Below are positions 1 through 64,000 of a stretch of 64,000 nucleotides of DNA, piece after piece. Positions within the stretch are counted from its first letter, which is position 1; every line of letters begins with the position of its first letter. This DNA comes from Rebecca billardiae RCC1528 (taxonomy: Eukaryota; Protista; Haptophyta): the NCBI GenBank assembly GCA_965240325.2, contig OZ251242.1, forward strand, positions 992,001 to 1,056,000. Direction: 5' to 3'. The notes under the pieces were generated by a model. The model was not told the origin of the DNA. It was given only the letters and a program-made list of their open reading frames with translations, and did not search any database. Both the position numbers and the translations under genes were made by a program.

Positions 1-2
1 GT

Positions 3-1091
3 CTCAAGCAGTCCGGCCGCAACTGGCGTCTCATGATCGACGACTGGATGAAGGAGTACGGGTTCGCGCAGAGCCAGGCCGACCCGTGCCTCTATGTCCT
101 CAACACGCAGTCGGGCATCATCGCAGTGTGCATCTACGTGGACGACATGCTCATCCTCGACGACAGCGACGACCCGACCGCCTGCGACAACTTCATCTCG
201 AAGATCACATCCTCGTACAAGATGACCATCACGGCCGACATCGACGGCTACCTGTCGGCCACGCTCACGCGATCCAAGGACGGCATCATGGTGACCGTCA
301 CCAAGAACATCCTCGAGCTCCTCGAGAAGACGGGCTTCATGAACTGCAACACGTCCGACACGCCGATGACCGAGGGCCTCAAGCTCGGCCAGTGCTCCGA
401 GTCGGACGCGCTCGACGCGGAGACGACGACGTTCTTCCGCTCCGTGGTCGGCTCGCTCATCCACATCACGCAGTTTCGCCCGGACATCGCCTACGCCGTC
501 GGCACGCTCACCCACTTCATGTCCAAGCCGGGCAAGAAGCACCTCGAGGCTGCCAAGCGCGTCATCCGCTACCTCGCCGGCACGCCGAACCACGGCCTCT
601 TCTTCCGCTCGGGCTCGGACGTCATGCTCGTCGCGTACGTGGACGCCGACTACGCCAACGACCTCCACGACGAGCGCAAGTCTGTCACCGGCTACGTGAT
701 GCACCTCTGCGGCTCGACGGTGAGCGGCCGCCGCGAGAAGCAGCGCACGACGGCTCTGAGCTCGACCGAAGCTGAGTACATGGCCGTCACCTCCGCCGGC
801 AAGGAGATCATCTTCATGCGCAAGCTGCTCACCGACCTCGGCTACCCGCAGCTCGCGCCGACCAAGCTCTTCGAGGACAACAAGGCGGTGGTGGACCTCA
901 CGGACAACGAGAAGTACCACAACCGCACCAAGCACATCGACGTCCAGTACCACTGGAACCGTCAGCACGCCCGCGCCGGCACCTTCAAGCTCTTCTTGAT
1001 CCCCGGCACCGAGAACCCGGCCGACATCATGACCAAGCCGCTCGGCCCGGCCGCCTTCCTCAAACTTCGTGCTCAGATCCTGGGCATGTAA
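3..1091 (+). CDS. Copia-type Pol, reverse transcriptase plus RNase H (5'-partial)
   Basis: Frame is open from the window start. RT motifs: (G)LKQSGRNW, DPCLY, YVDD, RPDIAYAV. RNase H motifs: YVDADYA, RKSVTGY, ALSSTEAEY, EDNKA, RTKHIDVQYH, NPADIMTKPL. Stop TAA at 1089-1091. Confidence 0.95.
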   Translation, partial: LKQSGRNWRLMIDDWMKEYGFAQSQADPCLYVLNTQSGIIAVCIYVDDMLILDDSDDPTACDNFISKITSSYKMTITADIDGYLSATLTRSKDGIMVTVTKNILELLEKTGFMNCNTSDTPMTEGLKLGQCSESDALDAETTTFFRSVVGSLIHITQFRPDIAYAVGTLTHFMSKPGKKHLEAAKRVIRYLAGTPNHGLFFRSGSDVMLVAYVDADYANDLHDERKSVTGYVMHLCGSTVSGRREKQRTTALSSTEAEYMAVTSAGKEIIFMRKLLTDLGYPQLAPTKLFEDNKAVVDLTDNEKYHNRTKHIDVQYHWNRQHARAGTFKLFLIPGTENPADIMTKPLGPAAFLKLRAQILGM

Positions 1092-1357
1092 GGCCTCGCC
1101 GCATACACGAAGTCCCAGTGCTACATCGGTCGCCGCTCGTCGGACGCACATTGACCTCACGCTGTCTCTTCTGAACGGAGACGCTGCCGGCACCGACTCG
1201 CCCGACTTCTACATCGTCTACTCGGACAACCGCTCCGACGCATGCATCCCATACGGCAACATCGCATCATCTACAATCACACGATGGTCACACGTCTACA
1301 CCCAGTCCCTTCGGGTCGACCAGGTTTCGTACGACCACCGCTGCGATTGGGTGGGGG

Positions 1358-1687
1358 TGTCAAGATCCAACGTTACCCGGACTCGCTCTCCCGTGCGTAC
1401 ACACCCGGATCACCAACCGTCACACTACACCAGACTACACCGACATTCATTATCGAGTCGGGATCATACACGCGCCCATCATGGCCACTTTCCCGACTTA
1501 CCCGTTGATGGCTATCAGTGCCTCCAGCACAGTCTTAGACGGCTCGGGATTCCTTCCTCGCCAGGGCAGTTCAGTTCCGTATCGCTTCACTGCACCTCGA
1601 GTCGAACTCCAGTCCCTCGGGGCATCCTCGCCCCCCTCGTCACGCTCTCGGGCCTCACGGCCCTGTCGCTCTCTTCACCCTTTGACA
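1358..1687 (+). repeat. 3' LTR (330 bp) of the copia element
   Basis: TG...CA ends with a 6-bp terminal inverted repeat TGTCAA/TTGACA, directly after the PPT. The 5' LTR is not in the window for comparison. Confidence 0.8.
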
Positions 1688-2074
1688 GACAAAATATTCG
1701 GAATTATTATTCGACGAAAATCGGAAAATGCTATATAGGTAAAAAATCTTTTCAGCGTCAGATCCTGCGCGGAAGTCCGGGCGGCCGGGATCGGCGGTTA
1801 GTATTGAAGCGTCGCCGTCGCGGGCCGAAAAGAGCCCCATGCCGGGCGACTGCGCGATCGCCCCCGCCGCGCGGATGTGGGGTGCACGCCGCTGCGTGGA
1901 GCTTTCGGCGCGCGGCGTCCATGATGGCGCAGTCAGAGTCGATGGTACGCGACGCACCGCCTCTCTCCTTGCCGCCCCCTGCCTTCGCTCGCGCACAATT
2001 GCGCAGTTTGCATCATGTCACCACTTCGTGCCGCCTGCTCCATGTTCACGCGCGCGCGGTGCGAGTTTGAGACG

Positions 2075-2153
2075 TGACCTTGGGACACTTTTTCGCGGAT
2101 CGTGGCGTGCCATATGTTTCAACTTGCGAGCGCCAAAAAGTGTCCCAAGGTCA
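2075..2153. repeat. Perfect 19-bp inverted repeat with 41-nt spacer
   Basis: TGACCTTGGGACACTTTTT (2075-2093) and AAAAAGTGTCCCAAGGTCA (2135-2153). Confidence 0.85.
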
Positions 2154-3573
2154 GTCTTTTTTCGGGAGCAATCTGTGGGTGCACGAACAGCCCGTTTGTC
2201 TGCCCGACACACGGCTGTTCATTCTGCAAGCACGGCATGTCGGCCCGGGAGCACCTGGCGTTGGTCGCGAACCCGCCCCGTGCATTGTCCATGGCCTGCC
2301 CAGTACTGCGCCACCCATCTTCCCCACCCTCGCGCGCACTGCTCGGTCACACGATCATGTCGTACAGCGCAGATGGCTCGGCGGCCGGAGCGGCGGGATG
2401 TGCCGTGTGCGAGCGCACATAGCCATAAGGCAAAAAGCCGAACTCCCTCAAGAGCGTGCATCGAGGCTGCAGTAGACACGTGGCGCACTCGCTCCGGCAC
2501 GATCCCGTGGCCGGATCCCACCTTCGGCGCTCGCACAGCCTGCTGTTGACTGGCGTAGCCACATCTGTTGGCAAGCCGGAGCGCTCGAGGAGTTGCACGC
2601 GCGGGCACGGGCGTCGCAGCCTACGGAACAGGTGCGTGCCATCGCTTCGTCGTCGTGGAGGGGACGTAGACAGCGGTGAGCGACGACGGAGGCGACTTTG
2701 GCACACTGTGTGGTAGCAACAATGCCGCCAGCCACGGGTGCGTCGGCGCGAACCGAGTAGGCGCAAAAGTACAAGGCGGTCAACTCAGCGAGCGCGCACG
2801 CGTGGCAGGCTGTGCTGGGCGGACAGGTCGTGTGCCAACCGTGTGAACGTGCGCAATACGCCCGCCGTGATGTCCTTCTAGATTGCGCCCCTCGCGCGAC
2901 CTCGCCTGGTGGTGCGAGCTGCCTCCCGGGACCTGAGGACCGAGTACGCATCCGGCAGCAGTCAGGCCGGTCCCATTGGTGATCCTCAACAGCCGCGCGC
3001 ATGATCATGGCAGTGGCTAGTTTGGCTCGAGGCGCGTGCCATGGCTTCGAGAACATCGCATGCGATGGCACGCGCAGCTTTGGCGTCGTCGGGAGCGACG
3101 TCATCGCATCCCTCAGCAACACGACACGCAGACAGCGTGCCGCCAACAAGAACGGCAAGCATGCACGAGGACGTGTTGATGGCGCTTTACTGACTTGATT
3201 AACGATGCGCGCGTACACGTATGATGTACGCCGGGTATGGTGGCTACGTGGATCGCCAACCTTTCGCCTCCTCTGGTAGGGCATGGGCTGCCGCGCCGTT
3301 CTCGATCGCCGCTTTCCGGCCCGTGCGTGCGACCGAGCGCATTGGCGAGGTGAAGGCGCGGGAGGGGGCGAGTGAGCGGCTGCGCGAAGGCGCACGATGC
3401 TACTGGGTGCGGAGCACCCCTCCGCCAGCTCCGCGCGCGTTCATGCGGGCTGCCGCGTGCGCCCAAAGACAGCGTGTCGCCCAGTGGCGGCGCACGCGGC
3501 ACGATGGCGGACGTCCGCCGGACTTCCGCGCTTCCTAATCAGGGATCCGACAGGGATCCAATAATTTGTTACC

Positions 3574-3712
3574 TATATATATATATATATTAACGACGTG
3601 GTAACTGGTATGCAACGGGCAGGCGTCAGAGTCAGCAAGCTGTAGCTAGCAGCAGATCGAGCAGCAGAGACAAACACCAGGATCAGCGCTCCTCGCCGTC
3701 GTCCCCCCAGGC

Positions 3713-3752
<40 letters not shown>
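3574..3752. repeat. (TA)n and (GA)n microsatellites
   Basis: TA run 3574-3590; TA then GA run 3713-3752. Confidence 0.95.
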
Positions 3753-3756
<4 letters not shown>

Positions 3757-3816
3757 TATTGAGCCGTAAAATAACTGATTCATATTCATAATCAAAACGT
3801 ACGTAGTATTTCGAGA

Positions 3817-4485
3817 CTACAATATATTCAGAATTTTGTCGATGGATTGCGGCCGGAGCCCGCGCAAGCCCGGATTTCGTCCGCCAACTCTACGGCGAGC
3901 ACGATCCTGAGGCAATCCGACTGTAGGATCCGGCGCACTAGGGCGCGCGCGCAGGCCGCCGTGGGCGTGTGCACGTTTGGGCTTGTCGTGGTGCTCGTGG
4001 CAGCACACGCGCGCGCGTGGGCGCCCAACGCGGCCTGAGAGTGCTCCGAGCGCATCCGATGAGTACACCGCATACTTCTGGGTCTCGTCGGCCTGCCCCG
4101 ACGGGCGGTTGGCGGTGTTGAGCCCGCCCGTATCGATGTCGTGCCCTCCGTCGTGGGACGACGCAAGCGAGCGCAGCCCCTCGGGAGCCTCAGCCATGCG
4201 GCTGCACTCGGCACAGCGCGCGATGAGTGCGGCGGCGCCTTCGAGATACGCCGTACGGAGCTTGCTGACATCCCGAATGACCTCTCGCTCGCGCTTGATG
4301 GTGGTGCTCGCCTGCTTGATCCACTTGTCGTCGTCGTTGATGGCGCGCCGGCACTTCTCGGCCTCGGCCATCGACTCTGACACCTTGCGCTGGTCGTTGT
4401 CCATGTCGCGCGCGTCTGTGAGGTCTCTTCGGGTGCGCATGGCCCTCACGCGCACCGCCTCACGCGCGAGATCGCGGCATATCAC
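3817..4485 (-). CDS. Possible hypothetical protein with a coiled-coil-like charged segment
   Basis: 222-aa ORF with protein-like composition in the middle (ESMAEAEKCRRAINDDDKWIKQASTTIKRERE). It begins at GTG and has no recognisable domain. Confidence 0.25.
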   Translation of the reverse strand: MICRDLAREAVRVRAMRTRRDLTDARDMDNDQRKVSESMAEAEKCRRAINDDDKWIKQASTTIKREREVIRDVSKLRTAYLEGAAALIARCAECSRMAEAPEGLRSLASSHDGGHDIDTGGLNTANRPSGQADETQKYAVYSSDALGALSGRVGRPRARVCCHEHHDKPKRAHAHGGLRARPSAPDPTVGLPQDRARRRVGGRNPGLRGLRPQSIDKILNIL

Positions 4486-5050
4486 GCCCAGGTCCTCCTG
4501 CGGCGTGTCCTTGCGCGTGCGCCGGGCGGCGGCGCCATGCTGTTCGAACGGTTCGCCGGGTGGCGTCCGGATTCCCCGAACCTGAACAATGATGATGCAC
4601 CTTTTTTGGTTTAAGGCCTTGGAGATTATTCGCAGATTACTTGATTCCTTTGATTACACCGCGAAGCGTTTTTCCTCGTCGTCTGTTTGCGAGTTTCGCC
4701 TGCCGGTGCTGTCCAATCAGGGTGCTGGTAGTAGGTCTGGAGGCTTCGGCCGCCAGTCTGATCACCCGGAGCCCATTATAGTTTCAAAGGGGAATTTATT
4801 TAATCATCGGCCTATCTCAACCAACCAGGGCCGTTACGTAATCAGGTTAAAAGTATGATGATATGATGATCACGGCCGGGGTATGGTATGATTATTATAA
4901 TAGACTGCATCCGCGCGTCGTAGGTCGCTCACCAACAAAGTATGTGAAACTTACCCCAGCCAACCATATGGCGGGCCGTAATCATATCGATCAGTTTTGT
5001 ACTCGTCCTCCCGTCATTCACCTCGGTCGGCCCGCGCTGGAGCGAGACTC

Positions 5051-6376
5051 ATGCGGGGGGCAGCTCGCGCCCTGCAGATCGCGGCTTGGCTCCTCGCGCT
5101 GGGCGAGCCCATCCGGGCGAGCGAGCCGGCGTGCGTCCCCGTGGACGTGGCGCTCGTCGCCGACGCGCATCCAGCCGACGTGAGCTGGGAGCTGCGCCGC
5201 CTCAACAGCACGTCTGGCGGCAGCGACGTGGTCGCGTCGGCGGGCAACAGCTCGGGTGGCTCCGCGTGCGTGAGCGCGGGTGGGTACGAGTTCGAGATCC
5301 GCGACGAGTCGGGCGACGGGCTATGCTGTGAGCACGGCGCGGGCTCGTACCGCGTGTACGTCAGCGGCGTGCTCGAGCTCGCCGGCGGCCAGTTCGGCGA
5401 GCGCGAGCTGCTGCCGCTCGAGGTGTCGCACCGGCCGCCCGCCCCGCCCGCGCCGCCGCCGTCGCCGCCCGCGCCGCCGCCGTCGCCGCCGCCGCCTTCG
5501 CCGCCGCCTGCGCCGCCCACGCCACCCACGCCGCCGCCGCACGCAGCCACGTGCGTCTCGCTCGCCGTGCGCATCGAGCCGGACGAGCGCCCCGAGGAGA
5601 CGTCGTTCCTCGTGCAGCGCGAGGGCGGCGACTGGGCAGTCGTGCTGGCCGGCGGGTCCGAGGGCGGCGAGGCGTGCCTCGCGCCGGGCGTGTACCACGT
5701 GACGCTCGAGGACACCGGCGGCGACGGCATCTGCTGCAGCGCCGGCGACGGCGCCTACTCCGTCTGGCTCGACGGCGCGCTCGTCGCCGAGGGCGGCGAG
5801 TTTGGCGCGCACAAAGTGCTCCGCGTCCACGCGTTCGGCTCGCCGGCGCCGCCGCCCACGCCGCCGTCGCCGCCGCCCGCGCCGCCGTCGCCGCCCGCGC
5901 CGCCGCCCGCGCCGCCCTCGCCGCCGCGCGCGCCGCCGCCGCCCTCGCCCGCGCCGCCGCCGCCATGCATTTCCGTCTCGATCGACATCACGCCCGACGA
6001 CTACCCGTCGGAGACGTCGTGGGATCTGTTCGCGCTCGACGCGGCGGGCGAGCCGGCGGCGGAGGTGGCGAGCGCGGATCTCGGGGAGAGCGGCGAGCTG
6101 TGCCTGCCCGCCGGGCCGTACGCGTTCACCATCTACGACGTGTGGGGCGACGGCATCTGCTGCTCCTACGGCTTTGGCGCGTACGCGCTGCGCGTGAGCG
6201 GCGTGCAGGTGGCGGCGGGCGGGGCGTTTGGCTTCTCCGCGACGTTCGCCTTTGTCGCCGAGGCGGTGCTGTCGCCGCCGCCGCCGCCGCCGAGCCCGCC
6301 GAGCGCGCCGCCGAGCCCGCCGGTCCCGCCGGTCCCACCGAGCCGCCCGCCGAGCCCGCCCGCCCCGCCCGCCGAC

Positions 6377-6435
<59 letters not shown>

Positions 6436-9400
6436 CATGCGCGCGGTCGGGGCCGACTACGTCGGGCGCAACGGGTACGTCCTCTCGTTCGGCGCGCGGT
6501 TCGGCGGCTCGGGCACGCGCGAGCTCTCGCTGATGGGCGCGATGCGCGACGCTGGCGTCGACGTCGCCGCCTTCTCGCGCGGCTTCACGCTCAGCGCGTG
6601 GCTCCGCTTCCCCGAGGCCGACACTGAGTGGTCGTCGCCGCCGATCAACCTCGGCTCCGGCCGCCTTCCCAACTTCTTCCAGCCGTTCGAGGGCCCGCAC
6701 GAGGCGGGGGTGTTCTGCGGGGAGACGATCCCGACGCCGCCGCTGTCGCACCTCTTCGCCGACGCCGCCGCCGGCGTGCACGCGTGGCACTGGTACGCGC
6801 TCACCCACGACCCGGCCAACGGCACGGCGGCCATCTTCATCGACGGCGAGCTGCGCGCGTCGTGGCGCGCGTGCGAGGGCGTCAGCCTCGCCGAGCTCGA
6901 GCCGTACCTGGTGCTGGGCGTGCGCTGCGAGATCGACCAGGAGGACAGCGGGGCGCTCCCCGTGTGCATGATGTCCGAGTTCGGCACGGGGCAGTGGGCC
7001 CACGACTTTGGCGGCGAGATGGACGATCTCGCTCTCTTCTCGCGCGCGCTCGCGCCGGTCGAGCTGCGCGCGCGCGCGCACGCCTCGCTGCGCAACCGGA
7101 TCGCCTCGGGCGCGGAGCCGGACCTGTTGCTGCTGTGGGACTTCAACTCGGTGGTCGAGCGCGGCGACGCGAGCGGGCTGCCGAGCGTGCCCAACGCCGG
7201 CGCCGCCGGGAACGCGCCCTCCCTCGACCTCGTGCTCGGTGCGCTGCCGACCGCGCCGGCCGCCCCGGCCGCGGCCGGCAGCGCGGCGCAGGCGGAGCCG
7301 AGGCTGAGCACCGCCTTCAACGACATGCACCGCATGACGACGCACCTGATCAGCTTCGTGCCGCCCGCGCGCGTGCCCAGCACCGACTCCACCGCGTGGG
7401 CCTCGGCCAAGGAGCCCGACGCCGACGCGCCCGTCGTGCTCGCCGCGCGGCGCGGCGCGAGCGTCACAGTGCACCGCGACGGAATCGTGTTTAGTCACAC
7501 AGTGCCCGAGGACGCGCCGGCGGGCGTGCCCGCGGTGTTCCGCGTGGCGCGCGCGGGCGGCGGCGAGGTGGTCGTGCACGTGCTCCCGCGCGAGCGCGCG
7601 CTCGCCGCGCCGCACACCGACCCGCACGTCACCGCGCTGTACATGGCCCTCACCACCGCCGAGGACACTGCGATGTGGCTGCATTTGCCGGGCTCCGACC
7701 GGCTCGGCAGCCCAGTGCGTTGGATGGTCACTCGGCTGCCGGAAGCGGGCACGCTGGTGGGGCAGCCGGAGGGCGAGGCGCTCGGCGCGCTCGACGCGCC
7801 GCTGCAGTGGCTCTCGAGCCCGACCGTGCAGTACACCCCGCCGCCCGGCGAGTCCGGCCTGGCCCTCGCCTCCTTCTCGTACGTAACGGTTATTCCGGGC
7901 GAGCCGACGCTCACGTCGGCCGAGGCGACGGTCGTGGTGACGGTGGAGGCGGTGGACCGGGTGCCGACGGTGCAGGCGCCGAGTCGGCTGAGCATGCGCG
8001 AGGACAACGAGGGCGTGCGGTTCGACGTGGCGCCCCTCGACGAGGAGAACCACACCGCCGCCGAGCTCGTCGTCACCGCCCTCCCCGCGCACGGCACGCT
8101 GTACGCTTTGGGCGAAGGCGGCGGCCGCCGACTGATCGACCGCGCATACACAACCTGGGACGTCTCGGGCGTGGTCGAGCAGTACGCGTCGAGCGTGCGC
8201 GCGGTGTCGTCGTTCCACTCGAAGTCGCGCGGGACGGTGCGCGAGCTGATGCTCGAGCACCCGCTCACCATGCTCGGCGAGCCGTACTGCACCGACATCG
8301 GCATCGTCGACGTGGTCGACACTTGCCCGCCGGGCGGCGGCTGGCAAGCTAATCCAGATGTGCCCGTGCCGCGCGGCGCCCTAGTGCTGTACCGCGCGCC
8401 CGCCGAGGCGGAGGGCGAGGCGGAGGGCGAGGGCGTACTCGCGACGGTGCTGTCGTACGACCCGGCCACGCGCGAGCTCGAGCTCGAGCTCGCGCGCATG
8501 TACAAGCCCGACCCGTCCGCCTCCGCGCCAGAGTCCGACTGGGCGGAGTGCTTCATGCGCCCGGATTCCTTGTCGCTTGTGTGGCCGGACTCGTGCCTGC
8601 TGCCGGGCGAGGGCGGCGTGCCGTTCGGGCGCACGGTGCGCGCGGCGCGCGAGGGCGTGGTGCCGCTGCTGCCGGACGAGTCGTACTGGACGCCGCGCCA
8701 CCAGGGCTTCGTCGGCGACCTCACGCTGCGCGGCGGCGGCGCGTTCGGACCCGAGTTTCGTTTTGAGCATAACCAGGCAGCCACGTACCCGCGGCCACCC
8801 AATCAGCACTCGGAGCCGTCCACCGAGTTCATCGAGCTGGGCGTGGACGAGGCGGTGTACGTGATCGGGCTGGAGCTGGGGATGCGCGACGGCGTGGGCG
8901 CCGTCGTCGAGGTGCGCGCGCTCGACGAGGACAGCGGCGCGTGGCAGCAGCTCTACTCGGAGGTGCCACAGGCAGATGTCGGGCGCGCGCACTGGGCGCA
9001 GCGCCGCATGTGGCGCTGGACGGTGCCGAGCTGCCGCACGCACTTCAAGGCGCGGTACTTCCACGTGCGGCTGGACACGAGCCGCGAGACGGGCGTCGCC
9101 GGCGTGAACTCGCTCAAGTACTTCCTCGTGCTCGGCGCCGGCGAGCTCCAGCCCGGCGCGCTCCGCTCGCACGAGCGCACGCTGACTTACGTGCCTGAGC
9201 CTGACGCTTTCGGCGCGGACAGCTTCAGCCTCGGCGCGACCGACTGCCCGGGCGCGCTGCGCCGCACGTCGGCGCCCAAGGCGGTCGAGGTGGCGATCGA
9301 GAGCGTGAACGACGCGCCGACGGCGACGGACGTCGAGAAGAGCGTGCTCGCCGGCGAGCGCGTCGCAGTCCGCCTTGAGCTCGGCGACGTGGACGATGAG

Positions 9401-12005
9401 GCGGACGCGCTGAGCGTGAGCGTGCGCTCGCTGCCGCCGTGGGGCGTCGTGCGCGACGGCGCGGGCGAGGCGGTGGAGAGGGCGGGGCAGAAGCTGTCGC
9501 TCTCGGACGACGGCGACGGCGGGCGGCACTTCGAGCTGCGCTTCGAGGCGCCCGACGAGATCCCCGACCCCGAGATCGACGAGCTCGGCGCGCGCGTCGG
9601 CCGCGTCGAAATTGAGTATGCGGTGCGCGACCGCGCGGGCGCGAGCTCGAGCGCGCGCGTGCGCGTGACGGTGCGGCAGGAGGCGGAGGCGGTGGAGGCG
9701 CAGTTCCCGATCGAGGCGGTGTACACGATCGTGGCCGTCTCGATCTGCATGGGCGTGCTCCTCGCCGCCCTCTTCGCCTACCTCTGCCGCGACTGGTACC
9801 GCCGCGTGCGCTCCGCACTTGACGAGCAGCACGCGCAGCGCGAGGCGCGCATGGAGCGCGTGCGGTACGCGGCGCACATGGTGACAGAGGTGGGGTACAG
9901 CCTGTGCTCGCTGCCGTTCCCCGCGCTGAAGGGGCTCGGCGCGCTCGTGCCGCACGAGGAGCTGCGCGACGCGGGGCAGCTGCTCATGATCGACGACTAC
10001 GGCCAGATCCTGCAGGAGGGAGATCGCAAGCTCGTCTTCATCTCACATCAGGTGCGGCGTGCGGCGTGTGGCATGTGGCGTGTGCGTGTGGCGTGTGCGT
10101 GCGGCGTGTGCGTGCGGCGTGTGGCATGCGTCGCGCGTGCGCGGCTGCTGCGGGTGCAGCAGCGCACGGCACCGCGCGGAACATGCCCCCATCTCGCGCC
10201 GCCCACCGCCGCAAGCGCCTTACCGCCGCGCGCCCGCCCGCCGCGCTCTGTCTCCCACGGCGCCCTCGGCGCGCGCGGCCGCAGTGGCTCTCCCCACTGC
10301 TCCCGGACCCGGACGGCACGCACTACGCGGCCATCGTGCGCGCGTGCGAGGCGCTGTGCGCGCGCGAAGCCATCGAGCCGCACAACCTGTACGTCTGGGT
10401 AAGCAGTGCCACCCGCGCGATCGCGCGCGCGCGCGCGCGCGCGCCGAGGTCGGGCGTGGTCGACACGCGATCACGCGCGCACACACGCGAGGCGGCGGGG
10501 GGCCTGGTCGGCGAGAGCGCGCGGCGCTGCGCGGCGCTGCGCGGCTCGGCGCGCGGCTCGGCGCGTGCGCCGCCGTGTGCTGCTGCGCGCGCGGCGCCGC
10601 GCTGCGCGCGGCTCGCTCCGCTGACCGCGCGCCCTGCCGCCCATGCCACCCTCACAGGTCGACTTCTGTAGCATCCCGCAGCGCAACATCTGGCTGCAGC
10701 GCAGCGCGGTCGACACACTCGCGGTCTTCTCGAGCACGTGCCGCTACTTCATCGTGCTCGCGCCGCCGGCGGTGCATGAGACCACGGGCCTGCCGTGCAC
10801 GCTCGAGACCTACCACCGGGTGCGCGCGCGCGCGCGCTGCGCTCCGTGGACGACGCGCCCCGCTCGAATGGACGCGCCTCTCTCAGACGCGCCCGCTGCC
10901 GCCCACCGCGCTCCTCGCCTCTCCGCCCCGCGCCCCGGCTGCGCAGCGCGGGTGGTGCCGGCTCGAGCAGTGGGCCAAGATGGCGCTGAGCGGCACGCAG
11001 GGCATGTTCGCCTACGAGACCGAGCTGCAGCCGCTCGGCGAGCGCGACGGGTACCTGTCCGAGGTGGTGCGTGTGATGGAGGGCGAGTTCACGCACCCGC
11101 TCTCCGACCGCCCGAAGATAGTGGACGTGTGCGTCGGGCTGTACACGCTCGCGCGCGCGCGGCCCAACGCCAACCAGGACTTCATCGACGCCGTGCGCTC
11201 GGACGAGAGCGCCATCTTCCCGGCAGACCTCTTCGGCGACCTGATCGAGATTGCCAACGAGATCGCGGACGAGCTCGCCGCCTCCGGCCGCTCGGGCGGA
11301 ATCTCGATGGTCGAGATGCACGGGCGGCCCAAAGTGCATGCGGAGGCTGACTTGGTGCGAAGGCGCGCGAGGCAGGACGCGCTGGGCAACGCCGCCGAGC
11401 TCGGCGCCACGCCGCGGCGGCGGGCGAAGAAGGCCAATGACGGCTCGGCCGCCACGCTCGGCCGCCAGTGGAATCTGACCGGCAACTACCCGCCTGTGCA
11501 CGAGTCCAGCTGCCTCACGTCTGCGCACTTGAGCAACCACCGGCCCGATGGCGGCTCGTCCGCGAGCCTCTTCGACGCGTACGGCCGCCCGCAGGGCGCG
11601 CGGCGCGAACGCTGCTCGCGCGGCGACTCGTTCTCGAGCACGTCGAGCGCCGGCAGGCCGCTGCCGCTCGCCAAGCCGAAGAGCTTCCTGGGACTCTCGT
11701 GGGGCAGCGCCGAGAATGGCAGGCAACCGGCCAGCGGCGACCGGACCCCTTCCCCGCCGCCGCCTGATGGCGCGCAGCAGCCGAGTCCAAGGGGCATACT
11801 GTCGACTACTGTCGGCTCGCGCGCGCGCGTCACGCCCACCATAAGCTCGCCGGTGCAGGCATCGATCGACGAGGCGAGCTTGCCCGGGGCCATCGTCGAT
11901 GCAGAGGCGGGACTGGTGCCTGCGTGCGAGTTGCCGGCGGCGGGCGGCGCTGGCGCGGTGTCGGTGACGAGGCCGAGCCAGTACTCAGTGGGCAGTGTCA
12001 CGTAG
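5051..12005 (+). CDS. Large single-pass type I membrane receptor: signal peptide, three DG(L/I)CC-G-G-Y beta-domains with poly-Pro linkers, LamG/ConA-like domain, cadherin/Big_9-like repeats, TM helix, cytoplasmic TIR/HET-like domain
   Basis: ATG 5051 with hydrophobic leader MRGAARALQIAAWLLALG. Exons 5051-10051, 10285-10398, 10658-10819 and 10947-12005; all introns are GT-AG and phase-consistent. LamG motifs: FTLSAW, WHWYALTHD, IFIDG, FGGEMDDLALFSRAL. Big_9-like motifs: TTAEDT, YTPPPG, YVPEPDAFGADSFS, VNDAPTA. TM helix VYTIVAVSICMGVLLAALFAYLC at about 9719-9787. Splicing joins FISHQ|WLS..PDP, YVW|VDFCSIPQ and YHR|RGWCRLEQW. Confidence 0.8.
6377..6436 (+). repeat. (CCG)n trinucleotide repeat encoding poly-proline
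   Basis: About 20 consecutive Pro codons inside the receptor CDS. Confidence 0.9.
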
Positions 12006-12200
12006 TATATACGCGGTTACATCATTACGGTTATTCATTATTGCAGTACAGTCCGCCGAATGATGACGAGGCGAATCGGACTGCGCTGCTGCTGCTGATG
12101 CTGCTGATGACTATACTGAGTGTACGGTCTGATTAGTGATTGTACTACGTCCGTGCTGAAATAACCGTGACCGCGAGCGGCATCGGACGTAGTATCCGGT

Positions 12201-12316
<116 letters not shown>

Positions 12317-14024
12317 GGCAGGGCCTTGCCGTGGCCGCCGAGTCCGGGCGGCCGACCGAGTCTCTCAGTAGTCTCGGGCCCTCTGCACTCGAATACAAAG
12401 CAGTGCGCAGCGCAAATAACCATCGTCGTCGTCATATCGTCGCAGCTATCATGCGCGCTTCGGGCCGACTCATGCTGCCGAGGCCGGGCTCAGCTCCGCA
12501 CCGGCGGGTACGCTTATATCATTGGCCGGCGCGCGGCGACGCTGCTGCCGTTCTACTACGACCTCGTTAGTCATCCGCTTGCTCATCCAGGCGCCCACGC
12601 GGGCGCACGGGGGCGACCGGCCGCGGCTGCCGCCTGCCGCAGCTGCTCGTCGCTAGCAGGTCGGCGGGCTGGCGACATCGACGACTACGACCTCGCACCC
12701 TCATCCAAGTAGTGCTCACGCCGGAAGGCGCTCGGCCGCGGCGCCGCCATCCGATCACTTGGCTGCCCGTCATCGCTGACTTGCCGCGGCCGCAACCGCG
12801 TTCGCGTGCCCCGCACGGGCCGAAGCGGTGCTCCACTCCGCGAGACCTGAGACCACTCCCGCACCCGGGGCCGGGGCCCGCCGCTGTGTGCGAATCAAGC
12901 CTCGACGGGCGTCGGCCAACCCGTCGGCCACAGGATGCCCACTTTTGCCCGTTCATCGGCCAGTGGCCGACTACGACGAATAAATGCATAAATGAATATA
13001 TATATATATATTCATTCATCCCTTTGTCTTTTTCGGCAAAAGATTATTCACCACTCGGGCAGAACGTATGGTACCCCAACGAGGTCGGCTTGACTCTGTC
13101 TGGGCATGATCTCGTCGCAGAAGCTGCTTGCAGCCGACTACTGTGCTGCGGCAGCCACCGCTCGTCCGCTCGCCGCGAGGCTGCCGCAGTCGCCGCGTCG
13201 GCAGACGTGGTCTGCGTGAGACGATGCCGCAGCGCTGCTGGCAGTGCAAGCGCGAGCCGTGGCAGAAGTAGGGGCGGTCGTGGGCGCGAGCGTGGGCGCG
13301 GTCGCGGGCGCGGGTGCGGCCGCTGACTCGCCCTCGGAGTCTCGCCGGGCTCGCCGCCTGCTGCACCTCGCGTCCTTCACTCGCCGGGCCGGCGCGCAGA
13401 ATCGGCAAATACATCGCAATAGACATAGTCGCCTGTAACTGATATAGTATATCAGATTAACACACACAGGCACACACACACACCTGCCAAGCTCGGTCGA
13501 GACCGCCACTGGGGCTCAACAAGTCGTCCACCAGTTGGGTCGGCCGAGCCTCGGGGCCGCCCTCTCGAACTACGACCGTGCAGAATCGGACAGTGCTGCA
13601 GCCCGCGCGGCGTGCTCACGCGGCCATCGTCACGTCCACGATTCACGCGCCGGCGCCGTGGCCGTGCCGTCCGGCGCGGCCTACGAGCAGTACGGCGGTC
13701 CGGCCGCCGGACGGCCATCGGCCAATACCCATCGGCCAGAGATGGATGGTCGACCGCTAACCATCGGCCATGGCCGCCTAGCGGCCACTATCATCGGTCA
13801 TGGCCGGCCATATAGGCCTTGATTCGCACATAGGCCCGCCGAAGAAGTCTAGATCTAGATGAGACGACACCGAGCGATCAGCGCGCTATAGACTATCAGA
13901 GCCGATGACGAGCCTTGACGAGTAGTGACGACGACGAGAACAGCGATCTCTGACGATGATATGACTTCGTCGTTCTTATTATTATTGCATGAGTCGTCGT
14001 CGCGGGTTCAGGGTTGCCGCTCAC

Positions 14025-15386
14025 TCACACCACGCCCCACACGAACGTGTAAGGCTGGCTGGTGCCACTGCGGCTTGAAACCGGGCGCCGTGAGATCCCG
14101 GCGTACGCCGGGCCGTCGGGATCCGGGAAGCGCAAGGGCGCTTCCGCCACCGTCCCGTCATCAGCTCCGCCGCGGTTCGGCTGAGCGTGAGTCTCCGGTG
14201 CTGCCATCGTCGTCTGCGCGTGCGCGCGGCCGTCGGCCGGCGCGGCGGCGTCGAGGGCGCGGCCCGGGTGCGGCGACGCGCCGCCGATGGGGGCAAATCC
14301 GACCGAGGAGGCCGGCACGCCGCGCTCGTCGACGCCGTGCCCGCCGCGCACGGCACCGGCGGACCTTGGCCGCGCGTACGCGCTCGCGTAAACCGTGCTG
14401 AGCGGCTGCTCGCCGCGCGCGCTCTGCGCGCCGCCCTCGGCCCGGCCGGGGAAGGCGGCATCGGCGTTCTCGCCGAAGCCCGCGGCGGGATCCAGCGCCA
14501 GCGTGCCGCCCCAGCCGTGCTCGGATAGGCGGAGCCCCGCCTGCGTGCGCAGCCCGGCCGCGGACAGCGGGCGCGCGCCAAGCGCCGCGCGAGAGCCGCT
14601 CACCTGCAGAACGTATCGTGGCAGCCCGCGGCCGGCGCCGCCGCCGGCGCCGCCCGTGCCGCCCGGCGAAGTCGTGGCGGCGGCGTCCCACGGCCTGCGG
14701 GGCGAGACGCCGCGGCCGTACGCGCGCGCGTCGTACCACTCCGCCACGCCGGCCCCGGCGGTCTCGGCGAAGCGCGGCACGCTCCGCGCGACGATCACCT
14801 CCGCCACCTCCTGCGGCATGAAGCCCAGAGTGCGACGGCCGCGGTCGCCGCGCGGCGTCGAGTGCGCGACGTGCCCGGGCGATGGCCCGGCTGAGGCCCG
14901 ACGTGGGCCGCGCGGAGGGCCGGCGGGCCGAGCCGTCGCGCTCGCGCGCATGGCGGCGGCAGAGCCCGGGCGCACCCGCGGCGCCGGCGCCGCGCCGGGC
15001 GGCGAGGCCGCGCGCGGCGGTGACGGCGACGCTGCCGCCGGAGGCGGGCTCGACGCACGACCAGGGTCGTAGTCACGCGGCAAGGAGCTCGGCTTGCTGG
15101 GCAGCTCGATGCCGCGAGCGCGCGCCCGGCTCGACGCACGCGGCGTGCCCACCATCGTCTGCGCCTTGAGCTGCGGCGGTGGTGCCTCCATCTTGCGCGG
15201 CGTCAGGCCGGTCAGTCCCGGCACGCCTCGCCGCAGCTGACTCGCGCGCGCGGAGCTCGGCCGCGGGTGGTTGGTGTACAGGCTGGATGCGGGCGGCGCA
15301 CGGCGGGGTGGTTGCGCGGGCTGCACCGGCGGCTGGGCGCCCCGCGCACGGGGCGTGTGATCTGCTTGCAGCGTGAAGTAGGGCAT
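14025..15386 (-). CDS. Hypothetical low-complexity (Pro/Ala/Gly/Arg-rich) protein
   Basis: ATG at 15386 (MPYFTLQ), open to TGA at 14025. Lies head-to-head with HRD1 across a 165-bp gap. No recognisable domain. Confidence 0.5.
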   Translation of the reverse strand: MPYFTLQADHTPRARGAQPPVQPAQPPRRAPPASSLYTNHPRPSSARASQLRRGVPGLTGLTPRKMEAPPPQLKAQTMVGTPRASSRARARGIELPSKPSSLPRDYDPGRASSPPPAAASPSPPRAASPPGAAPAPRVRPGSAAAMRASATARPAGPPRGPRRASAGPSPGHVAHSTPRGDRGRRTLGFMPQEVAEVIVARSVPRFAETAGAGVAEWYDARAYGRGVSPRRPWDAAATTSPGGTGGAGGGAGRGLPRYVLQVSGSRAALGARPLSAAGLRTQAGLRLSEHGWGGTLALDPAAGFGENADAAFPGRAEGGAQSARGEQPLSTVYASAYARPRSAGAVRGGHGVDERGVPASSVGFAPIGGASPHPGRALDAAAPADGRAHAQTTMAAPETHAQPNRGGADDGTVAEAPLRFPDPDGPAYAGISRRPVSSRSGTSQPYTFVWGVV

Positions 15387-15551
15387 GGGTGCGGGCTCAG
15401 CGGCGGTCGGCCATCGTACGAGTAACGATTTCCCCCAGCCACCGTGGGGAAAAAAACATCCACTCGCTCGCCGCCATCGTGCCACATCAGCGACATCGCG
15501 ACGGCCACCAAGCCAAGCGCCACCGAGGCCAAGCCGAACGACCGCCCCGCC

Positions 15552-16876
15552 ATGCGGCTGCACGCGTACGCCGCGCTGTCGACGGTGGCTTGCGTGGCGG
15601 TGATCTGGCATGCGTTCGCCGAGAAGACGCAGTTCTACCCGGCCATGCTCTACCTGCAGGCCTCGAAGATCTCGTTCGTCGCCATCTGCAACATGGTGCT
15701 CGTGCTCGGGATCCTCTTTGGCCGCGCGATGACGTCGCTCTTCCTCGGCAACCTGCGCATGATCGAGGTGGAGCACCTGTACGACCGCTCGTGGTACGCG
15801 GTGACCGAGACGTGCCTCGCGATGACCATCTTCCGCGAGGAGTTCAACGTGCGCTTCATCATGATGTTTGGTGTGCTTCTCTTCCTCAAGATCATGCACT
15901 GGCTCGCGCAGGACCGGGTGGACTTCATCGAGCAGTCGCCCAACGTGCGCGTGATGACGCACGCGCGGCTGCTCGCGCTGCTCGCGCTGCTCACCACCGT
16001 CGACGGCGCCTTCCTCTTCTTCGCGCTCTCCACCACCGCGCGCAAGGGGCCGAGCGTGCTGCTCCTGTTTGCGTTCGAGACGATGATTCTCAAGTCGACG
16101 ATTCTCTTCGTGTACTTCAAGTACCTCTTCTTCGCGATCGACCGGCTGATGCACGGGCGGTGGGAGCAGAAGGGCGAGTGGCTCTTCTACCTCGAGCTCG
16201 TCACCGACATGATGCAGCTCATCCTCTACCTCCTCTTCTTCCTCATGATCTTCACGTTCTACGGACTGCCGCTGCACATTGTGCGCGAACTCTACATCAC
16301 GTTCCGAAACTTCAGGCAGCGGCTCAGCGACTTTTTGCGGTACAGGCGCGTGATGGGGCAGCTCGGCTCGCTCGAGCCGGTGACGGACGACGTGCGCGCG
16401 CGCTGCGGCCGCCGCCGAGCCCGCACCCCCTCGCGCCGCTCGCGCACACCGCACCTCGCCGCCTGGCCGTGGCACGCGCGCACGTGACTGTGTCCTGTGC
16501 GCACGCGCGCGCGCACCCCGACGCGCAGGACCTGTCGTACGACCCGACGTGCATCATCTGCCGCGAGGAGGTGACGCTGGCGAACGCGAAGAAGCTGCGC
16601 TGCGGCCACCTCTTCCACGTCCACTGCCTGCGCTCCTGGCTGCAGCGGCAGCAGACGTGCCCCACCTGCCGCGCGGCTGTCTTCCCGACCGAGCCGCCGC
16701 CGCCGCCGCCGCCGCCGCCACAGCCGCAGCCGCAGCCGCCGCAGCAGCCGCCGGCGCAGCTCCCCGCGCTGGGGCACCAGCCGCCGCAGCCGTTCCAGAT
16801 GGGAGCGGTGGGCCCGGGCGCGCACGCCCCGCCGCAGCCGCGCGCGCCGCCGGCAGGGGGCGCCGAGCAGGGAGGC

Positions 16877-16907
<31 letters not shown>

Positions 16908-18405
16908 CGGCGGCGCGCCCCGAGGCGAGTGGCGCGCGCGGTGCGCCGCGGCCGGGCGGCGCGGGTGCGCAGGGCGAGGCGGCCGAGGGCGCGGGCGGGC
17001 GCGGCGGCTTCGCAGGGATGCCCCCGCCGGACGCGGCGCGTGCCGCTGCCGCCGCCGCCGGCGCGCCACCGCTGCCGGGCTGGCCACACGGGCCGATGAT
17101 GATGCCGCCTCCAATGGCGCGCGGCGCGGGTATGGGCGCCTTCCCCCAGTACCCGCAGTACCCGGCCGGCTACCCACCGGGCTTCGCGCAAGGCTTCCCG
17201 CAGCACATGGGCGGCCTGCCGCCGTACATGCTGCCCCAGGCCGGGATGGGCGGCGCCGCCTTTGGCGGCCAGCTGCCGGGGATGCTCCCGCCTCCGTTCG
17301 GGCTCGGAGCGGCGATGTTTGGCGGCGGGATGGGCGGGCTCGGGCCGCCTCCGTACGCGCACGCGGCCGGGGTGCAGCTGCCGCCGCACATGCTCGGCGC
17401 GCCGCCGCATGCGCACACGCCCGGCGGCGGCGGCGCGCAGCCGGGCGCGGCCGCGCAGCCCGCGGCGGCGGGCAGCAACTCCGGCGCGCTCGACGGAGCT
17501 GGAACCGCAGCCCCAGGCACCGTGCCTGTGGGCGGGTTTGGGGCGGGCGGGCCGCCGCCCGCGCAGCTGCCTGGGGGCTACGGCGCGGGCGGGCTGCCCG
17601 GCGCGGCGGGCCCCATGCCCTTCGGGCCGCCGATGTTCCTGCCGGGTGCCCACGCGGCGGCGGCCATGGCGCCGCCCGCCCTGCTTGGTGCATACGGCTG
17701 GTCGCCGTTCCCGCCGCAGCCGGCGGGCGGCGCCGGCGCCGACGAGGGCGGCTCGCAGCAGCAGCCACTGGGCGGCACCCCTGGTGCTGCGGCGGGCGCG
17801 CCCCCGGGGTTCCCCGCCGGGCCTCCGGGCTTCGCGCTGCCGTTCCCGTGGGCCAGCCCGCTCGCGCACGCGCCGCCCGCCGCGCCGAGCCAGGCAGCCC
17901 ACGCGGCCGACAGCGCGCACGCCGCCGCCGCCGCCGCCGCCTCGGATGAGATGTCAAAGTTGCAGGTGCGTGCGTGCGCGTGCGCGCGCGGTAGGGGCGC
18001 GCGTCCGCGCGAGGCCCGGCGCGCGAGGTGCCCCGTCGCGCGGTGTGCGCCGACCGACCGCCGCGGTGCGGCCACCCACGCCGCCCTCGCCGCGCGCCGC
18101 AGGCTGAGCTTCAGGAGCTGCGGGCGACAGTGCGGTCGCTACGGGCGGCGCAGCGCGCAGAGGGCGGGGAGCCCGCCGCAGCGGCGGCCGCCACGAGCGC
18201 CGCGGACAGCGGGCAGGCCGCAGCGGGCGCGTCGGACGCGGGCACGCCGGAGCGCGCGGGCGCGCCCGCGGACAGCAGCAGCAGCGGCGCCGCAGCCGAC
18301 GCCGGCGCGTCGGGGTCGGTGGGCGAGACGCCGGAGGAGCTGCGCCGCCGGCGCGCCGCGTACTTTGAGTCGCAGTCTGCCGCGAGCTCGCGAGGGCCCG
18401 ACTGA
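15552..18405 (+). CDS. HRD1: ERAD E3 ubiquitin ligase HRD1/synoviolin
   Basis: N-terminal TM region with QFYPAMLYL, FLGNLRMIEVEHLYDRSWYAVTETCLAMTIFREEF, HWLAQDRVDFIE and YGLPLHIVRELY. RING-H2 CIICREE..KKLRCGHLFHVHCLRSWLQRQQTCPTCR. C-terminal ELRRRRAAYF is VCP-binding-like. Exons 15552-16391, 16529-17965, 18103-18405. Confidence 0.95.
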
Positions 18406-18907
18406 TCGAGCGCGGGGGCATGGTGGCCAACGCCCCGGTGGCATCGCTCCCAGGCATACTGTGACGAGGCTGTGCACAATTCCCGCCGCGGCGCAAGCGC
18501 GGCCTGCGCGCAATATCGGACCGCGGTGGGCGCGCCGCCGTGGGCGCGGTCAGCTGACCGTGCATGCGCCAATAGCTATAGCGCGCCGTAGTAGTGAGTG
18601 GCACTGCCGCGCCGGTCAGAACTCATCAGATGATCATCGTCATCAGCTTGAAGCTGTAGCTTGCTGTACTCTCGCCCCGGGCCTCCGCGCGCCGCCGCTC
18701 CGTGGCACCGTGCCGCTGGCGTGCCGCGCCGGCGGTGGGCCTACGGGGCGGATGCTCACCATCACGACTGCTGCTGTACTGTATCATTGTACCGGAGTCA
18801 CTTATCCGCCCGAGGAAATACGGCCGGCCAACGGTCATCCAAGGGCCCTTGCCCGTTGGGTCATCGCATGGACGACCGCGCTCGCGGGCATTGAGCCTCA
18901 CGACGAC

Positions 18908-20737
18908 ATGGAGCCCTCGCGCAAGCGCTCGCTCGCGGACGACGGCGCCGCCGCCGCGTCCCCATTCTTCGAGATGCCGTGCGCGCTGTGCGGCGATCGT
19001 ATTGGGAGTCAGCCGTGGGCGCAGCTCGCGTGCGGCGACGAGCACGTCGCGCACAACGTGTGCCTCTTCCAGCGCGCGCTCGCGTCCAAGCGCTGCGTCG
19101 TGCGGTGCGGCCGGCCGGGGTGCAAGCGCGTGACGAAGGCGGCGTCGGCGAGGACGCAGTACGACGGCATTCACGAGCTGGGCACTCTGCGCCATGTCGC
19201 CGTCGCGACGTGCACAGGCTGCGCCGCGCCCCACGGGGCGACAGGCTTGCAGCGCGAGCCGCCGCCCAGCCACACGGCGGCAGCACCAACAGAGACAGCT
19301 GGCCTCACGCTGTGCGACCTGCCGACGGACGTGGTCGCGCGCATCCTCGGCTGGCTCGAGTGCGCGCATGATCTGGCGAGTACCAACGCCACGTCGCGCC
19401 TCTTCCGCGGCGCGCCCGGCGAACGCTCGCCGGTGGAGCACGCGCTGCGCGAGCGCGCGCGGCAGCGTGGGCACGAGGGCGCGCTGCCGGCGGCTCTCCC
19501 CGCGCACGCGTGCTCGTGGCGGGCGGAGCTGTTCGCGCGCGAGCGTGTGCTGGAGCATGCGGATGCGCACGCGTATGTGGTTGGGTGTGGCACTGATGAG
19601 GATGAACTTGCGATGTTCAGCGCGTTCGTGGACGCGTCTGGCGGGCTGCACACGTGCGGCGAGGAGTCTGGTGAGACAGGGCTGTGCGCGCCCGCTGCGC
19701 TGGGCCATCCGGAGCTGCAAGACTCGGCGGTCCTCGTGCCGACGCGCGTGGCATCGCTGTCGGCAGTGTGCATGCGCGCGGTGGCGGCTGGGCGTCGACA
19801 CATGCTCGCGCTGAGCGACGGTGGTGCCGTGTACGCGTGCGGTCAGAATGACTACGGTCAGCTGGGCCTGGGCGACAAGGAGGTGCGCCGAGTCTTCACC
19901 GCGCTGGGCATGAGCAGCACGGGGCTCGTCGTGGGCATCGCCGCTGGTGCGAAGCACAGCCTCGCGCTCACTGCCGCGGGCGGTGTGTACAGCTGGGGTT
20001 GTAGCGATTACGGCCAGCTCGGCCACGGCGACACTGAGAATCGGCTGGAGCCTGTGCGCATCGAGGCGCTGGACGGTGTGCGCGTGGGCGGCATGTCCGC
20101 TGGTTACGGGACCACGCTGCTGCTGTCGACGAGCGGCGCCGTGTACTCGTGCGGTGGCGGCGAAGCAGGCCGCCTCGGGCATGGCGACCAGCAAGATCTG
20201 CTTACGCCTCGGCGCATCGAGGCGCTGGAAGGCGTGCGCGCCGTGCACGTGAGCGCTGGCGATTATCACGGCCTGGTGGTGGATGCCACGGGCGGTGTGC
20301 ACTCGTTCGGGCGTGGGATGCGTGGTTGCCGTGGCCATGGTGACGAATCTGACGCACTCGTGCCCAGGCGCACCGAGGCGCTGCAGGGCGTGCGCATCGT
20401 GCGCGCCAGCGCTGGCAGTGAGTGCAGCGCGGTGATCGGCGCGGACGGCAGCGTGTACACCTTTGGCGCCAACGAGCACGGCTTGCTCGGCATCGGCTCA
20501 GCTGGTGCAGATCAGCTGCTTCCGGTGCGCGTGCACGCCCCAGCGCATGGCCAGCTGATGGACTGCTTTCTCGAGTACCGCCAGGCGCTTTGGATCACGT
20601 CGGATTGCGTTGCGCTCTCGTGTGGCAGGCAGTCTGCAGCGCTCGGCCACGGTGTGAGCTCTGTCGACGGGATGGCTGACCTCTTCTCTCCTGCGCGAAT
20701 CACGCAGCTGCCACCCCTGCGGCGCCGGGGTGCGTAG
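18908..20737 (+). CDS. RING-like/F-box/RCC1-repeat protein, copy 1 (609 aa)
   Basis: MEPSRKRS (NLS-like); C-x2-C-x13-C-x3-H-x2-H-x2-C-x14-C-x4-C; F-box LCDLPTDVVARILGWL..DL...ATSRLFR; about 7 RCC1 blades (AAGxxH..LAL..GxVYSWG.N..GQLGHG). Intronless. Confidence 0.9.
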   Translation: MEPSRKRSLADDGAAAASPFFEMPCALCGDRIGSQPWAQLACGDEHVAHNVCLFQRALASKRCVVRCGRPGCKRVTKAASARTQYDGIHELGTLRHVAVATCTGCAAPHGATGLQREPPPSHTAAAPTETAGLTLCDLPTDVVARILGWLECAHDLASTNATSRLFRGAPGERSPVEHALRERARQRGHEGALPAALPAHACSWRAELFARERVLEHADAHAYVVGCGTDEDELAMFSAFVDASGGLHTCGEESGETGLCAPAALGHPELQDSAVLVPTRVASLSAVCMRAVAAGRRHMLALSDGGAVYACGQNDYGQLGLGDKEVRRVFTALGMSSTGLVVGIAAGAKHSLALTAAGGVYSWGCSDYGQLGHGDTENRLEPVRIEALDGVRVGGMSAGYGTTLLLSTSGAVYSCGGGEAGRLGHGDQQDLLTPRRIEALEGVRAVHVSAGDYHGLVVDATGGVHSFGRGMRGCRGHGDESDALVPRRTEALQGVRIVRASAGSECSAVIGADGSVYTFGANEHGLLGIGSAGADQLLPVRVHAPAHGQLMDCFLEYRQALWITSDCVALSCGRQSAALGHGVSSVDGMADLFSPARITQLPPLRRRGA

Positions 20738-21066
20738 CACTCGGTGCGCGGTGGCGTGGAGCCAAGTCGCAACTACCGGCCGGCGCGTGCTCGTGGCAGC
20801 CGCCGATGGAGACGCAGGCGGCGCGTGACGGCACGTAAGCCGTATATTGATTGTCAGCGAGCAAACGCGGGTGCTCCGGCTGTCCTAGCCGGCAGCAGCA
20901 CATGACGATGATGAACGCCTTAGTACCCCCATACAGTGTATTCACGGGCGGCCGCGATACAGTCGTACAGACAGTACTGTACTGTACGCTGATGTACAAT
21001 CGACGACGAAATTCGCCGCCCAGAGGTCCACCACACGACCGCGCGCGCAGTCGAGGTCCGGACGAC

Positions 21067-22839
21067 ATGGAGCCCTCGCGCAAGCGCTCGCTCGTGGACG
21101 ACGGCGCCGCTGCCGCGTCCCAGGTCTTCGAGGTGCCGTGCGCGCTGTGCGGCGATCGTATTGGGAGCCAGCCGTGGGCGCAGCTCGCGTGCGGCGACGA
21201 GCACGTCGCGCACAACGTGTGCCTCTTCCAGCGCGCGCTCGCGTCCGAGCGCTGCGTCGTGCGGTGCGGCCGGCCGGGGTGCAAGCGCGTGACGAAGGCG
21301 GCGTCGGCGAGGACGCAGTACGACGGCATTCACGAGCTGGGCACTCTGCGCCATGTCGCCGTCGCGACGTGCACAGGCTGCGCCGCGCCGAACGAGTCGA
21401 CAGCCGCGCAGCGCGAGCCACCTCCCAGCGACACGGCGGCAGCGCCGACGGAGCCGGCTGGCCTCACGCTGTGCGACCTGCCGACGGACGTGGTGTCGCG
21501 CATCCTCGGCTGGCTCGAGTGCGCGCGTGATCTGGCGACTGCCAACGCCACGTCGCGCCTCTTCCGCGGCGCGCCCGGCGAACGCTCGCCGGTGGAGCAC
21601 GTTCTGCGCGAGCGCGCGCGGCAGCGCGGGCACGAGGGCGCGCTGCCGGCGGCTCTCCCCGTGCACGCGTGCTCGTGGCGGGCTGAGCTGTTCGCGCGCG
21701 AGCGTGTGCTGGAGCACGCGGATGCGTTCGCGTGCGTGGTTGGGTGTGGCACTGATGAGGATGAAATTGCGACGTTCAGCGCGTTCGTGGACGCATCGGG
21801 CGGGCTGCACACGTGCGGTGAGCAGTTTGGTCAGACAGGGCTGACGCGCGTGGCATCGCTCTCGGCAGTGCGCATGCGTGCGGTGGCTGCTGGCTATGAG
21901 CACCTGCTCGCGCTGAGCGACTGTGGTGCCGTGTACGCGTGCGGTCAGAATGACTACGGCCAGCTGGGCGTGGGCGACAAGGAGACGCGCCGTGTCTTCA
22001 CCGCGCTGGGCATGAGCAGCATGGGGCTCGTCGTGGGCATCGCCGCTGGTGCATACTACAGCCTTGCGCTCAGTGCTGCGGGTGGTGTGTACAGCTGGGG
22101 ATGGAACGAGTACGGCCAGCTCGGCCACGGCGACACTGAGGACCGGCTGGAGCCTGTGCGCATCGAGGCGCTGGACGGTGTGCGCGTGGGCGGCATGTCT
22201 GCTGGTTACGGGCACACACTGCTACTGTCGATGGGCGGTGCCGTGTACTCGTGCGGTGCCGGCCAAGCAGGCCGCCTCGGGCATGGCGACCAGCAACCCC
22301 TGCGCACGCCTCAGCGCATCGAGGCGCTGGAGGGCGTGCGCGCCGTGCATGTGAGCGCGGGCGAGGAGCACTGCCTGGTGGTGGATGCCACGGGCGGTGT
22401 GCACTCGTTCGGGTGGGGGGAGTCTGGTTGCCTTGGCCATGGTGACGACTCCGACACACTCGTGCCCAGGCGCATCGAGGCGCTGCAGGGCGTGCGCATC
22501 GTGCGCGCCAGCGCGGGCAGCCAGTGCAGCGCGGTGATGGGCGCGGACGGCAGCGTGTACGCGTTTGGCTCCAACGACCACGGCCAGCTCGGCATCGGCT
22601 CAGCTGGTGCAGATCAGCTGCTTCCGGTGCGCGTGCACGCCCCAGCGCATGGCCAGCTGGTGGACTGCTTTCTCGAGTACTGCAGGGCGCTTTGGATCAC
22701 GTCAGACGGCGGCGCGTACTCGTGTGGCAAGCAGTCTGCAGCGCTCGGCCACGATGTGAGCTCTGCCGACGGGATGCCCGACCTCGTCTCTCCTGCGCGC
22801 ATCGCGCAGCTGCCACCCCTGCTGCGCCGGGGTGCGTAG
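21067..22839 (+). CDS. RING-like/F-box/RCC1-repeat protein, copy 2 (590 aa; 19-aa in-frame deletion)
   Basis: Paralogue of copy 1 lacking CAPAALGH...VLVP at 21843/21844. Confidence 0.88.
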   Translation: MEPSRKRSLVDDGAAAASQVFEVPCALCGDRIGSQPWAQLACGDEHVAHNVCLFQRALASERCVVRCGRPGCKRVTKAASARTQYDGIHELGTLRHVAVATCTGCAAPNESTAAQREPPPSDTAAAPTEPAGLTLCDLPTDVVSRILGWLECARDLATANATSRLFRGAPGERSPVEHVLRERARQRGHEGALPAALPVHACSWRAELFARERVLEHADAFACVVGCGTDEDEIATFSAFVDASGGLHTCGEQFGQTGLTRVASLSAVRMRAVAAGYEHLLALSDCGAVYACGQNDYGQLGVGDKETRRVFTALGMSSMGLVVGIAAGAYYSLALSAAGGVYSWGWNEYGQLGHGDTEDRLEPVRIEALDGVRVGGMSAGYGHTLLLSMGGAVYSCGAGQAGRLGHGDQQPLRTPQRIEALEGVRAVHVSAGEEHCLVVDATGGVHSFGWGESGCLGHGDDSDTLVPRRIEALQGVRIVRASAGSQCSAVMGADGSVYAFGSNDHGQLGIGSAGADQLLPVRVHAPAHGQLVDCFLEYCRALWITSDGGAYSCGKQSAALGHDVSSADGMPDLVSPARIAQLPPLLRRGA

Positions 22840-23192
22840 CACTTGGTGCGCGGTGGCGTGGAGCCTAGTCACACGCAACTACCGGCCGGCGCGTGCTCGT
22901 GGCAGCCGCCGATGGAGACGCAGGCGGCGCGTGACGGCACGTAAGCCGTATATTGATGTCAGCGAGCAAACGCGGGTGCTCCGGCTGTCCTAGCAGGCAG
23001 CAGCACATGCCAATGATGAACGCCTTAGTACCCCCATACAGTATGAGTATCTGACAAGCGGGCGGCCGCGATACAGTCGTACAGACAGTACTGTACTGTA
23101 CGCTGTACAATCGACGACGAAATCCGCCGCGCCCAACGGTAAGAATCGCGATGACGACGCGAGGAGTGCGCAGAAAGCCTCACACCCACGAC

Positions 23193-25022
23193 ATGGAGCC
23201 CTCGCGCAAGCGCTCGCTCGTGGACGACGGCGCCGCCGCCGCGTCCCCGGTCTTCGAGGAGCCGTGCGCGCTGTGCGGCGATCGTATTGGCAGCCAGCCG
23301 TGGGCGCAGCTCGCGTGCGGCGAGGAGCACGTCGCGCACAACGTGTGCCTCTTCCAGCGCGCGCTCGCGTCCGAGCGCTGCGTCGTGCGGTGCGGCCGGC
23401 CGGGGTGCAAGCGCGTGACGAAGGCGGCGTCGGCGAGGACGCAGTACGACGGCATTCGCGAGCTGGGCACTCTGCGCCATGTCGCCGTCGCGACGTGCAC
23501 AGGCTGCGCCGCGCCGAATGAGTCGACAGCCGTGCAGCGCGAGCCGCCGCCCAGCCACACGGCGGCAGCACCAACAGAGACGGCTGGCCTCACGCTGTGC
23601 GACCTGCCGACGGACGTGGTCTCGCGCATCCTCGGCTGGCTCGAGTGCGCGCATGATCTGGCGAGTGCCAACGCCACGTCGCGCCTCTTCCGCGGCGCGC
23701 CCGGCGAACGCTCGCCGGTGGAGCACGCGCTGCGCGAGCGCGCGCGGCAGCGTGGGCACGAGGGCGCGCTGCCGGCGGCTCTCCCCACGGGCGCGTGCTC
23801 GTGGCGGGCGGAGCTATTCGCGCGCGAGCGTGTGCTGGAGCATGCGGATGCGCACGCGTGCGTGGTTGGGTCTGGCACTGATGAGGATGAAGCTGCGACG
23901 TTCAGCGCGTTCGTGGACGCATCGGGCGGGCTGCACACGTGCGGTGAGGAGGAGGATGAGACAGGGCTGTGCGCGCCCGCTGCGCTGGGCCATCCGGAGC
24001 TGCGCGAGTCAGCCGTCCTCGTGCCGACGCGCGTGGCATCGCTCTCGGCAGTGCGAATGCGTGCGGTGGCTGCTGGATGGTTCCATCTGCTCGCGCTGAG
24101 CGACGGTGGTGCCGTGTACTCCTGTGGGAACAATGCTTTAGGCCAGCTGGGCCTGGGCGACAAGGAGACGCGCCGTGTCTTCACCGCGCTGGGCATGAGC
24201 AGCATGGGGCTCGTCGTGGGCATCGCCGCTGGTGCGAGGCACAGCCTCGCGCTCACTGCTGCGGGTGGTGTGTACAGCTGGGGATGGAACGCGTACGACC
24301 AGCTCGGTCACGGCGACACTGAGAATCGGCTGGAGCCTGTGCGCATCGAGGCGCTGGACGGTGTGCGTGTGGGTGGCATGTCCGCGGGCTGGAAGCACAC
24401 GCTGCTGCTGTCGACGAGTGGCGCCGTGTACTCGTGCGGTGTCGGCCAAGCAGGCCGCCTCGGGCATGGCGACCAGAACACTCTGCGCACGCCTCAGCGC
24501 ATCGAGGCGCTGGAGGGCGTGCGCGCCGTGCACGTGAGCGCGGGCGACCAGCACAGCCTAGCGGTGGATGCCACTGGCGGCGTGCACACGTTTGGGCGTG
24601 GGGAGTCTGGTTGCCTTGGTCATGGTGACACCTCCACCGCACTCGTGCCCAGGCGCATCGAGGCGCTGCAGGGCGTGCGCATCGTGCGCGCCAGCGCGGG
24701 CTGTGATTTCAGTGCGGTGATGGGCGCGGACGGCAGCGTGTACACGTTTGGCTACAACGACCACGGCCAGCTCGGCATCGGCTCAGCTGGTGCAGATCAG
24801 CTGCTTCCGGTGCGCGTGCACGCCCCAGCGCATGGCCAGCTGGTGGACTGCTTTCTCGAGTACCGCCAGGCGCTTTGGATCACTGCAGACGGCGGCGCGT
24901 ACTCATGTGGCAGGCAGACGGCCGCGCTCGGCCACGGTGTGGGCTCTGACGACGACGTGGACGACCTCGTCTCTCCTGCGCGGATTGCGCAGCTGCCACC
25001 GCTGCGGCGCCGGGGTGCGTAG
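23193..25022 (+). CDS. RING-like/F-box/RCC1-repeat protein, copy 3 (609 aa)
   Basis: Same architecture; intact ORF from MEPSRKRS. Confidence 0.9.
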   Translation: MEPSRKRSLVDDGAAAASPVFEEPCALCGDRIGSQPWAQLACGEEHVAHNVCLFQRALASERCVVRCGRPGCKRVTKAASARTQYDGIRELGTLRHVAVATCTGCAAPNESTAVQREPPPSHTAAAPTETAGLTLCDLPTDVVSRILGWLECAHDLASANATSRLFRGAPGERSPVEHALRERARQRGHEGALPAALPTGACSWRAELFARERVLEHADAHACVVGSGTDEDEAATFSAFVDASGGLHTCGEEEDETGLCAPAALGHPELRESAVLVPTRVASLSAVRMRAVAAGWFHLLALSDGGAVYSCGNNALGQLGLGDKETRRVFTALGMSSMGLVVGIAAGARHSLALTAAGGVYSWGWNAYDQLGHGDTENRLEPVRIEALDGVRVGGMSAGWKHTLLLSTSGAVYSCGVGQAGRLGHGDQNTLRTPQRIEALEGVRAVHVSAGDQHSLAVDATGGVHTFGRGESGCLGHGDTSTALVPRRIEALQGVRIVRASAGCDFSAVMGADGSVYTFGYNDHGQLGIGSAGADQLLPVRVHAPAHGQLVDCFLEYRQALWITADGGAYSCGRQTAALGHGVGSDDDVDDLVSPARIAQLPPLRRRGA

Positions 25023-25434
25023 CGGACTCGGTGCGCGGTGCCGGTGGCGCGGAGCCAAGTCGCAACCGGCCGGCGCGTGCTCGTGGCAGCTGCCGATGGA
25101 GACGCAGGCGGCGCGTGACGGCACGTAAGCCGTAATTAGTGATGTCAGTGAGCAAGCGCGGGTGCTCCGGCTGTCCTAGCAGGCAGCAGCACATGACACT
25201 GACATGAACGCCTTAGTACCCTCATACAGTATGAGTATCTGACAAGAGGGCGGCCGCGATACAGTCGTACAGACAGTACAGTTTACTACAGTAAGAATAC
25301 GACCGAGACTGCGCACACAGCTTACGTGTACAATCGATGAGGAAATCCGCTGCCCAACCAAGGGAGTGCCCAACGGTTGCTCATCGCGATGACGACGCGA
25401 GTCGGAGTGAGCCTCACACCGTCACACCCGCCAC

Positions 25435-27267
25435 ATGGAGCCCTCGCGCAAGCGCTCCCTCGTGGACGACGGCGCCGCCGCCGCGTCCCAGGTCTTCGAG
25501 GTGCCGTGCGCGCTGTGCGGCGATCGTATTGGCAGCCAGCCGTGGGCGCAGCTCGCGTGCGGCGACGAGCACGTCGTGCACAACGTGTGCCTCTTCCAGC
25601 GCGCGCTCGCGTCCGAGCGCTGCGTCGTGCGGTGCGGCCGGCCGGGGTGCAAGCGCGTGACGAAGGCGGCGTCGGCGAGGACGCAGTACGACGGCATTCA
25701 CGAGCTGGGCACTCTGCGCCATGTCGCCGTCGCGACGTGCACAGGCTGCGCCGCGCCGAACGAGTCGAAAGCCGTGCAGCGCGAGGCACCGCCCGGGTAT
25801 ACCGCGGCAACGCCGACAGCGCCGGCTGGCCTCACGCTGTGCGACCTGCCGACGGACGTGGTCTCGCGCATCCTCGGCTGGCTCGAGTGCGCGCATGATC
25901 TGGCGAGTGCCAACGCCACGTCGCGCCTCTTCCGCGGCGCGCCCGGCGAACGCTCGCCGGTGGAGCACGTTCTGCGCGAGCGCGCGCGGCAGCGCGGGCA
26001 CGAGGGCGCGCTGCCGGCGGCTCTCCCCGTGCACGCGTGCTCGTGGCGGGCGGAGCTGTTCGCGCGCGAGCGTGTGCTGGAGCACGCGGATGCGTTCGCG
26101 TGCGTGGTTGAGTGTGGCACTGATGAGGATGAAGTTGCGATGTTCAGCGTGTTCGTGGACGCATCGGGCGGGCTGCACACGTGCGGTGAGCAGTTTGGTC
26201 AGACAGGGCTGTGCGCGCCCGCTGCGCTGGGCCATCCGCAGCTGCGCGACTCGGCGGTCCTCGTGCCGACGCGCGTGGCATCGCTCTCGGCAGTGCGCAT
26301 GCGCGCGGTGGCGGCTGGGCTTCGACACATGCTCGCGCTGAGCGACGGTGGTGCCGTGTACGCGTGCGGTCAGAATGACTACGGCCAGCTGGGCGTGGGC
26401 GACACGGAGATGCGCCGTGTCTTCACCGCGCTGGGCATGAGCAGCATGGGGCTCGTCGTGGGCATCGCCGCTGGTGCATACTACAGCCTTGCGCTCAGTG
26501 CTGCGGGTGGTGTGTACAGCTGGGGATGGAACGAGTACGGCCAGCTCGGTCACGGTGACACTGAGGACCGGCTGGAGCCTGTGCGCATCGAGGCGCTGCA
26601 CGGTGTGCGCATGGGCGGCATGTCCGCTGGTTACGGGCACACGCTGCTGCTCTCGACGAGCGGTGCCGTGTACTCGTGCGGTACCGGCTACGATGGCGGC
26701 CTCGGGCATGGCGACCAGCCAGATCTGCTTACGCCTCGGCGCATCGAGGCGCTGGAAGGTGTGCGCGCCGTGCACGTGAGCGCGGGCGACGCTCACAGCC
26801 TGGTGGTGGATGCCACGGGCGGTGTGCACTCGTTCGGGTGTGGGGATTCTGGTTGCCTTGGCCATGGTGACACCTCCAACGCACTCTCGCCCAGGCGCAT
26901 CGAGGCGCTGCAGGGCGTGCGCATCGTGCGCGCCAGCGCGGGCTGGTGCAGCAGCGCGGTGATGGGCGCGGACGGCATCGTGTACACGTTTGGCAACAAC
27001 GACCACGGCCAGCTCGGCATCGGCTCAGCTGGTGGGAATCAGCTGCTTCCGGTGCGCGTGCACGCCCCAGCGCACGGCCAGCTGGTGGACTGCTTTCTCG
27101 AGTACCGCCAGGCGCTTTGGGTCGCGTCAGACGGCTGCGCGTACTCGTGCGGCAGGCAGTCGGCCGCGCTCGGCCATGGCGTGAACTCTGACGACGGGAT
27201 GGACGACCTCGTCTCTCCTGCGCGGATTGCGCTGCTGCCACCCCTGCGCCGGCGCCGGGGTGCGTAG
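25435..27267 (+). CDS. RING-like/F-box/RCC1-repeat protein, copy 4 (610 aa)
   Basis: Same architecture; intact ORF. Confidence 0.9.
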   Translation: MEPSRKRSLVDDGAAAASQVFEVPCALCGDRIGSQPWAQLACGDEHVVHNVCLFQRALASERCVVRCGRPGCKRVTKAASARTQYDGIHELGTLRHVAVATCTGCAAPNESKAVQREAPPGYTAATPTAPAGLTLCDLPTDVVSRILGWLECAHDLASANATSRLFRGAPGERSPVEHVLRERARQRGHEGALPAALPVHACSWRAELFARERVLEHADAFACVVECGTDEDEVAMFSVFVDASGGLHTCGEQFGQTGLCAPAALGHPQLRDSAVLVPTRVASLSAVRMRAVAAGLRHMLALSDGGAVYACGQNDYGQLGVGDTEMRRVFTALGMSSMGLVVGIAAGAYYSLALSAAGGVYSWGWNEYGQLGHGDTEDRLEPVRIEALHGVRMGGMSAGYGHTLLLSTSGAVYSCGTGYDGGLGHGDQPDLLTPRRIEALEGVRAVHVSAGDAHSLVVDATGGVHSFGCGDSGCLGHGDTSNALSPRRIEALQGVRIVRASAGWCSSAVMGADGIVYTFGNNDHGQLGIGSAGGNQLLPVRVHAPAHGQLVDCFLEYRQALWVASDGCAYSCGRQSAALGHGVNSDDGMDDLVSPARIALLPPLRRRRGA

Positions 27268-27470
27268 CACTCGGTCTCGGTGCGCGGTGGCGCGGGGCCG
27301 TCGCAACCGGCCGGCGCGTGCTCGTGGCAGCCGCCGATGGAGACGCCGAGGCGGCGCGTCAGACGGCAGCACGTGAGCCGTATATAATATATATATATAT
27401 ATATTGCTATACTGATGATGATGATGATGTATGATAGATGCTATAACTATATAGCTCTAGGTCGTCAAGC

Positions 27471-30173
27471 TTAGGTTTTCGACAAAGCGGCACCGTGATG
27501 CTGGTGATGGCTGCCCGCGCCGCCGCCGGGCGTCGCCGCGAGGATGGACGACATGGACATGACCGTCGGCTTCGCCTCGGCGAGGACGCCCTGCTTCTTG
27601 CGCAGCTCGTGGGCGCGGTACCGCCGCTCGTCGAGCCTGATCTCCCCCCGCGGGAGGTTGACCATCGGCAGGAAGCCGCCCTGCTCTCGCTCGACATCGG
27701 CGAGCGTCTTGAGCGTGACAGTGGCCAGCATGTCGTGGCTCGTCGCGGTGCGGTGTCGGATGCGCGCGGGCGGAGGCGGAGGCGGCACGTCCGTGTCCTG
27801 GTGCAGACGCAGCGCGCGCAGCGACGCCTCCCAGATCTCCCGATCGACGGGCTCGGTGGACCTGGCGAGGGCACGCGCGCGCGCGCGCGCGCGCGGAGGG
27901 TGCGGCGCGGGCGTTGCGGGCGACCTTCGGGCGTGAGGGTTGTGGCGGCGGCGCGCCCCCCAGCCGGCGATCCTCGCGGGGGCGCGCCACGCGCGGCTGC
28001 ACGCGCGGCGTGGGCTCGCGGCGCGGCGCGCACCCCGAGGCGATGTGCGCCATCAGCCTCCGCTGCGCGTCCTCGTACAGACCCTCCTTCGCGTTGCCGA
28101 GGGACGCTGCCAGCTCCTTGGGCTCTGCGCGCTCGGGCAGCGGCGCGGTCAGCGTCTCGAGGTCCTCGGCCGTTGGTCGGCAGCCGAGGCGCGAGAGCGC
28201 CGGCCGCACGCCCGCCGTGTCCACGCCGCCCTCCGCGTCGCCGCTCGAGCCGGCCGCTCGGAACTCGCGCGCCTCCTCGCGCAGAAAGTAGCTGAGGGAA
28301 TCAAAGGTGAGGTCCCCCGTGAGGTTCTTCTCGCGCTCGTCGGTCGTGCCGGCGCGGCGCAGCGACGGCCGCTCCGGCATCGTGGTGAACGGCGACCAGG
28401 CCACCTCGAAGGCCACCTGGACCTCGGCGACCACCGGCGCGCCGCGCTCGCGCGCTCGCAGCTGCACCGTGTGCGTCGTGCGGCCGTCGACGCGCTCGCC
28501 CGAGAAGAGCTGCGCGCAGGCAGGGGTGGCGGTTCGCGCGGGCGCGTGGCGCGTGCGGGCGGGGCATGGCCGCGGCGGGGCTGTGAGCCAGGCGCGGCGG
28601 CGCCTTGATAGCGATGGCGCCACGGCCACGAGTGCGTGGGGGAGAGGGGCGGAGGCCTGCCCAGCTGAAGGCCAGGGCGGGCCCGAGCATGGCGGGGCCC
28701 AGGCGCACGCGCGCGCGCCAGCGTTTGGCGCCACTGCTGTGCCGCCGGCTCCCGTGCGCCGCACCGCTGCCGCAGCCACCGCAGCCACACGCCCAAACGC
28801 CCACACGCCCGCGCAGCCGCGTGTGTGCACACACCCAGCCACACACCCGCACACCCTCGCGCGTGCGTGTGCACACACCCAGCCACACACCCCCGCGCAC
28901 CCACGCAGCCGCGTGTGTGCACACACACAGCCACACACACCCGCGCACCCACGCGCGCGTGCGCGCGCGTGCGTGCACCCACCTGCACGAGATCGACAGT
29001 GCCGGTGGCAATTGGGTGCTTCGAGTCCACGCCGTCCCGCTCGAGAGCGAAGAGCTCCAGCCGCGTGCGGTACTCGCGGCCGGTGGGCCTGCGCACGTAC
29101 GCCTTCGAGAGGATCACCTCGTACGCCTCCGCCTCGCGCCCGCTCGTCACGATCCGCGCCAGCTTAAAGTCGATCTCGCCCGTGCCCAGAGCGCGCAGGT
29201 CTGCCGGCTCAGTTCGGATCGGCGCCGCCGGGATGCCCCACAGCTCGCACGTGAGGAAGACGTGGGTGGCGTCCGCGGCGCGCACGAGCGGGAGGAGCCC
29301 GTCGGCGCAGCGCATCACGCCGATCGACGCGCAGATGCACGGCGTGTGCCCCTTCGGCGGCACCGCCACGCGCTCGGTGCGCATGCCGGCCGGCGCGCTC
29401 CGATCCTTAATCGCGAGCTGGAATGTGGGTAGCTGCGCCGAGTACTGCGCCTCGTGCTCCGCGGCGGCCTCTCGCGCGCGCTGGCGCGCGCGCACGCGCT
29501 CAGTCTCGCCGCGCAGCATCTTCTCCGTCGCGGAGAGCGAGTACCGCGGCTGCACCTCCGGCCGCTCCCACGGCTCCGTCCGCTGGCCAAACGCGTACCG
29601 CCGCCTGATGCGCTCAGCGGAGAAGAGCTCGTCAGCGTGCTGGCGCTCTGCGTGGGTGACGGCGTGCTGGTCGAAGACCTGGAGCGCCTTGAGGCGGTGC
29701 ACGGTGGTCGGGCGGTAGTTCGTCTCCTCCGCCACCGGGTTGCCGAACAGGTTGAGCGTCGAGAGCCGAGGCAGCCGCTCGAGCGCGCCGAGCGTCGCGC
29801 TCAGATCGGTGATCTCGTTGTTCTGCAGGAGCAGCGTCTCGAGGAAGCGCAGCGCGGGGAGCGAGCACGAGGGCGAGGAGATGGACGAGATGCGGTTGTT
29901 CTGCAGGTACAGCGCGGTCAGGCGGAAGTTGGCGTCCAGCCCCTTCAGCTTCGTCAGCTTGTTGTCGTTGAGCCACAGCACCGCCAGGTTTGCAAACGTC
30001 GCCATCTGCGCGCCGTCAATCTTCTCGATGCCGCGCTCGCCGAGGTAGAGCTCGCTCGTGTCTTTGCGCCGCTTCATGTTGTCTACCGACAGCTCGGCGG
30101 CGGGGTCCGCGGGCCGCCGGTGCAGCGTGCGCTCGAGCGCGCGCGGCCCGGGCCGCGGCTCGACCTGAAGCAT
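27471..30173 (-). CDS. SDS22-like leucine-rich-repeat protein (LRRC72-like N-terminus with LRRcap) with a C-terminal extension that may be C2-like
   Basis: LRRs LYLGERGIEKI, LWLNDNKLTKL, LYLQNNRISSI, LLLQNNEITDL, then LNLFGNPVAEETNYR..LQVFD (LRRcap). Exons 30173-28983, 28509-28034 and 27861-27471, GT-AG and phase-consistent. Confidence 0.8.
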
Positions 30174-30398
30174 GGCGCCACGGCGCAGAAACGATGCGGG
30201 TGCGAGGCCGTCTTGGTGTAACAGTTTTTATTTTCGCCGCGATATCACCACGGCGGAATAAATGCTTCCGGGTCCGGAAGAGTGGTGGCAGCCGCGGCGC
30301 CCGGACGCGACGCGGTCTCACCGCTCCGGCAAGCGTACCAAGGCAAACTAAACGTCAAAGCAGCACCCTCGTGGCCGTGGGCACGCCCGCCAATCCTC

Positions 30399-30749
30399 AT
30401 GCCAGGGCGCGCGGGCCCTCGCAAGAAGAAGTGCGTGAAGAAGGTGCACCGCGAGAGCAAGACGAAGAACTACGTCAAGGACGTCGACCAGATCCACGAC
30501 GAGCTCGCCAAGGAGTCCTCAGACCCGTCGCGCAAGCGCGAGCGGCCGGTCGATCCAGACCTGCCCGGTTTGGGGCAGTACTACTGCGCCGAGACTGACA
30601 GGCACTTCATCTCACAGGACGCACTCGACGCACACATGCGCTCGAAGGCCTTCAAGAAGAGGCGGAAAGAGCTCGAGAAGGAGCCCTTCTCGCAGCTCGA
30701 GGCCGAGCTCGCAGCAGGCAAGGGTATGCCGGACAAAGGCTATGGATAA
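30399..30749 (+). CDS. ZNF593: ZNF593/Bud20 pre-60S ribosome biogenesis factor
   Basis: KDVDQIHDEL, DPDLPGLGQYYC...RHF.....L..HMRSK..KKR.K.L..EPFSQLEAELAAG. Confidence 0.9.
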   Translation: MPGRAGPRKKKCVKKVHRESKTKNYVKDVDQIHDELAKESSDPSRKRERPVDPDLPGLGQYYCAETDRHFISQDALDAHMRSKAFKKRRKELEKEPFSQLEAELAAGKGMPDKGYG

Positions 30750-30823
30750 TGCAGTCCGCCTTAGATTCGCCTGTCAGCCCTGGCAGGGCCAGCACATCAT
30801 GGATAGATGGACGACTGCGCTGT

Positions 30824-30858
<35 letters not shown>
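30824..30858. repeat. (CA)n microsatellite
   Basis: Directly visible. Confidence 0.95.
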
Positions 30859-30860
<2 letters not shown>

Positions 30861-31103
30861 CATCAGATACTGTGGTGACGCCGCACAATGCGGCAATGGC
30901 GGCCGTGCGGCCGTCAGCCTGCCGGCCCGCGACCGGCCGCGCCGCGGGCCGCCGGGCCCTGAGCGCGTTGCCGCTAAGTAGTGACTTGCCAAGTTGCCGC
31001 AATGGCCCACTTTGGCGGGCGGCGTTGCCGCCCGGTGCGTGCGGCCCATCGCCGGCATCGCATTCGCTGCCGCCTCTCGGGCCGTCGCCACTGTTCGGAC
31101 TCG

Positions 31104-33305
31104 TCACGTCGTGCGACGTGACGACGGTTGCCCGTCGCCCCCGCCACGACGACGACTGCTCTTGTCATTGGCATCGGCGTCAGCACCAGCCCCCGGCGAG
31201 TCTCGCCTCCCGCTCTGCCGCTGCTGCTGCTGCTGGCCCGCGCGCTGCTGCGCGTGCCGTGCCTGTGGCGGCACCATCGACGGCGCCGGGAACGGGCGGA
31301 ACGGCTTCGGCAGTGGCAGCGGGTCGAGCGGCGGCCATGCGCGGCGAAGCACCACCGAGATGCGGTGCCCCACGTGGTGGTGCCGGCCCTGCAGCCGCGC
31401 GCCCTTGCGGTCGTTGCCGCGCGGGATGTTGCTCGTCCAGGCGCAGAAGACGCCGCGGTCTCGCAGCAGCATGACGCGCGCGCCGTACGAGCCCGCCCAG
31501 CCGTACCAGTCGGGCGCGTTGCATAGGTCGAATGGCTGCCCCGGCGAGTCCTCCGCGCACCAGCCGAGGCCCATGCCGAAGGAGGACATCCCCATGCACC
31601 AGTTGGGCTGCCATGCGCCGCCGGGCGGCGGGGTCGGATCGTGCACGGAAGAGCCGCGCGCGAGGAGCCGTGCCGAGTCGAAGAGCGCGTCGACAGAGGC
31701 CTCGCTCAGAACGCGCACGCCGCCCAGAGATCCGCCGTTGAGCAGCAGCCGGCACAGCACGCTCAGGTCGTGCGCGCTGGCGACGATCGTGTTGCTCACC
31801 CAGATGTCCGTGTACTCACCCGGCTCGCGCGGCGGCCACGCGCCAAGCGGCGGTGCGAACGGCGCCTTGTCAAAGCAGCGCGTCTCCGGTCGTGCCGCGC
31901 TGCCGTTGCCGGGTGCGCGCTCCAGCCCCGTGCAGTGCAGCGCATCGCTCAGGTTGAGGGGCTTGAGGACGAGCTCCGAAACCCACCACAGCACGCGCCG
32001 ACCGGTCGCGCGGTGCACGAGCGCGTCGAGCAGCGTGTAGCTCCAGTTGTCGTACACACACTTGCGCCGCACGCTTGGGTTGCGCGTGCGACGACGCATC
32101 AGCTGAGTGCGCCCGCCTGGCCTCGGAGCGCCCGGCTTGGCAGGCCTGTCATATTCGAAGATGAACTCCGGCGTGGGGCTGCCGCGGGGTGCGCGCTGCG
32201 GCGGCGGCACGAGCGGCGGCGGCGGCGGCGGCGGCGGCGACGCACGCACGCCGAGCGCTGTGCCGAGCGCGCCGAGCGCGGACCACAGCGAGTCAGCCAT
32301 GCTGCCACCGCCAGCCTGGGCGGGGCGCTCCGCCGCCACCGGCGCCGCGGCCGTGCACACGCCGCACGTGGCTCGGCACGCGGCGCGCCGCGTGTACGCC
32401 GCCGCCCCCTCGCAGTGGCCGAGCGCGCGCCGCGCGGCGCAGTCAGCGAACACGTCTGCGCACGTGTCGGCCGCGGGCTCGACGAGGCAGCCGCGGAAGT
32501 CGCGCGAGTCGGCCGCACCCGCGGGCACACACACGGCGCACGCCGCCGGGCAGTGCTCGTGCATCCACACCGGATTTCGGCTGCACTCACCCGCCTCCGC
32601 CCAAGGGCAGCACGCGGTGGTCCAGTCGTCCGTGCATGTTGCGTCCGGCGCCGACTCGATCGTGCGGACCAGCCGCGTCGCGAGCCGTCGGGCGAGCGCG
32701 CCGCGCCGCGCGCCGCGCAGCCCGCGCCCCGCGCACAATGGCTGCCGGTCCAGCACTGGCAGCACCAGCTCGCGCACGCACTCCATCGCGCCGAGCTGGA
32801 CAGGAGAATCGGGCGAGTCGCACGCGGTCGGGAAGCCGTTGTGGTCGCCGCGGTGCGAGAGGTTGCGCCACGCGGCGTTGACGCTGTTGTCCAACGGTGC
32901 GGTCATCGTCAGCAGCTGCGCCGCCGTCGCGCCTCGCCAGCCTGAGCGCGCGCCCACGCGCGCGCCGGCGCAACGCGCGCTCAGCTGATCGCCAAGGTAC
33001 TGACCAGCCGTCGACTCGAGCGTGAGCGTGTGACCGAGCTCGGTGCGGCGCTCGACAAGCGCGAGGTATGCAACCGCGATGAAGAGTTTGGACACCGAGC
33101 GGATCGGCACGGCCGCGTGCCGCCCGGCCGCCGGGAACGCGCCGTAGCCGCGGTCGACGAAGAGACGGTCCGCGTCGCGCGTGCCGCACTGCACGTAGGT
33201 CGGTCCGACCGAGCGGTCGTGTGCGAGGAACTGGGCGAAGGTGTCTGTGTCTGCCTGCGCGAAAGCAGCGTCAATGTCGTCCGCGACGGCATCCAGATCG
33301 GGCAT
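31104..33305 (-). CDS. Beta-lactamase/class-C-like serine hydrolase with two inserted ShKT domains
   Basis: SxxK (RSVSKLF), LLTMTA, YxN (VYDNWSYTLL), LKPLNL, ASAHDL..LCRLLLNGG...GVRVLSEASV, FGMGLG, YGWAGSYG. Cys-rich ShKT-like modules at about 32529-32636 and 32355-32462. First ATG at 33305. Confidence 0.8.
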   Translation of the reverse strand: MPDLDAVADDIDAAFAQADTDTFAQFLAHDRSVGPTYVQCGTRDADRLFVDRGYGAFPAAGRHAAVPIRSVSKLFIAVAYLALVERRTELGHTLTLESTAGQYLGDQLSARCAGARVGARSGWRGATAAQLLTMTAPLDNSVNAAWRNLSHRGDHNGFPTACDSPDSPVQLGAMECVRELVLPVLDRQPLCAGRGLRGARRGALARRLATRLVRTIESAPDATCTDDWTTACCPWAEAGECSRNPVWMHEHCPAACAVCVPAGAADSRDFRGCLVEPAADTCADVFADCAARRALGHCEGAAAYTRRAACRATCGVCTAAAPVAAERPAQAGGGSMADSLWSALGALGTALGVRASPPPPPPPPLVPPPQRAPRGSPTPEFIFEYDRPAKPGAPRPGGRTQLMRRRTRNPSVRRKCVYDNWSYTLLDALVHRATGRRVLWWVSELVLKPLNLSDALHCTGLERAPGNGSAARPETRCFDKAPFAPPLGAWPPREPGEYTDIWVSNTIVASAHDLSVLCRLLLNGGSLGGVRVLSEASVDALFDSARLLARGSSVHDPTPPPGGAWQPNWCMGMSSFGMGLGWCAEDSPGQPFDLCNAPDWYGWAGSYGARVMLLRDRGVFCAWTSNIPRGNDRKGARLQGRHHHVGHRISVVLRRAWPPLDPLPLPKPFRPFPAPSMVPPQARHAQQRAGQQQQQRQSGRRDSPGAGADADANDKSSRRRGGGDGQPSSRRTT

Positions 33306-33719
33306 GGCGAGATGCCCGGGCACCGGGCGGTCGCGGCGTCGCGCCGCTTGACGCTGAGCCCGGACGTGGTCCCCGGCCAGCCGTCCCAGAAAGCCTCTGA
33401 GCCCGTCTTCGGCTCAGCGGGCTCAAACCTTCGGAGCGAAGGTTTTGAGCTCAGTGACTATGAAATGGGCTGGCTACGAATATAGCTGCGGGTATTTTTC
33501 AATACCCGGGGCCTTGATGTAGGGGGCTGGGACGGGTGGACTGCCGAACGGCGAGCGGCGGGGCCGGCCGCCCCAGCCACGTCCGCGCCCGTCACAGCTT
33601 GACACTATGACAGCGAGGCTTCATCAGCTGGCGGAGTCAGCCGCACCGGCGGCAGCCTGCGGTCTACGGTCCATTGGCCCCAGCGGCACGGCCACGGGCA
33701 CCGTCAGTGACCGTGGCTG

Positions 33720-34478
33720 TCACGTGATGACGTCAGCAGCAGCATGCTTGAAACGCTCGCGAAGTGCGCGGCAGCGCCCGGCAAAGACAGTGTCAATCGA
33801 GTGGCCGCTGCTCGAGGTGTCCGTGTCGGGTCGTTCGATCTGCACTGCCGTGCAGTCACCCTCCGCGTCGATCCGCACCACGCGTCCGCCCGGCGGCGCG
33901 GACAAGTTGTCGGCGCGGCCTGGCGCGCGGACAAATGGCCTGCCGCTGCCGCCCAGCTGTCCCGCTTCGCCCCGGCCCCATGTGTACACGTCGCGCTCGT
34001 TGGCATCGAGCGCGACGCAGTGGTCAGCACCGAGCGCGACAGCGCCCACCTTGCGGTGCGCCAACGCGGGCACGAGCTGGGGGCTCGGCTGCCAGATCCG
34101 CCCGTCTCGCCACGTGTACCCTTGCGCAGATCCCGCCGTGCTTGCGGCAGCGAGGCCAAGCTGCTGCCAACGGTCGCAGCCGAACACCCACACGCGCCCG
34201 CTGCCATCAACGAGCGCCGTGTGCCCCCCGTCTCGTCCGCCACCCGCGGCCACATCGATCAGCGGTGACAGCGAGGCTGCCACGCGGTGCGCACCTGGAG
34301 TCCCGTCACGCGTGCGAGTCGCACCTTCAGCGACAGCGACCGTCTTTGAGGCCTCGCCGATACCAAGCTGGCCGAACCGGTTGCCCTCGCGAGTGATCGG
34401 CCACGTGAATGCTGCGCCATCGCGCAGCGCAACGCAGTGCGTCGCTGAGCAAGAGACCTTCGCCCAACCGGCAGCCAT
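33720..34478 (-). CDS. Short RCC1/BLIP-II-repeat protein, unrelated in sequence to the tandem family
   Basis: GNRFGQLGIG, DVAAG..GHTALVDGSGRVWVFGCDRWQQLGL, VALGADHCVAL...VYTWGRGEAGQLG. ATG at 34478. Confidence 0.75.
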   Translation of the reverse strand: MAAGWAKVSCSATHCVALRDGAAFTWPITREGNRFGQLGIGEASKTVAVAEGATRTRDGTPGAHRVAASLSPLIDVAAGGGRDGGHTALVDGSGRVWVFGCDRWQQLGLAAASTAGSAQGYTWRDGRIWQPSPQLVPALAHRKVGAVALGADHCVALDANERDVYTWGRGEAGQLGGSGRPFVRAPGRADNLSAPPGGRVVRIDAEGDCTAVQIERPDTDTSSSGHSIDTVFAGRCRALRERFKHAAADVIT

Positions 34479-34786
34479 TGAACCTCCTGCGCAATGCACG
34501 ATCGAATTGTCCCGACTCCGCCAGAATCAGAGAAATCGGATGATGAGAGCCAAGGCTGCTGTTCATAATTCATTCATGAGCAACCACTGGCGCGAGTCGC
34601 CGCCTGACCTGATAATCAGCGCAGAGTCTGGCACTGTCAGGGCCCGGGCTGACAGTAAATTCGCACTGCTACAGGAGTCCAGCTCCGGGCGGCAGCGCGG
34701 TAGCACTGAGGAAGTCTCGTGGCCGCCAGCCCGCGACAGGCGCGGCAGAGCCAGCTGCACATCATGCGCAGGCGCCGCGGGCAGCC

Positions 34787-35905
34787 TCAGCAGTATTCCA
34801 ACGGCGGGCCCTCTGCTCTCGTCCGCTCGCGCCAGGCTCTGCGGCGCTGCTCGCGGCCATCAGCACTCGCGTTTCGGCTGCTTCCACCCACTGCTCGAGC
34901 AGCCGCCCCAGCAGCTGTGGCTGCGTTGGGCAGGTTGCGCCTCGTCTGCAGCCGCCGATGCCACCGCGAGGCCACGCGGCGCGCGAGCGCACGTCGTCCC
35001 GCTGTGTCCGATGCGGAGACACCGAGCGAGCCTGGGCTGTCGCGCATCGAGCGCACCATGACGATCTCGGCGCATTGCGGAGCGTGGTCGTTCAGAACCT
35101 TCGAGAGCGTGCGGTAGCCTCGGTCCATGAGCGCGAGGATGAGCTGGGCGACCTCGCGCCGCCCCTTGCCCCTCACCAGAGCAGGGGGAACGTATCGCTT
35201 GGGCGCCTCGCGCGTGTGCAGCTCAAAGCTGAGCTGCAGCGGCAGCAAGTGCGTCGGGAGCGGCAGCAGCTCCTTCTCGACCAGGTCCCACTCGAAGCCC
35301 TCGATGTCGAACTTGAAGAGATCGACGGGGCGAGCCGTGTGCTTGAGCTCCGCCAGCAACTGCCTGAACGGCTTGAAATTGTCTGCACTGTACGCGCTCA
35401 CCGAGTGCGCGTATTCCCTGGAGGTCTTCACAGCAGGCGCACCGGGCGGCAGACGCCCGATGCACACCGGGTGGAAGTGGAACTTGGCGTGCGCGAGCCA
35501 CCTGGCAGTTGGCGGCACCGTGCAGTCGAAGCCGTGCACCTCGCACCCGTGCCGCATCTCCATCTCCTGCTCGAACTTGGTGTTATCCGCGAGGCCCGCG
35601 GCAAAGACGACGCACTTGCCCCGGCCAAAGGTGAGCTCAGGGTCGAGGATGCGTTTGCCATCCTCGGTGCCGCGGGAAGACATGACTAGGGGCGGCAAAA
35701 GCGGGACCGCGATGCTCACGTCGATGAATCTATTCCAGACCGTATCGTTCAGCTGCGAGTCCGCGAGGGCTTTCGTGAGCCTGTCCCTGGCGCGCAGCGC
35801 GCAGTTGTCCAGAGCGTTCTCGACGAGAGGCATGCGTGCGAAGCGCTCGTGAAAAGCTGGAGCGGCCATTGCTCCCCAAGCAACAAGCAACACCGCGACA
35901 CGCAT
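34787..35905 (-). CDS. FkbM/Methyltransf_22 (METTL24-like) SAM-dependent methyltransferase with N-terminal signal/anchor
   Basis: CVVFAAGL....KFEQEM...GCEVHGFDCT, FHFHPVCIG, LKHT..PVDLFKFDIEGFEW, LQLSFELH. Confidence 0.85.
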   Translation of the reverse strand: MRVAVLLVAWGAMAAPAFHERFARMPLVENALDNCALRARDRLTKALADSQLNDTVWNRFIDVSIAVPLLPPLVMSSRGTEDGKRILDPELTFGRGKCVVFAAGLADNTKFEQEMEMRHGCEVHGFDCTVPPTARWLAHAKFHFHPVCIGRLPPGAPAVKTSREYAHSVSAYSADNFKPFRQLLAELKHTARPVDLFKFDIEGFEWDLVEKELLPLPTHLLPLQLSFELHTREAPKRYVPPALVRGKGRREVAQLILALMDRGYRTLSKVLNDHAPQCAEIVMVRSMRDSPGSLGVSASDTAGRRALARRVASRWHRRLQTRRNLPNAATAAGAAARAVGGSSRNASADGREQRRRAWRERTRAEGPPLEYC

Positions 35906-36022
35906 AGCCGACCGACCGCCGACCTTGCTGTGGGTTGAGGGTGTTCATGAGCCTGGGGTGTTCCGGTTTGCCTTCCCGGGTTCACGGTTGGCCGCGTTTG
36001 TTCTGCTCTGTCTCCGCTCGGG

Positions 36023-37435
36023 ATGCACAGCATGGCGTCCCGGCCCGACCGCTGGCACCTGCGGGTGATGCGGCTGCTACTCGCGGCGTGTGCCCTGCGT
36101 CCGACTGTGAGAGCAGACTTGGCGCTTCACCCGACGGAGATGACCACCGTCCGGCGATATCTCGCCTCAGTATACCCAACCGCCGACGTCGGCGTGGTGA
36201 GCGACACGGACGCTCTGCGCACCTTCCTGGCGGCGGAATACTTCTACGACGTGCCAGCTCCGGGGTCGCCGTTGCCGCGAGAGCTGCTGCAAGCGGCGGG
36301 TGCCGACCTGGTCACCAACCAGACATACGAGTGCGAAGACGGCTTCTACGACTTCGGCCTCACGCGGAAGAGCATGCACGTGCGCTTTGCACGCGTGCAT
36401 GATCCACCCAGCGCCGAGCCTGTATGTGTGGGCCACTTGAAGCAGTGCGCTGAGCGCGGGATGGGGTACGTGCCGCCGCAGCACGCCTGGGGCGTGCACG
36501 CCACCGCGCCCGTCTTCCGCGTGCCCGACGGCACGCACCTCGAGGTGAGCCACTTCTGGCAGCGCGTGTACGGCTCCACCCAGCACCCGAAGGGCGAGGC
36601 CCCGCAGCACTGGGGCGAGTTCATCGACCCCGCGCCGGCCGGCTGGTGGTTCCACGTGACGCCCGGCACGGGGATCTTCTACGAAACAGGGCGCATGCTC
36701 GTCGCGCCGAACAAGAACGCGCTGATGCTCCAGCTGCTTCGCGAGTTCGAGCGCACGGTGAGCGGCCCTGAGCGTGCGGCCTTTGAGAGCGCGGCGCTCA
36801 CCACGCTGACACACTTCAGCATGGTCCTGCTGGGGAGCACACAGCTGCTCGAGAAGACCCTCCAAGGCACGAATTGCGACAAGCTCGCGCTGCACTGCCG
36901 GCGTGCCTGGATCATCGCCGACGAATACGACGCGCTGCTCATCGGCCTCGGCCGCATCCTCCGGTACGACTCGCTCGCCTTGTCAGCCTCGCCTCTGTTC
37001 CCGGACCCTTGTCGGAACGCGTTCGTGCCGGAGGTGGTGGACCTGAGGCTGCCGCCGCGCTCCGAGCTGTTCGCGGCCAAGCGCGCGCAATTGATCATGG
37101 GGCTTGCACCCGGCTGGTCACGCGCCCAGGCCGACGAGCTCGTGCGCGAGTACGAGTCGAGCAGCCGGCTGACGCTGCGTGACCCCTTGCGCCGCGCAGA
37201 TCCATCGCGAGCGCGCCCGTGCAACTTCACGGGACTTGGGCCGACTGTTCGGCTGGCCTGTTTCGGGCACGTGTCGTGGCAGGTGCGCGAAGTCGGGGAC
37301 GTGGAGTACAAGTGCGTGCCGCGGGGCGACGCGCCCCGTATCCGAAGCTCCAAGTCGCAGCCACGTCAAGGCGTCTGCCAGCGGATGGCCCAGCGAGGTC
37401 GCGTTCGTGCACAGGCAGCAGCATCATCAGACTAA
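36023..37435 (+). CDS. Hypothetical protein, possibly secreted
   Basis: 470-aa ORF with high GC3 and globular, Cys/Trp-containing composition, plus a hydrophobic N-terminal stretch. Divergent from the methyltransferase gene. Confidence 0.65.
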   Translation: MHSMASRPDRWHLRVMRLLLAACALRPTVRADLALHPTEMTTVRRYLASVYPTADVGVVSDTDALRTFLAAEYFYDVPAPGSPLPRELLQAAGADLVTNQTYECEDGFYDFGLTRKSMHVRFARVHDPPSAEPVCVGHLKQCAERGMGYVPPQHAWGVHATAPVFRVPDGTHLEVSHFWQRVYGSTQHPKGEAPQHWGEFIDPAPAGWWFHVTPGTGIFYETGRMLVAPNKNALMLQLLREFERTVSGPERAAFESAALTTLTHFSMVLLGSTQLLEKTLQGTNCDKLALHCRRAWIIADEYDALLIGLGRILRYDSLALSASPLFPDPCRNAFVPEVVDLRLPPRSELFAAKRAQLIMGLAPGWSRAQADELVREYESSSRLTLRDPLRRADPSRARPCNFTGLGPTVRLACFGHVSWQVREVGDVEYKCVPRGDAPRIRSSKSQPRQGVCQRMAQRGRVRAQAAASSD

Positions 37436-37489
37436 ATATCCGCCCGCGAGGCTTCGCGGGCGGATATTTAGTCTGATGATGCTGCTGCC
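37414..37489. repeat. Perfect 36-bp palindromic hairpin with 4-nt loop
   Basis: GGCAGCAGCATCATCAGACTAAATATCCGCCCGCGA-GGCT-TCGCGGGCGGATATTTAGTCTGATGATGCTGCTGCC. Confidence 0.95.
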
Positions 37490-38041
37490 GGAGCGCGAAG
37501 CCGGAGCGCGAAGCGCTCCTGTGGGACCGCGAAGCCGTTCCGCCTTCAAGAAGCAGCAGAGGCGGAAAGAGCGCAGCAGCATCAGCATCCAAGGAGCTCT
37601 TCGCGCGCGCACAGTCGTCCGGGTCCCGCGCCGCGGGCGGTGCCCACGGTCGGCCGGCCGCCACGGCTGACGGCAGCGCGTGATGCGCTGCGGCTGCTCC
37701 AGCAGGCGGGGCTCATTATAATAAGCAGTGATGCATGCGACGATGGTAGTATATGACGACTTATTAGCATATATCAGCAGACCGGCTTGACTATAGTGAA
37801 AATCGTATATACTGCTAATAATTTACCGCCTAATAATAATAATATATATATATAACGTGGCTTATATATATAGACGATGAGTACGCGACTGCGCTTATAG
37901 ACTTAGTAGCGCAGGCGTCGCGTACGTCGCGTCTAGCGCAGCTCCGCGTCGTCGCATGGCGGCGCGTCATCATCGTCATCGGGATCGGCGGGAACTGGCA
38001 ACTGCCGCGCCGCCGGCGCCTGGCAGCCCGCCTGGCGGCGC

Positions 38042-39202
38042 CTACGGCTGCGGCGCGACTGCCGGCGCCGCCTCCATCAGCGCGGGCTGATCGTCATCGC
38101 TTGCAGGCGATGCACCGGGCACCAACGCACTGGCGAAGGCTTCGCTCGAGCCCACGGGCTCACGCTGAAGGCCCTCTGCCCGCCGGTCCAGCGCGTGTGC
38201 GACGTCCGCCGCGCGCGCGCGCGTGCCCTCGTCCTGAGAGCAGTGGGATGCTGCACTGATCAGCTCCAGGAGTGCGGTGCGTGCGCCGGCGGGGAGTTGA
38301 CGCAGCCGGGCGGCTCGCGCGCGCTCGGCGGCGCGTGCGAGGACGTCGAGCCGGAGCACGAGCGCGGACGCCGCGCAGGACGCATCGGGGCCGCCCACCG
38401 CCTCCGCGACGAGGGCGAGCGCAGACGGAGCGTCCAGCGCCGCCACCGCCGCGAGCGCATCGACCGCCTTGGCGCGCGCGCGGCGCTCAGCCCGGTCGGA
38501 TCCAGCCGCGGCCGAAGCGCGCTCGGCGCGCGTGACGGCCGCGTCGAGGGCGGGCTTCAGCTCGGACGACGCCTCCGCCGACGCGACGCGCGCCGGCAGC
38601 TGCGCCTTGGCCACGACCGGCAGCAGCTCGAGGGCGGCTGCAAACGGCGCCGCCTCGGCATCTGCGAGAGCGGCGAGCAGCACAGGCAGCGCGGCGCGCA
38701 GGTCTGCGGAGGAGGCGGAGGCTGCGAGGTGCTGCCGAATGCTCGCGAGCGCGGTCGCCCGCATCCCACCGTCCTCGTGCACGGCAAACTCGGCCACGCA
38801 CTCGCCGAAGCACGCAGCCAGCGGGTCGGCCCTCGGCTCAGGCAGCTCACGGCGCACCTGCGCGTGCATCGCCGTGAGCGTCGTCTGCAGGGCGTGCATC
38901 TGCGCGCTGAGCGTCGAGCGCGCAGCGGGCTGTGCTCGCGGCCCGCGCGGCGCTGACGAGCTCGCCGCTGCCGCCGCGGCCCCAGGCCCGTTCCCGATCT
39001 CTCCGAGCGGCGGCGTGGGAGCGCTCGCACGTGTCGCCATGTGTGCACCTCCCGTGCGCGCGGCCGTCGCCTGCAGCGCGGGCCGGGCGAGTGGCTTTGG
39101 GGCGCCTAGGCGCTGCTGGCCGCCGCTGCTCGTGCGACGCCGCTGCTCCGCTCGCACCATGCGCTCCTGCATCGCCGCCTCGACGTCATCGTCCTCCGGC
39201 AT
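38042..39202 (-). CDS. Hypothetical protein with a helical (HEAT/ARM-like) C-terminal half
   Basis: ATG 39202 (MPEDDDVEAAMQE); Ala/Leu-rich amphipathic helices; head-to-head with the FIT gene. Confidence 0.55.
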   Translation of the reverse strand: MPEDDDVEAAMQERMVRAEQRRRTSSGGQQRLGAPKPLARPALQATAARTGGAHMATRASAPTPPLGEIGNGPGAAAAAASSSAPRGPRAQPAARSTLSAQMHALQTTLTAMHAQVRRELPEPRADPLAACFGECVAEFAVHEDGGMRATALASIRQHLAASASSADLRAALPVLLAALADAEAAPFAAALELLPVVAKAQLPARVASAEASSELKPALDAAVTRAERASAAAGSDRAERRARAKAVDALAAVAALDAPSALALVAEAVGGPDASCAASALVLRLDVLARAAERARAARLRQLPAGARTALLELISAASHCSQDEGTRARAADVAHALDRRAEGLQREPVGSSEAFASALVPGASPASDDDQPALMEAAPAVAPQP

Positions 39203-39344
39203 ATCGCGGCGCAGCAACGGCTTTGGGCCCGGGCGGTCCTGCTCGCAAGGCGCAGTCAGTTCCTGGGAGCCGCACAGCCCGGTCCGGGCCAAACATGGCG
39301 GCGGCTCGCGGATGCGCCCGCATGACGATCGGATGCCGCTGATT

Positions 39345-40421
39345 ATGGGTGCACCGGCTGGCGCGACCGGCGCGGAGGCGCGCGCGCGCGCGATCCGTGC
39401 GTGGTGGCTCTCCCCGCGCGGCGCTTTCGCCGTGTGGACCGCCCTGGCGCTCGTGTGCGGCGCGTGGCATGACGTGTGTGCGTGCGGGCTGCGTGCGCGC
39501 GCCGACGAGGCGCAACGGCAGGCGTGCGCGCCGGAGCCGCGCATCTGCCCATCGTGGGGCACGGTCATTCGCCTCGCCCCGCGCTGGCTCGGCGACTGCA
39601 CCGGCGCCGGCGGGCCGCTCGTCACCTGGGCGATGCTCCTCCCTTTTGCGCGCTCGGCCGGGCGGCTGCCATTGCTCGTCGACGTTCTGCTCTGGTACCT
39701 CGCCCTCATCATGCCCGTGCGCTACTTCCACCTGCTGATGCCGGCGGGCTGGCCGCGGTGGGATCCGTCGGGGCACGTCTTCGTGTACGGCGCGCAGCTC
39801 GTGCCCACCGGCCTCGCGCTGCACGCCGCCGCGCAGCTCTACCGCGCGGCGCGGCGGCCGCCGTGCTCGGTCGCCACCGCGGCGCTTGGCGCCGCGGCCG
39901 CGTACTCGTGTGCCCTGCTCTACCTCTCGCTGATGACGGCGTCGTTCTTCCACACGTTCAGCGAGACGCTGTGCGCGCTCGCGCTCGTCGGCGTGCCGCT
40001 CGGCGCGCACCACCGCGTGCTCGGCGCGCGCTCCCGCTGGTCGAGCGACGACGCCGGACTGTTCTGCACCGGACTCTGGGTGGCCGAGGCGGCGGCCATG
40101 TGGGCCCTGAGCGCGCGCGGCGCGCTCGCCGGGCGCGCCGGCCCGAGCGAAGCGCGGCTGATTGCGCAGTGCGTCTACGACGGGGTGCTGTGGGCAGCGT
40201 ACTGGACGCTCCAGACGAAGCGCAGCGTGCGGCTCGCCTCTGGCCTCTCCGCCATCCCCTTTGACCGCGCGCACGGGCTGCGGCGCCGGCCGCGCGCTGA
40301 GCACGAGCCGGCTGCAGCGGGCGGCGCCGATTCGGACCAGGCGCACAGCGCGCCCGCCAAGCGCGCCGACGCCGGCGGCGGCGGCGGCGGCGACTCGGAG
40401 CGGCTCGTGCAGCGAGAGTGA
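39345..40421 (+). CDS. FIT/Scs3-family (fat storage-inducing transmembrane, acyl-CoA diphosphatase-like) protein
   Basis: Multi-TM protein with both FIT histidine motifs, WDPSGHVF and MTASFFHTFSE. Alternative ATGs at 39312 and 39333. Confidence 0.75.
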   Translation: MGAPAGATGAEARARAIRAWWLSPRGAFAVWTALALVCGAWHDVCACGLRARADEAQRQACAPEPRICPSWGTVIRLAPRWLGDCTGAGGPLVTWAMLLPFARSAGRLPLLVDVLLWYLALIMPVRYFHLLMPAGWPRWDPSGHVFVYGAQLVPTGLALHAAAQLYRAARRPPCSVATAALGAAAAYSCALLYLSLMTASFFHTFSETLCALALVGVPLGAHHRVLGARSRWSSDDAGLFCTGLWVAEAAAMWALSARGALAGRAGPSEARLIAQCVYDGVLWAAYWTLQTKRSVRLASGLSAIPFDRAHGLRRRPRAEHEPAAAGGADSDQAHSAPAKRADAGGGGGGDSERLVQRE

Positions 40422-40650
40422 TGCGAGGTGTGTCACCTGCACCAGCTCATGACGACGCACTGCGCCCGCCGACGAATGCACTGCCGACGATCCTCGTCTC
40501 ATTGGCGACGTCGCCGGGGGAGAGGGGCACTCGACCGGCCGGACGGGGCTCGTCCTGCGCGCCGGTCCGGCTGGCAGGCGAGCTGACGTGTTTCGCGTCC
40601 GCGCGCGGTCCAGACAAGCCTTCCACGCGATCCGCGACAAGCCGGCGTGC

Positions 40651-42659
40651 ATGCGCGTCCCGATGCCTCCTGCCGCGGCGCGGCGCGCTCTGGCGCTCGC
40701 TCTCGCGCTCGCCATCGCGATGGCGGCCGTGTGCAACGCCGACGACGCCGCCGACAGCGCCGCTCAGGCCGCACCGTCCGCGTCGTACGTCCCGCCGGCC
40801 GCCGGCAGTGAGACGCTCTTCGTCGAGACGTTCCAGGGCGACTGGGCGTCACGCTGGACCAAGTCGGAGAAGGAGGTGTACACGGGCGTGTTCGAGGCGG
40901 GCCCGTACGCCACGGAGGGCCTCCCGGGCGACGTCGGCCTCGTGATGCCCAAGAAGGCGCACAGGTACGGCCTGTCGCGCAAGCTCGACACGCCGGTCGG
41001 CCAGGGCGAGCAGCCGCTCGTCGTGCAGTACGAGGTGTCGCTGAAGAACGGGCTGGATTGCGGCGGCGCGTACATCAAGCTGCTCAACGTGGACGCCGGC
41101 TTCGACCTCTCCCAGTTCGAGGAGCCCACGCCGTACTCGATCATGTTCGGGCCGGACAAGTGCGGCATGTCCGGGAAAGTTCACTTCATCTTCAAGTACA
41201 AGCACCCGGTCACGGGTCAATGGATGGAGCACCACCTGACGGGCGGCCCGGCGATGCCGCCCGCGGCGCCACAGCCCGCCGTGCTCACGCACCTCTACCG
41301 CTTCGCGCTGCTCGGCGACAACAAGCTGCGCCTCTCGATCGACGACGAGCCGCCGTACGAGCTCTCGCTGCTCGACCACTTTGAGCCGCCGGTCAACCCG
41401 CCCAAGGAGATCGACGACCCGACGGACTCGAAGCCGGAGGACTGGGTGGACGAGCCGATGATGGACGACCCCGAGGCGAAGAAGCCCGACGACTGGGACG
41501 AGGACGCGCCCTTCCAGATCCCGGACCCGAGCGCGGTCAAGCCGGCGGAGTGGCACGACGACGAGCCCTTTGAGATCCCGGACCCCAAGGCGAGCATGCC
41601 CGCGGACTGGGACGAGGAGGAGGACGGCGAGTGGGAGGCGCCGATGGTGCCCAACCCCAAATGTGCGCGCGCGCGCCGCGGCGGAGCGCGCTCGGGGGGC
41701 GGGGAGCGCTGCCGCGCGCTTGCGCCCTCGCGCACCCGTGTCGGCTATGACGAACGCACATTTATCTACATAAGTTCCGATCACCCAGGAGGAATATCGT
41801 GCTGCCTTCCCTCCGAGCCGACACGCGCCCACGCCCACGCGCACGAGGGGGCGGGGTGGGGGGCGTGCGCGTGAGAGAGAGAGAGGGTCGGGCCGAGCGG
41901 GCCAAAAGGGCCGCGCGCGCGCTGACTGCCCTCGCGCCGGCCGCCGCCGCCCTCCGGCGCTGCCGCCTCCCCGCGCGCTCTCTGCGCGCAGGCTCGAACC
42001 CCGGCTGCGGCGAGTGGAAGGCGCCGATGGTGTCCAACCCGGAGTACAAGGGCAAGTGGTACCCGCCGCGCGTCGACAACCCCGCGTACAAGGGCGAGTG
42101 GAAGGCGCGGCAGATTGCGAACCCCGAGTTCTTCGAGGACCCGCAGCCATGGAAGTCCATCGCGCCGATCGGCGCGGTCGGCTTCGAGCTGTGGACGATG
42201 GACGACGGCGTGCTGTTCGACAACGTGCTGATCACGCGCTCGGAGGAGGAGGCGAAGGCGTTCGCCGCCAAGACGTGGGGCGCGCGGCACGTCATCGAGA
42301 CCCAAGCGCGCGACGCGGCGGCCAAGGAGCAGCAGGCGGCGGAGGCCGGCGGATGGATGGACCGCGCGGTGAGCGCTCTGAACAAAGCGCTCGACTTTGT
42401 CGCGGACAACCCGGCGCCCGTCGGCGGGACCATCGCCGCCGGCGTCCTCGCGCTGCTGCTGCTCTGCTGCTGGCCGGCTGCCAGGACAGACGCGCCGCCG
42501 GCGCCGCGGGCAGGCTCGGGGTCAGCGGGCGGCTCGGGGTCAGCGGACGCGGGCGCGTCCGGCGCGGCGGACGGCGCCGCGGCTGCCGGCAGCGACGATG
42601 ATGGCGGCAAGGGCAAAGCGAAGGCGCCCACCAGGCGCACGCCCAAGGCTGCTGAGTGA
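40651..42659 (+). CDS. CNX: Calnexin
   Basis: Signal peptide; LVVQYEV...GLDCGGAYIKLL; YSIMFGPDKCG; P-domain repeats IDDPTDSKPEDW, KPDDWDED, GEWEAPMVPNPKC, NPEYKGKW; GFELWTM; C-terminal TM helix and basic tail. Exons 40651-41662 and 41992-42659. Confidence 0.95.
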
Positions 42660-42982
42660 GTCGCTCGCGCATCGCCGGGTGCGCCATCTGGCCTGCCTCG
42701 CGCGCGCAGATGGCGGGCGAGACCTGAGAGCCCGAGTTAGTAGTAGTGCTCAGAGAACACTTCAGTCTTAGATAGAATGATACTGTAGCAGCGTCGCAGA
42801 CGTCGGCTGAGAAAACTGTATGGGGGTAAACATGGAGAAAGCGGAATGACCGGTGCCCTAACCGTGCGTAGCGAGCCCGGGAGTCCGTTGGCCGAACGAC
42901 GGGCCTGCTGCTCGGGAGCGAGGCCAACGCGGAGGAGGGGCGGCGCGTGCGCGTGCAGGGCAGCGCGGCGAGGTGGCACGGA

Positions 42983-44681
42983 ATGATCGTGCCCAAGAGC
43001 GAGATCGCCAATGTTTACCACCGCATCAAGCGGGACGCGGGCGGCGACGGCGTGAGCGTCGTCATCATGGTCGCCCCCGACGTGGACGCCATCTGCGCGT
43101 GCAAGATGCTCACGGTGCGCGCGCGCGCGCGCGCACGCGGGGCGACGGCGGGGCGCAGCGGGCCGCCCGCGTCGAAGCCCGCGCAGCGATCCCTCCCGCG
43201 TATGCCCCGCCTCACCCCCCGAGCTGAGCGACGCGTGTCCACCCTCGGCCGCGCGCGCACCGCCGTCTGGGCGCGCAGTCACTCATGCGGCTTGACTTTG
43301 TGACGTACAACATCAAGCCCGTGGCCTCGTACACGGACATCGCCGCGCGGTTCAGCGAGATCGTCTCGACCATGCCCGACACCATCCGCTCGCTCATCAT
43401 GCTCAACTGCGGCGGGATGATCGACCTGACCGAGGACGCGCAGCTGCCGGGCATCGAGTCGCTGCCCGAGCTCTCCGTGTATGTCCTCGACTCGCACCGC
43501 CCGCTGCACCTGGAGAACGTGCGGAGCGAGACGGAGAACGTGCTGGTGATCGACGACGCCTCGCGCGTCCCCGTGATCAACGACCTCGTCGAGCTCGGCG
43601 GCGTGCTCGAGGACGGCCTCGAGCGCGAGGAGGTGGAGGACGCGGAGGACTCAGAGCCGGATGAGGAGCCCGAGGAGGAGCTGGCCGCGCGCCGGCGCAG
43701 GCTCAACGACGGGCGGTACCAGACGGCGCTCAGCCCGACGTCGAAGCGCGCGTTCAGGCGCGAGGTGCGGCAGCACCTGGCCGCGTACTACCGCGGCACC
43801 TGGTACGTCCGCGCGCCGCCGCGCGCGCGCGGGGCGCGCGGCGCGCAGCGAGCGCCCCGTCTGACGCGGCGGCCTGGCGGCGCGCTCGGCGGCGCGCGCA
43901 CGCGCGCGCGCGCGCAGGCATAGCACCTCGGCGGCGTTGCTCTGCCTCGAACTGACGAGCGCGCTGAAGCGCGAGAACAACGAGCTGATCTGGCTCGCCG
44001 CCGTCGGCCTCACCGACCAGTTCGTGCACGAGCGCATCGAGCGAGAGGCCTACCTGGGAGAGCTGCAGACGCTTCACCAGTTGGTCCTTGGGCACAACGC
44101 GCTCGACGCCGCGCAGACGATGCTGGACGAGCAGCACGACGAGGAGACGCAGACGTCGGTGCACGTGCCCGTGTCGTCGGGGCGCGGCGGCGTGCGCATC
44201 GCCTTCGAGGACGAGTACCGCTTCATGCTCTACCGCCACTGGTCCCTCTACGAGGCGATGCTCTACTCGTCGTATGTGGGTACGCGGCTGGGCGTCTGGA
44301 CAGAGCGCGGCGAGCGCCAGCTGAGGCAGCTCTTCGCCTCGATGGGCATCCCGCTGGTCGAGGTGCAGCAGAAGTACGCGTACATGGACGAGCGGCTCAA
44401 GCGGGAGCTCCGCGAGAAGCTCGAGGAGTGGGCCCCGCGCTTCGGCCTCGGCGACTACACGTACGGCTCGTTCGTGAAGGTGACGGGCTACAAGACGCAG
44501 CTCGCCGCCGCGGACGTGGTCCATGCAGTTTCGGCGCTGCTCGAGTCGGCGGCGGGGCGGAGCGCGCCCGTCGCGGCGGAGGGCGACAAGGAGAACGCGC
44601 CGGGCGGCGGGGCCGCGACCGCCGAGGCGGGCGGCGACGGCGGCGGGGATGCCGGCCGCGGACCAAGCGGCGAGGATGGCG

Positions 44682-44712
<31 letters not shown>

Positions 44713-45301
44713 AGGCGGCGACAAGGCCACCGCCGACGGTGCGGCCGGCGACGCGGATGCGACGGAGGCTGACGACGGCGGGTGGGAGGCGTCCTTCTGG
44801 GAGGCGTACGCAGCGCTGGGCGCGCACTCCACCGAGGAGCCCACCCTCCGCCGCGGCCTCGAGCTCGCCACCGAGCTGTGCCGAGCCGTCGTGGACACGG
44901 GCAAGATCGTGATCGAGAAGAAGCAGATGGCGGCGGTCGGGCCGTTCACGCGCGTGCGGCTGACAGACTGCCCCGCCCTGCACTGCTTCCTCAACGCGCC
45001 GATCGCGATCTCGCGGCTCGCGCTCTTCATCGCGGACGCGCAGCGCGAGGCCGGCCGCCGCGCACGCCCCGTCGTGCTCGCCGCGCCCGACGCCGCCTCC
45101 AAGACATTCGTCGTCGTTGCGGTCACCGGCTCGGCGCGCTTCGGCGACGTGGGCAAGAACAAGTTCGGCACGCGCTTCCGCAAGGCGGCCGACGAGATGG
45201 CCGCGCACGTGAAGCACGAGCGCTTCGACACGTCCGTGATCGAGGTGGCGGAGTCCGACCTGCCCGTGTTCTTCACCAACCTCGTGCACATGTGCCGCTA
45301 G
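42983..45301 (+). CDS. CDC45: DNA replication factor CDC45
   Basis: VAPDVDAICACKML, MLNCGG.IDL, DSHRPLHLEN, acidic loop, WLAAVGLTDQF, RFMLYRHWSLYEAM, QLAAADVV.AVSALLE, NKFGTRF. Exons 42983-43114, 43279-43802, 43918-45301. Confidence 0.95.
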
Positions 45302-47129
45302 GGCCGCGCCCGCCTGCCGTCGCCGTGCTGCTCTTCGGCTCGGCGCGTCACGGCCGCGAGCAGACTTGCCGCTCGCGACGCCAGCTTCCAACGTTCACCA
45401 CAGTAGACTGAGTGAGCAGCGCGCCCGCGGGCGCCACCGTGGCGGCTTGCCGGGCCGGGCCGCGCTGCGACAGCCGCCGGCGCAGTCAGGCTGTCAGCGA
45501 TGGTCGCGACCGTTCGCGACTACGACGCGCCGCGCGCGCATCATGATCACGTATGATGAGCGCACTACGCCTATGTACGGCTACCGGCTGCGCACGCGTT
45601 GCTAAAGAAATCCGAAGTAGAAATCCGCACGAGAAAATTCGGGGCGATGGCCGACGCGACGGGAGTGGTGGGTTTGGCAGTCCGCGGCGGTTATCGCGTT
45701 ATGACTGCCGCGTCGCTGCTCCGCCGCCGCCCGTGCCCCTCCCCGCTAGGTGGGCGTATACCTGGCCGGACGCGGGCTCGGCGCTCGCAGCGGCATCGCC
45801 GGAGTGACCGCACGGTGACGAGATGTGAGTCGGAAGCAGCTCGCCTTTGCGGCGCGGGTACCAAGCGGAAAGTGAGCGTACCTGCAGGAGGGCCGACCCT
45901 CGGCGTGACAGGCGCACCTTCGGGGCCGGTCAGGGCAGCCCACGTCGTGCAGCCGACCGCTTCCGCCGCGACTGCCCCCCGGCGCACCCTGCCCCGGCCG
46001 ACGCCTGAGCACAGCGGCCCCGCCCGGGCCCGGGGCCCCCGGGCGGCAGGCCGCGGCGGCGCCGGCACACTCACGGACAGCCAGCGGCGCTCCTCCGCCT
46101 CCTTCGCTCCCCGTTCCTCGTTGTCCCCCCCTGGCGTGGTGCGCGTGCATCACGCTCGAACTCTCACGATGCTGCTTCGGCGTCCTTCTGCGGCGGCATC
46201 CGACGGTCGTGCGCACTGCGAGGCGGAGCGCGAGGTGCTGGGCACTGCCGTCCGTCGTGCTCCCTCCTCCTCATGGCCCACTGCTTTACTCGAGGGGAAC
46301 GCTCAGCGCCTTCTGCTTCTCTCATCCGCTCGTGCGCGACCACGCTTGTGCTGGGTGTCCTTCTGAGGCGTCCGGTGGCCGGGCGCACATCGGGGACGCA
46401 CATCGGGGTGGTAAGTGAGGTGCCGGTGCGCTGCCGTCCGTCGTGCGCGCTCCTCGCTCATCTCCACCTGCTTCGCTCGAGCGTGGGCGCGCTCGGCGCT
46501 GTCTGCCTCGCTCGCGCGCGAGCGCATTTTGGCGCTGGACGAGACTCGTGCGCATCCATGCTGCTTCTGCGTCCATCGGCAGCGTCCGGCGGCTGGGCGC
46601 ACGGCGGGGCGGCGCCAGCGGGCGTGTGTCGGGCACGCTCCACGCTCCTCACCAGCTGCTGCGCGCTCGCGGGGGCGTACTCAACAACACGCTCCTCACC
46701 AGCTGCTGCGCGCTCGCGGGGGCGCGCTCAACAACACCTTCTGCCCTTCGTCCGAGCTGGAGCGCATGTCGGCGGCGCGGGCAGTGAGCGCACACATGCT
46801 ACTTCGGCGTCCCGTTCTCGGCCATCTGTTGGGCGGCCGGCGGGGCGGCGCGTGAGGTGTCGTTGCGCTGTCGTCCGTCGGGCACACTCGTCGCTCATCA
46901 CCTTCTACTTCGCTTGAGCGGAACCGCGCGCTTCATCACCTTCGATCTGCCCCCCGCTCGAGCGAGCGCGCTTCTTCGGCGCGGGCCCCTCGGGGCGCAA
47001 CAGCGGAGCCGCGCGCGCTCCGCGTGTTCGCGCTCGCCGCACGCCGCTGCCGCGCTGCAAGCACGCCGCCGCCACTCGCCGCCGCACGACTCACCCTTCT
47101 CTACAGCTCGCCGTCGCTCACTCGCGCGT

Positions 47130-47205
47130 CTATCTGTCTATCTATCTGTCTATCTATCTGTCTATCTGTCTATCTGTCTATCTGTCTATCTGTCTATCTG
47201 TCTAT
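47130..47205. repeat. (CTAT/CTGT)n tetranucleotide microsatellite
   Basis: Directly visible. Confidence 0.9.
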
Positions 47206-47260
47206 CCCTCGCGCGCGCGCCGATCATCATGCGCCGATCATCGTGTGCGCACCCTATCTT

Positions 47261-47917
47261 CTCCGCGCGTCACTTGCGCCTATCTCATCTCCGCGCGTTA
47301 CTTGCGCCTACTATCTACTTCTCCGCGCGTTACTTGCGCCTGTCTCCGCGCGTCACTTGCGCCTATCTACTTCTCCGCGCGTTACTTGCGCCTACTATAT
47401 CTACTTCCCCACGCGTTACTTGCGCCTGTCTCCGCGCGTCACTTGCGCCTATACCTCCTCCGCGCGTTACTTGCGCCTATACTATCTACTTCTCCGCGCG
47501 TTACTTGCGCCTGTCTCCGCGCGTTACTTGCGCCTACTATATCTTCTCCGCGCGTTTACTTGCGCCTATCTTCTCCGCGCGTTACTTGCGCCTGTCTCCG
47601 CGCGTTACTTGCGCCTACTATATCTTCTCCGCGCGTTACTTGCGCCTATCTTCTCCGCGCGTTACTTGCGCCTGTCTCCGCGCGTTGCTTGCGCCTACTA
47701 TATCTTCTCCGCGCGTTTACTTGCGCCTATCTTCTCCGCGCGTTACTTGCGCCTGTCTCCGCGCGTTACTTGCGCCTACTATATCTTCTCCGCGCGTTAC
47801 TTGCGCCTATCTTCTCCGCGCGTTACTTGCGCCTATCTCCTCCGCGCGTTACTTGCGCCTATGTCCTCCGCGCCTATCGTCTCCGCGCGCATCTTCTCCG
47901 CGCGTCACTCGCACCTG
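47261..47917 (+). repeat. Minisatellite of about 22 full and 3 degenerate copies of CTCCGCGCGTTACTTGCGCCT, with a 3-unit higher-order period
   Basis: 21-bp core separated by 2-13-nt linkers. Every third linker is GT, giving a super-unit of about 80 bp. Confidence 0.95.
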
Positions 47918-50325
47918 TCTTCTCATGCGCGCGCGCCGATCATCATCATGTGCGCGCGCCGATCATCACTTCGTGCTCAGCGTAACCATCGCATCATCAT
48001 CCGGGTGCCGAGCGTGCCATCATCGCACACACCTTTCGGCGCGCTTACATGGGCGTACGTGGTGTCTGTGGCCGGGGCGTGGGGGACGACGTCGTCGGCG
48101 GGCTGGCGTTGATACCCGCGCGCGCCGATCATCATTCGTGCTCCGCGCAACCATCATCATCATTCGGGTGCCGAGTGCGCCATCCTCGCGCGCACCTTTC
48201 GGCGCGCTTACATGGGTGTACGTGGTGTCTGTGGCCGGGGTGTCGGGGACGACGTTGTCGGCGGGCCGGCGTTGATACCTGCGCCGCGTGGCGGCTCTGG
48301 CGGATGCAGCTCTCGCCGGTCGGCTGCCACTGCAGCGGGGCGCGCGCGCTGCTGGGCGTTTTCGGGCGCGAAAAGCGACGTGGCCCGCTGGCCACCTGCG
48401 GCGCTTTCACCTGGCCTTGGTCTTCCTCGCTCGTCACCTTCTGCGTCGCTCGAGCGCGCACGCGCTCATCGTCGTCAATCACCTCCTGTCTATCGCTCGA
48501 ACCGCTGCTTTCCGTTCCGTTCCGTTTCTACGCGCGTTCCTTTCCTCACGCCGAGCGTGCCTGGCCCTTCCCGCCACGCGCCACGCGTTCCTCTCCCATT
48601 CCTGTGCCATCTTCCTCACTCATCACCTCCTGCTTCGCTCGAGCGCTCGAACGTGGTCGCGTTCATCGTCAATCGCCTTGTGCCTCTCGCGCGAGCCGTT
48701 GCGGCGAATTCGTCACGCGCGCGCATGGTCATGCGCGCGCGCCGATCATCGCGTGACGATCATCATGCGCGCGCACCGACCAGCGCCGATCATCATGCGC
48801 GCGCGCCGTCATGCGCGCGCGCCGAGTATCATGCGCCGTTTATCATGCGCGCGCTCCGATCCGTCCGCGCGTGCACCGCTCATCGTGCGCGCGCACCGAT
48901 CGTCATTCGTGCGCCGCACGGCCATCACCATTCGCGCACCGTGCGCGTCACCTCGCACGCCCCTTTTCGGCGCGCTTTCACGGGCGCTCGTGCGGTCTGC
49001 AGGCGCGTGGTTGACGACGTTGTCGGCAAGCCGACGTCGATACCTGCGCCTCATGTCGGCTCGGGTGTGTTCCGCGACGGCTCGGGCGCATGCGCTCTCG
49101 CCGGCCGGCGGCGGCGGCGGCGGTGCGCGCGTGCTGCTGGGCGGTTTCGTCGGGCAAGTGGACGGCGTGGCCTGCGGGTCACCTGCAGCGCTTCGCCTGG
49201 CCTGTGCCGGCGCGCGACGACGGGCGGGTTACGCCAGTGGTCCTGTGGTCCGCCGGTCGCTGCGGGCTCTCGGCGACCTCTGGCAGGGGCTGAGCGCTGG
49301 GGGGGAGGGGGGGGGGGCACCCAGTCCGCCGCTCCGCGGCCTCACACCGGCGGCGTGCGGCGTGGTGGTGGGCAGGGCGCTGCGCCTCTGGGGGTCGGGG
49401 CCGGGCCTGGCCTCGGCCGCGCCGGCCGACGCCGGCCACGCCGGCGTGGCGCCTGGCGCTGCGCCTCTTTGGGCGGGCGCTGCCTCGCCGCCCTGCCCCC
49501 CCCCGTGGCGACTGGCGGCCCCAGGCAACCCCTGCATCCGCCTATCGTAAACACCGGATCGCCAGAAGGAGCGCGACGCGCGCGCGGTTATGGGGCGATG
49601 GCCGACGCGACGGGAGTGGTGGGTTTGGCAGTCCGCGGCGGTTATCGCGTTATGACTGCCGCGTCGCTGCTCCGCCGCCGCCCGTGCCCCTCCCCGCTAG
49701 GTGGGCGTATACCTGGCCGGACGCGGGCTCGGCGCTCGCAGCGGCATCGCCGGAGTGACCGCACGGTGACGAGATGTGAGTCGGAAGCAGCTCGCCTTTG
49801 CGGCGCGGGTACCAAGCGGAAAGTGAGCGTACCTGCAGGAGGGCCGACCCTCGGCGTGACAGGCGCACCTTCGGGGCCGGTCAGGGCAGCCCACGTCGTG
49901 CAGCCGACCGCTTCCGCCGCGACTGCCCCCCGGCGCACCCTGCCCCGGCCGACGCCTGAGCACAGCGGCCCCGCCCGGGCCCGGGGCCCCCGGGCGGCAG
50001 GCCGCGGCGGCGCCGGCACACTCACGGACAGCCAGCGGCGCTCCTCCGCCTCCCGCCCGCCCTCCCTGGCGTGGGATCGCCGCGCTGGGGTGGGTGCGGC
50101 TTGAGTCAGCGTCCACGGGGGGGGCGATGTGCTGCCGGGCGGGCGCTGCCTCGCCGCCCTGCCCCCCCCCGTGGCGACTGGCGGCCCCAGGCAACCCCTG
50201 CATCCGCCTATCGTAAACACCGGATCGCCAGAAGGAGCGCGACGCGCGCGCGGTTATGGCCAACGATCATCGCATGCTCATCGAGAAATTCGACCGCGCT
50301 CGCGGGCATTCAGCCTCGCGACGAC

Positions 50326-52155
50326 ATGGAGCCCTCGCGCAAGCGCTCGCTCGCGGACGACGGCGCCGCCGCCGCGTCCCCATTCTTCGAGATGCCGTGC
50401 GCGCTGTGCGGCGATCGTATTGGGAGCCAGCCGTGGGCGCATCTCGCGTGCAGCGAGGAGCACGTCGCGCACAACGTGTGCCTCTTCCAGCGCGCGCTCG
50501 CGTCCGAGCGCTGCGTCGTGCGGTGCGGCCGGCCGGGGTGCAAGCGCGTGACGAAGGCGGCGTCGGCGAGGACGCAGTACGACGGCATTCACGAGCTGGG
50601 CACTCTGCGCCATGTCGCCGTCGCGACGTGCACAGGCTGCGCCGAGCCGAACGAGTCGACAGCCGCGCAGCGCGAGCCGCCGCCCAGCGACATTGCGGGA
50701 ATGCCGACAGGGACAGCAGGCCTCACGCTGTGCGACCTGCCGACGGACGTGGTCGCGCGCATCCTCGGCTGGCTCGAGCGTGCGCATGATCTGGCCAGCG
50801 CCAACGGCACCTCGCGCCTCTTCCGCGGCGCGCCTGGCGAGCGCTCGCCGGTGGAGCACGCACTGCTCGAGCGCGCGCAGCAGCGTGGGCATGAGGGCGC
50901 GCTGCCGGCGGCTCTCCCCGCGCACGCGTGCTCGTGGCGGGCGGAGCTGTTCGCGCGCGAGCGTGTGCTGGAGCATGCGGATGCGCACGTGTGCGTGGGC
51001 GTATGCGGCAGCGCGTCCGCTGCGGGTGGGGCTTTCAGCGCGTTTGTGGACGCATCGGGCGGGCTGCACACATGCGGCGAGGAGTCTGGTGAGACAGGGC
51101 TGTGCGCGCCCGCTGCACTGGGCCATCCGGAGCTGCGCGACTCGGCCGTTCTCGTGCCGACGCGCGTGGCATCGCTCTCGGCGGTGCGCGTGCGTGCGAT
51201 GGCCGCTGGCTACCGACACCTGCTCGCGCTGAGCGACGGTGGTGCCGTGTACGCGTGCGGTCAGAATGACTACGGCCAGCTGGGCCTGGGCGACAAGCAG
51301 GCGCGCCGTGTCTTCACCGCGCTGGGCATGAGCAGCATGGGGCTCGTCGTGGGCATCGCCGCTGGTGGGAATCACAGCCTCGCGCTCAGTGCTGCGGGCG
51401 GCGTGTACAGCTGGGGATGGAACGAGTACGGCCAGCTCGGCCACGGCGACGTTGAGGACCGGCTGGAGCCTGTGCGCATCGAGGCGCTGGACGGTGTGCG
51501 CGTGGGCGGCATGTCCGCGGGCTGCGGGCACACGCTGCTGCTGTCGACGAGCGGCGCCGTGTACTCGTGCGGGTGGGGCGCCGCAGGCAACCTCGGGCAT
51601 GGCGACCAGCAAACTCTGCGCACGCCTTGGCGCATCGAGGCGCTGGCGGGCGTGCGCGCCGTGCACGTGAGCGCAGGCGATCAGCACTGCCTGGTGGTGG
51701 ATGCCACTGGCGGTGTGCACTCGTTCGGGCGTGGGATGCGTGGTTGCCTTGGCCATGGTGATTATTCCAACGTGCTCGTGCCCAGGCGCATCGAGGCGCT
51801 GCAGGGCGTGCGCATCGTGCGCGCCAGCGCGGGCTGGTGCAGCAGCGCGGTGATGTGCGCGGACGGCAGCGTGTACACGTTTGGCTACAACGCGCACGGC
51901 CAGCTCGGCATCGGCTCAGCTGGTTGGAATCAGCTGCTTCCGGTGCGCGTGCACGCCCCAGCGCACGGCCAGCTGGTGGACTACTTTCTCGACTACTGCC
52001 AGGCGCTTTGGATCACGTCAGACGGCGGCGCGTACTCGTGTGGCAGGCAGTCTGCAGCGCTCGGCCATGGCGTGAGCTCTGCCGAGTGGGTGGACGAGCT
52101 CGTCTCTCCTGCGCGGATTGCGCAGCTGCCACCGCTGCTGCGCCGGGGTGCGTAG
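50326..52155 (+). CDS. RING-like/F-box/RCC1-repeat protein, copy 5 (609 aa)
   Basis: Same architecture; first gene of the second array. Confidence 0.9.
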   Translation: MEPSRKRSLADDGAAAASPFFEMPCALCGDRIGSQPWAHLACSEEHVAHNVCLFQRALASERCVVRCGRPGCKRVTKAASARTQYDGIHELGTLRHVAVATCTGCAEPNESTAAQREPPPSDIAGMPTGTAGLTLCDLPTDVVARILGWLERAHDLASANGTSRLFRGAPGERSPVEHALLERAQQRGHEGALPAALPAHACSWRAELFARERVLEHADAHVCVGVCGSASAAGGAFSAFVDASGGLHTCGEESGETGLCAPAALGHPELRDSAVLVPTRVASLSAVRVRAMAAGYRHLLALSDGGAVYACGQNDYGQLGLGDKQARRVFTALGMSSMGLVVGIAAGGNHSLALSAAGGVYSWGWNEYGQLGHGDVEDRLEPVRIEALDGVRVGGMSAGCGHTLLLSTSGAVYSCGWGAAGNLGHGDQQTLRTPWRIEALAGVRAVHVSAGDQHCLVVDATGGVHSFGRGMRGCLGHGDYSNVLVPRRIEALQGVRIVRASAGWCSSAVMCADGSVYTFGYNAHGQLGIGSAGWNQLLPVRVHAPAHGQLVDYFLDYCQALWITSDGGAYSCGRQSAALGHGVSSAEWVDELVSPARIAQLPPLLRRGA

Positions 52156-52601
52156 CACTCGGACTCGGTACACGGTGGCGCGGAGCCAATAAGTCGCAAC
52201 CGGCCGGCGCGTGAGACTCGTGGTAGCCGCCGATGGAGACGCAGCCGGCGGCCGGCGTGACGGCACTCGTGAGCCGTATCTAGTGATGCCAGTGGCAGTG
52301 AGCAAACGCGGGTGCTCCGGCTGTCCGAGCAGGCAACAGCACATGACACTGATGAACGCAGCCTTAGTACCCCCATGATACAGTATGACAGTACAGTATC
52401 TAACAAGCGGGCCGCCGCGATACAGTCGTCAGACAGTAGCTACTGTGCACGTTAAAACATAGAGTAGTAGTATAGTAAACTGTAGCTACGCTGTACAATC
52501 GAAGACTACGAAATCCGTTGCCCATCAACGGAACGGTCATCGTGATCATCAACTGATCATGAACACACCGCGCGCAGCGCCGAGCTCCCGCTCCGGACGA
52601 C

Positions 52602-54395
52602 ATGGAGCCCTCGCGGAAGCGCTCGCGCGCGGACGATTGCGCCGCCGCCGTGTCCCCGGTCTTCGAGGTGCCGTGCGCGCTGTGCGGCGATCGCATTGGC
52701 AGCCAGCCGTGGGCGCAGCTCGCGTGCGGCGACGAGCACGTCGCACACAACGTGTGCCTCTTCCAGCGCGCGCTCGCGTCCGAGCGCTGCGTTGTGCGGT
52801 GCGGCCGGCCGGGGTGCAAGCGCGTGACGAAGGCGGCGTCGGCGAGGACGCAGTACGACGGCATTCACGAGCTGGGCACTCTGCGCCATGTCGCTGCCGC
52901 GACGTGCACAGGCTGCGCCGCGCCGAATGAGTCGACAGCCGTGCAGCACGATCTGCCATGCCACGACGTTGCCACTGTCACGCTGTGTGACCTGCCGTCG
53001 GACGTGATCTCGCGCATTCTCGGCTGGCTCGAGTGCGCGCAGGATCTGGCCAGCCTGAACGGCACCTCGCGCCTCTTCCGCGGCACGCCTGCCGGCCGCT
53101 CGCTGGTGGAGCACGCGCTGCGCGAGCGCGCGCGCCAGCGCGGGCATGAGGGCGCGCTGCCACCGCCTCCCTCGTGGCGGGCGGAGCTGTTCGCGCGCGA
53201 GCGCGTGCTCGAGCTTGCGGCTGCGCACGCGTGCGTGGCTGGGTGTGGCACTGATGAGGATGAACTTGTGACTTTGAGCGCGTTCGTGGATGCATCGGGC
53301 GGGCTGCACACGTGTGGTGAGGAGTCTAGTGAGACAAGGCTGTGCACGCCCGCTGCGCTGGGCCATCCGGAGCTGCGTGGCTCAGCCGTCCTCGTGCCGA
53401 CGCGCGTGGCATCGCTCTCTGCGGTGCGCGTGCGTGCGGTGGCCGCTGGCTACCGACACCTGCTCGCGCTGAGCGACGGTGGGGCCGTGTACTCCTGTGG
53501 TGAGAATGGCCACGGCCAGCTGGGCCTGGGCGACAAGGAGACGCGCCGTGTCTTCACCGCGCTGGGCATGAGCAGCATGGGGCTCGTCGTGGGCATCGCC
53601 GCTGATGCATACCACAGCCTTGCGCTCAGTGCTGCGGGTGGTGTGTACAGCTGGGGAATGAACCACAGCGGCCAGCTCGGCCACGGCGACACTGAGGACC
53701 GGCTGGAGCCTGTGCGCATCGAGGCGCTGGACGGTGTGCGTGTGGGTGGCATGTCTGCGGGCAGCTGGCACACGCTGCTGCTGTCGACGAGCGGCGCCGT
53801 GTACTCGTGCGGTGTCGGCGACGATGGCCGCCTCGGGCATGGCAACCAGCAAGATCTGCTTACGTCGCAGCGCATCGAGGCGCTGGAGGGCGTGTGCGCC
53901 GTGCACGTCAGCGCGGGCGACGATCACAGCCTGGTGGTGGATGCCACGGGCGGTGTGCACTCGTTCGGGCGTGGGACGTGTGGTTGCCTTGGCCATGGTG
54001 ACGAGTCCGCCACACTCGTGCCCAGGCGCGTCGAGGCGCTGCAGGGCGTGCGCATCGTGCGCGCCAGCGCAGGCTGTTTCAGCAGCGCGGTGATGGGCGC
54101 GGACGGCAGCGTGTACACGTTTGGCTCCAACACAAGCGGCCAGCTCGGCATCGGCTCAGCTGGTGCAGATCAGCTGCTTCCGGTGCGCGTGCACGCCCCA
54201 GCGCACGGCCATCTGGTGGACTGCTTTCCCGAGTACCGCCAGGCGCTTTGGATCACTGCAGACGGCGGCGCGTACTCATGTGGCAGGCAGACGGCCGCGC
54301 TCGGCCACGGTGTGAGCTCTGACGACGGGGTGGACGACCTCGTCTCTCCTGCGCGGATTGCGCAGCTGCCACCCCTGCGGCGCCGGGGTGCGTAG
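52602..54395 (+). CDS. RING-like/F-box/RCC1-repeat protein, copy 6 (597 aa)
   Basis: Same architecture; subgroup linker VQHDLPCHDVAT. Confidence 0.9.
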   Translation: MEPSRKRSRADDCAAAVSPVFEVPCALCGDRIGSQPWAQLACGDEHVAHNVCLFQRALASERCVVRCGRPGCKRVTKAASARTQYDGIHELGTLRHVAAATCTGCAAPNESTAVQHDLPCHDVATVTLCDLPSDVISRILGWLECAQDLASLNGTSRLFRGTPAGRSLVEHALRERARQRGHEGALPPPPSWRAELFARERVLELAAAHACVAGCGTDEDELVTLSAFVDASGGLHTCGEESSETRLCTPAALGHPELRGSAVLVPTRVASLSAVRVRAVAAGYRHLLALSDGGAVYSCGENGHGQLGLGDKETRRVFTALGMSSMGLVVGIAADAYHSLALSAAGGVYSWGMNHSGQLGHGDTEDRLEPVRIEALDGVRVGGMSAGSWHTLLLSTSGAVYSCGVGDDGRLGHGNQQDLLTSQRIEALEGVCAVHVSAGDDHSLVVDATGGVHSFGRGTCGCLGHGDESATLVPRRVEALQGVRIVRASAGCFSSAVMGADGSVYTFGSNTSGQLGIGSAGADQLLPVRVHAPAHGHLVDCFPEYRQALWITADGGAYSCGRQTAALGHGVSSDDGVDDLVSPARIAQLPPLRRRGA

Positions 54396-54887
54396 CGGAC
54401 TCGGTGCGCGGTGCCGGTGGCGCGGAGCCAAGTCGCAACCGGCCGGCGCGTCGGCGTGCTCGTGGCAGCTGCCGATGGAGACGCAGGCGGCGCGTGACGG
54501 CACGTGAGCCGTGTAGTGATGTCAGTGAGCAAACGCGGGTGCTCCGGCTGTCCGACGAGCAGGCAACAGCACATGACCATGATGAACGCCTTAGTACCCC
54601 CATACAGTATGAGTATCTAACAAGCGGGCAGCCACGATACAGTCGTCAGACAGTACTGTGCACGTTAAAACATAGTAGTACAGTTTACTAATAAGAATTA
54701 AGAGACGCACACAGCTCAGGCAGGCGAGATTGACGCCCGCCAACTGTCACCGCCCATAGTAAACTGTACGCTGTACAATCGACGACGAAATCCGTCGCCC
54801 AACCCGAACGGTCATCGTGATCAACTGACCATCATGATCATGAACAACACCGCACGCAGCGCCGAGCTCCCGCGCGCTCCGGACGAC

Positions 54888-56687
54888 ATGGAGCCCTCGC
54901 GGTCGCGCAAGCGCTCGCGCGCGTGCGACGGCGCCGCCGCCGCGTCCCCGGTCTTCGAGGTGTCGTGCGCGTTGTGCGGCGATCGCATTGGCAGCCAGCC
55001 GTGGGCGCAGCTCGCGTGCGGCGACGAGCACGTCGCACACAACGTGTGCCTCTTCCAGCGCGCGCTCGCGTCCGAGCGCTGCGTCGTGCGGTGCGGCCGG
55101 CCGGGGTGCAAGCGCGTGACGAAGGCGGCGTCGGCGAGGACGCAGTACGACGGCATTCACGAGCTGGGCACTCTGCGCCATGTCGCCGTCGCGACGTGCA
55201 CAGGCTGCGCCGCGCCGAATGAGTCGACAGCCGTGCAGCACGATCTGCCATGCCACGACGTTGCCACCATCACGCTGTGTGACCTGCCGATGGACGTGAT
55301 CTCGCGCATTCTCGGCTGGCTCGAGTGCGCGCAGGATCTGGCCAGCCTGAACGGCACCTCGCGCCTCTTCCGCGGCACGCCTGCCGGCCGCTCGCCGGTG
55401 GAGCACGCGCTGCGCGAGCGCGCGCGCCAGCGCGGGCATGAGGGCGCGCTGCCGGCGCCTCCCTCGTGGCGGGCGGAGCTGTTCGCGCGCGAGCGCGTGC
55501 TCGAGCTTGCGGCTGCGCACGCGTGCGTGGCTGGGTGTGGCACTGATGAGGATGAACTTGTGACTTTGAGCGCGTTCGTGGATGCATCGGGCGGGCTGCA
55601 CACGTGTGGTGAGGAGTCTAGTGAGACAGGGCTGTGCACGCCCGCTGCGCTGGGCCATCCGGAGCTGCGTGGCTCAGCCGTCCTCGTGCCGACGCGCGTG
55701 GCATCGCTCTCGGCGGTGCGCATGCGTGTGGTGGCCGCTGGCTACCACCACCTGCTCGCGCTGAGCGACGGTGGGGCCGTGTACTCCTGTGGTGAGAATG
55801 GCCACGGCCAGCTGGGCCTGGGCGACAAGGAGACGCGCCGTGTCTTCACCGCGCTGGGCATGAGCAGCATGGGGCTCGTCGTGGGCATCGCCGCTGGTGC
55901 ATACTACAGCCTTGCGCTCAGTGCTGCGGGTGGTGTGTACAGCTGGGGATCGAACGATCACGACCAGCTTGGCCACGGCGACACTGAGGACCGGCTGGAG
56001 CCTGCGCGCATCGAGGCGCTGGACGGTGTGCGCGTGGGCGGCATGTCCGCGGGTGGCGTGCACACACTGCTGCTGACCATGGGCGGTGCCGTGTACTCGT
56101 GCGGTGACGGCAGAGCAGGCCGCCTCGGGCATGGCAACCAGCAAAGTCTGCGCACGCCTCAGCGCATCGAGGCGCTGGAGGGCGTGCGCGCCGTGCACGT
56201 GAGCGCGGGCGACACTCACAGCCTGGTGGTGGATGCCACGGGCGGTGTGCACTCGTTTGGGCGTGGCTCGTTTGGCTGCCTTGGCCATGGTGATGACTCC
56301 GACGCACTCGTGCCCAGGCGCATTGATGCGCTGCACGGCGTGCGCATCGTGCGCGCCTGCGCGGGCACTGAGTGCAGCGCGGTGATGGGCGCGGACGGCA
56401 GCGTGTACACGTTTGGCTCCAACGACCACGGCCAGCTCGGCATCGGCTCAGCTGGTGCGGATCAGCTGCTTCCGGTGCGCGTGCACGCCCCAGCGCATGG
56501 CCAGCTGGTGGATTGCTTTCTCGAGTGGCGCCAGGCGCTCTGGATCACTGCAGACGGCGGCGCGTACTCATGTGGCAGGCAGACGGCCGCGCTCGGCCAC
56601 GGTGTGAGCTCTGACGACGGGGTGGACGACCTCGTCTCTCCTGCGCGGATTGCGCAGCTGCCACCCCTGCGGCGCCGGGGTGCGTAG
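54888..56687 (+). CDS. RING-like/F-box/RCC1-repeat protein, copy 7 (599 aa)
   Basis: Same architecture; MEPSRSRKRS start. Confidence 0.9.
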   Translation: MEPSRSRKRSRACDGAAAASPVFEVSCALCGDRIGSQPWAQLACGDEHVAHNVCLFQRALASERCVVRCGRPGCKRVTKAASARTQYDGIHELGTLRHVAVATCTGCAAPNESTAVQHDLPCHDVATITLCDLPMDVISRILGWLECAQDLASLNGTSRLFRGTPAGRSPVEHALRERARQRGHEGALPAPPSWRAELFARERVLELAAAHACVAGCGTDEDELVTLSAFVDASGGLHTCGEESSETGLCTPAALGHPELRGSAVLVPTRVASLSAVRMRVVAAGYHHLLALSDGGAVYSCGENGHGQLGLGDKETRRVFTALGMSSMGLVVGIAAGAYYSLALSAAGGVYSWGSNDHDQLGHGDTEDRLEPARIEALDGVRVGGMSAGGVHTLLLTMGGAVYSCGDGRAGRLGHGNQQSLRTPQRIEALEGVRAVHVSAGDTHSLVVDATGGVHSFGRGSFGCLGHGDDSDALVPRRIDALHGVRIVRACAGTECSAVMGADGSVYTFGSNDHGQLGIGSAGADQLLPVRVHAPAHGQLVDCFLEWRQALWITADGGAYSCGRQTAALGHGVSSDDGVDDLVSPARIAQLPPLRRRGA

Positions 56688-57075
56688 CGGACTCGGTGCG
56701 CGGTGCCGGTGGCGCGGAGCCAAGTCGCAACCGGCCGGCGCGTGCTCGTGGCAGCTGCCGATGGAGACGCAGCGGCGGCGCGTGACGGCACGTGAGCCGG
56801 GTAGTGATGTCAGTGAGCAAACGCGGGTGCTCCGGCTGTCCGATGAGCAGGCAACTACAGCACATGACAATGATGAACGCCTTAGTACCCCCATACAGTA
56901 TGAGTATCTAACAAGCGGGCACTCGGGGCAGCCACGATACAGTCGTCAGACAGTACTGTGCACGTTAACATAGTAGTAGTAAACTGTACGCTGTACAATC
57001 GACGACGAAATCCGTCGCCCAACCCGAACGGTCATACACCGCACGCAGCGCCGAGCTCCCGCGCGCTCCGACGAC

Positions 57076-58875
57076 ATGGAGCCCTCGCGGTCGCGCAAGC
57101 GCTCGCGCGCGTGCGACGGCGCCGCCGCCGCGTCCCCGGTCTTCGAGGTGCCGTGCGCGCTGTGCGGCGATCGCATTGGCAGCCAGCCGTGGGCGCAGCT
57201 CGCGTGCGGCGACGAGCACGTCGCGCACAACGTGTGCCTCTTCCAGCGCGCGCTCGCGTCCGAGCGCTGCGTCGTGCGGTGCGGCCGGCCGGGGTGCAAG
57301 CGCGTGACGAAGGCGGCGTCGGCGAGGACGCAGTACGACGGCATTCACGAGCTGGGCACTCTGCGCCATGTCGCCGTCGCGACGTGCACAGGCTGCGCCG
57401 CGCCGAATGAGTCGACAGCCGTGCAGCACGATCTGCCATGCCACGACGTTGCCACCATCACGCTGTGTGACCTGCCGATGGACGTGATCTCGCGCATTCT
57501 CGGCTGGCTCGAGTGCGCGCAGGATCTGGCCAGCCTGAACGGCACCTCGCGCCTCTTCCGCGGCACGCCTGCCGGCCGCTCGCCGGTGGAGCACGCGCTG
57601 CTCGAGCGCGCGCGTCAGCGCGGGCATGAGGGCGCGCTGCCGGCGCCTCCCTCGTGGCGGGCGGAGCTGTTCGCGCGCGAGCGCGTGCTGGAGCTTGCGG
57701 CTGCGCACGCGTGCGTGGCTGGGTGTGGCACTGATGAGGACAAAGTTGCGACTTTGAGCGCGTTCGTGGACGCATCGGGCGGGCTGCACACGTGTGGTGA
57801 GGAGTCTGGTGAGACAGGGCTGTGCGCGCCCGCTGCGCTGGGCCATCCGCAGCTGCGCAACTCGGCGGTCCTCGTGCCGACGCGCGTGGCATCGCTCTCG
57901 AGGGTGTGCATACGTGCGGTGGGTGCTGGGCTTGGTCACCTGCTCGCGCTGAGCGACTGTAGCGCCGTGTACGCGTGTGGTCAGAATGATTGCGGCCAGC
58001 TGGGCGTGGGCGACAAGGAGACGCGCCGTGTCTTCACCGCGCTGGGCATGAGCAGCATGGGGCTCGTCGTGGGCATCGCCGCTGGTTATCTTCACAGCCT
58101 CGCGCTCACTGCAGCGGGCGGTGTGTACAGCTGGGGATGGAACAGGTACGGCCAGCTCGGCCACGGCGACACTGAGAACCGGCTGGAGCCTGTGCGCATC
58201 GAGGCGCTGCACGGCGTGCGCGTGGGCGGCATGTCCGCGGGCGGCTGGCACACGCTGCTGCTCTCGACTTGTGGCGCCGTGTACTCGTGCGGTGGCGGCG
58301 ACGATGGCCGCCTCGGGCATGGCGACCAGCAAGATCTGCGCACGCCGCAGCGCATCGAGGCGCTGGAGGGCGTGCGCGCCGTGCACGTGAGCGCGGGCGA
58401 TGGTCACAGCCTGGTGGTGGATGCCACTGGCGGTGTGCACTCGTTCGGGCCGGGGGATTCTGGTTGCCTTGGCCATGGTGACAAATCCAACGTACTCGTG
58501 CCCAGGCGCATCGAGGCGCTGCAGGGCGTGCGCATCGTGCGCGCCAGCGCGGGCTGTGCGTGCAGCGCGGTGATGGGCGCGGACGGCAGAGTGTACACGT
58601 TTGGCTCCAACACAAGCGGCCAGCTTGGCATCGGCTCAGCTGGTGAGGATCAGCTGCTTCCGGTGCGCGTGCACGCCCCAGCGCACGGCCAGCTGGTGGA
58701 CTGCTTTCCCGACTACTGCCAGGCGCTTTGGATCGCGTCAGACGGCGGCGCGTACTCGTGTGGCACGCAGTCCGCCGCGCTTGGCCACGGCGTGAGCTCT
58801 GACGACGGGATGGACGACCTCGTCTCTCCTGCGCGGATTGCGCAGCTGCCACCCCTGCGGCGCCGGGGTGCGTAG
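57076..58875 (+). CDS. RING-like/F-box/RCC1-repeat protein, copy 8 (599 aa)
   Basis: Same architecture; intact ORF. Confidence 0.9.
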   Translation: MEPSRSRKRSRACDGAAAASPVFEVPCALCGDRIGSQPWAQLACGDEHVAHNVCLFQRALASERCVVRCGRPGCKRVTKAASARTQYDGIHELGTLRHVAVATCTGCAAPNESTAVQHDLPCHDVATITLCDLPMDVISRILGWLECAQDLASLNGTSRLFRGTPAGRSPVEHALLERARQRGHEGALPAPPSWRAELFARERVLELAAAHACVAGCGTDEDKVATLSAFVDASGGLHTCGEESGETGLCAPAALGHPQLRNSAVLVPTRVASLSRVCIRAVGAGLGHLLALSDCSAVYACGQNDCGQLGVGDKETRRVFTALGMSSMGLVVGIAAGYLHSLALTAAGGVYSWGWNRYGQLGHGDTENRLEPVRIEALHGVRVGGMSAGGWHTLLLSTCGAVYSCGGGDDGRLGHGDQQDLRTPQRIEALEGVRAVHVSAGDGHSLVVDATGGVHSFGPGDSGCLGHGDKSNVLVPRRIEALQGVRIVRASAGCACSAVMGADGRVYTFGSNTSGQLGIGSAGEDQLLPVRVHAPAHGQLVDCFPDYCQALWIASDGGAYSCGTQSAALGHGVSSDDGMDDLVSPARIAQLPPLRRRGA

Positions 58876-59002
58876 CACTCGGTGCGCGGTGGCTGGGGGC
58901 AGTCGCAATCAGCCTGCGTCTGCTCGCTGCATGTGGCGGGAGACCCCGCCGTCGGCTGCGCGCGTGGCTCAGGCATCAGCACTCGTACTCTAGCTGAAGC
59001 CG

Positions 59003-59005
<3 letters not shown>

Positions 59006-59075
<70 letters not shown>

Positions 59076-59077
59076 AT
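59006..59077. repeat. (TA)n microsatellite
   Basis: Directly visible. Confidence 0.97.
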
Positions 59078-59127
59078 TTCAGTCCTTGATGCTGATGCTG
59101 TCAGCAGCATGGCCTCGTCGTCGTCAA

Positions 59128-61071
59128 TAGCCTGGTCCATCCCGATTTTCGCCAGTGAAAAAGCCTTTTCGGATTTTGGGCGCCTGATTTCTCCCGATTT
59201 TTCTCGTCGCTCGTCGCGCTCGTCAAAAATCGCCACCGGCCGTCCGACGGCTCGCCGCGACGAAGGTCGGGAAGGTGCTCGAGAGCCTCGACTGGACGAC
59301 TGCGCCGCCTCATGTCAGGTGTAGTGCTGGACACATCGTTCGGGTGCCCCGGTGGTGTGCGTGCACACCTTGAGCGACATGTCTGCGTTGCTTCCGCCGC
59401 CCGCGGTCCGTCGCCAGGTCGACTTCTCGCCTGACGGCGCGCGTCGAACGCTCAGCTGCTGGGTTGCGCCGCGCCTTCGAGACGGGCCAGTTTGGGCCAG
59501 ATGCGGGCCACGTGACCGCTCGTGTCGGCCTAAGCCTACCCCTAGCATGTACTCGATGCCACCACCAGCGTTGGGCGCGCTGCGCATCGCCAACGCTTCA
59601 TCCGGCCAGTCCCGTCACGTTTGCGCATGGGTCGTCCTGAGCGGCGGCTGTCGATTTGTGCTCCTCGTGGAGCTGTATGACGGGCTGGTGGCGAGCAGGA
59701 TGGCTCGCCTTGCGGGGCTGGGTGTGTACAGTCGCAGTGTAGTGGCTGCCGGCTGACTCCCATCGCCTGGGTGCTGCTTTACCGTCATGGCCTTTGCTGC
59801 GAACACAAGGTCGAGGATCGTACCGCGGTCTGCGAGGCAGAGTCGACGGAGTCGTCGCTTGAAGATGGTTGAGAGCGCTCATACGTCTTCCTTGGTGTCG
59901 TGCGGCTACTCCAGCACGCAAGGCTCGCGCTCTGGCACGTGTTTGGTGTCCATGGGTGGCACATTGTGCCATTCGGGTGGCTCGGAAGCACGTGCTCGGG
60001 TGTCTTTCCCGTTTACGCGCGGTGGGCCAAGTCACCACGCACGGCCAGAGCATGTCATGGCACGCAGAGGGTGCCCATGAACGATCCCCACCCCGGTGGT
60101 GGCCGTAGGCGCACTCGAAGCGGTCGCATCGTCACCCGCGGATCACATCAGTCCGCCGTTGAGGCTGTCGGGCGAGCAAAGACGTGCGATCTGACCCTTG
60201 GACGGGCAGCTAGAATCGCGATTATGCCTCATCTAAGGACGCACATGTCGTCGTTGTAGGCAGTACTGATGCCCCAAGTGAAAGGGCGGGCGTGGCACGC
60301 GACTTGACAGCTTGAATGACTCGATGCACGCCGCCATGGACACGCGATCCGGATCCATTGCGAACCTGCCGTGTGGCTCACGGCGGCGCGCGTTGTGCCG
60401 CAGATCGGCCAGTTGCCACGCAGGAGATGGTCTCCAGATCAGGTCCAGCACCTGACCGACTGCCGCACGCCTGGCCGGGTGGGAGTCCGGCCCTCTTCTT
60501 GTCTGCAGGAGTGCGCGGAAGGCCAGGCGGAGCCTCGTCCTACCACTGCACCCCGAGCGCCGCACTAATCGTGCAGCCTGGGACAGCTACCCACCTATGG
60601 CGAATATGTAACGACATAGTGGCAATTTAATTATACAGGTCCAGAACGCATACTTATGCGGGTACATTGCCCATAATATGCGGGTATAAATGGGTAATAT
60701 AGTCGATCTTGCAGTAGTTGAGTACGGCCACTTGCGCACAGACCACAGCCCATCCTAATGGCCTGTACCAGGGTTCATGCTCGCCTCGACGTACGCCAAT
60801 AAGTAAGTTCGTCGTGCGTTTGGGCTCATTTCGGCTAAGTACTTACCCACATTCGGACTGACGATTCTCTATGTGTCCGTAGTTGTCCGCGGCGCGCGCG
60901 CACACGCTCACGACGGGCCACGGATGCGATTTTTAGGCCGACGAAACTTTTGCTGCGCCCGGGCTGGGCCCATTTGTTACGCTGTTTCCGGGAGTGAGCG
61001 CGTGCCTAGGGGCCCGCGTTCATTTGGCGATAAAATCCCCGAAAGTGCTCCAGCGCGTTTGGACCAGGCTA
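59128..61071. mobile_element. Non-autonomous TIR DNA transposon (about 1.94 kb)
   Basis: TIRs TAGCCTGGTCCA (59128-59139) and TGGACCAGGCTA (61060-61071). Flanking direct repeat TCGTCAA at 59121-59127 and 61072-61078. No transposase ORF seen. Confidence 0.8.
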
Positions 61072-61200
61072 TCGTCAATTACTACTACTATTAGTCACGG
61101 AGAGCACGCAGTGTCACGGCGCATGATTGATGTGAATTCGACAATAACTACGAATATATGATATGATGATTATTCATCAGTCGTCGTCAGCCAGTGACGA

Positions 61201-62067
61201 CTACGACGACGACGGCCCCGCCGCCGCACCGGCGGCGTCGGCGGCACTGGCCGCAGTAGCACGCCTTGGCTGCGCGCTGGCAAACAGCACCATGTCGCGG
61301 CCGTGCTGCTCGTACACGACGTCGTGCCAGCTCGGCGCGGGCGGTTGGGCGGTCGCCGCGACGGCCGGCTCGCTCGCTTCGGCGGCGGGCACGCCAGCGG
61401 TCGGGAAGCCCCCGCCCTGCTCAGCGCCAGGCTCCCGGCCGAAGCGAGGCCCGCCCGCCAGAAGCACAGGCGCCGTCGTGACGCAGAGCTCGTCGACGTG
61501 CCCGGCGCGCACAAAGCTGCGGATGATCGAGGCGCCGCCCTCGACCATCACGCTGGTCACGCCGAGGCGGAGCACGCCGGCCAGCACTGAGCGCAGCGGC
61601 AGTGGCGCGCGAGTGCCGGCCGCGCGGCGCTCGATCGGCAGCAGCACCGCGCCAGCCCCCTCGAGCGAGCGCGCCCTCCCCGCGCCCTCGCCCGCAAGCA
61701 GCTCGGAGTCGCACGCAATGATTGGCCGGCGGGCAGCCTCGCCTCCCTGGGCGTCGGGCGCGGGAGCAAAGAGCCTGGCGCCCGGGGGCGTGCGAAGCCG
61801 CGAGTCGAGCACGATCGGCCGGGGCGAGCCGCCGGGCACCAGGCGCGTGTTGAGGCGCGGGTCGTCCGCGAGCACGGTCCCGACGCCGACGAGGATGCCG
61901 GCGTGCGCGGCGCGGAGGCGGTGGGTCAGGAGGAGCGACTCGGACCCAGAGAGCGCCGTCGGTACGCCGCGCTCGAGCGCGATGCACCCGTCGAGCGACT
62001 GCGCGTACGCCACCGTCACGGCCGGTCGCCACGCCTCGCCGGCCGACGGCGGGAATCGGCCCTCCAT
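61201..62067 (-). CDS. RibD C-terminal-type pyrimidine reductase (Rib7-like, stand-alone)
   Basis: RPAVTVAYAQSLDGCIA, LSGSES..LTHRLRAAHAGILVGVGTVLADDPRLNTR, PRPIVLDSRLRTP, VMVEGGASIIRSF, VDELCVTTAPVLLAGG. ATG at 62067. Confidence 0.88.
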   Translation of the reverse strand: MEGRFPPSAGEAWRPAVTVAYAQSLDGCIALERGVPTALSGSESLLLTHRLRAAHAGILVGVGTVLADDPRLNTRLVPGGSPRPIVLDSRLRTPPGARLFAPAPDAQGGEAARRPIIACDSELLAGEGAGRARSLEGAGAVLLPIERRAAGTRAPLPLRSVLAGVLRLGVTSVMVEGGASIIRSFVRAGHVDELCVTTAPVLLAGGPRFGREPGAEQGGGFPTAGVPAAEASEPAVAATAQPPAPSWHDVVYEQHGRDMVLFASAQPRRATAASAADAAGAAAGPSSS

Positions 62068-62232
62068 CGTGGGAGTCCGGAGCTGGGCTGCGGGCTGCGG
62101 CCTGCGTGGCCACCGGACATGCGTTTGCGGCCTTCGAGGTTGCGCACAGTCGCGCACTAGACAACCCCGTCCTGCCTTGGCTCGTGGCCCTCGCCGAACC
62201 GCGCTCGTACGACGACGCAGACGCAGACCGTG

Positions 62233-64000
62233 ATGGACACGATCGAGGGCGCGTGGGTGAGCGAGCTTCACCGCACCGGCGGCCACTTCGAGTTCGAGAC
62301 ACTGCCGCGCTGGGCCGTCATCTGCGGGCAGGCGGCGCGCGTTCGGTGCGTGCTCGGCGCGCCCGGCTTGCTGCACGAGGCGCTCGGTGGCGCGGGCGCG
62401 GAGGCGGCCGCCCTCGGCCGCGCGGACGAAGCGCTGAAGGGGCTTCTCGACAGCGAGACGAGCTCCCGCACCAGCCCAATCGACTCGCGCTGGGCGCTCG
62501 AGCTCGCGCGCAAGCTCGCGAGCGCCTGCCCGCCGTTTACGAGCGCGCGCATCGTCGCCGAGGCGGTGCGCGCGGGCGCGCGCGAGGCGGACGTGTACGA
62601 AGGCGACTCTGCGACGGGGTCGACGAGTGTGGTCCTGCGCGACCGCGCGCACGTCGCGCACTCCTTCGAGGGCGAGCTCTTCGGCGCAGCGCAGCAGCTG
62701 CACGGCATCACGTTCGTGGTCGACGCGACGCTGGGCTGCGCGGACGACGCTGCCGCGCTCGGCGGCGCCGTCGGCGGCGGCGGCGCGGAGGGCGCGAGCG
62801 GCGGTGGCGGTGGCGGGTGCACGGGCGCGGCGGGCGCGCCGCACCCGCCCGCGGGCGCCCTCCCGCCCGTCGAGACGCTGCGCGCCGCGCTGCGCGAGGC
62901 GGTTGGCGCGTACGACCGGCGCAACCTCGACGCCCACCCGGACTTCCGGACTCCGGCCCGGCCGCAGTCGACGTGCGAAGGGTTCGCGAGCGCGCTGCAC
63001 GCGCGGCTGCTCGCGCTGCTCGCGGACGGCCGGCTCGGGCCCGCGGCCGTGCCGTGGGTCTCGCTCCGCGTGCACGAGAGCGACGTGGCGAGTGTCGAGT
63101 ACACGCGCTACTCACATTACCCAGCTTACCCGGCTCAGCCGGCACCGAGCGCCGGCGCGGCCGAGGCCGATGGCGGCGCCGTGGCGGGTGGTGCGGCGGC
63201 GCGCGGCGCGCCGTTCGAGGCGTGGGGCGTGTGCGTGCGCGGCCGCGCGATGGTCGCGCGCTCGATCCCTCACGCCGAAGCGGCGCGCGCCCCCGCGGCG
63301 GGCGGCGGCGGCGGCGCGGCCGCGGCCGACGGTCCGCACCGAGCCGCCGCCGGAGCCTCACCGGACTCGCCGGACATCTTCGGGCACACGCTGCTGGTGG
63401 ACGTGACGGTGAGCGGGCGCGCGCTCAAGCCGACGTTCGGCTTCCTCATTGACATCTGCGCGCTCGAGGCCCTGGTCTCCTCCACGCTAGAGCGAGAGTA
63501 CCACAATCGGGACGTGAACGCTCTGCCTCAGTTTGTGTGCGCCGAGGCGGCGGCGGTGGCGGCGGCGGCGGCGCAGCCGGGGTCGGGGGCGGCGGGGTCG
63601 CCCCCGCGTGCGCACGCCGAGGCGGCGGCGCAGCCCGGGTCGGCGAGCGCCGCGCGCGCGACGGCCGTCACCAGCTCGCAGCTTGCCGCCGACATCTGGG
63701 CCCGGCTGCTGACAGCCATGCCGGACGGGGAGCGCGGGCAGGTGCTGCACATGCGCGTGCGCGTGTGCGACTCGGAGCTGGCGGACGCGGGCGCGGTGGA
63801 GTTCAGCGCGGCCGTGTGCCCCGAGCCGGCCGAGTGCGCGCTCGGCGCGCATGCCGGCGCCGGCGCGGCCGCGCACGCGCCGAGCGCGGCGGCGCGCCTC
63901 GACGAGCGGTGCGCACACCCCCACGGCGCCGGCGCCGCGCTCTCGCGCGGCCACCCTGCGGTCCTGATCGATGCTCGGCTGCTCCTGCCGCCGCCCGGTG
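62233..64000 (+). CDS. Protein with two tandem PTPS/QueD-like (T-fold) domains; 3'-partial
   Basis: My own translation from ATG 62233 has no stop before the window end, so it is absent from the ORF track. Domain 1: VVLRDRAHVAHSFEGELFGAAQQLHGITFVVDATL...YDRRNLDAHPDF...STCEGFA...LRVHESDVASVEY. Domain 2: VCVRGRAMVARS...FGHTLLVDVTVSG...FGFLIDICALE...YHNRDVNALPQF. Confidence 0.8.
   Translation, partial: MDTIEGAWVSELHRTGGHFEFETLPRWAVICGQAARVRCVLGAPGLLHEALGGAGAEAAALGRADEALKGLLDSETSSRTSPIDSRWALELARKLASACPPFTSARIVAEAVRAGAREADVYEGDSATGSTSVVLRDRAHVAHSFEGELFGAAQQLHGITFVVDATLGCADDAAALGGAVGGGGAEGASGGGGGGCTGAAGAPHPPAGALPPVETLRAALREAVGAYDRRNLDAHPDFRTPARPQSTCEGFASALHARLLALLADGRLGPAAVPWVSLRVHESDVASVEYTRYSHYPAYPAQPAPSAGAAEADGGAVAGGAAARGAPFEAWGVCVRGRAMVARSIPHAEAARAPAAGGGGGAAAADGPHRAAAGASPDSPDIFGHTLLVDVTVSGRALKPTFGFLIDICALEALVSSTLEREYHNRDVNALPQFVCAEAAAVAAAAAQPGSGAAGSPPRAHAEAAAQPGSASAARATAVTSSQLAADIWARLLTAMPDGERGQVLHMRVRVCDSELADAGAVEFSAAVCPEPAECALGAHAGAGAAAHAPSAAARLDERCAHPHGAGAALSRGHPAVLIDARLLLPPPG

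Follow-up and report, generated by a model that had tools for sequence, protein, structure and literature searches.

A germline tandem family of probable SCF-type substrate receptors with one selected variable RCC1-propeller face in a haptophyte-like alga

The window analysed here (the whole stretch of DNA, 64 kb in length) carries eight genes that probably form a germline tandem family of cullin-RING (SCF-type) substrate receptors, in which one face of the propeller is variable and under selection. In all eight copies, a Cys/His finger is followed by an F-box-like motif, then a helical linker and finally a seven-bladed RCC1 propeller. The variation is concentrated in a small set of loop codons, the remainder of the protein is strongly conserved, and the copies exchange segments with one another.

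Two tandem arrays of intact genes

A tblastn search of the window with copy 4 as the query recovered eight full-length copies and no fragments. As the first-pass annotation of this DNA had recognised, the eight copies form two tandem arrays. Each array has four genes, the arrays are 23 kb apart, and all copies are on the + strand. The genes are intronless, about 600 codons long and open from methionine to stop. Their positions, together with those of the modules of copy 4, are as follows.

18908..20737, + strand: copy 1 (609 aa), first gene of array 1; intact ORF; Pfam RCC1 x6, WD40_RLD and F-box-like
20738..21066, + strand: spacer between copies 1 and 2, an example of the spacer that is repeated along with the gene
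21067..22839, + strand: copy 2 (590 aa), array 1; from the alignment
23193..25022, + strand: copy 3 (609 aa), array 1; from the alignment and tblastn
25435..27267, + strand: copy 4 (610 aa), last gene of array 1; Pfam; the copy used for the AlphaFold2 model
25507..25650, + strand: Cys/His finger of copy 4 (residues 25-72), RING-H2-like; from the ligand pattern and sub-threshold RING matches
25837..25935, + strand: F-box-like motif of copy 4 (residues 135-167); from PF12937 at 22.3 bits, relatives and model helices
26095..27240, + strand: predicted seven-bladed RCC1-like propeller of copy 4 (residues 221-602); from the AlphaFold2 model, Foldseek and the UVR8 alignment
50326..52155, + strand: copy 5 (609 aa), first gene of array 2; from the alignment and tblastn
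52602..54395, + strand: copy 6 (597 aa), array 2; from the alignment and tblastn
54888..56687, + strand: copy 7 (599 aa), array 2; from the alignment and tblastn
57076..58875, + strand: copy 8 (599 aa), last gene of array 2; Pfam, alignment and tblastn

The spacers measure 330-450 bp, giving a gene-plus-spacer unit of about 2.1-2.3 kb, and are homologous between both arrays (77-99% identical where no gaps occur, with numerous indels). Copying of the four-gene block as a whole by segmental duplication is unsupported beyond this repeat unit, as homology of the outer flanks ends 35 nt upstream and about 150 nt downstream. A longer open reading frame (15389-20737) that includes copy 1 is run-through from the upstream RING-H2 gene in GC-rich DNA. 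Ordinary cellular genes lie between the arrays (CDC45, a CEP104-like TOG protein and an LRR protein) and the composition of the arrays is that of the surrounding host genes; therefore, a recent viral insertion is rejected. The host genome is very GC-rich and probably algal. No RNA run was listed for copy 4, and the only sequencing run sharing words with it (share 0.14, kind unknown) yielded 21 short low-depth contigs, mostly 90-95% alike, which are paralogues or come from a relative and are silent on transcription and alleles.

A propeller with one variable face

The C-terminal part of the proteins is an RCC1-like seven-bladed beta-propeller according to family profiles and the predicted fold. 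RCC1 repeats (PF00415) were matched in six stretches at E = 1e-63 to 1e-66, and PF25390 scored 244-276 bits against a cut-off of 150 bits. The AlphaFold2 model of copy 4 contains 28 strands in seven sets of four, with a pLDDT above 90 in the propeller and below 50 at the N-terminus. Its Foldseek matches include UVR8, HERC2, RPGR and RCC1 (E = 1e-24 to 1e-38), the best being UVR8 with a TM-score of 0.92 by target and 30% identity.

The first-pass annotation had described a nearly identical framework interrupted by variable patches, and this description is borne out by the protein alignment, in which 418 of the 612 columns are invariant, pairwise identity is 83-90% and 25 columns hold four to seven different residues among the eight copies. 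The nine variable strings that it had listed (AG-xx-H, IAA-x4, SWG-x4, MSAG-x3, SCG-x4, VSAG-xx-H, FG-x4, AG-x3-S and FG-xNxx) match the alignment letter for letter. Pairwise identity at the 25 variable columns is 8-36%, compared to 87-93% in the remaining propeller. The columns that vary within array 1 and those that vary within array 2 overlap at 13 positions, against about 1.8 expected, which is far above chance. Residue use at these sites is skewed, with Trp enriched tenfold and Tyr fivefold, and with Asp/Glu also enriched; such enrichment is usual in binding hot spots.

All 25 columns (copy 4 residues 234, 272, 296, 297, 316, 326, 349, 365, 367, 400, 401, 417, 419, 430, 453, 469, 471, 472, 480, 482, 504, 505, 521, 523 and 534) fall in two of the four loop classes, on one propeller face by strand topology, namely the strand1-strand2 hairpin turns and the strand3-strand4 loops of blades 1-6. 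None falls in the 76 residues of the other loops and none in the 165 strand residues (Fisher p = 1e-12). The variable columns align with W233/R234, W285/R286, W337/R338, W94/W198/W250/W302 and D107 of UVR8, which are interfacial residues in that protein (PMC7455749). Strand topology and the UVR8 alignment thus support the earlier proposal that the variable residues lie on a single face, corresponding to the interaction face of UVR8.

Selection and exchange between the copies

Neutrality is rejected at the loop codons, including a null in which they are hypermutable but neutral, and this supports the diversifying selection that had been suggested from the residue patterns. Our own codon likelihood code was used on the eight copies, with F3x4 frequencies and branch-length proportions fixed from M0. 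M2a was preferred over M1a with 2dlnL = 230 on one tree and 112 on eight segment trees, values that derive from only eight sequences, which recombine, and that could be inflated by multi-nucleotide changes since the model takes single-nucleotide steps only; at the variable sites, about half of the codon pairs differ by two to three nucleotides. Leaving beta free in the fast class was favoured over beta = alpha (2dlnL = 42 and 19.4; alpha 1.8-2.3, beta 10-16), and about 20 codons have a non-synonymous rate roughly six times the synonymous rate. As an internal control, the N-terminal half gave 2dlnL = 1.2 and 0, compared to 206 and 145 for the propeller. Strong purifying selection acts on about 60% of the codons (omega 0.01-0.04 in 58-66%).

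Tree-free, cross-validated estimates place dN/dS at the variable sites at 3.9-4.5 relative to background dS (CI 2.5-7.3) and at 1.75-1.84 relative to local dS, the latter with a bootstrap interval of 0.9-4.6 that just touches 1 because local dS is raised near the variable codons. Synonymous divergence is indeed up two- to threefold in and beside these codons, with dS falling from 0.40 at the variable codons to 0.29 one codon away, 0.20 at a distance of two codons and 0.105-0.135 beyond. In the finger, dS is 0.02-0.07 compared to 0.15-0.18 elsewhere; this module is homogenised and almost identical between copies at the DNA level.

The recombination for which a screen had been proposed is present (PHI p < 0.001), the selection signal is kept when eight segment trees are used, and different parts of a gene have different nearest paralogues. 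The copies are mosaics produced by recombination, in which blade-level loop sets have been reassorted between genes and between both arrays. This germline multigene family owes its diversity to substitution and to exchange between paralogues. The label "antibody-like" given by the first-pass annotation is an overstatement and serves as a metaphor only, as nothing in the sequence suggests somatic diversification.

Similar patterns could arise if the loops were merely unconstrained while gene conversion homogenised the scaffold, as the contrast between the two would then mimic diversifying selection. Gene conversion is real in these arrays, and the low framework dS with higher dS near the variable codons is what would be expected if conversion spares small islands. 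However, the synonymous rate is an upper limit for neutral sites, whereas M1a is rejected and dN reaches 1.8 times local dS and about four times background dS; residue use is also non-random, as the excess of Trp and Tyr indicates. We consider relaxed constraint to be quite improbable. Even less probable, in our view, is a locally targeted mutagenesis of the loop codons, by hypermutation or by a short-patch templated process, with no diversifying role for selection. The gradient of dS away from the variable codons and the many two- to three-nucleotide differences are in line with such a process, but the rejection of beta = alpha in the fast class is not, and the surroundings of the arrays showed no template repeats, no reverse transcriptase and no other diversifying machinery. 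Moreover, raised linked dS is also produced by long-kept selected variants when conversion homogenises the rest. The 19 residues that copy 2 lacks (blade-1 loop and last strand), owing to an in-frame 57-nt deletion with its junction between 21843 and 21844, might suggest an array of decaying or silent pseudogenes drifting apart. All eight frames are nonetheless intact over about 600 codons and under strong purifying selection, with variation confined to the 25 columns, and this reading, highly improbable, is therefore rejected.

Putative ligase function and relation to known systems

The assignment of the motif ahead of the propeller as an F-box is supported by family-level evidence. In the window copies, PF12937 (F-box-like) reaches 22.3 bits (E = 1e-4), below its cut-off of 24.3 bits; nine of ten aligned family members match PF12937 (best 5.8e-10) and two match PF00646. 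A family profile searched against the PDB returned F-box proteins as all of its top eight matches (E = 0.017-0.14). Leu-Pro (L10 and P11) is invariant in the family alignment, and the LP-containing signature is kept in distant relatives that pass Pfam thresholds. The copy 4 model has helices at 140-148, 153-162 and 164-167 in this region (pLDDT 77-88). The F-box named in the first-pass title is thus supported at the level of the family, and is a weaker call on the copies' own scores.

The RING of that same title is likewise plausible rather than established. The finger reads C-x2-C-x13-C-x3-H-x2-H-x2-C-x14-C-x4-C (C3H2C3-like), and its eight ligands are invariant in all eight copies and in a 52%-identical standalone homologue. 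Ligand spacing fits RING-H2, C-x2-C-x(9-39)-C-x(1-3)-H-x(2-3)-H-x2-C-x(4-48)-C-x2-C, except in the last pair (x4 vs x2). Profile and structure searches gave no significant RING match for the finger (zf-RING_2 E = 0.86-2.8; Arkadia RING E = 0.48; zf-RING_16 on the standalone homologue E = 0.061), whereas the true RING-H2 of a neighbouring gene scores 43 bits. Its language-model neighbours are RING clusters (0.86-0.91), which we take as a lead only. Two models of the finger fold had a pLDDT below 50 and of 52 and gave no Foldseek match below E = 2; the top non-significant matches were PHD/PZP and RING fingers, and are not counted as evidence. A word-indexed search with residues 1-128 returned no finger homologues, and an exhaustive HMMER scan of 1.8 billion representatives yielded two proteins, of which P0121 is a true relative and P0122 a spurious repeat protein.

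It is conceivable that the proteins are not ubiquitin-ligase adaptors, and that the propeller is a binding or GEF-type module (for mating/self-recognition, or for cytoskeletal or chromatin partners), with the F-box-like helix and finger serving assembly and not degradation. The sub-threshold F-box score in the window copies, the unproven RING and the many non-ligase roles of RCC1 propellers (UVR8, RCC1, RPGR, Nek9) would agree with this; the F-box signature kept across distant relatives and the F-box proteins heading the PDB search argue against it, and we regard it as unlikely. We favour SCF-type substrate receptors, in which the F-box would dock on Skp1, the variable face would bind targets that themselves change quickly, and bound targets would become ubiquitinated. 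Should the invariant finger be a true RING-H2, it could bring in an E2 directly or have a part in assembly. Possible targets are viral, parasite or transposon proteins, and self/non-self or mating factors; an antiviral role is speculation. Giant viruses keep natural populations of haptophyte-like algae in check and, to our knowledge, almost nothing is known of the intracellular defence of these algae. A repertoire resembling innate immunity, whose finger/F-box/RCC1 receptors would recognise giant-virus or parasite proteins on the variable face and mark them for ubiquitin-dependent destruction, with new specificities arising by positive selection and blade-cassette exchange and the RING-like finger recruiting E2 itself, is a rather doubtful proposition.

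Nematodes and plants are known to have fast-evolving F-box adaptor families, the targets of which have been in question for twenty years. We rate the present family as a variant of these, not described before as far as the literature search shows: no published description of a hypervariable F-box/RCC1 family in algae was found in full-text literature, where "RCC1" in algal papers mostly denotes strain numbers of culture collections. Among repertoires of this kind, it would be the first to use an RCC1 propeller and the first from a haptophyte-like alga, and would offer a compact, structurally well-defined case for the question of targets. Variation is limited to about 20 register-fixed contact residues on a rigid framework that is modelled with confidence, so that specificities could be determined or exchanged experimentally. 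A finger that hardly varies, joined to an F-box, would be an unusual, putative ligase architecture.

F-box families that are expanded and positively selected include fbxa/fbxb/fbxc of C. elegans (Thomas 2006 as cited in PMC8120010). The nematode and plant families resemble the present one in being large, lineage-specific and tandemly clustered, with a conserved F-box and positively selected sites in the substrate-recognition domain; a role against fast-changing non-self proteins has been proposed, though not proven. They carry FTH, FBA, kelch or LRR domains in place of the RCC1 propeller, and the present family differs further in its Cys/His finger before the F-box, its GC-rich algal host and its variation in about 20 register-fixed loop positions. 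FBXO24, an animal F-box protein whose RCC1-like propeller binds substrates of an SCF ligase (PMC10932545), has the same order of F-box then propeller, but is a single-copy conserved gene without a hypervariable face or N-terminal finger; it is absent from the top structural matches, and no specific kinship is shown. UVR8, the plant UV-B receptor, is the closest solved propeller, with our variable residues at its interfacial Trp, Arg and Asp positions. It differs from the eight copies in lacking both F-box and finger and in having conserved rather than variable interface residues; its Trp triad motif GWRHT is not kept in them. In RCBTB1/2 and HERC1-6 an RCC1-like propeller is likewise the partner-binding part of a ubiquitin-ligase protein, but the coupling domain is BTB or HECT and they are not multigene hypervariable repertoires. 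The LRRs of plant NLRs and the MHC peptide-binding sites belong to germline immune-receptor repertoires that selection and gene conversion have shaped. They have no homology to the eight copies, and the likeness is in pattern only: the scaffold is conserved, omega exceeds 1 at solvent-exposed binding residues, linked synonymous divergence is raised, and tandem paralogues exchange sequence.

Two tandem arrays and their genomic setting

A tblastn search of the window with copy 4 returned exactly eight full-length copies and no gene fragments of the family, confirming the eight paralogues in two tandem arrays described in the first-pass annotation. The copies of each array lie head-to-tail in repeat units of 2.1-2.3 kb, and all eight ORFs run uninterrupted from Met to stop and are intronless. 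G+C ranges from 62 to 77% across the window. Together with the abundance of single-exon genes, this composition would fit a Pavlovales haptophyte like Diacronema, for which a G+C content of 73% and 45% single-exon genes have been reported (PMC8379373). The spacers of 330-450 bp are homologous between both arrays (77-99% identity over ungapped columns), with numerous indels, and the outer flanks cease to be homologous within 35 nt on the upstream side and about 150 nt on the downstream side. A (TA)n microsatellite closes both arrays about 110-130 nt past the stop of the last gene, where the inter-array homology ends. Through an in-frame deletion, copy 2 lacks 19 residues of blade 1, among them most of its last strand, and may represent an impaired or structural variant.

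Features of the arrays and their surroundings (window coordinates)
16547-16672, +, canonical RING-H2 finger within ORF 15389-17950 (zf-RING_2 43 bits, zf-rbx1 36.5 bits)
18908-27267, +, array 1, four copies, head-to-tail
21843|21844, junction of the in-frame 57-nt deletion in copy 2
~27381-27404, (TA)n tract at the end of array 1
28152-30173, -, LRR protein
31107-33323, -, beta-lactamase-fold protein with ShK domain
34790-35905, -, methyltransferase
38045-39712, -, CEP104-like TOG protein
43937-45298, +, CDC45 (E = 1.5e-117)
50326-58875, +, array 2, four copies, head-to-tail
~59002-59072, (TA)n tract at the end of array 2

Ordinary eukaryotic genes in the window encode a RING-H2 E3, the LRR protein, CDC45 and the CEP104-like TOG protein. 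The 23 kb separating the arrays hold unrelated cellular genes (28152-45298). Directly upstream of array 1 is an E3-ligase gene, whose RING-H2 finger is followed by a long Pro/Gln/Gly/Ala-rich tail. A single 1782-codon gene joining this ORF to copy 1 was rejected as a stop-free run in GC-rich DNA.

F-box-like motif and N-terminal finger

The motif preceding the propeller had been called an F-box. The window copies themselves score just below the PF12937 (F-box-like) cut-off (22.3 against 24.3 bits), but relatives from other samples (38-52% identity) share both this motif and its following linker, PF12937 is matched by nine of ten aligned family members (best 5.8e-10), and a PDB search with a profile of the region retrieved only F-box proteins, namely FBXO3, FBXO31, FBXO22, FBH1, cyclin F, AnkB and FBXW7 (E = 0.017-0.14). 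Because of these family-level matches, we accept the motif as a predicted F-box at the level of the family.

The assignment of the N-terminal finger as a RING is plausible on the pattern of its ligands. Among 1.8 billion representatives, residues 1-128 (copy 4 numbering) have a single true relative. It is a standalone ORF of 134 residues, 52% identical, on contig L003 (Logan ERR14847151, 1405-1809, +), and all eight ligands (C25, C28, C42, H46, H49, C52, C67 and C72) are common to both. Their spacing follows the RING-H2 pattern except for the last pair, which lies four residues apart rather than two. Profile, structure-sequence and language-model hints all point towards RING fingers, although none is significant, and both structural models of the region are of low confidence. 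The same Pfam model, zf-RING_2, gives 43 bits on the genuine RING-H2 of the adjoining gene, and the finger of the copies is therefore highly divergent. Neither F-box nor propeller was found behind the finger ORF on L003, and P0001 (contigs L001 and L002), an F-box/RCC1 relative from the same samples, is without a finger; the joining of finger and F-box therefore looks like a lineage-specific fusion. The finger ORF on L003 adjoins a CS-domain gene and belongs to another GC-rich organism.

Hypervariable loops of the RCC1-like propeller

The protein alignment of the eight copies, in which 418 of 612 columns are invariant and pairwise identity is 83-90%, confirmed every variable string listed in the first-pass annotation. 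Four to seven different residues occur in each of 25 hypervariable columns, where pairwise identity drops to 8-36%, compared to 87-93% in the remaining propeller. The columns variable in array 1 and those variable in array 2 coincide at 13 positions, with about 1.8 expected. The variable sites lie mostly on blades 2-6. Trp is overrepresented at them tenfold, Tyr fivefold and Asp, Glu, Asn and Thr about twofold, and Gly, Ala, Leu, Val, Ile and Pro are underrepresented.

Pfam recognises RCC1 repeats in six stretches (E = 1e-63 to 1e-66) and also matches its RCC1-like domain model, and the AlphaFold2 model of copy 4 is a seven-bladed propeller with four strands per blade (pLDDT > 90), whose closest solved match is UVR8 (TM 0.92 by target, 30% identity). 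All 25 hypervariable columns fall in strand1-strand2 hairpin turns, at the AG-x-x-H positions, or in strand3-strand4 loops, where they occupy x-N-x-x and GD-x-x-x positions and the residue after WG/CG/FG. The remaining two loop classes, 76 residues in all, and the 165 strand residues contain none (Fisher p = 1e-12). Since alternate loops of an up-and-down beta-meander share one face, the variation in the modelled structure is limited to one propeller face. In a HMMER alignment to UVR8, the AG-x-x-H pair falls on W233/R234, W285/R286 and W337/R338, the residue following WG on W94/W198/W250/W302, and one GD-x-x-x position on D107. These seven Trp are the interfacial Trp of UVR8, unlike the preceding WG Trp, which form a buried ring (PMC7455749). 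Strand topology and the alignment to this interface thus bear out the earlier proposal of a single variable face.

Diversifying selection and exchange between copies

Over the whole gene dN/dS is about 0.6. Variable columns were cross-validated against circularity by picking them in one array and measuring them in the other, and gave a dN of 0.58-0.59, which corresponds to ratios of 1.75-1.84 against the local dS of 0.32-0.34 (bootstrap CI about 0.9-4.6) and 3.9-4.5 against the background dS of 0.13-0.15 (CI 2.5-7.3); other propeller columns gave 0.44-0.53. Codon likelihoods were computed with our own implementation (GY94/F3x4, IQ-TREE trees, M0 branch lengths). On only eight sequences, with fixed segment boundaries and a model restricted to single-nucleotide steps, M1a was rejected for M2a with 2dlnL = 230 on one tree and 112 on eight segment-specific trees, with about 3.3% of codons in a class of omega 11-17. 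The propeller alone gave 206 and 145, and the equally recombining N-terminal half, an internal control, gave no signal (1.2 and 0).

Synonymous divergence is raised near variable codons too, with a dS of 0.40 at them, 0.29 one and 0.20 two codons away, and 0.105-0.135 beyond, and the fit was therefore extended by a class whose synonymous rate was free (alpha 1.8-2.3, beta 10-16). This elevation is expected if selection preserves old loop variants whilst conversion wipes out divergence elsewhere; a local mutational bias is a less likely source. The constraint that these sites are fast but neutral was rejected (2dlnL = 42 on one tree, 19.4 on segment trees; p = 1e-5 or less), in agreement with the diversifying selection on the loops that had been suggested earlier.

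Exchange between copies is detected by a significant PHI-type test (observed 0.335, permutation mean 0.465, SD 0.007). Along the gene, each copy repeatedly switches to another nearest paralogue, also across arrays, and otherwise differing copies share identical loop sets, i.e. RGMR (copies 1 and 5), WCS (4 and 5) and SNTS (6 and 8). The dS of the finger and the following stretch is 0.02-0.07, compared to 0.15-0.18 over the remainder of these genes, which points to homogenisation of the finger module by gene conversion. At the start of each gene (18908-19200 in copy 1), coding nt 76-300 are far more alike than the remaining gene or the spacers, and their 98-100% identity in all eight copies of both arrays is a sign that the finger module evolves in concert across 23 kb.

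The eight genes are best read as a germline repertoire of putative SCF-type adaptors, in which the RCC1 face experiences diversifying selection and is reshuffled as paralogues exchange segments. The adaptors may mediate degradation of their targets, with the finger possibly recruiting an E2, and the repertoire could serve an antiviral role. Our literature search found no publication describing a hypervariable F-box/RCC1 family. Comparable systems already described include F-box families under positive selection in nematodes and plants (PMC8120010) and FBXO24, which has the same F-box/RCC1 order as the window copies (PMC10932545), as well as RCC1-bearing ligases such as HERC and RCBTB.
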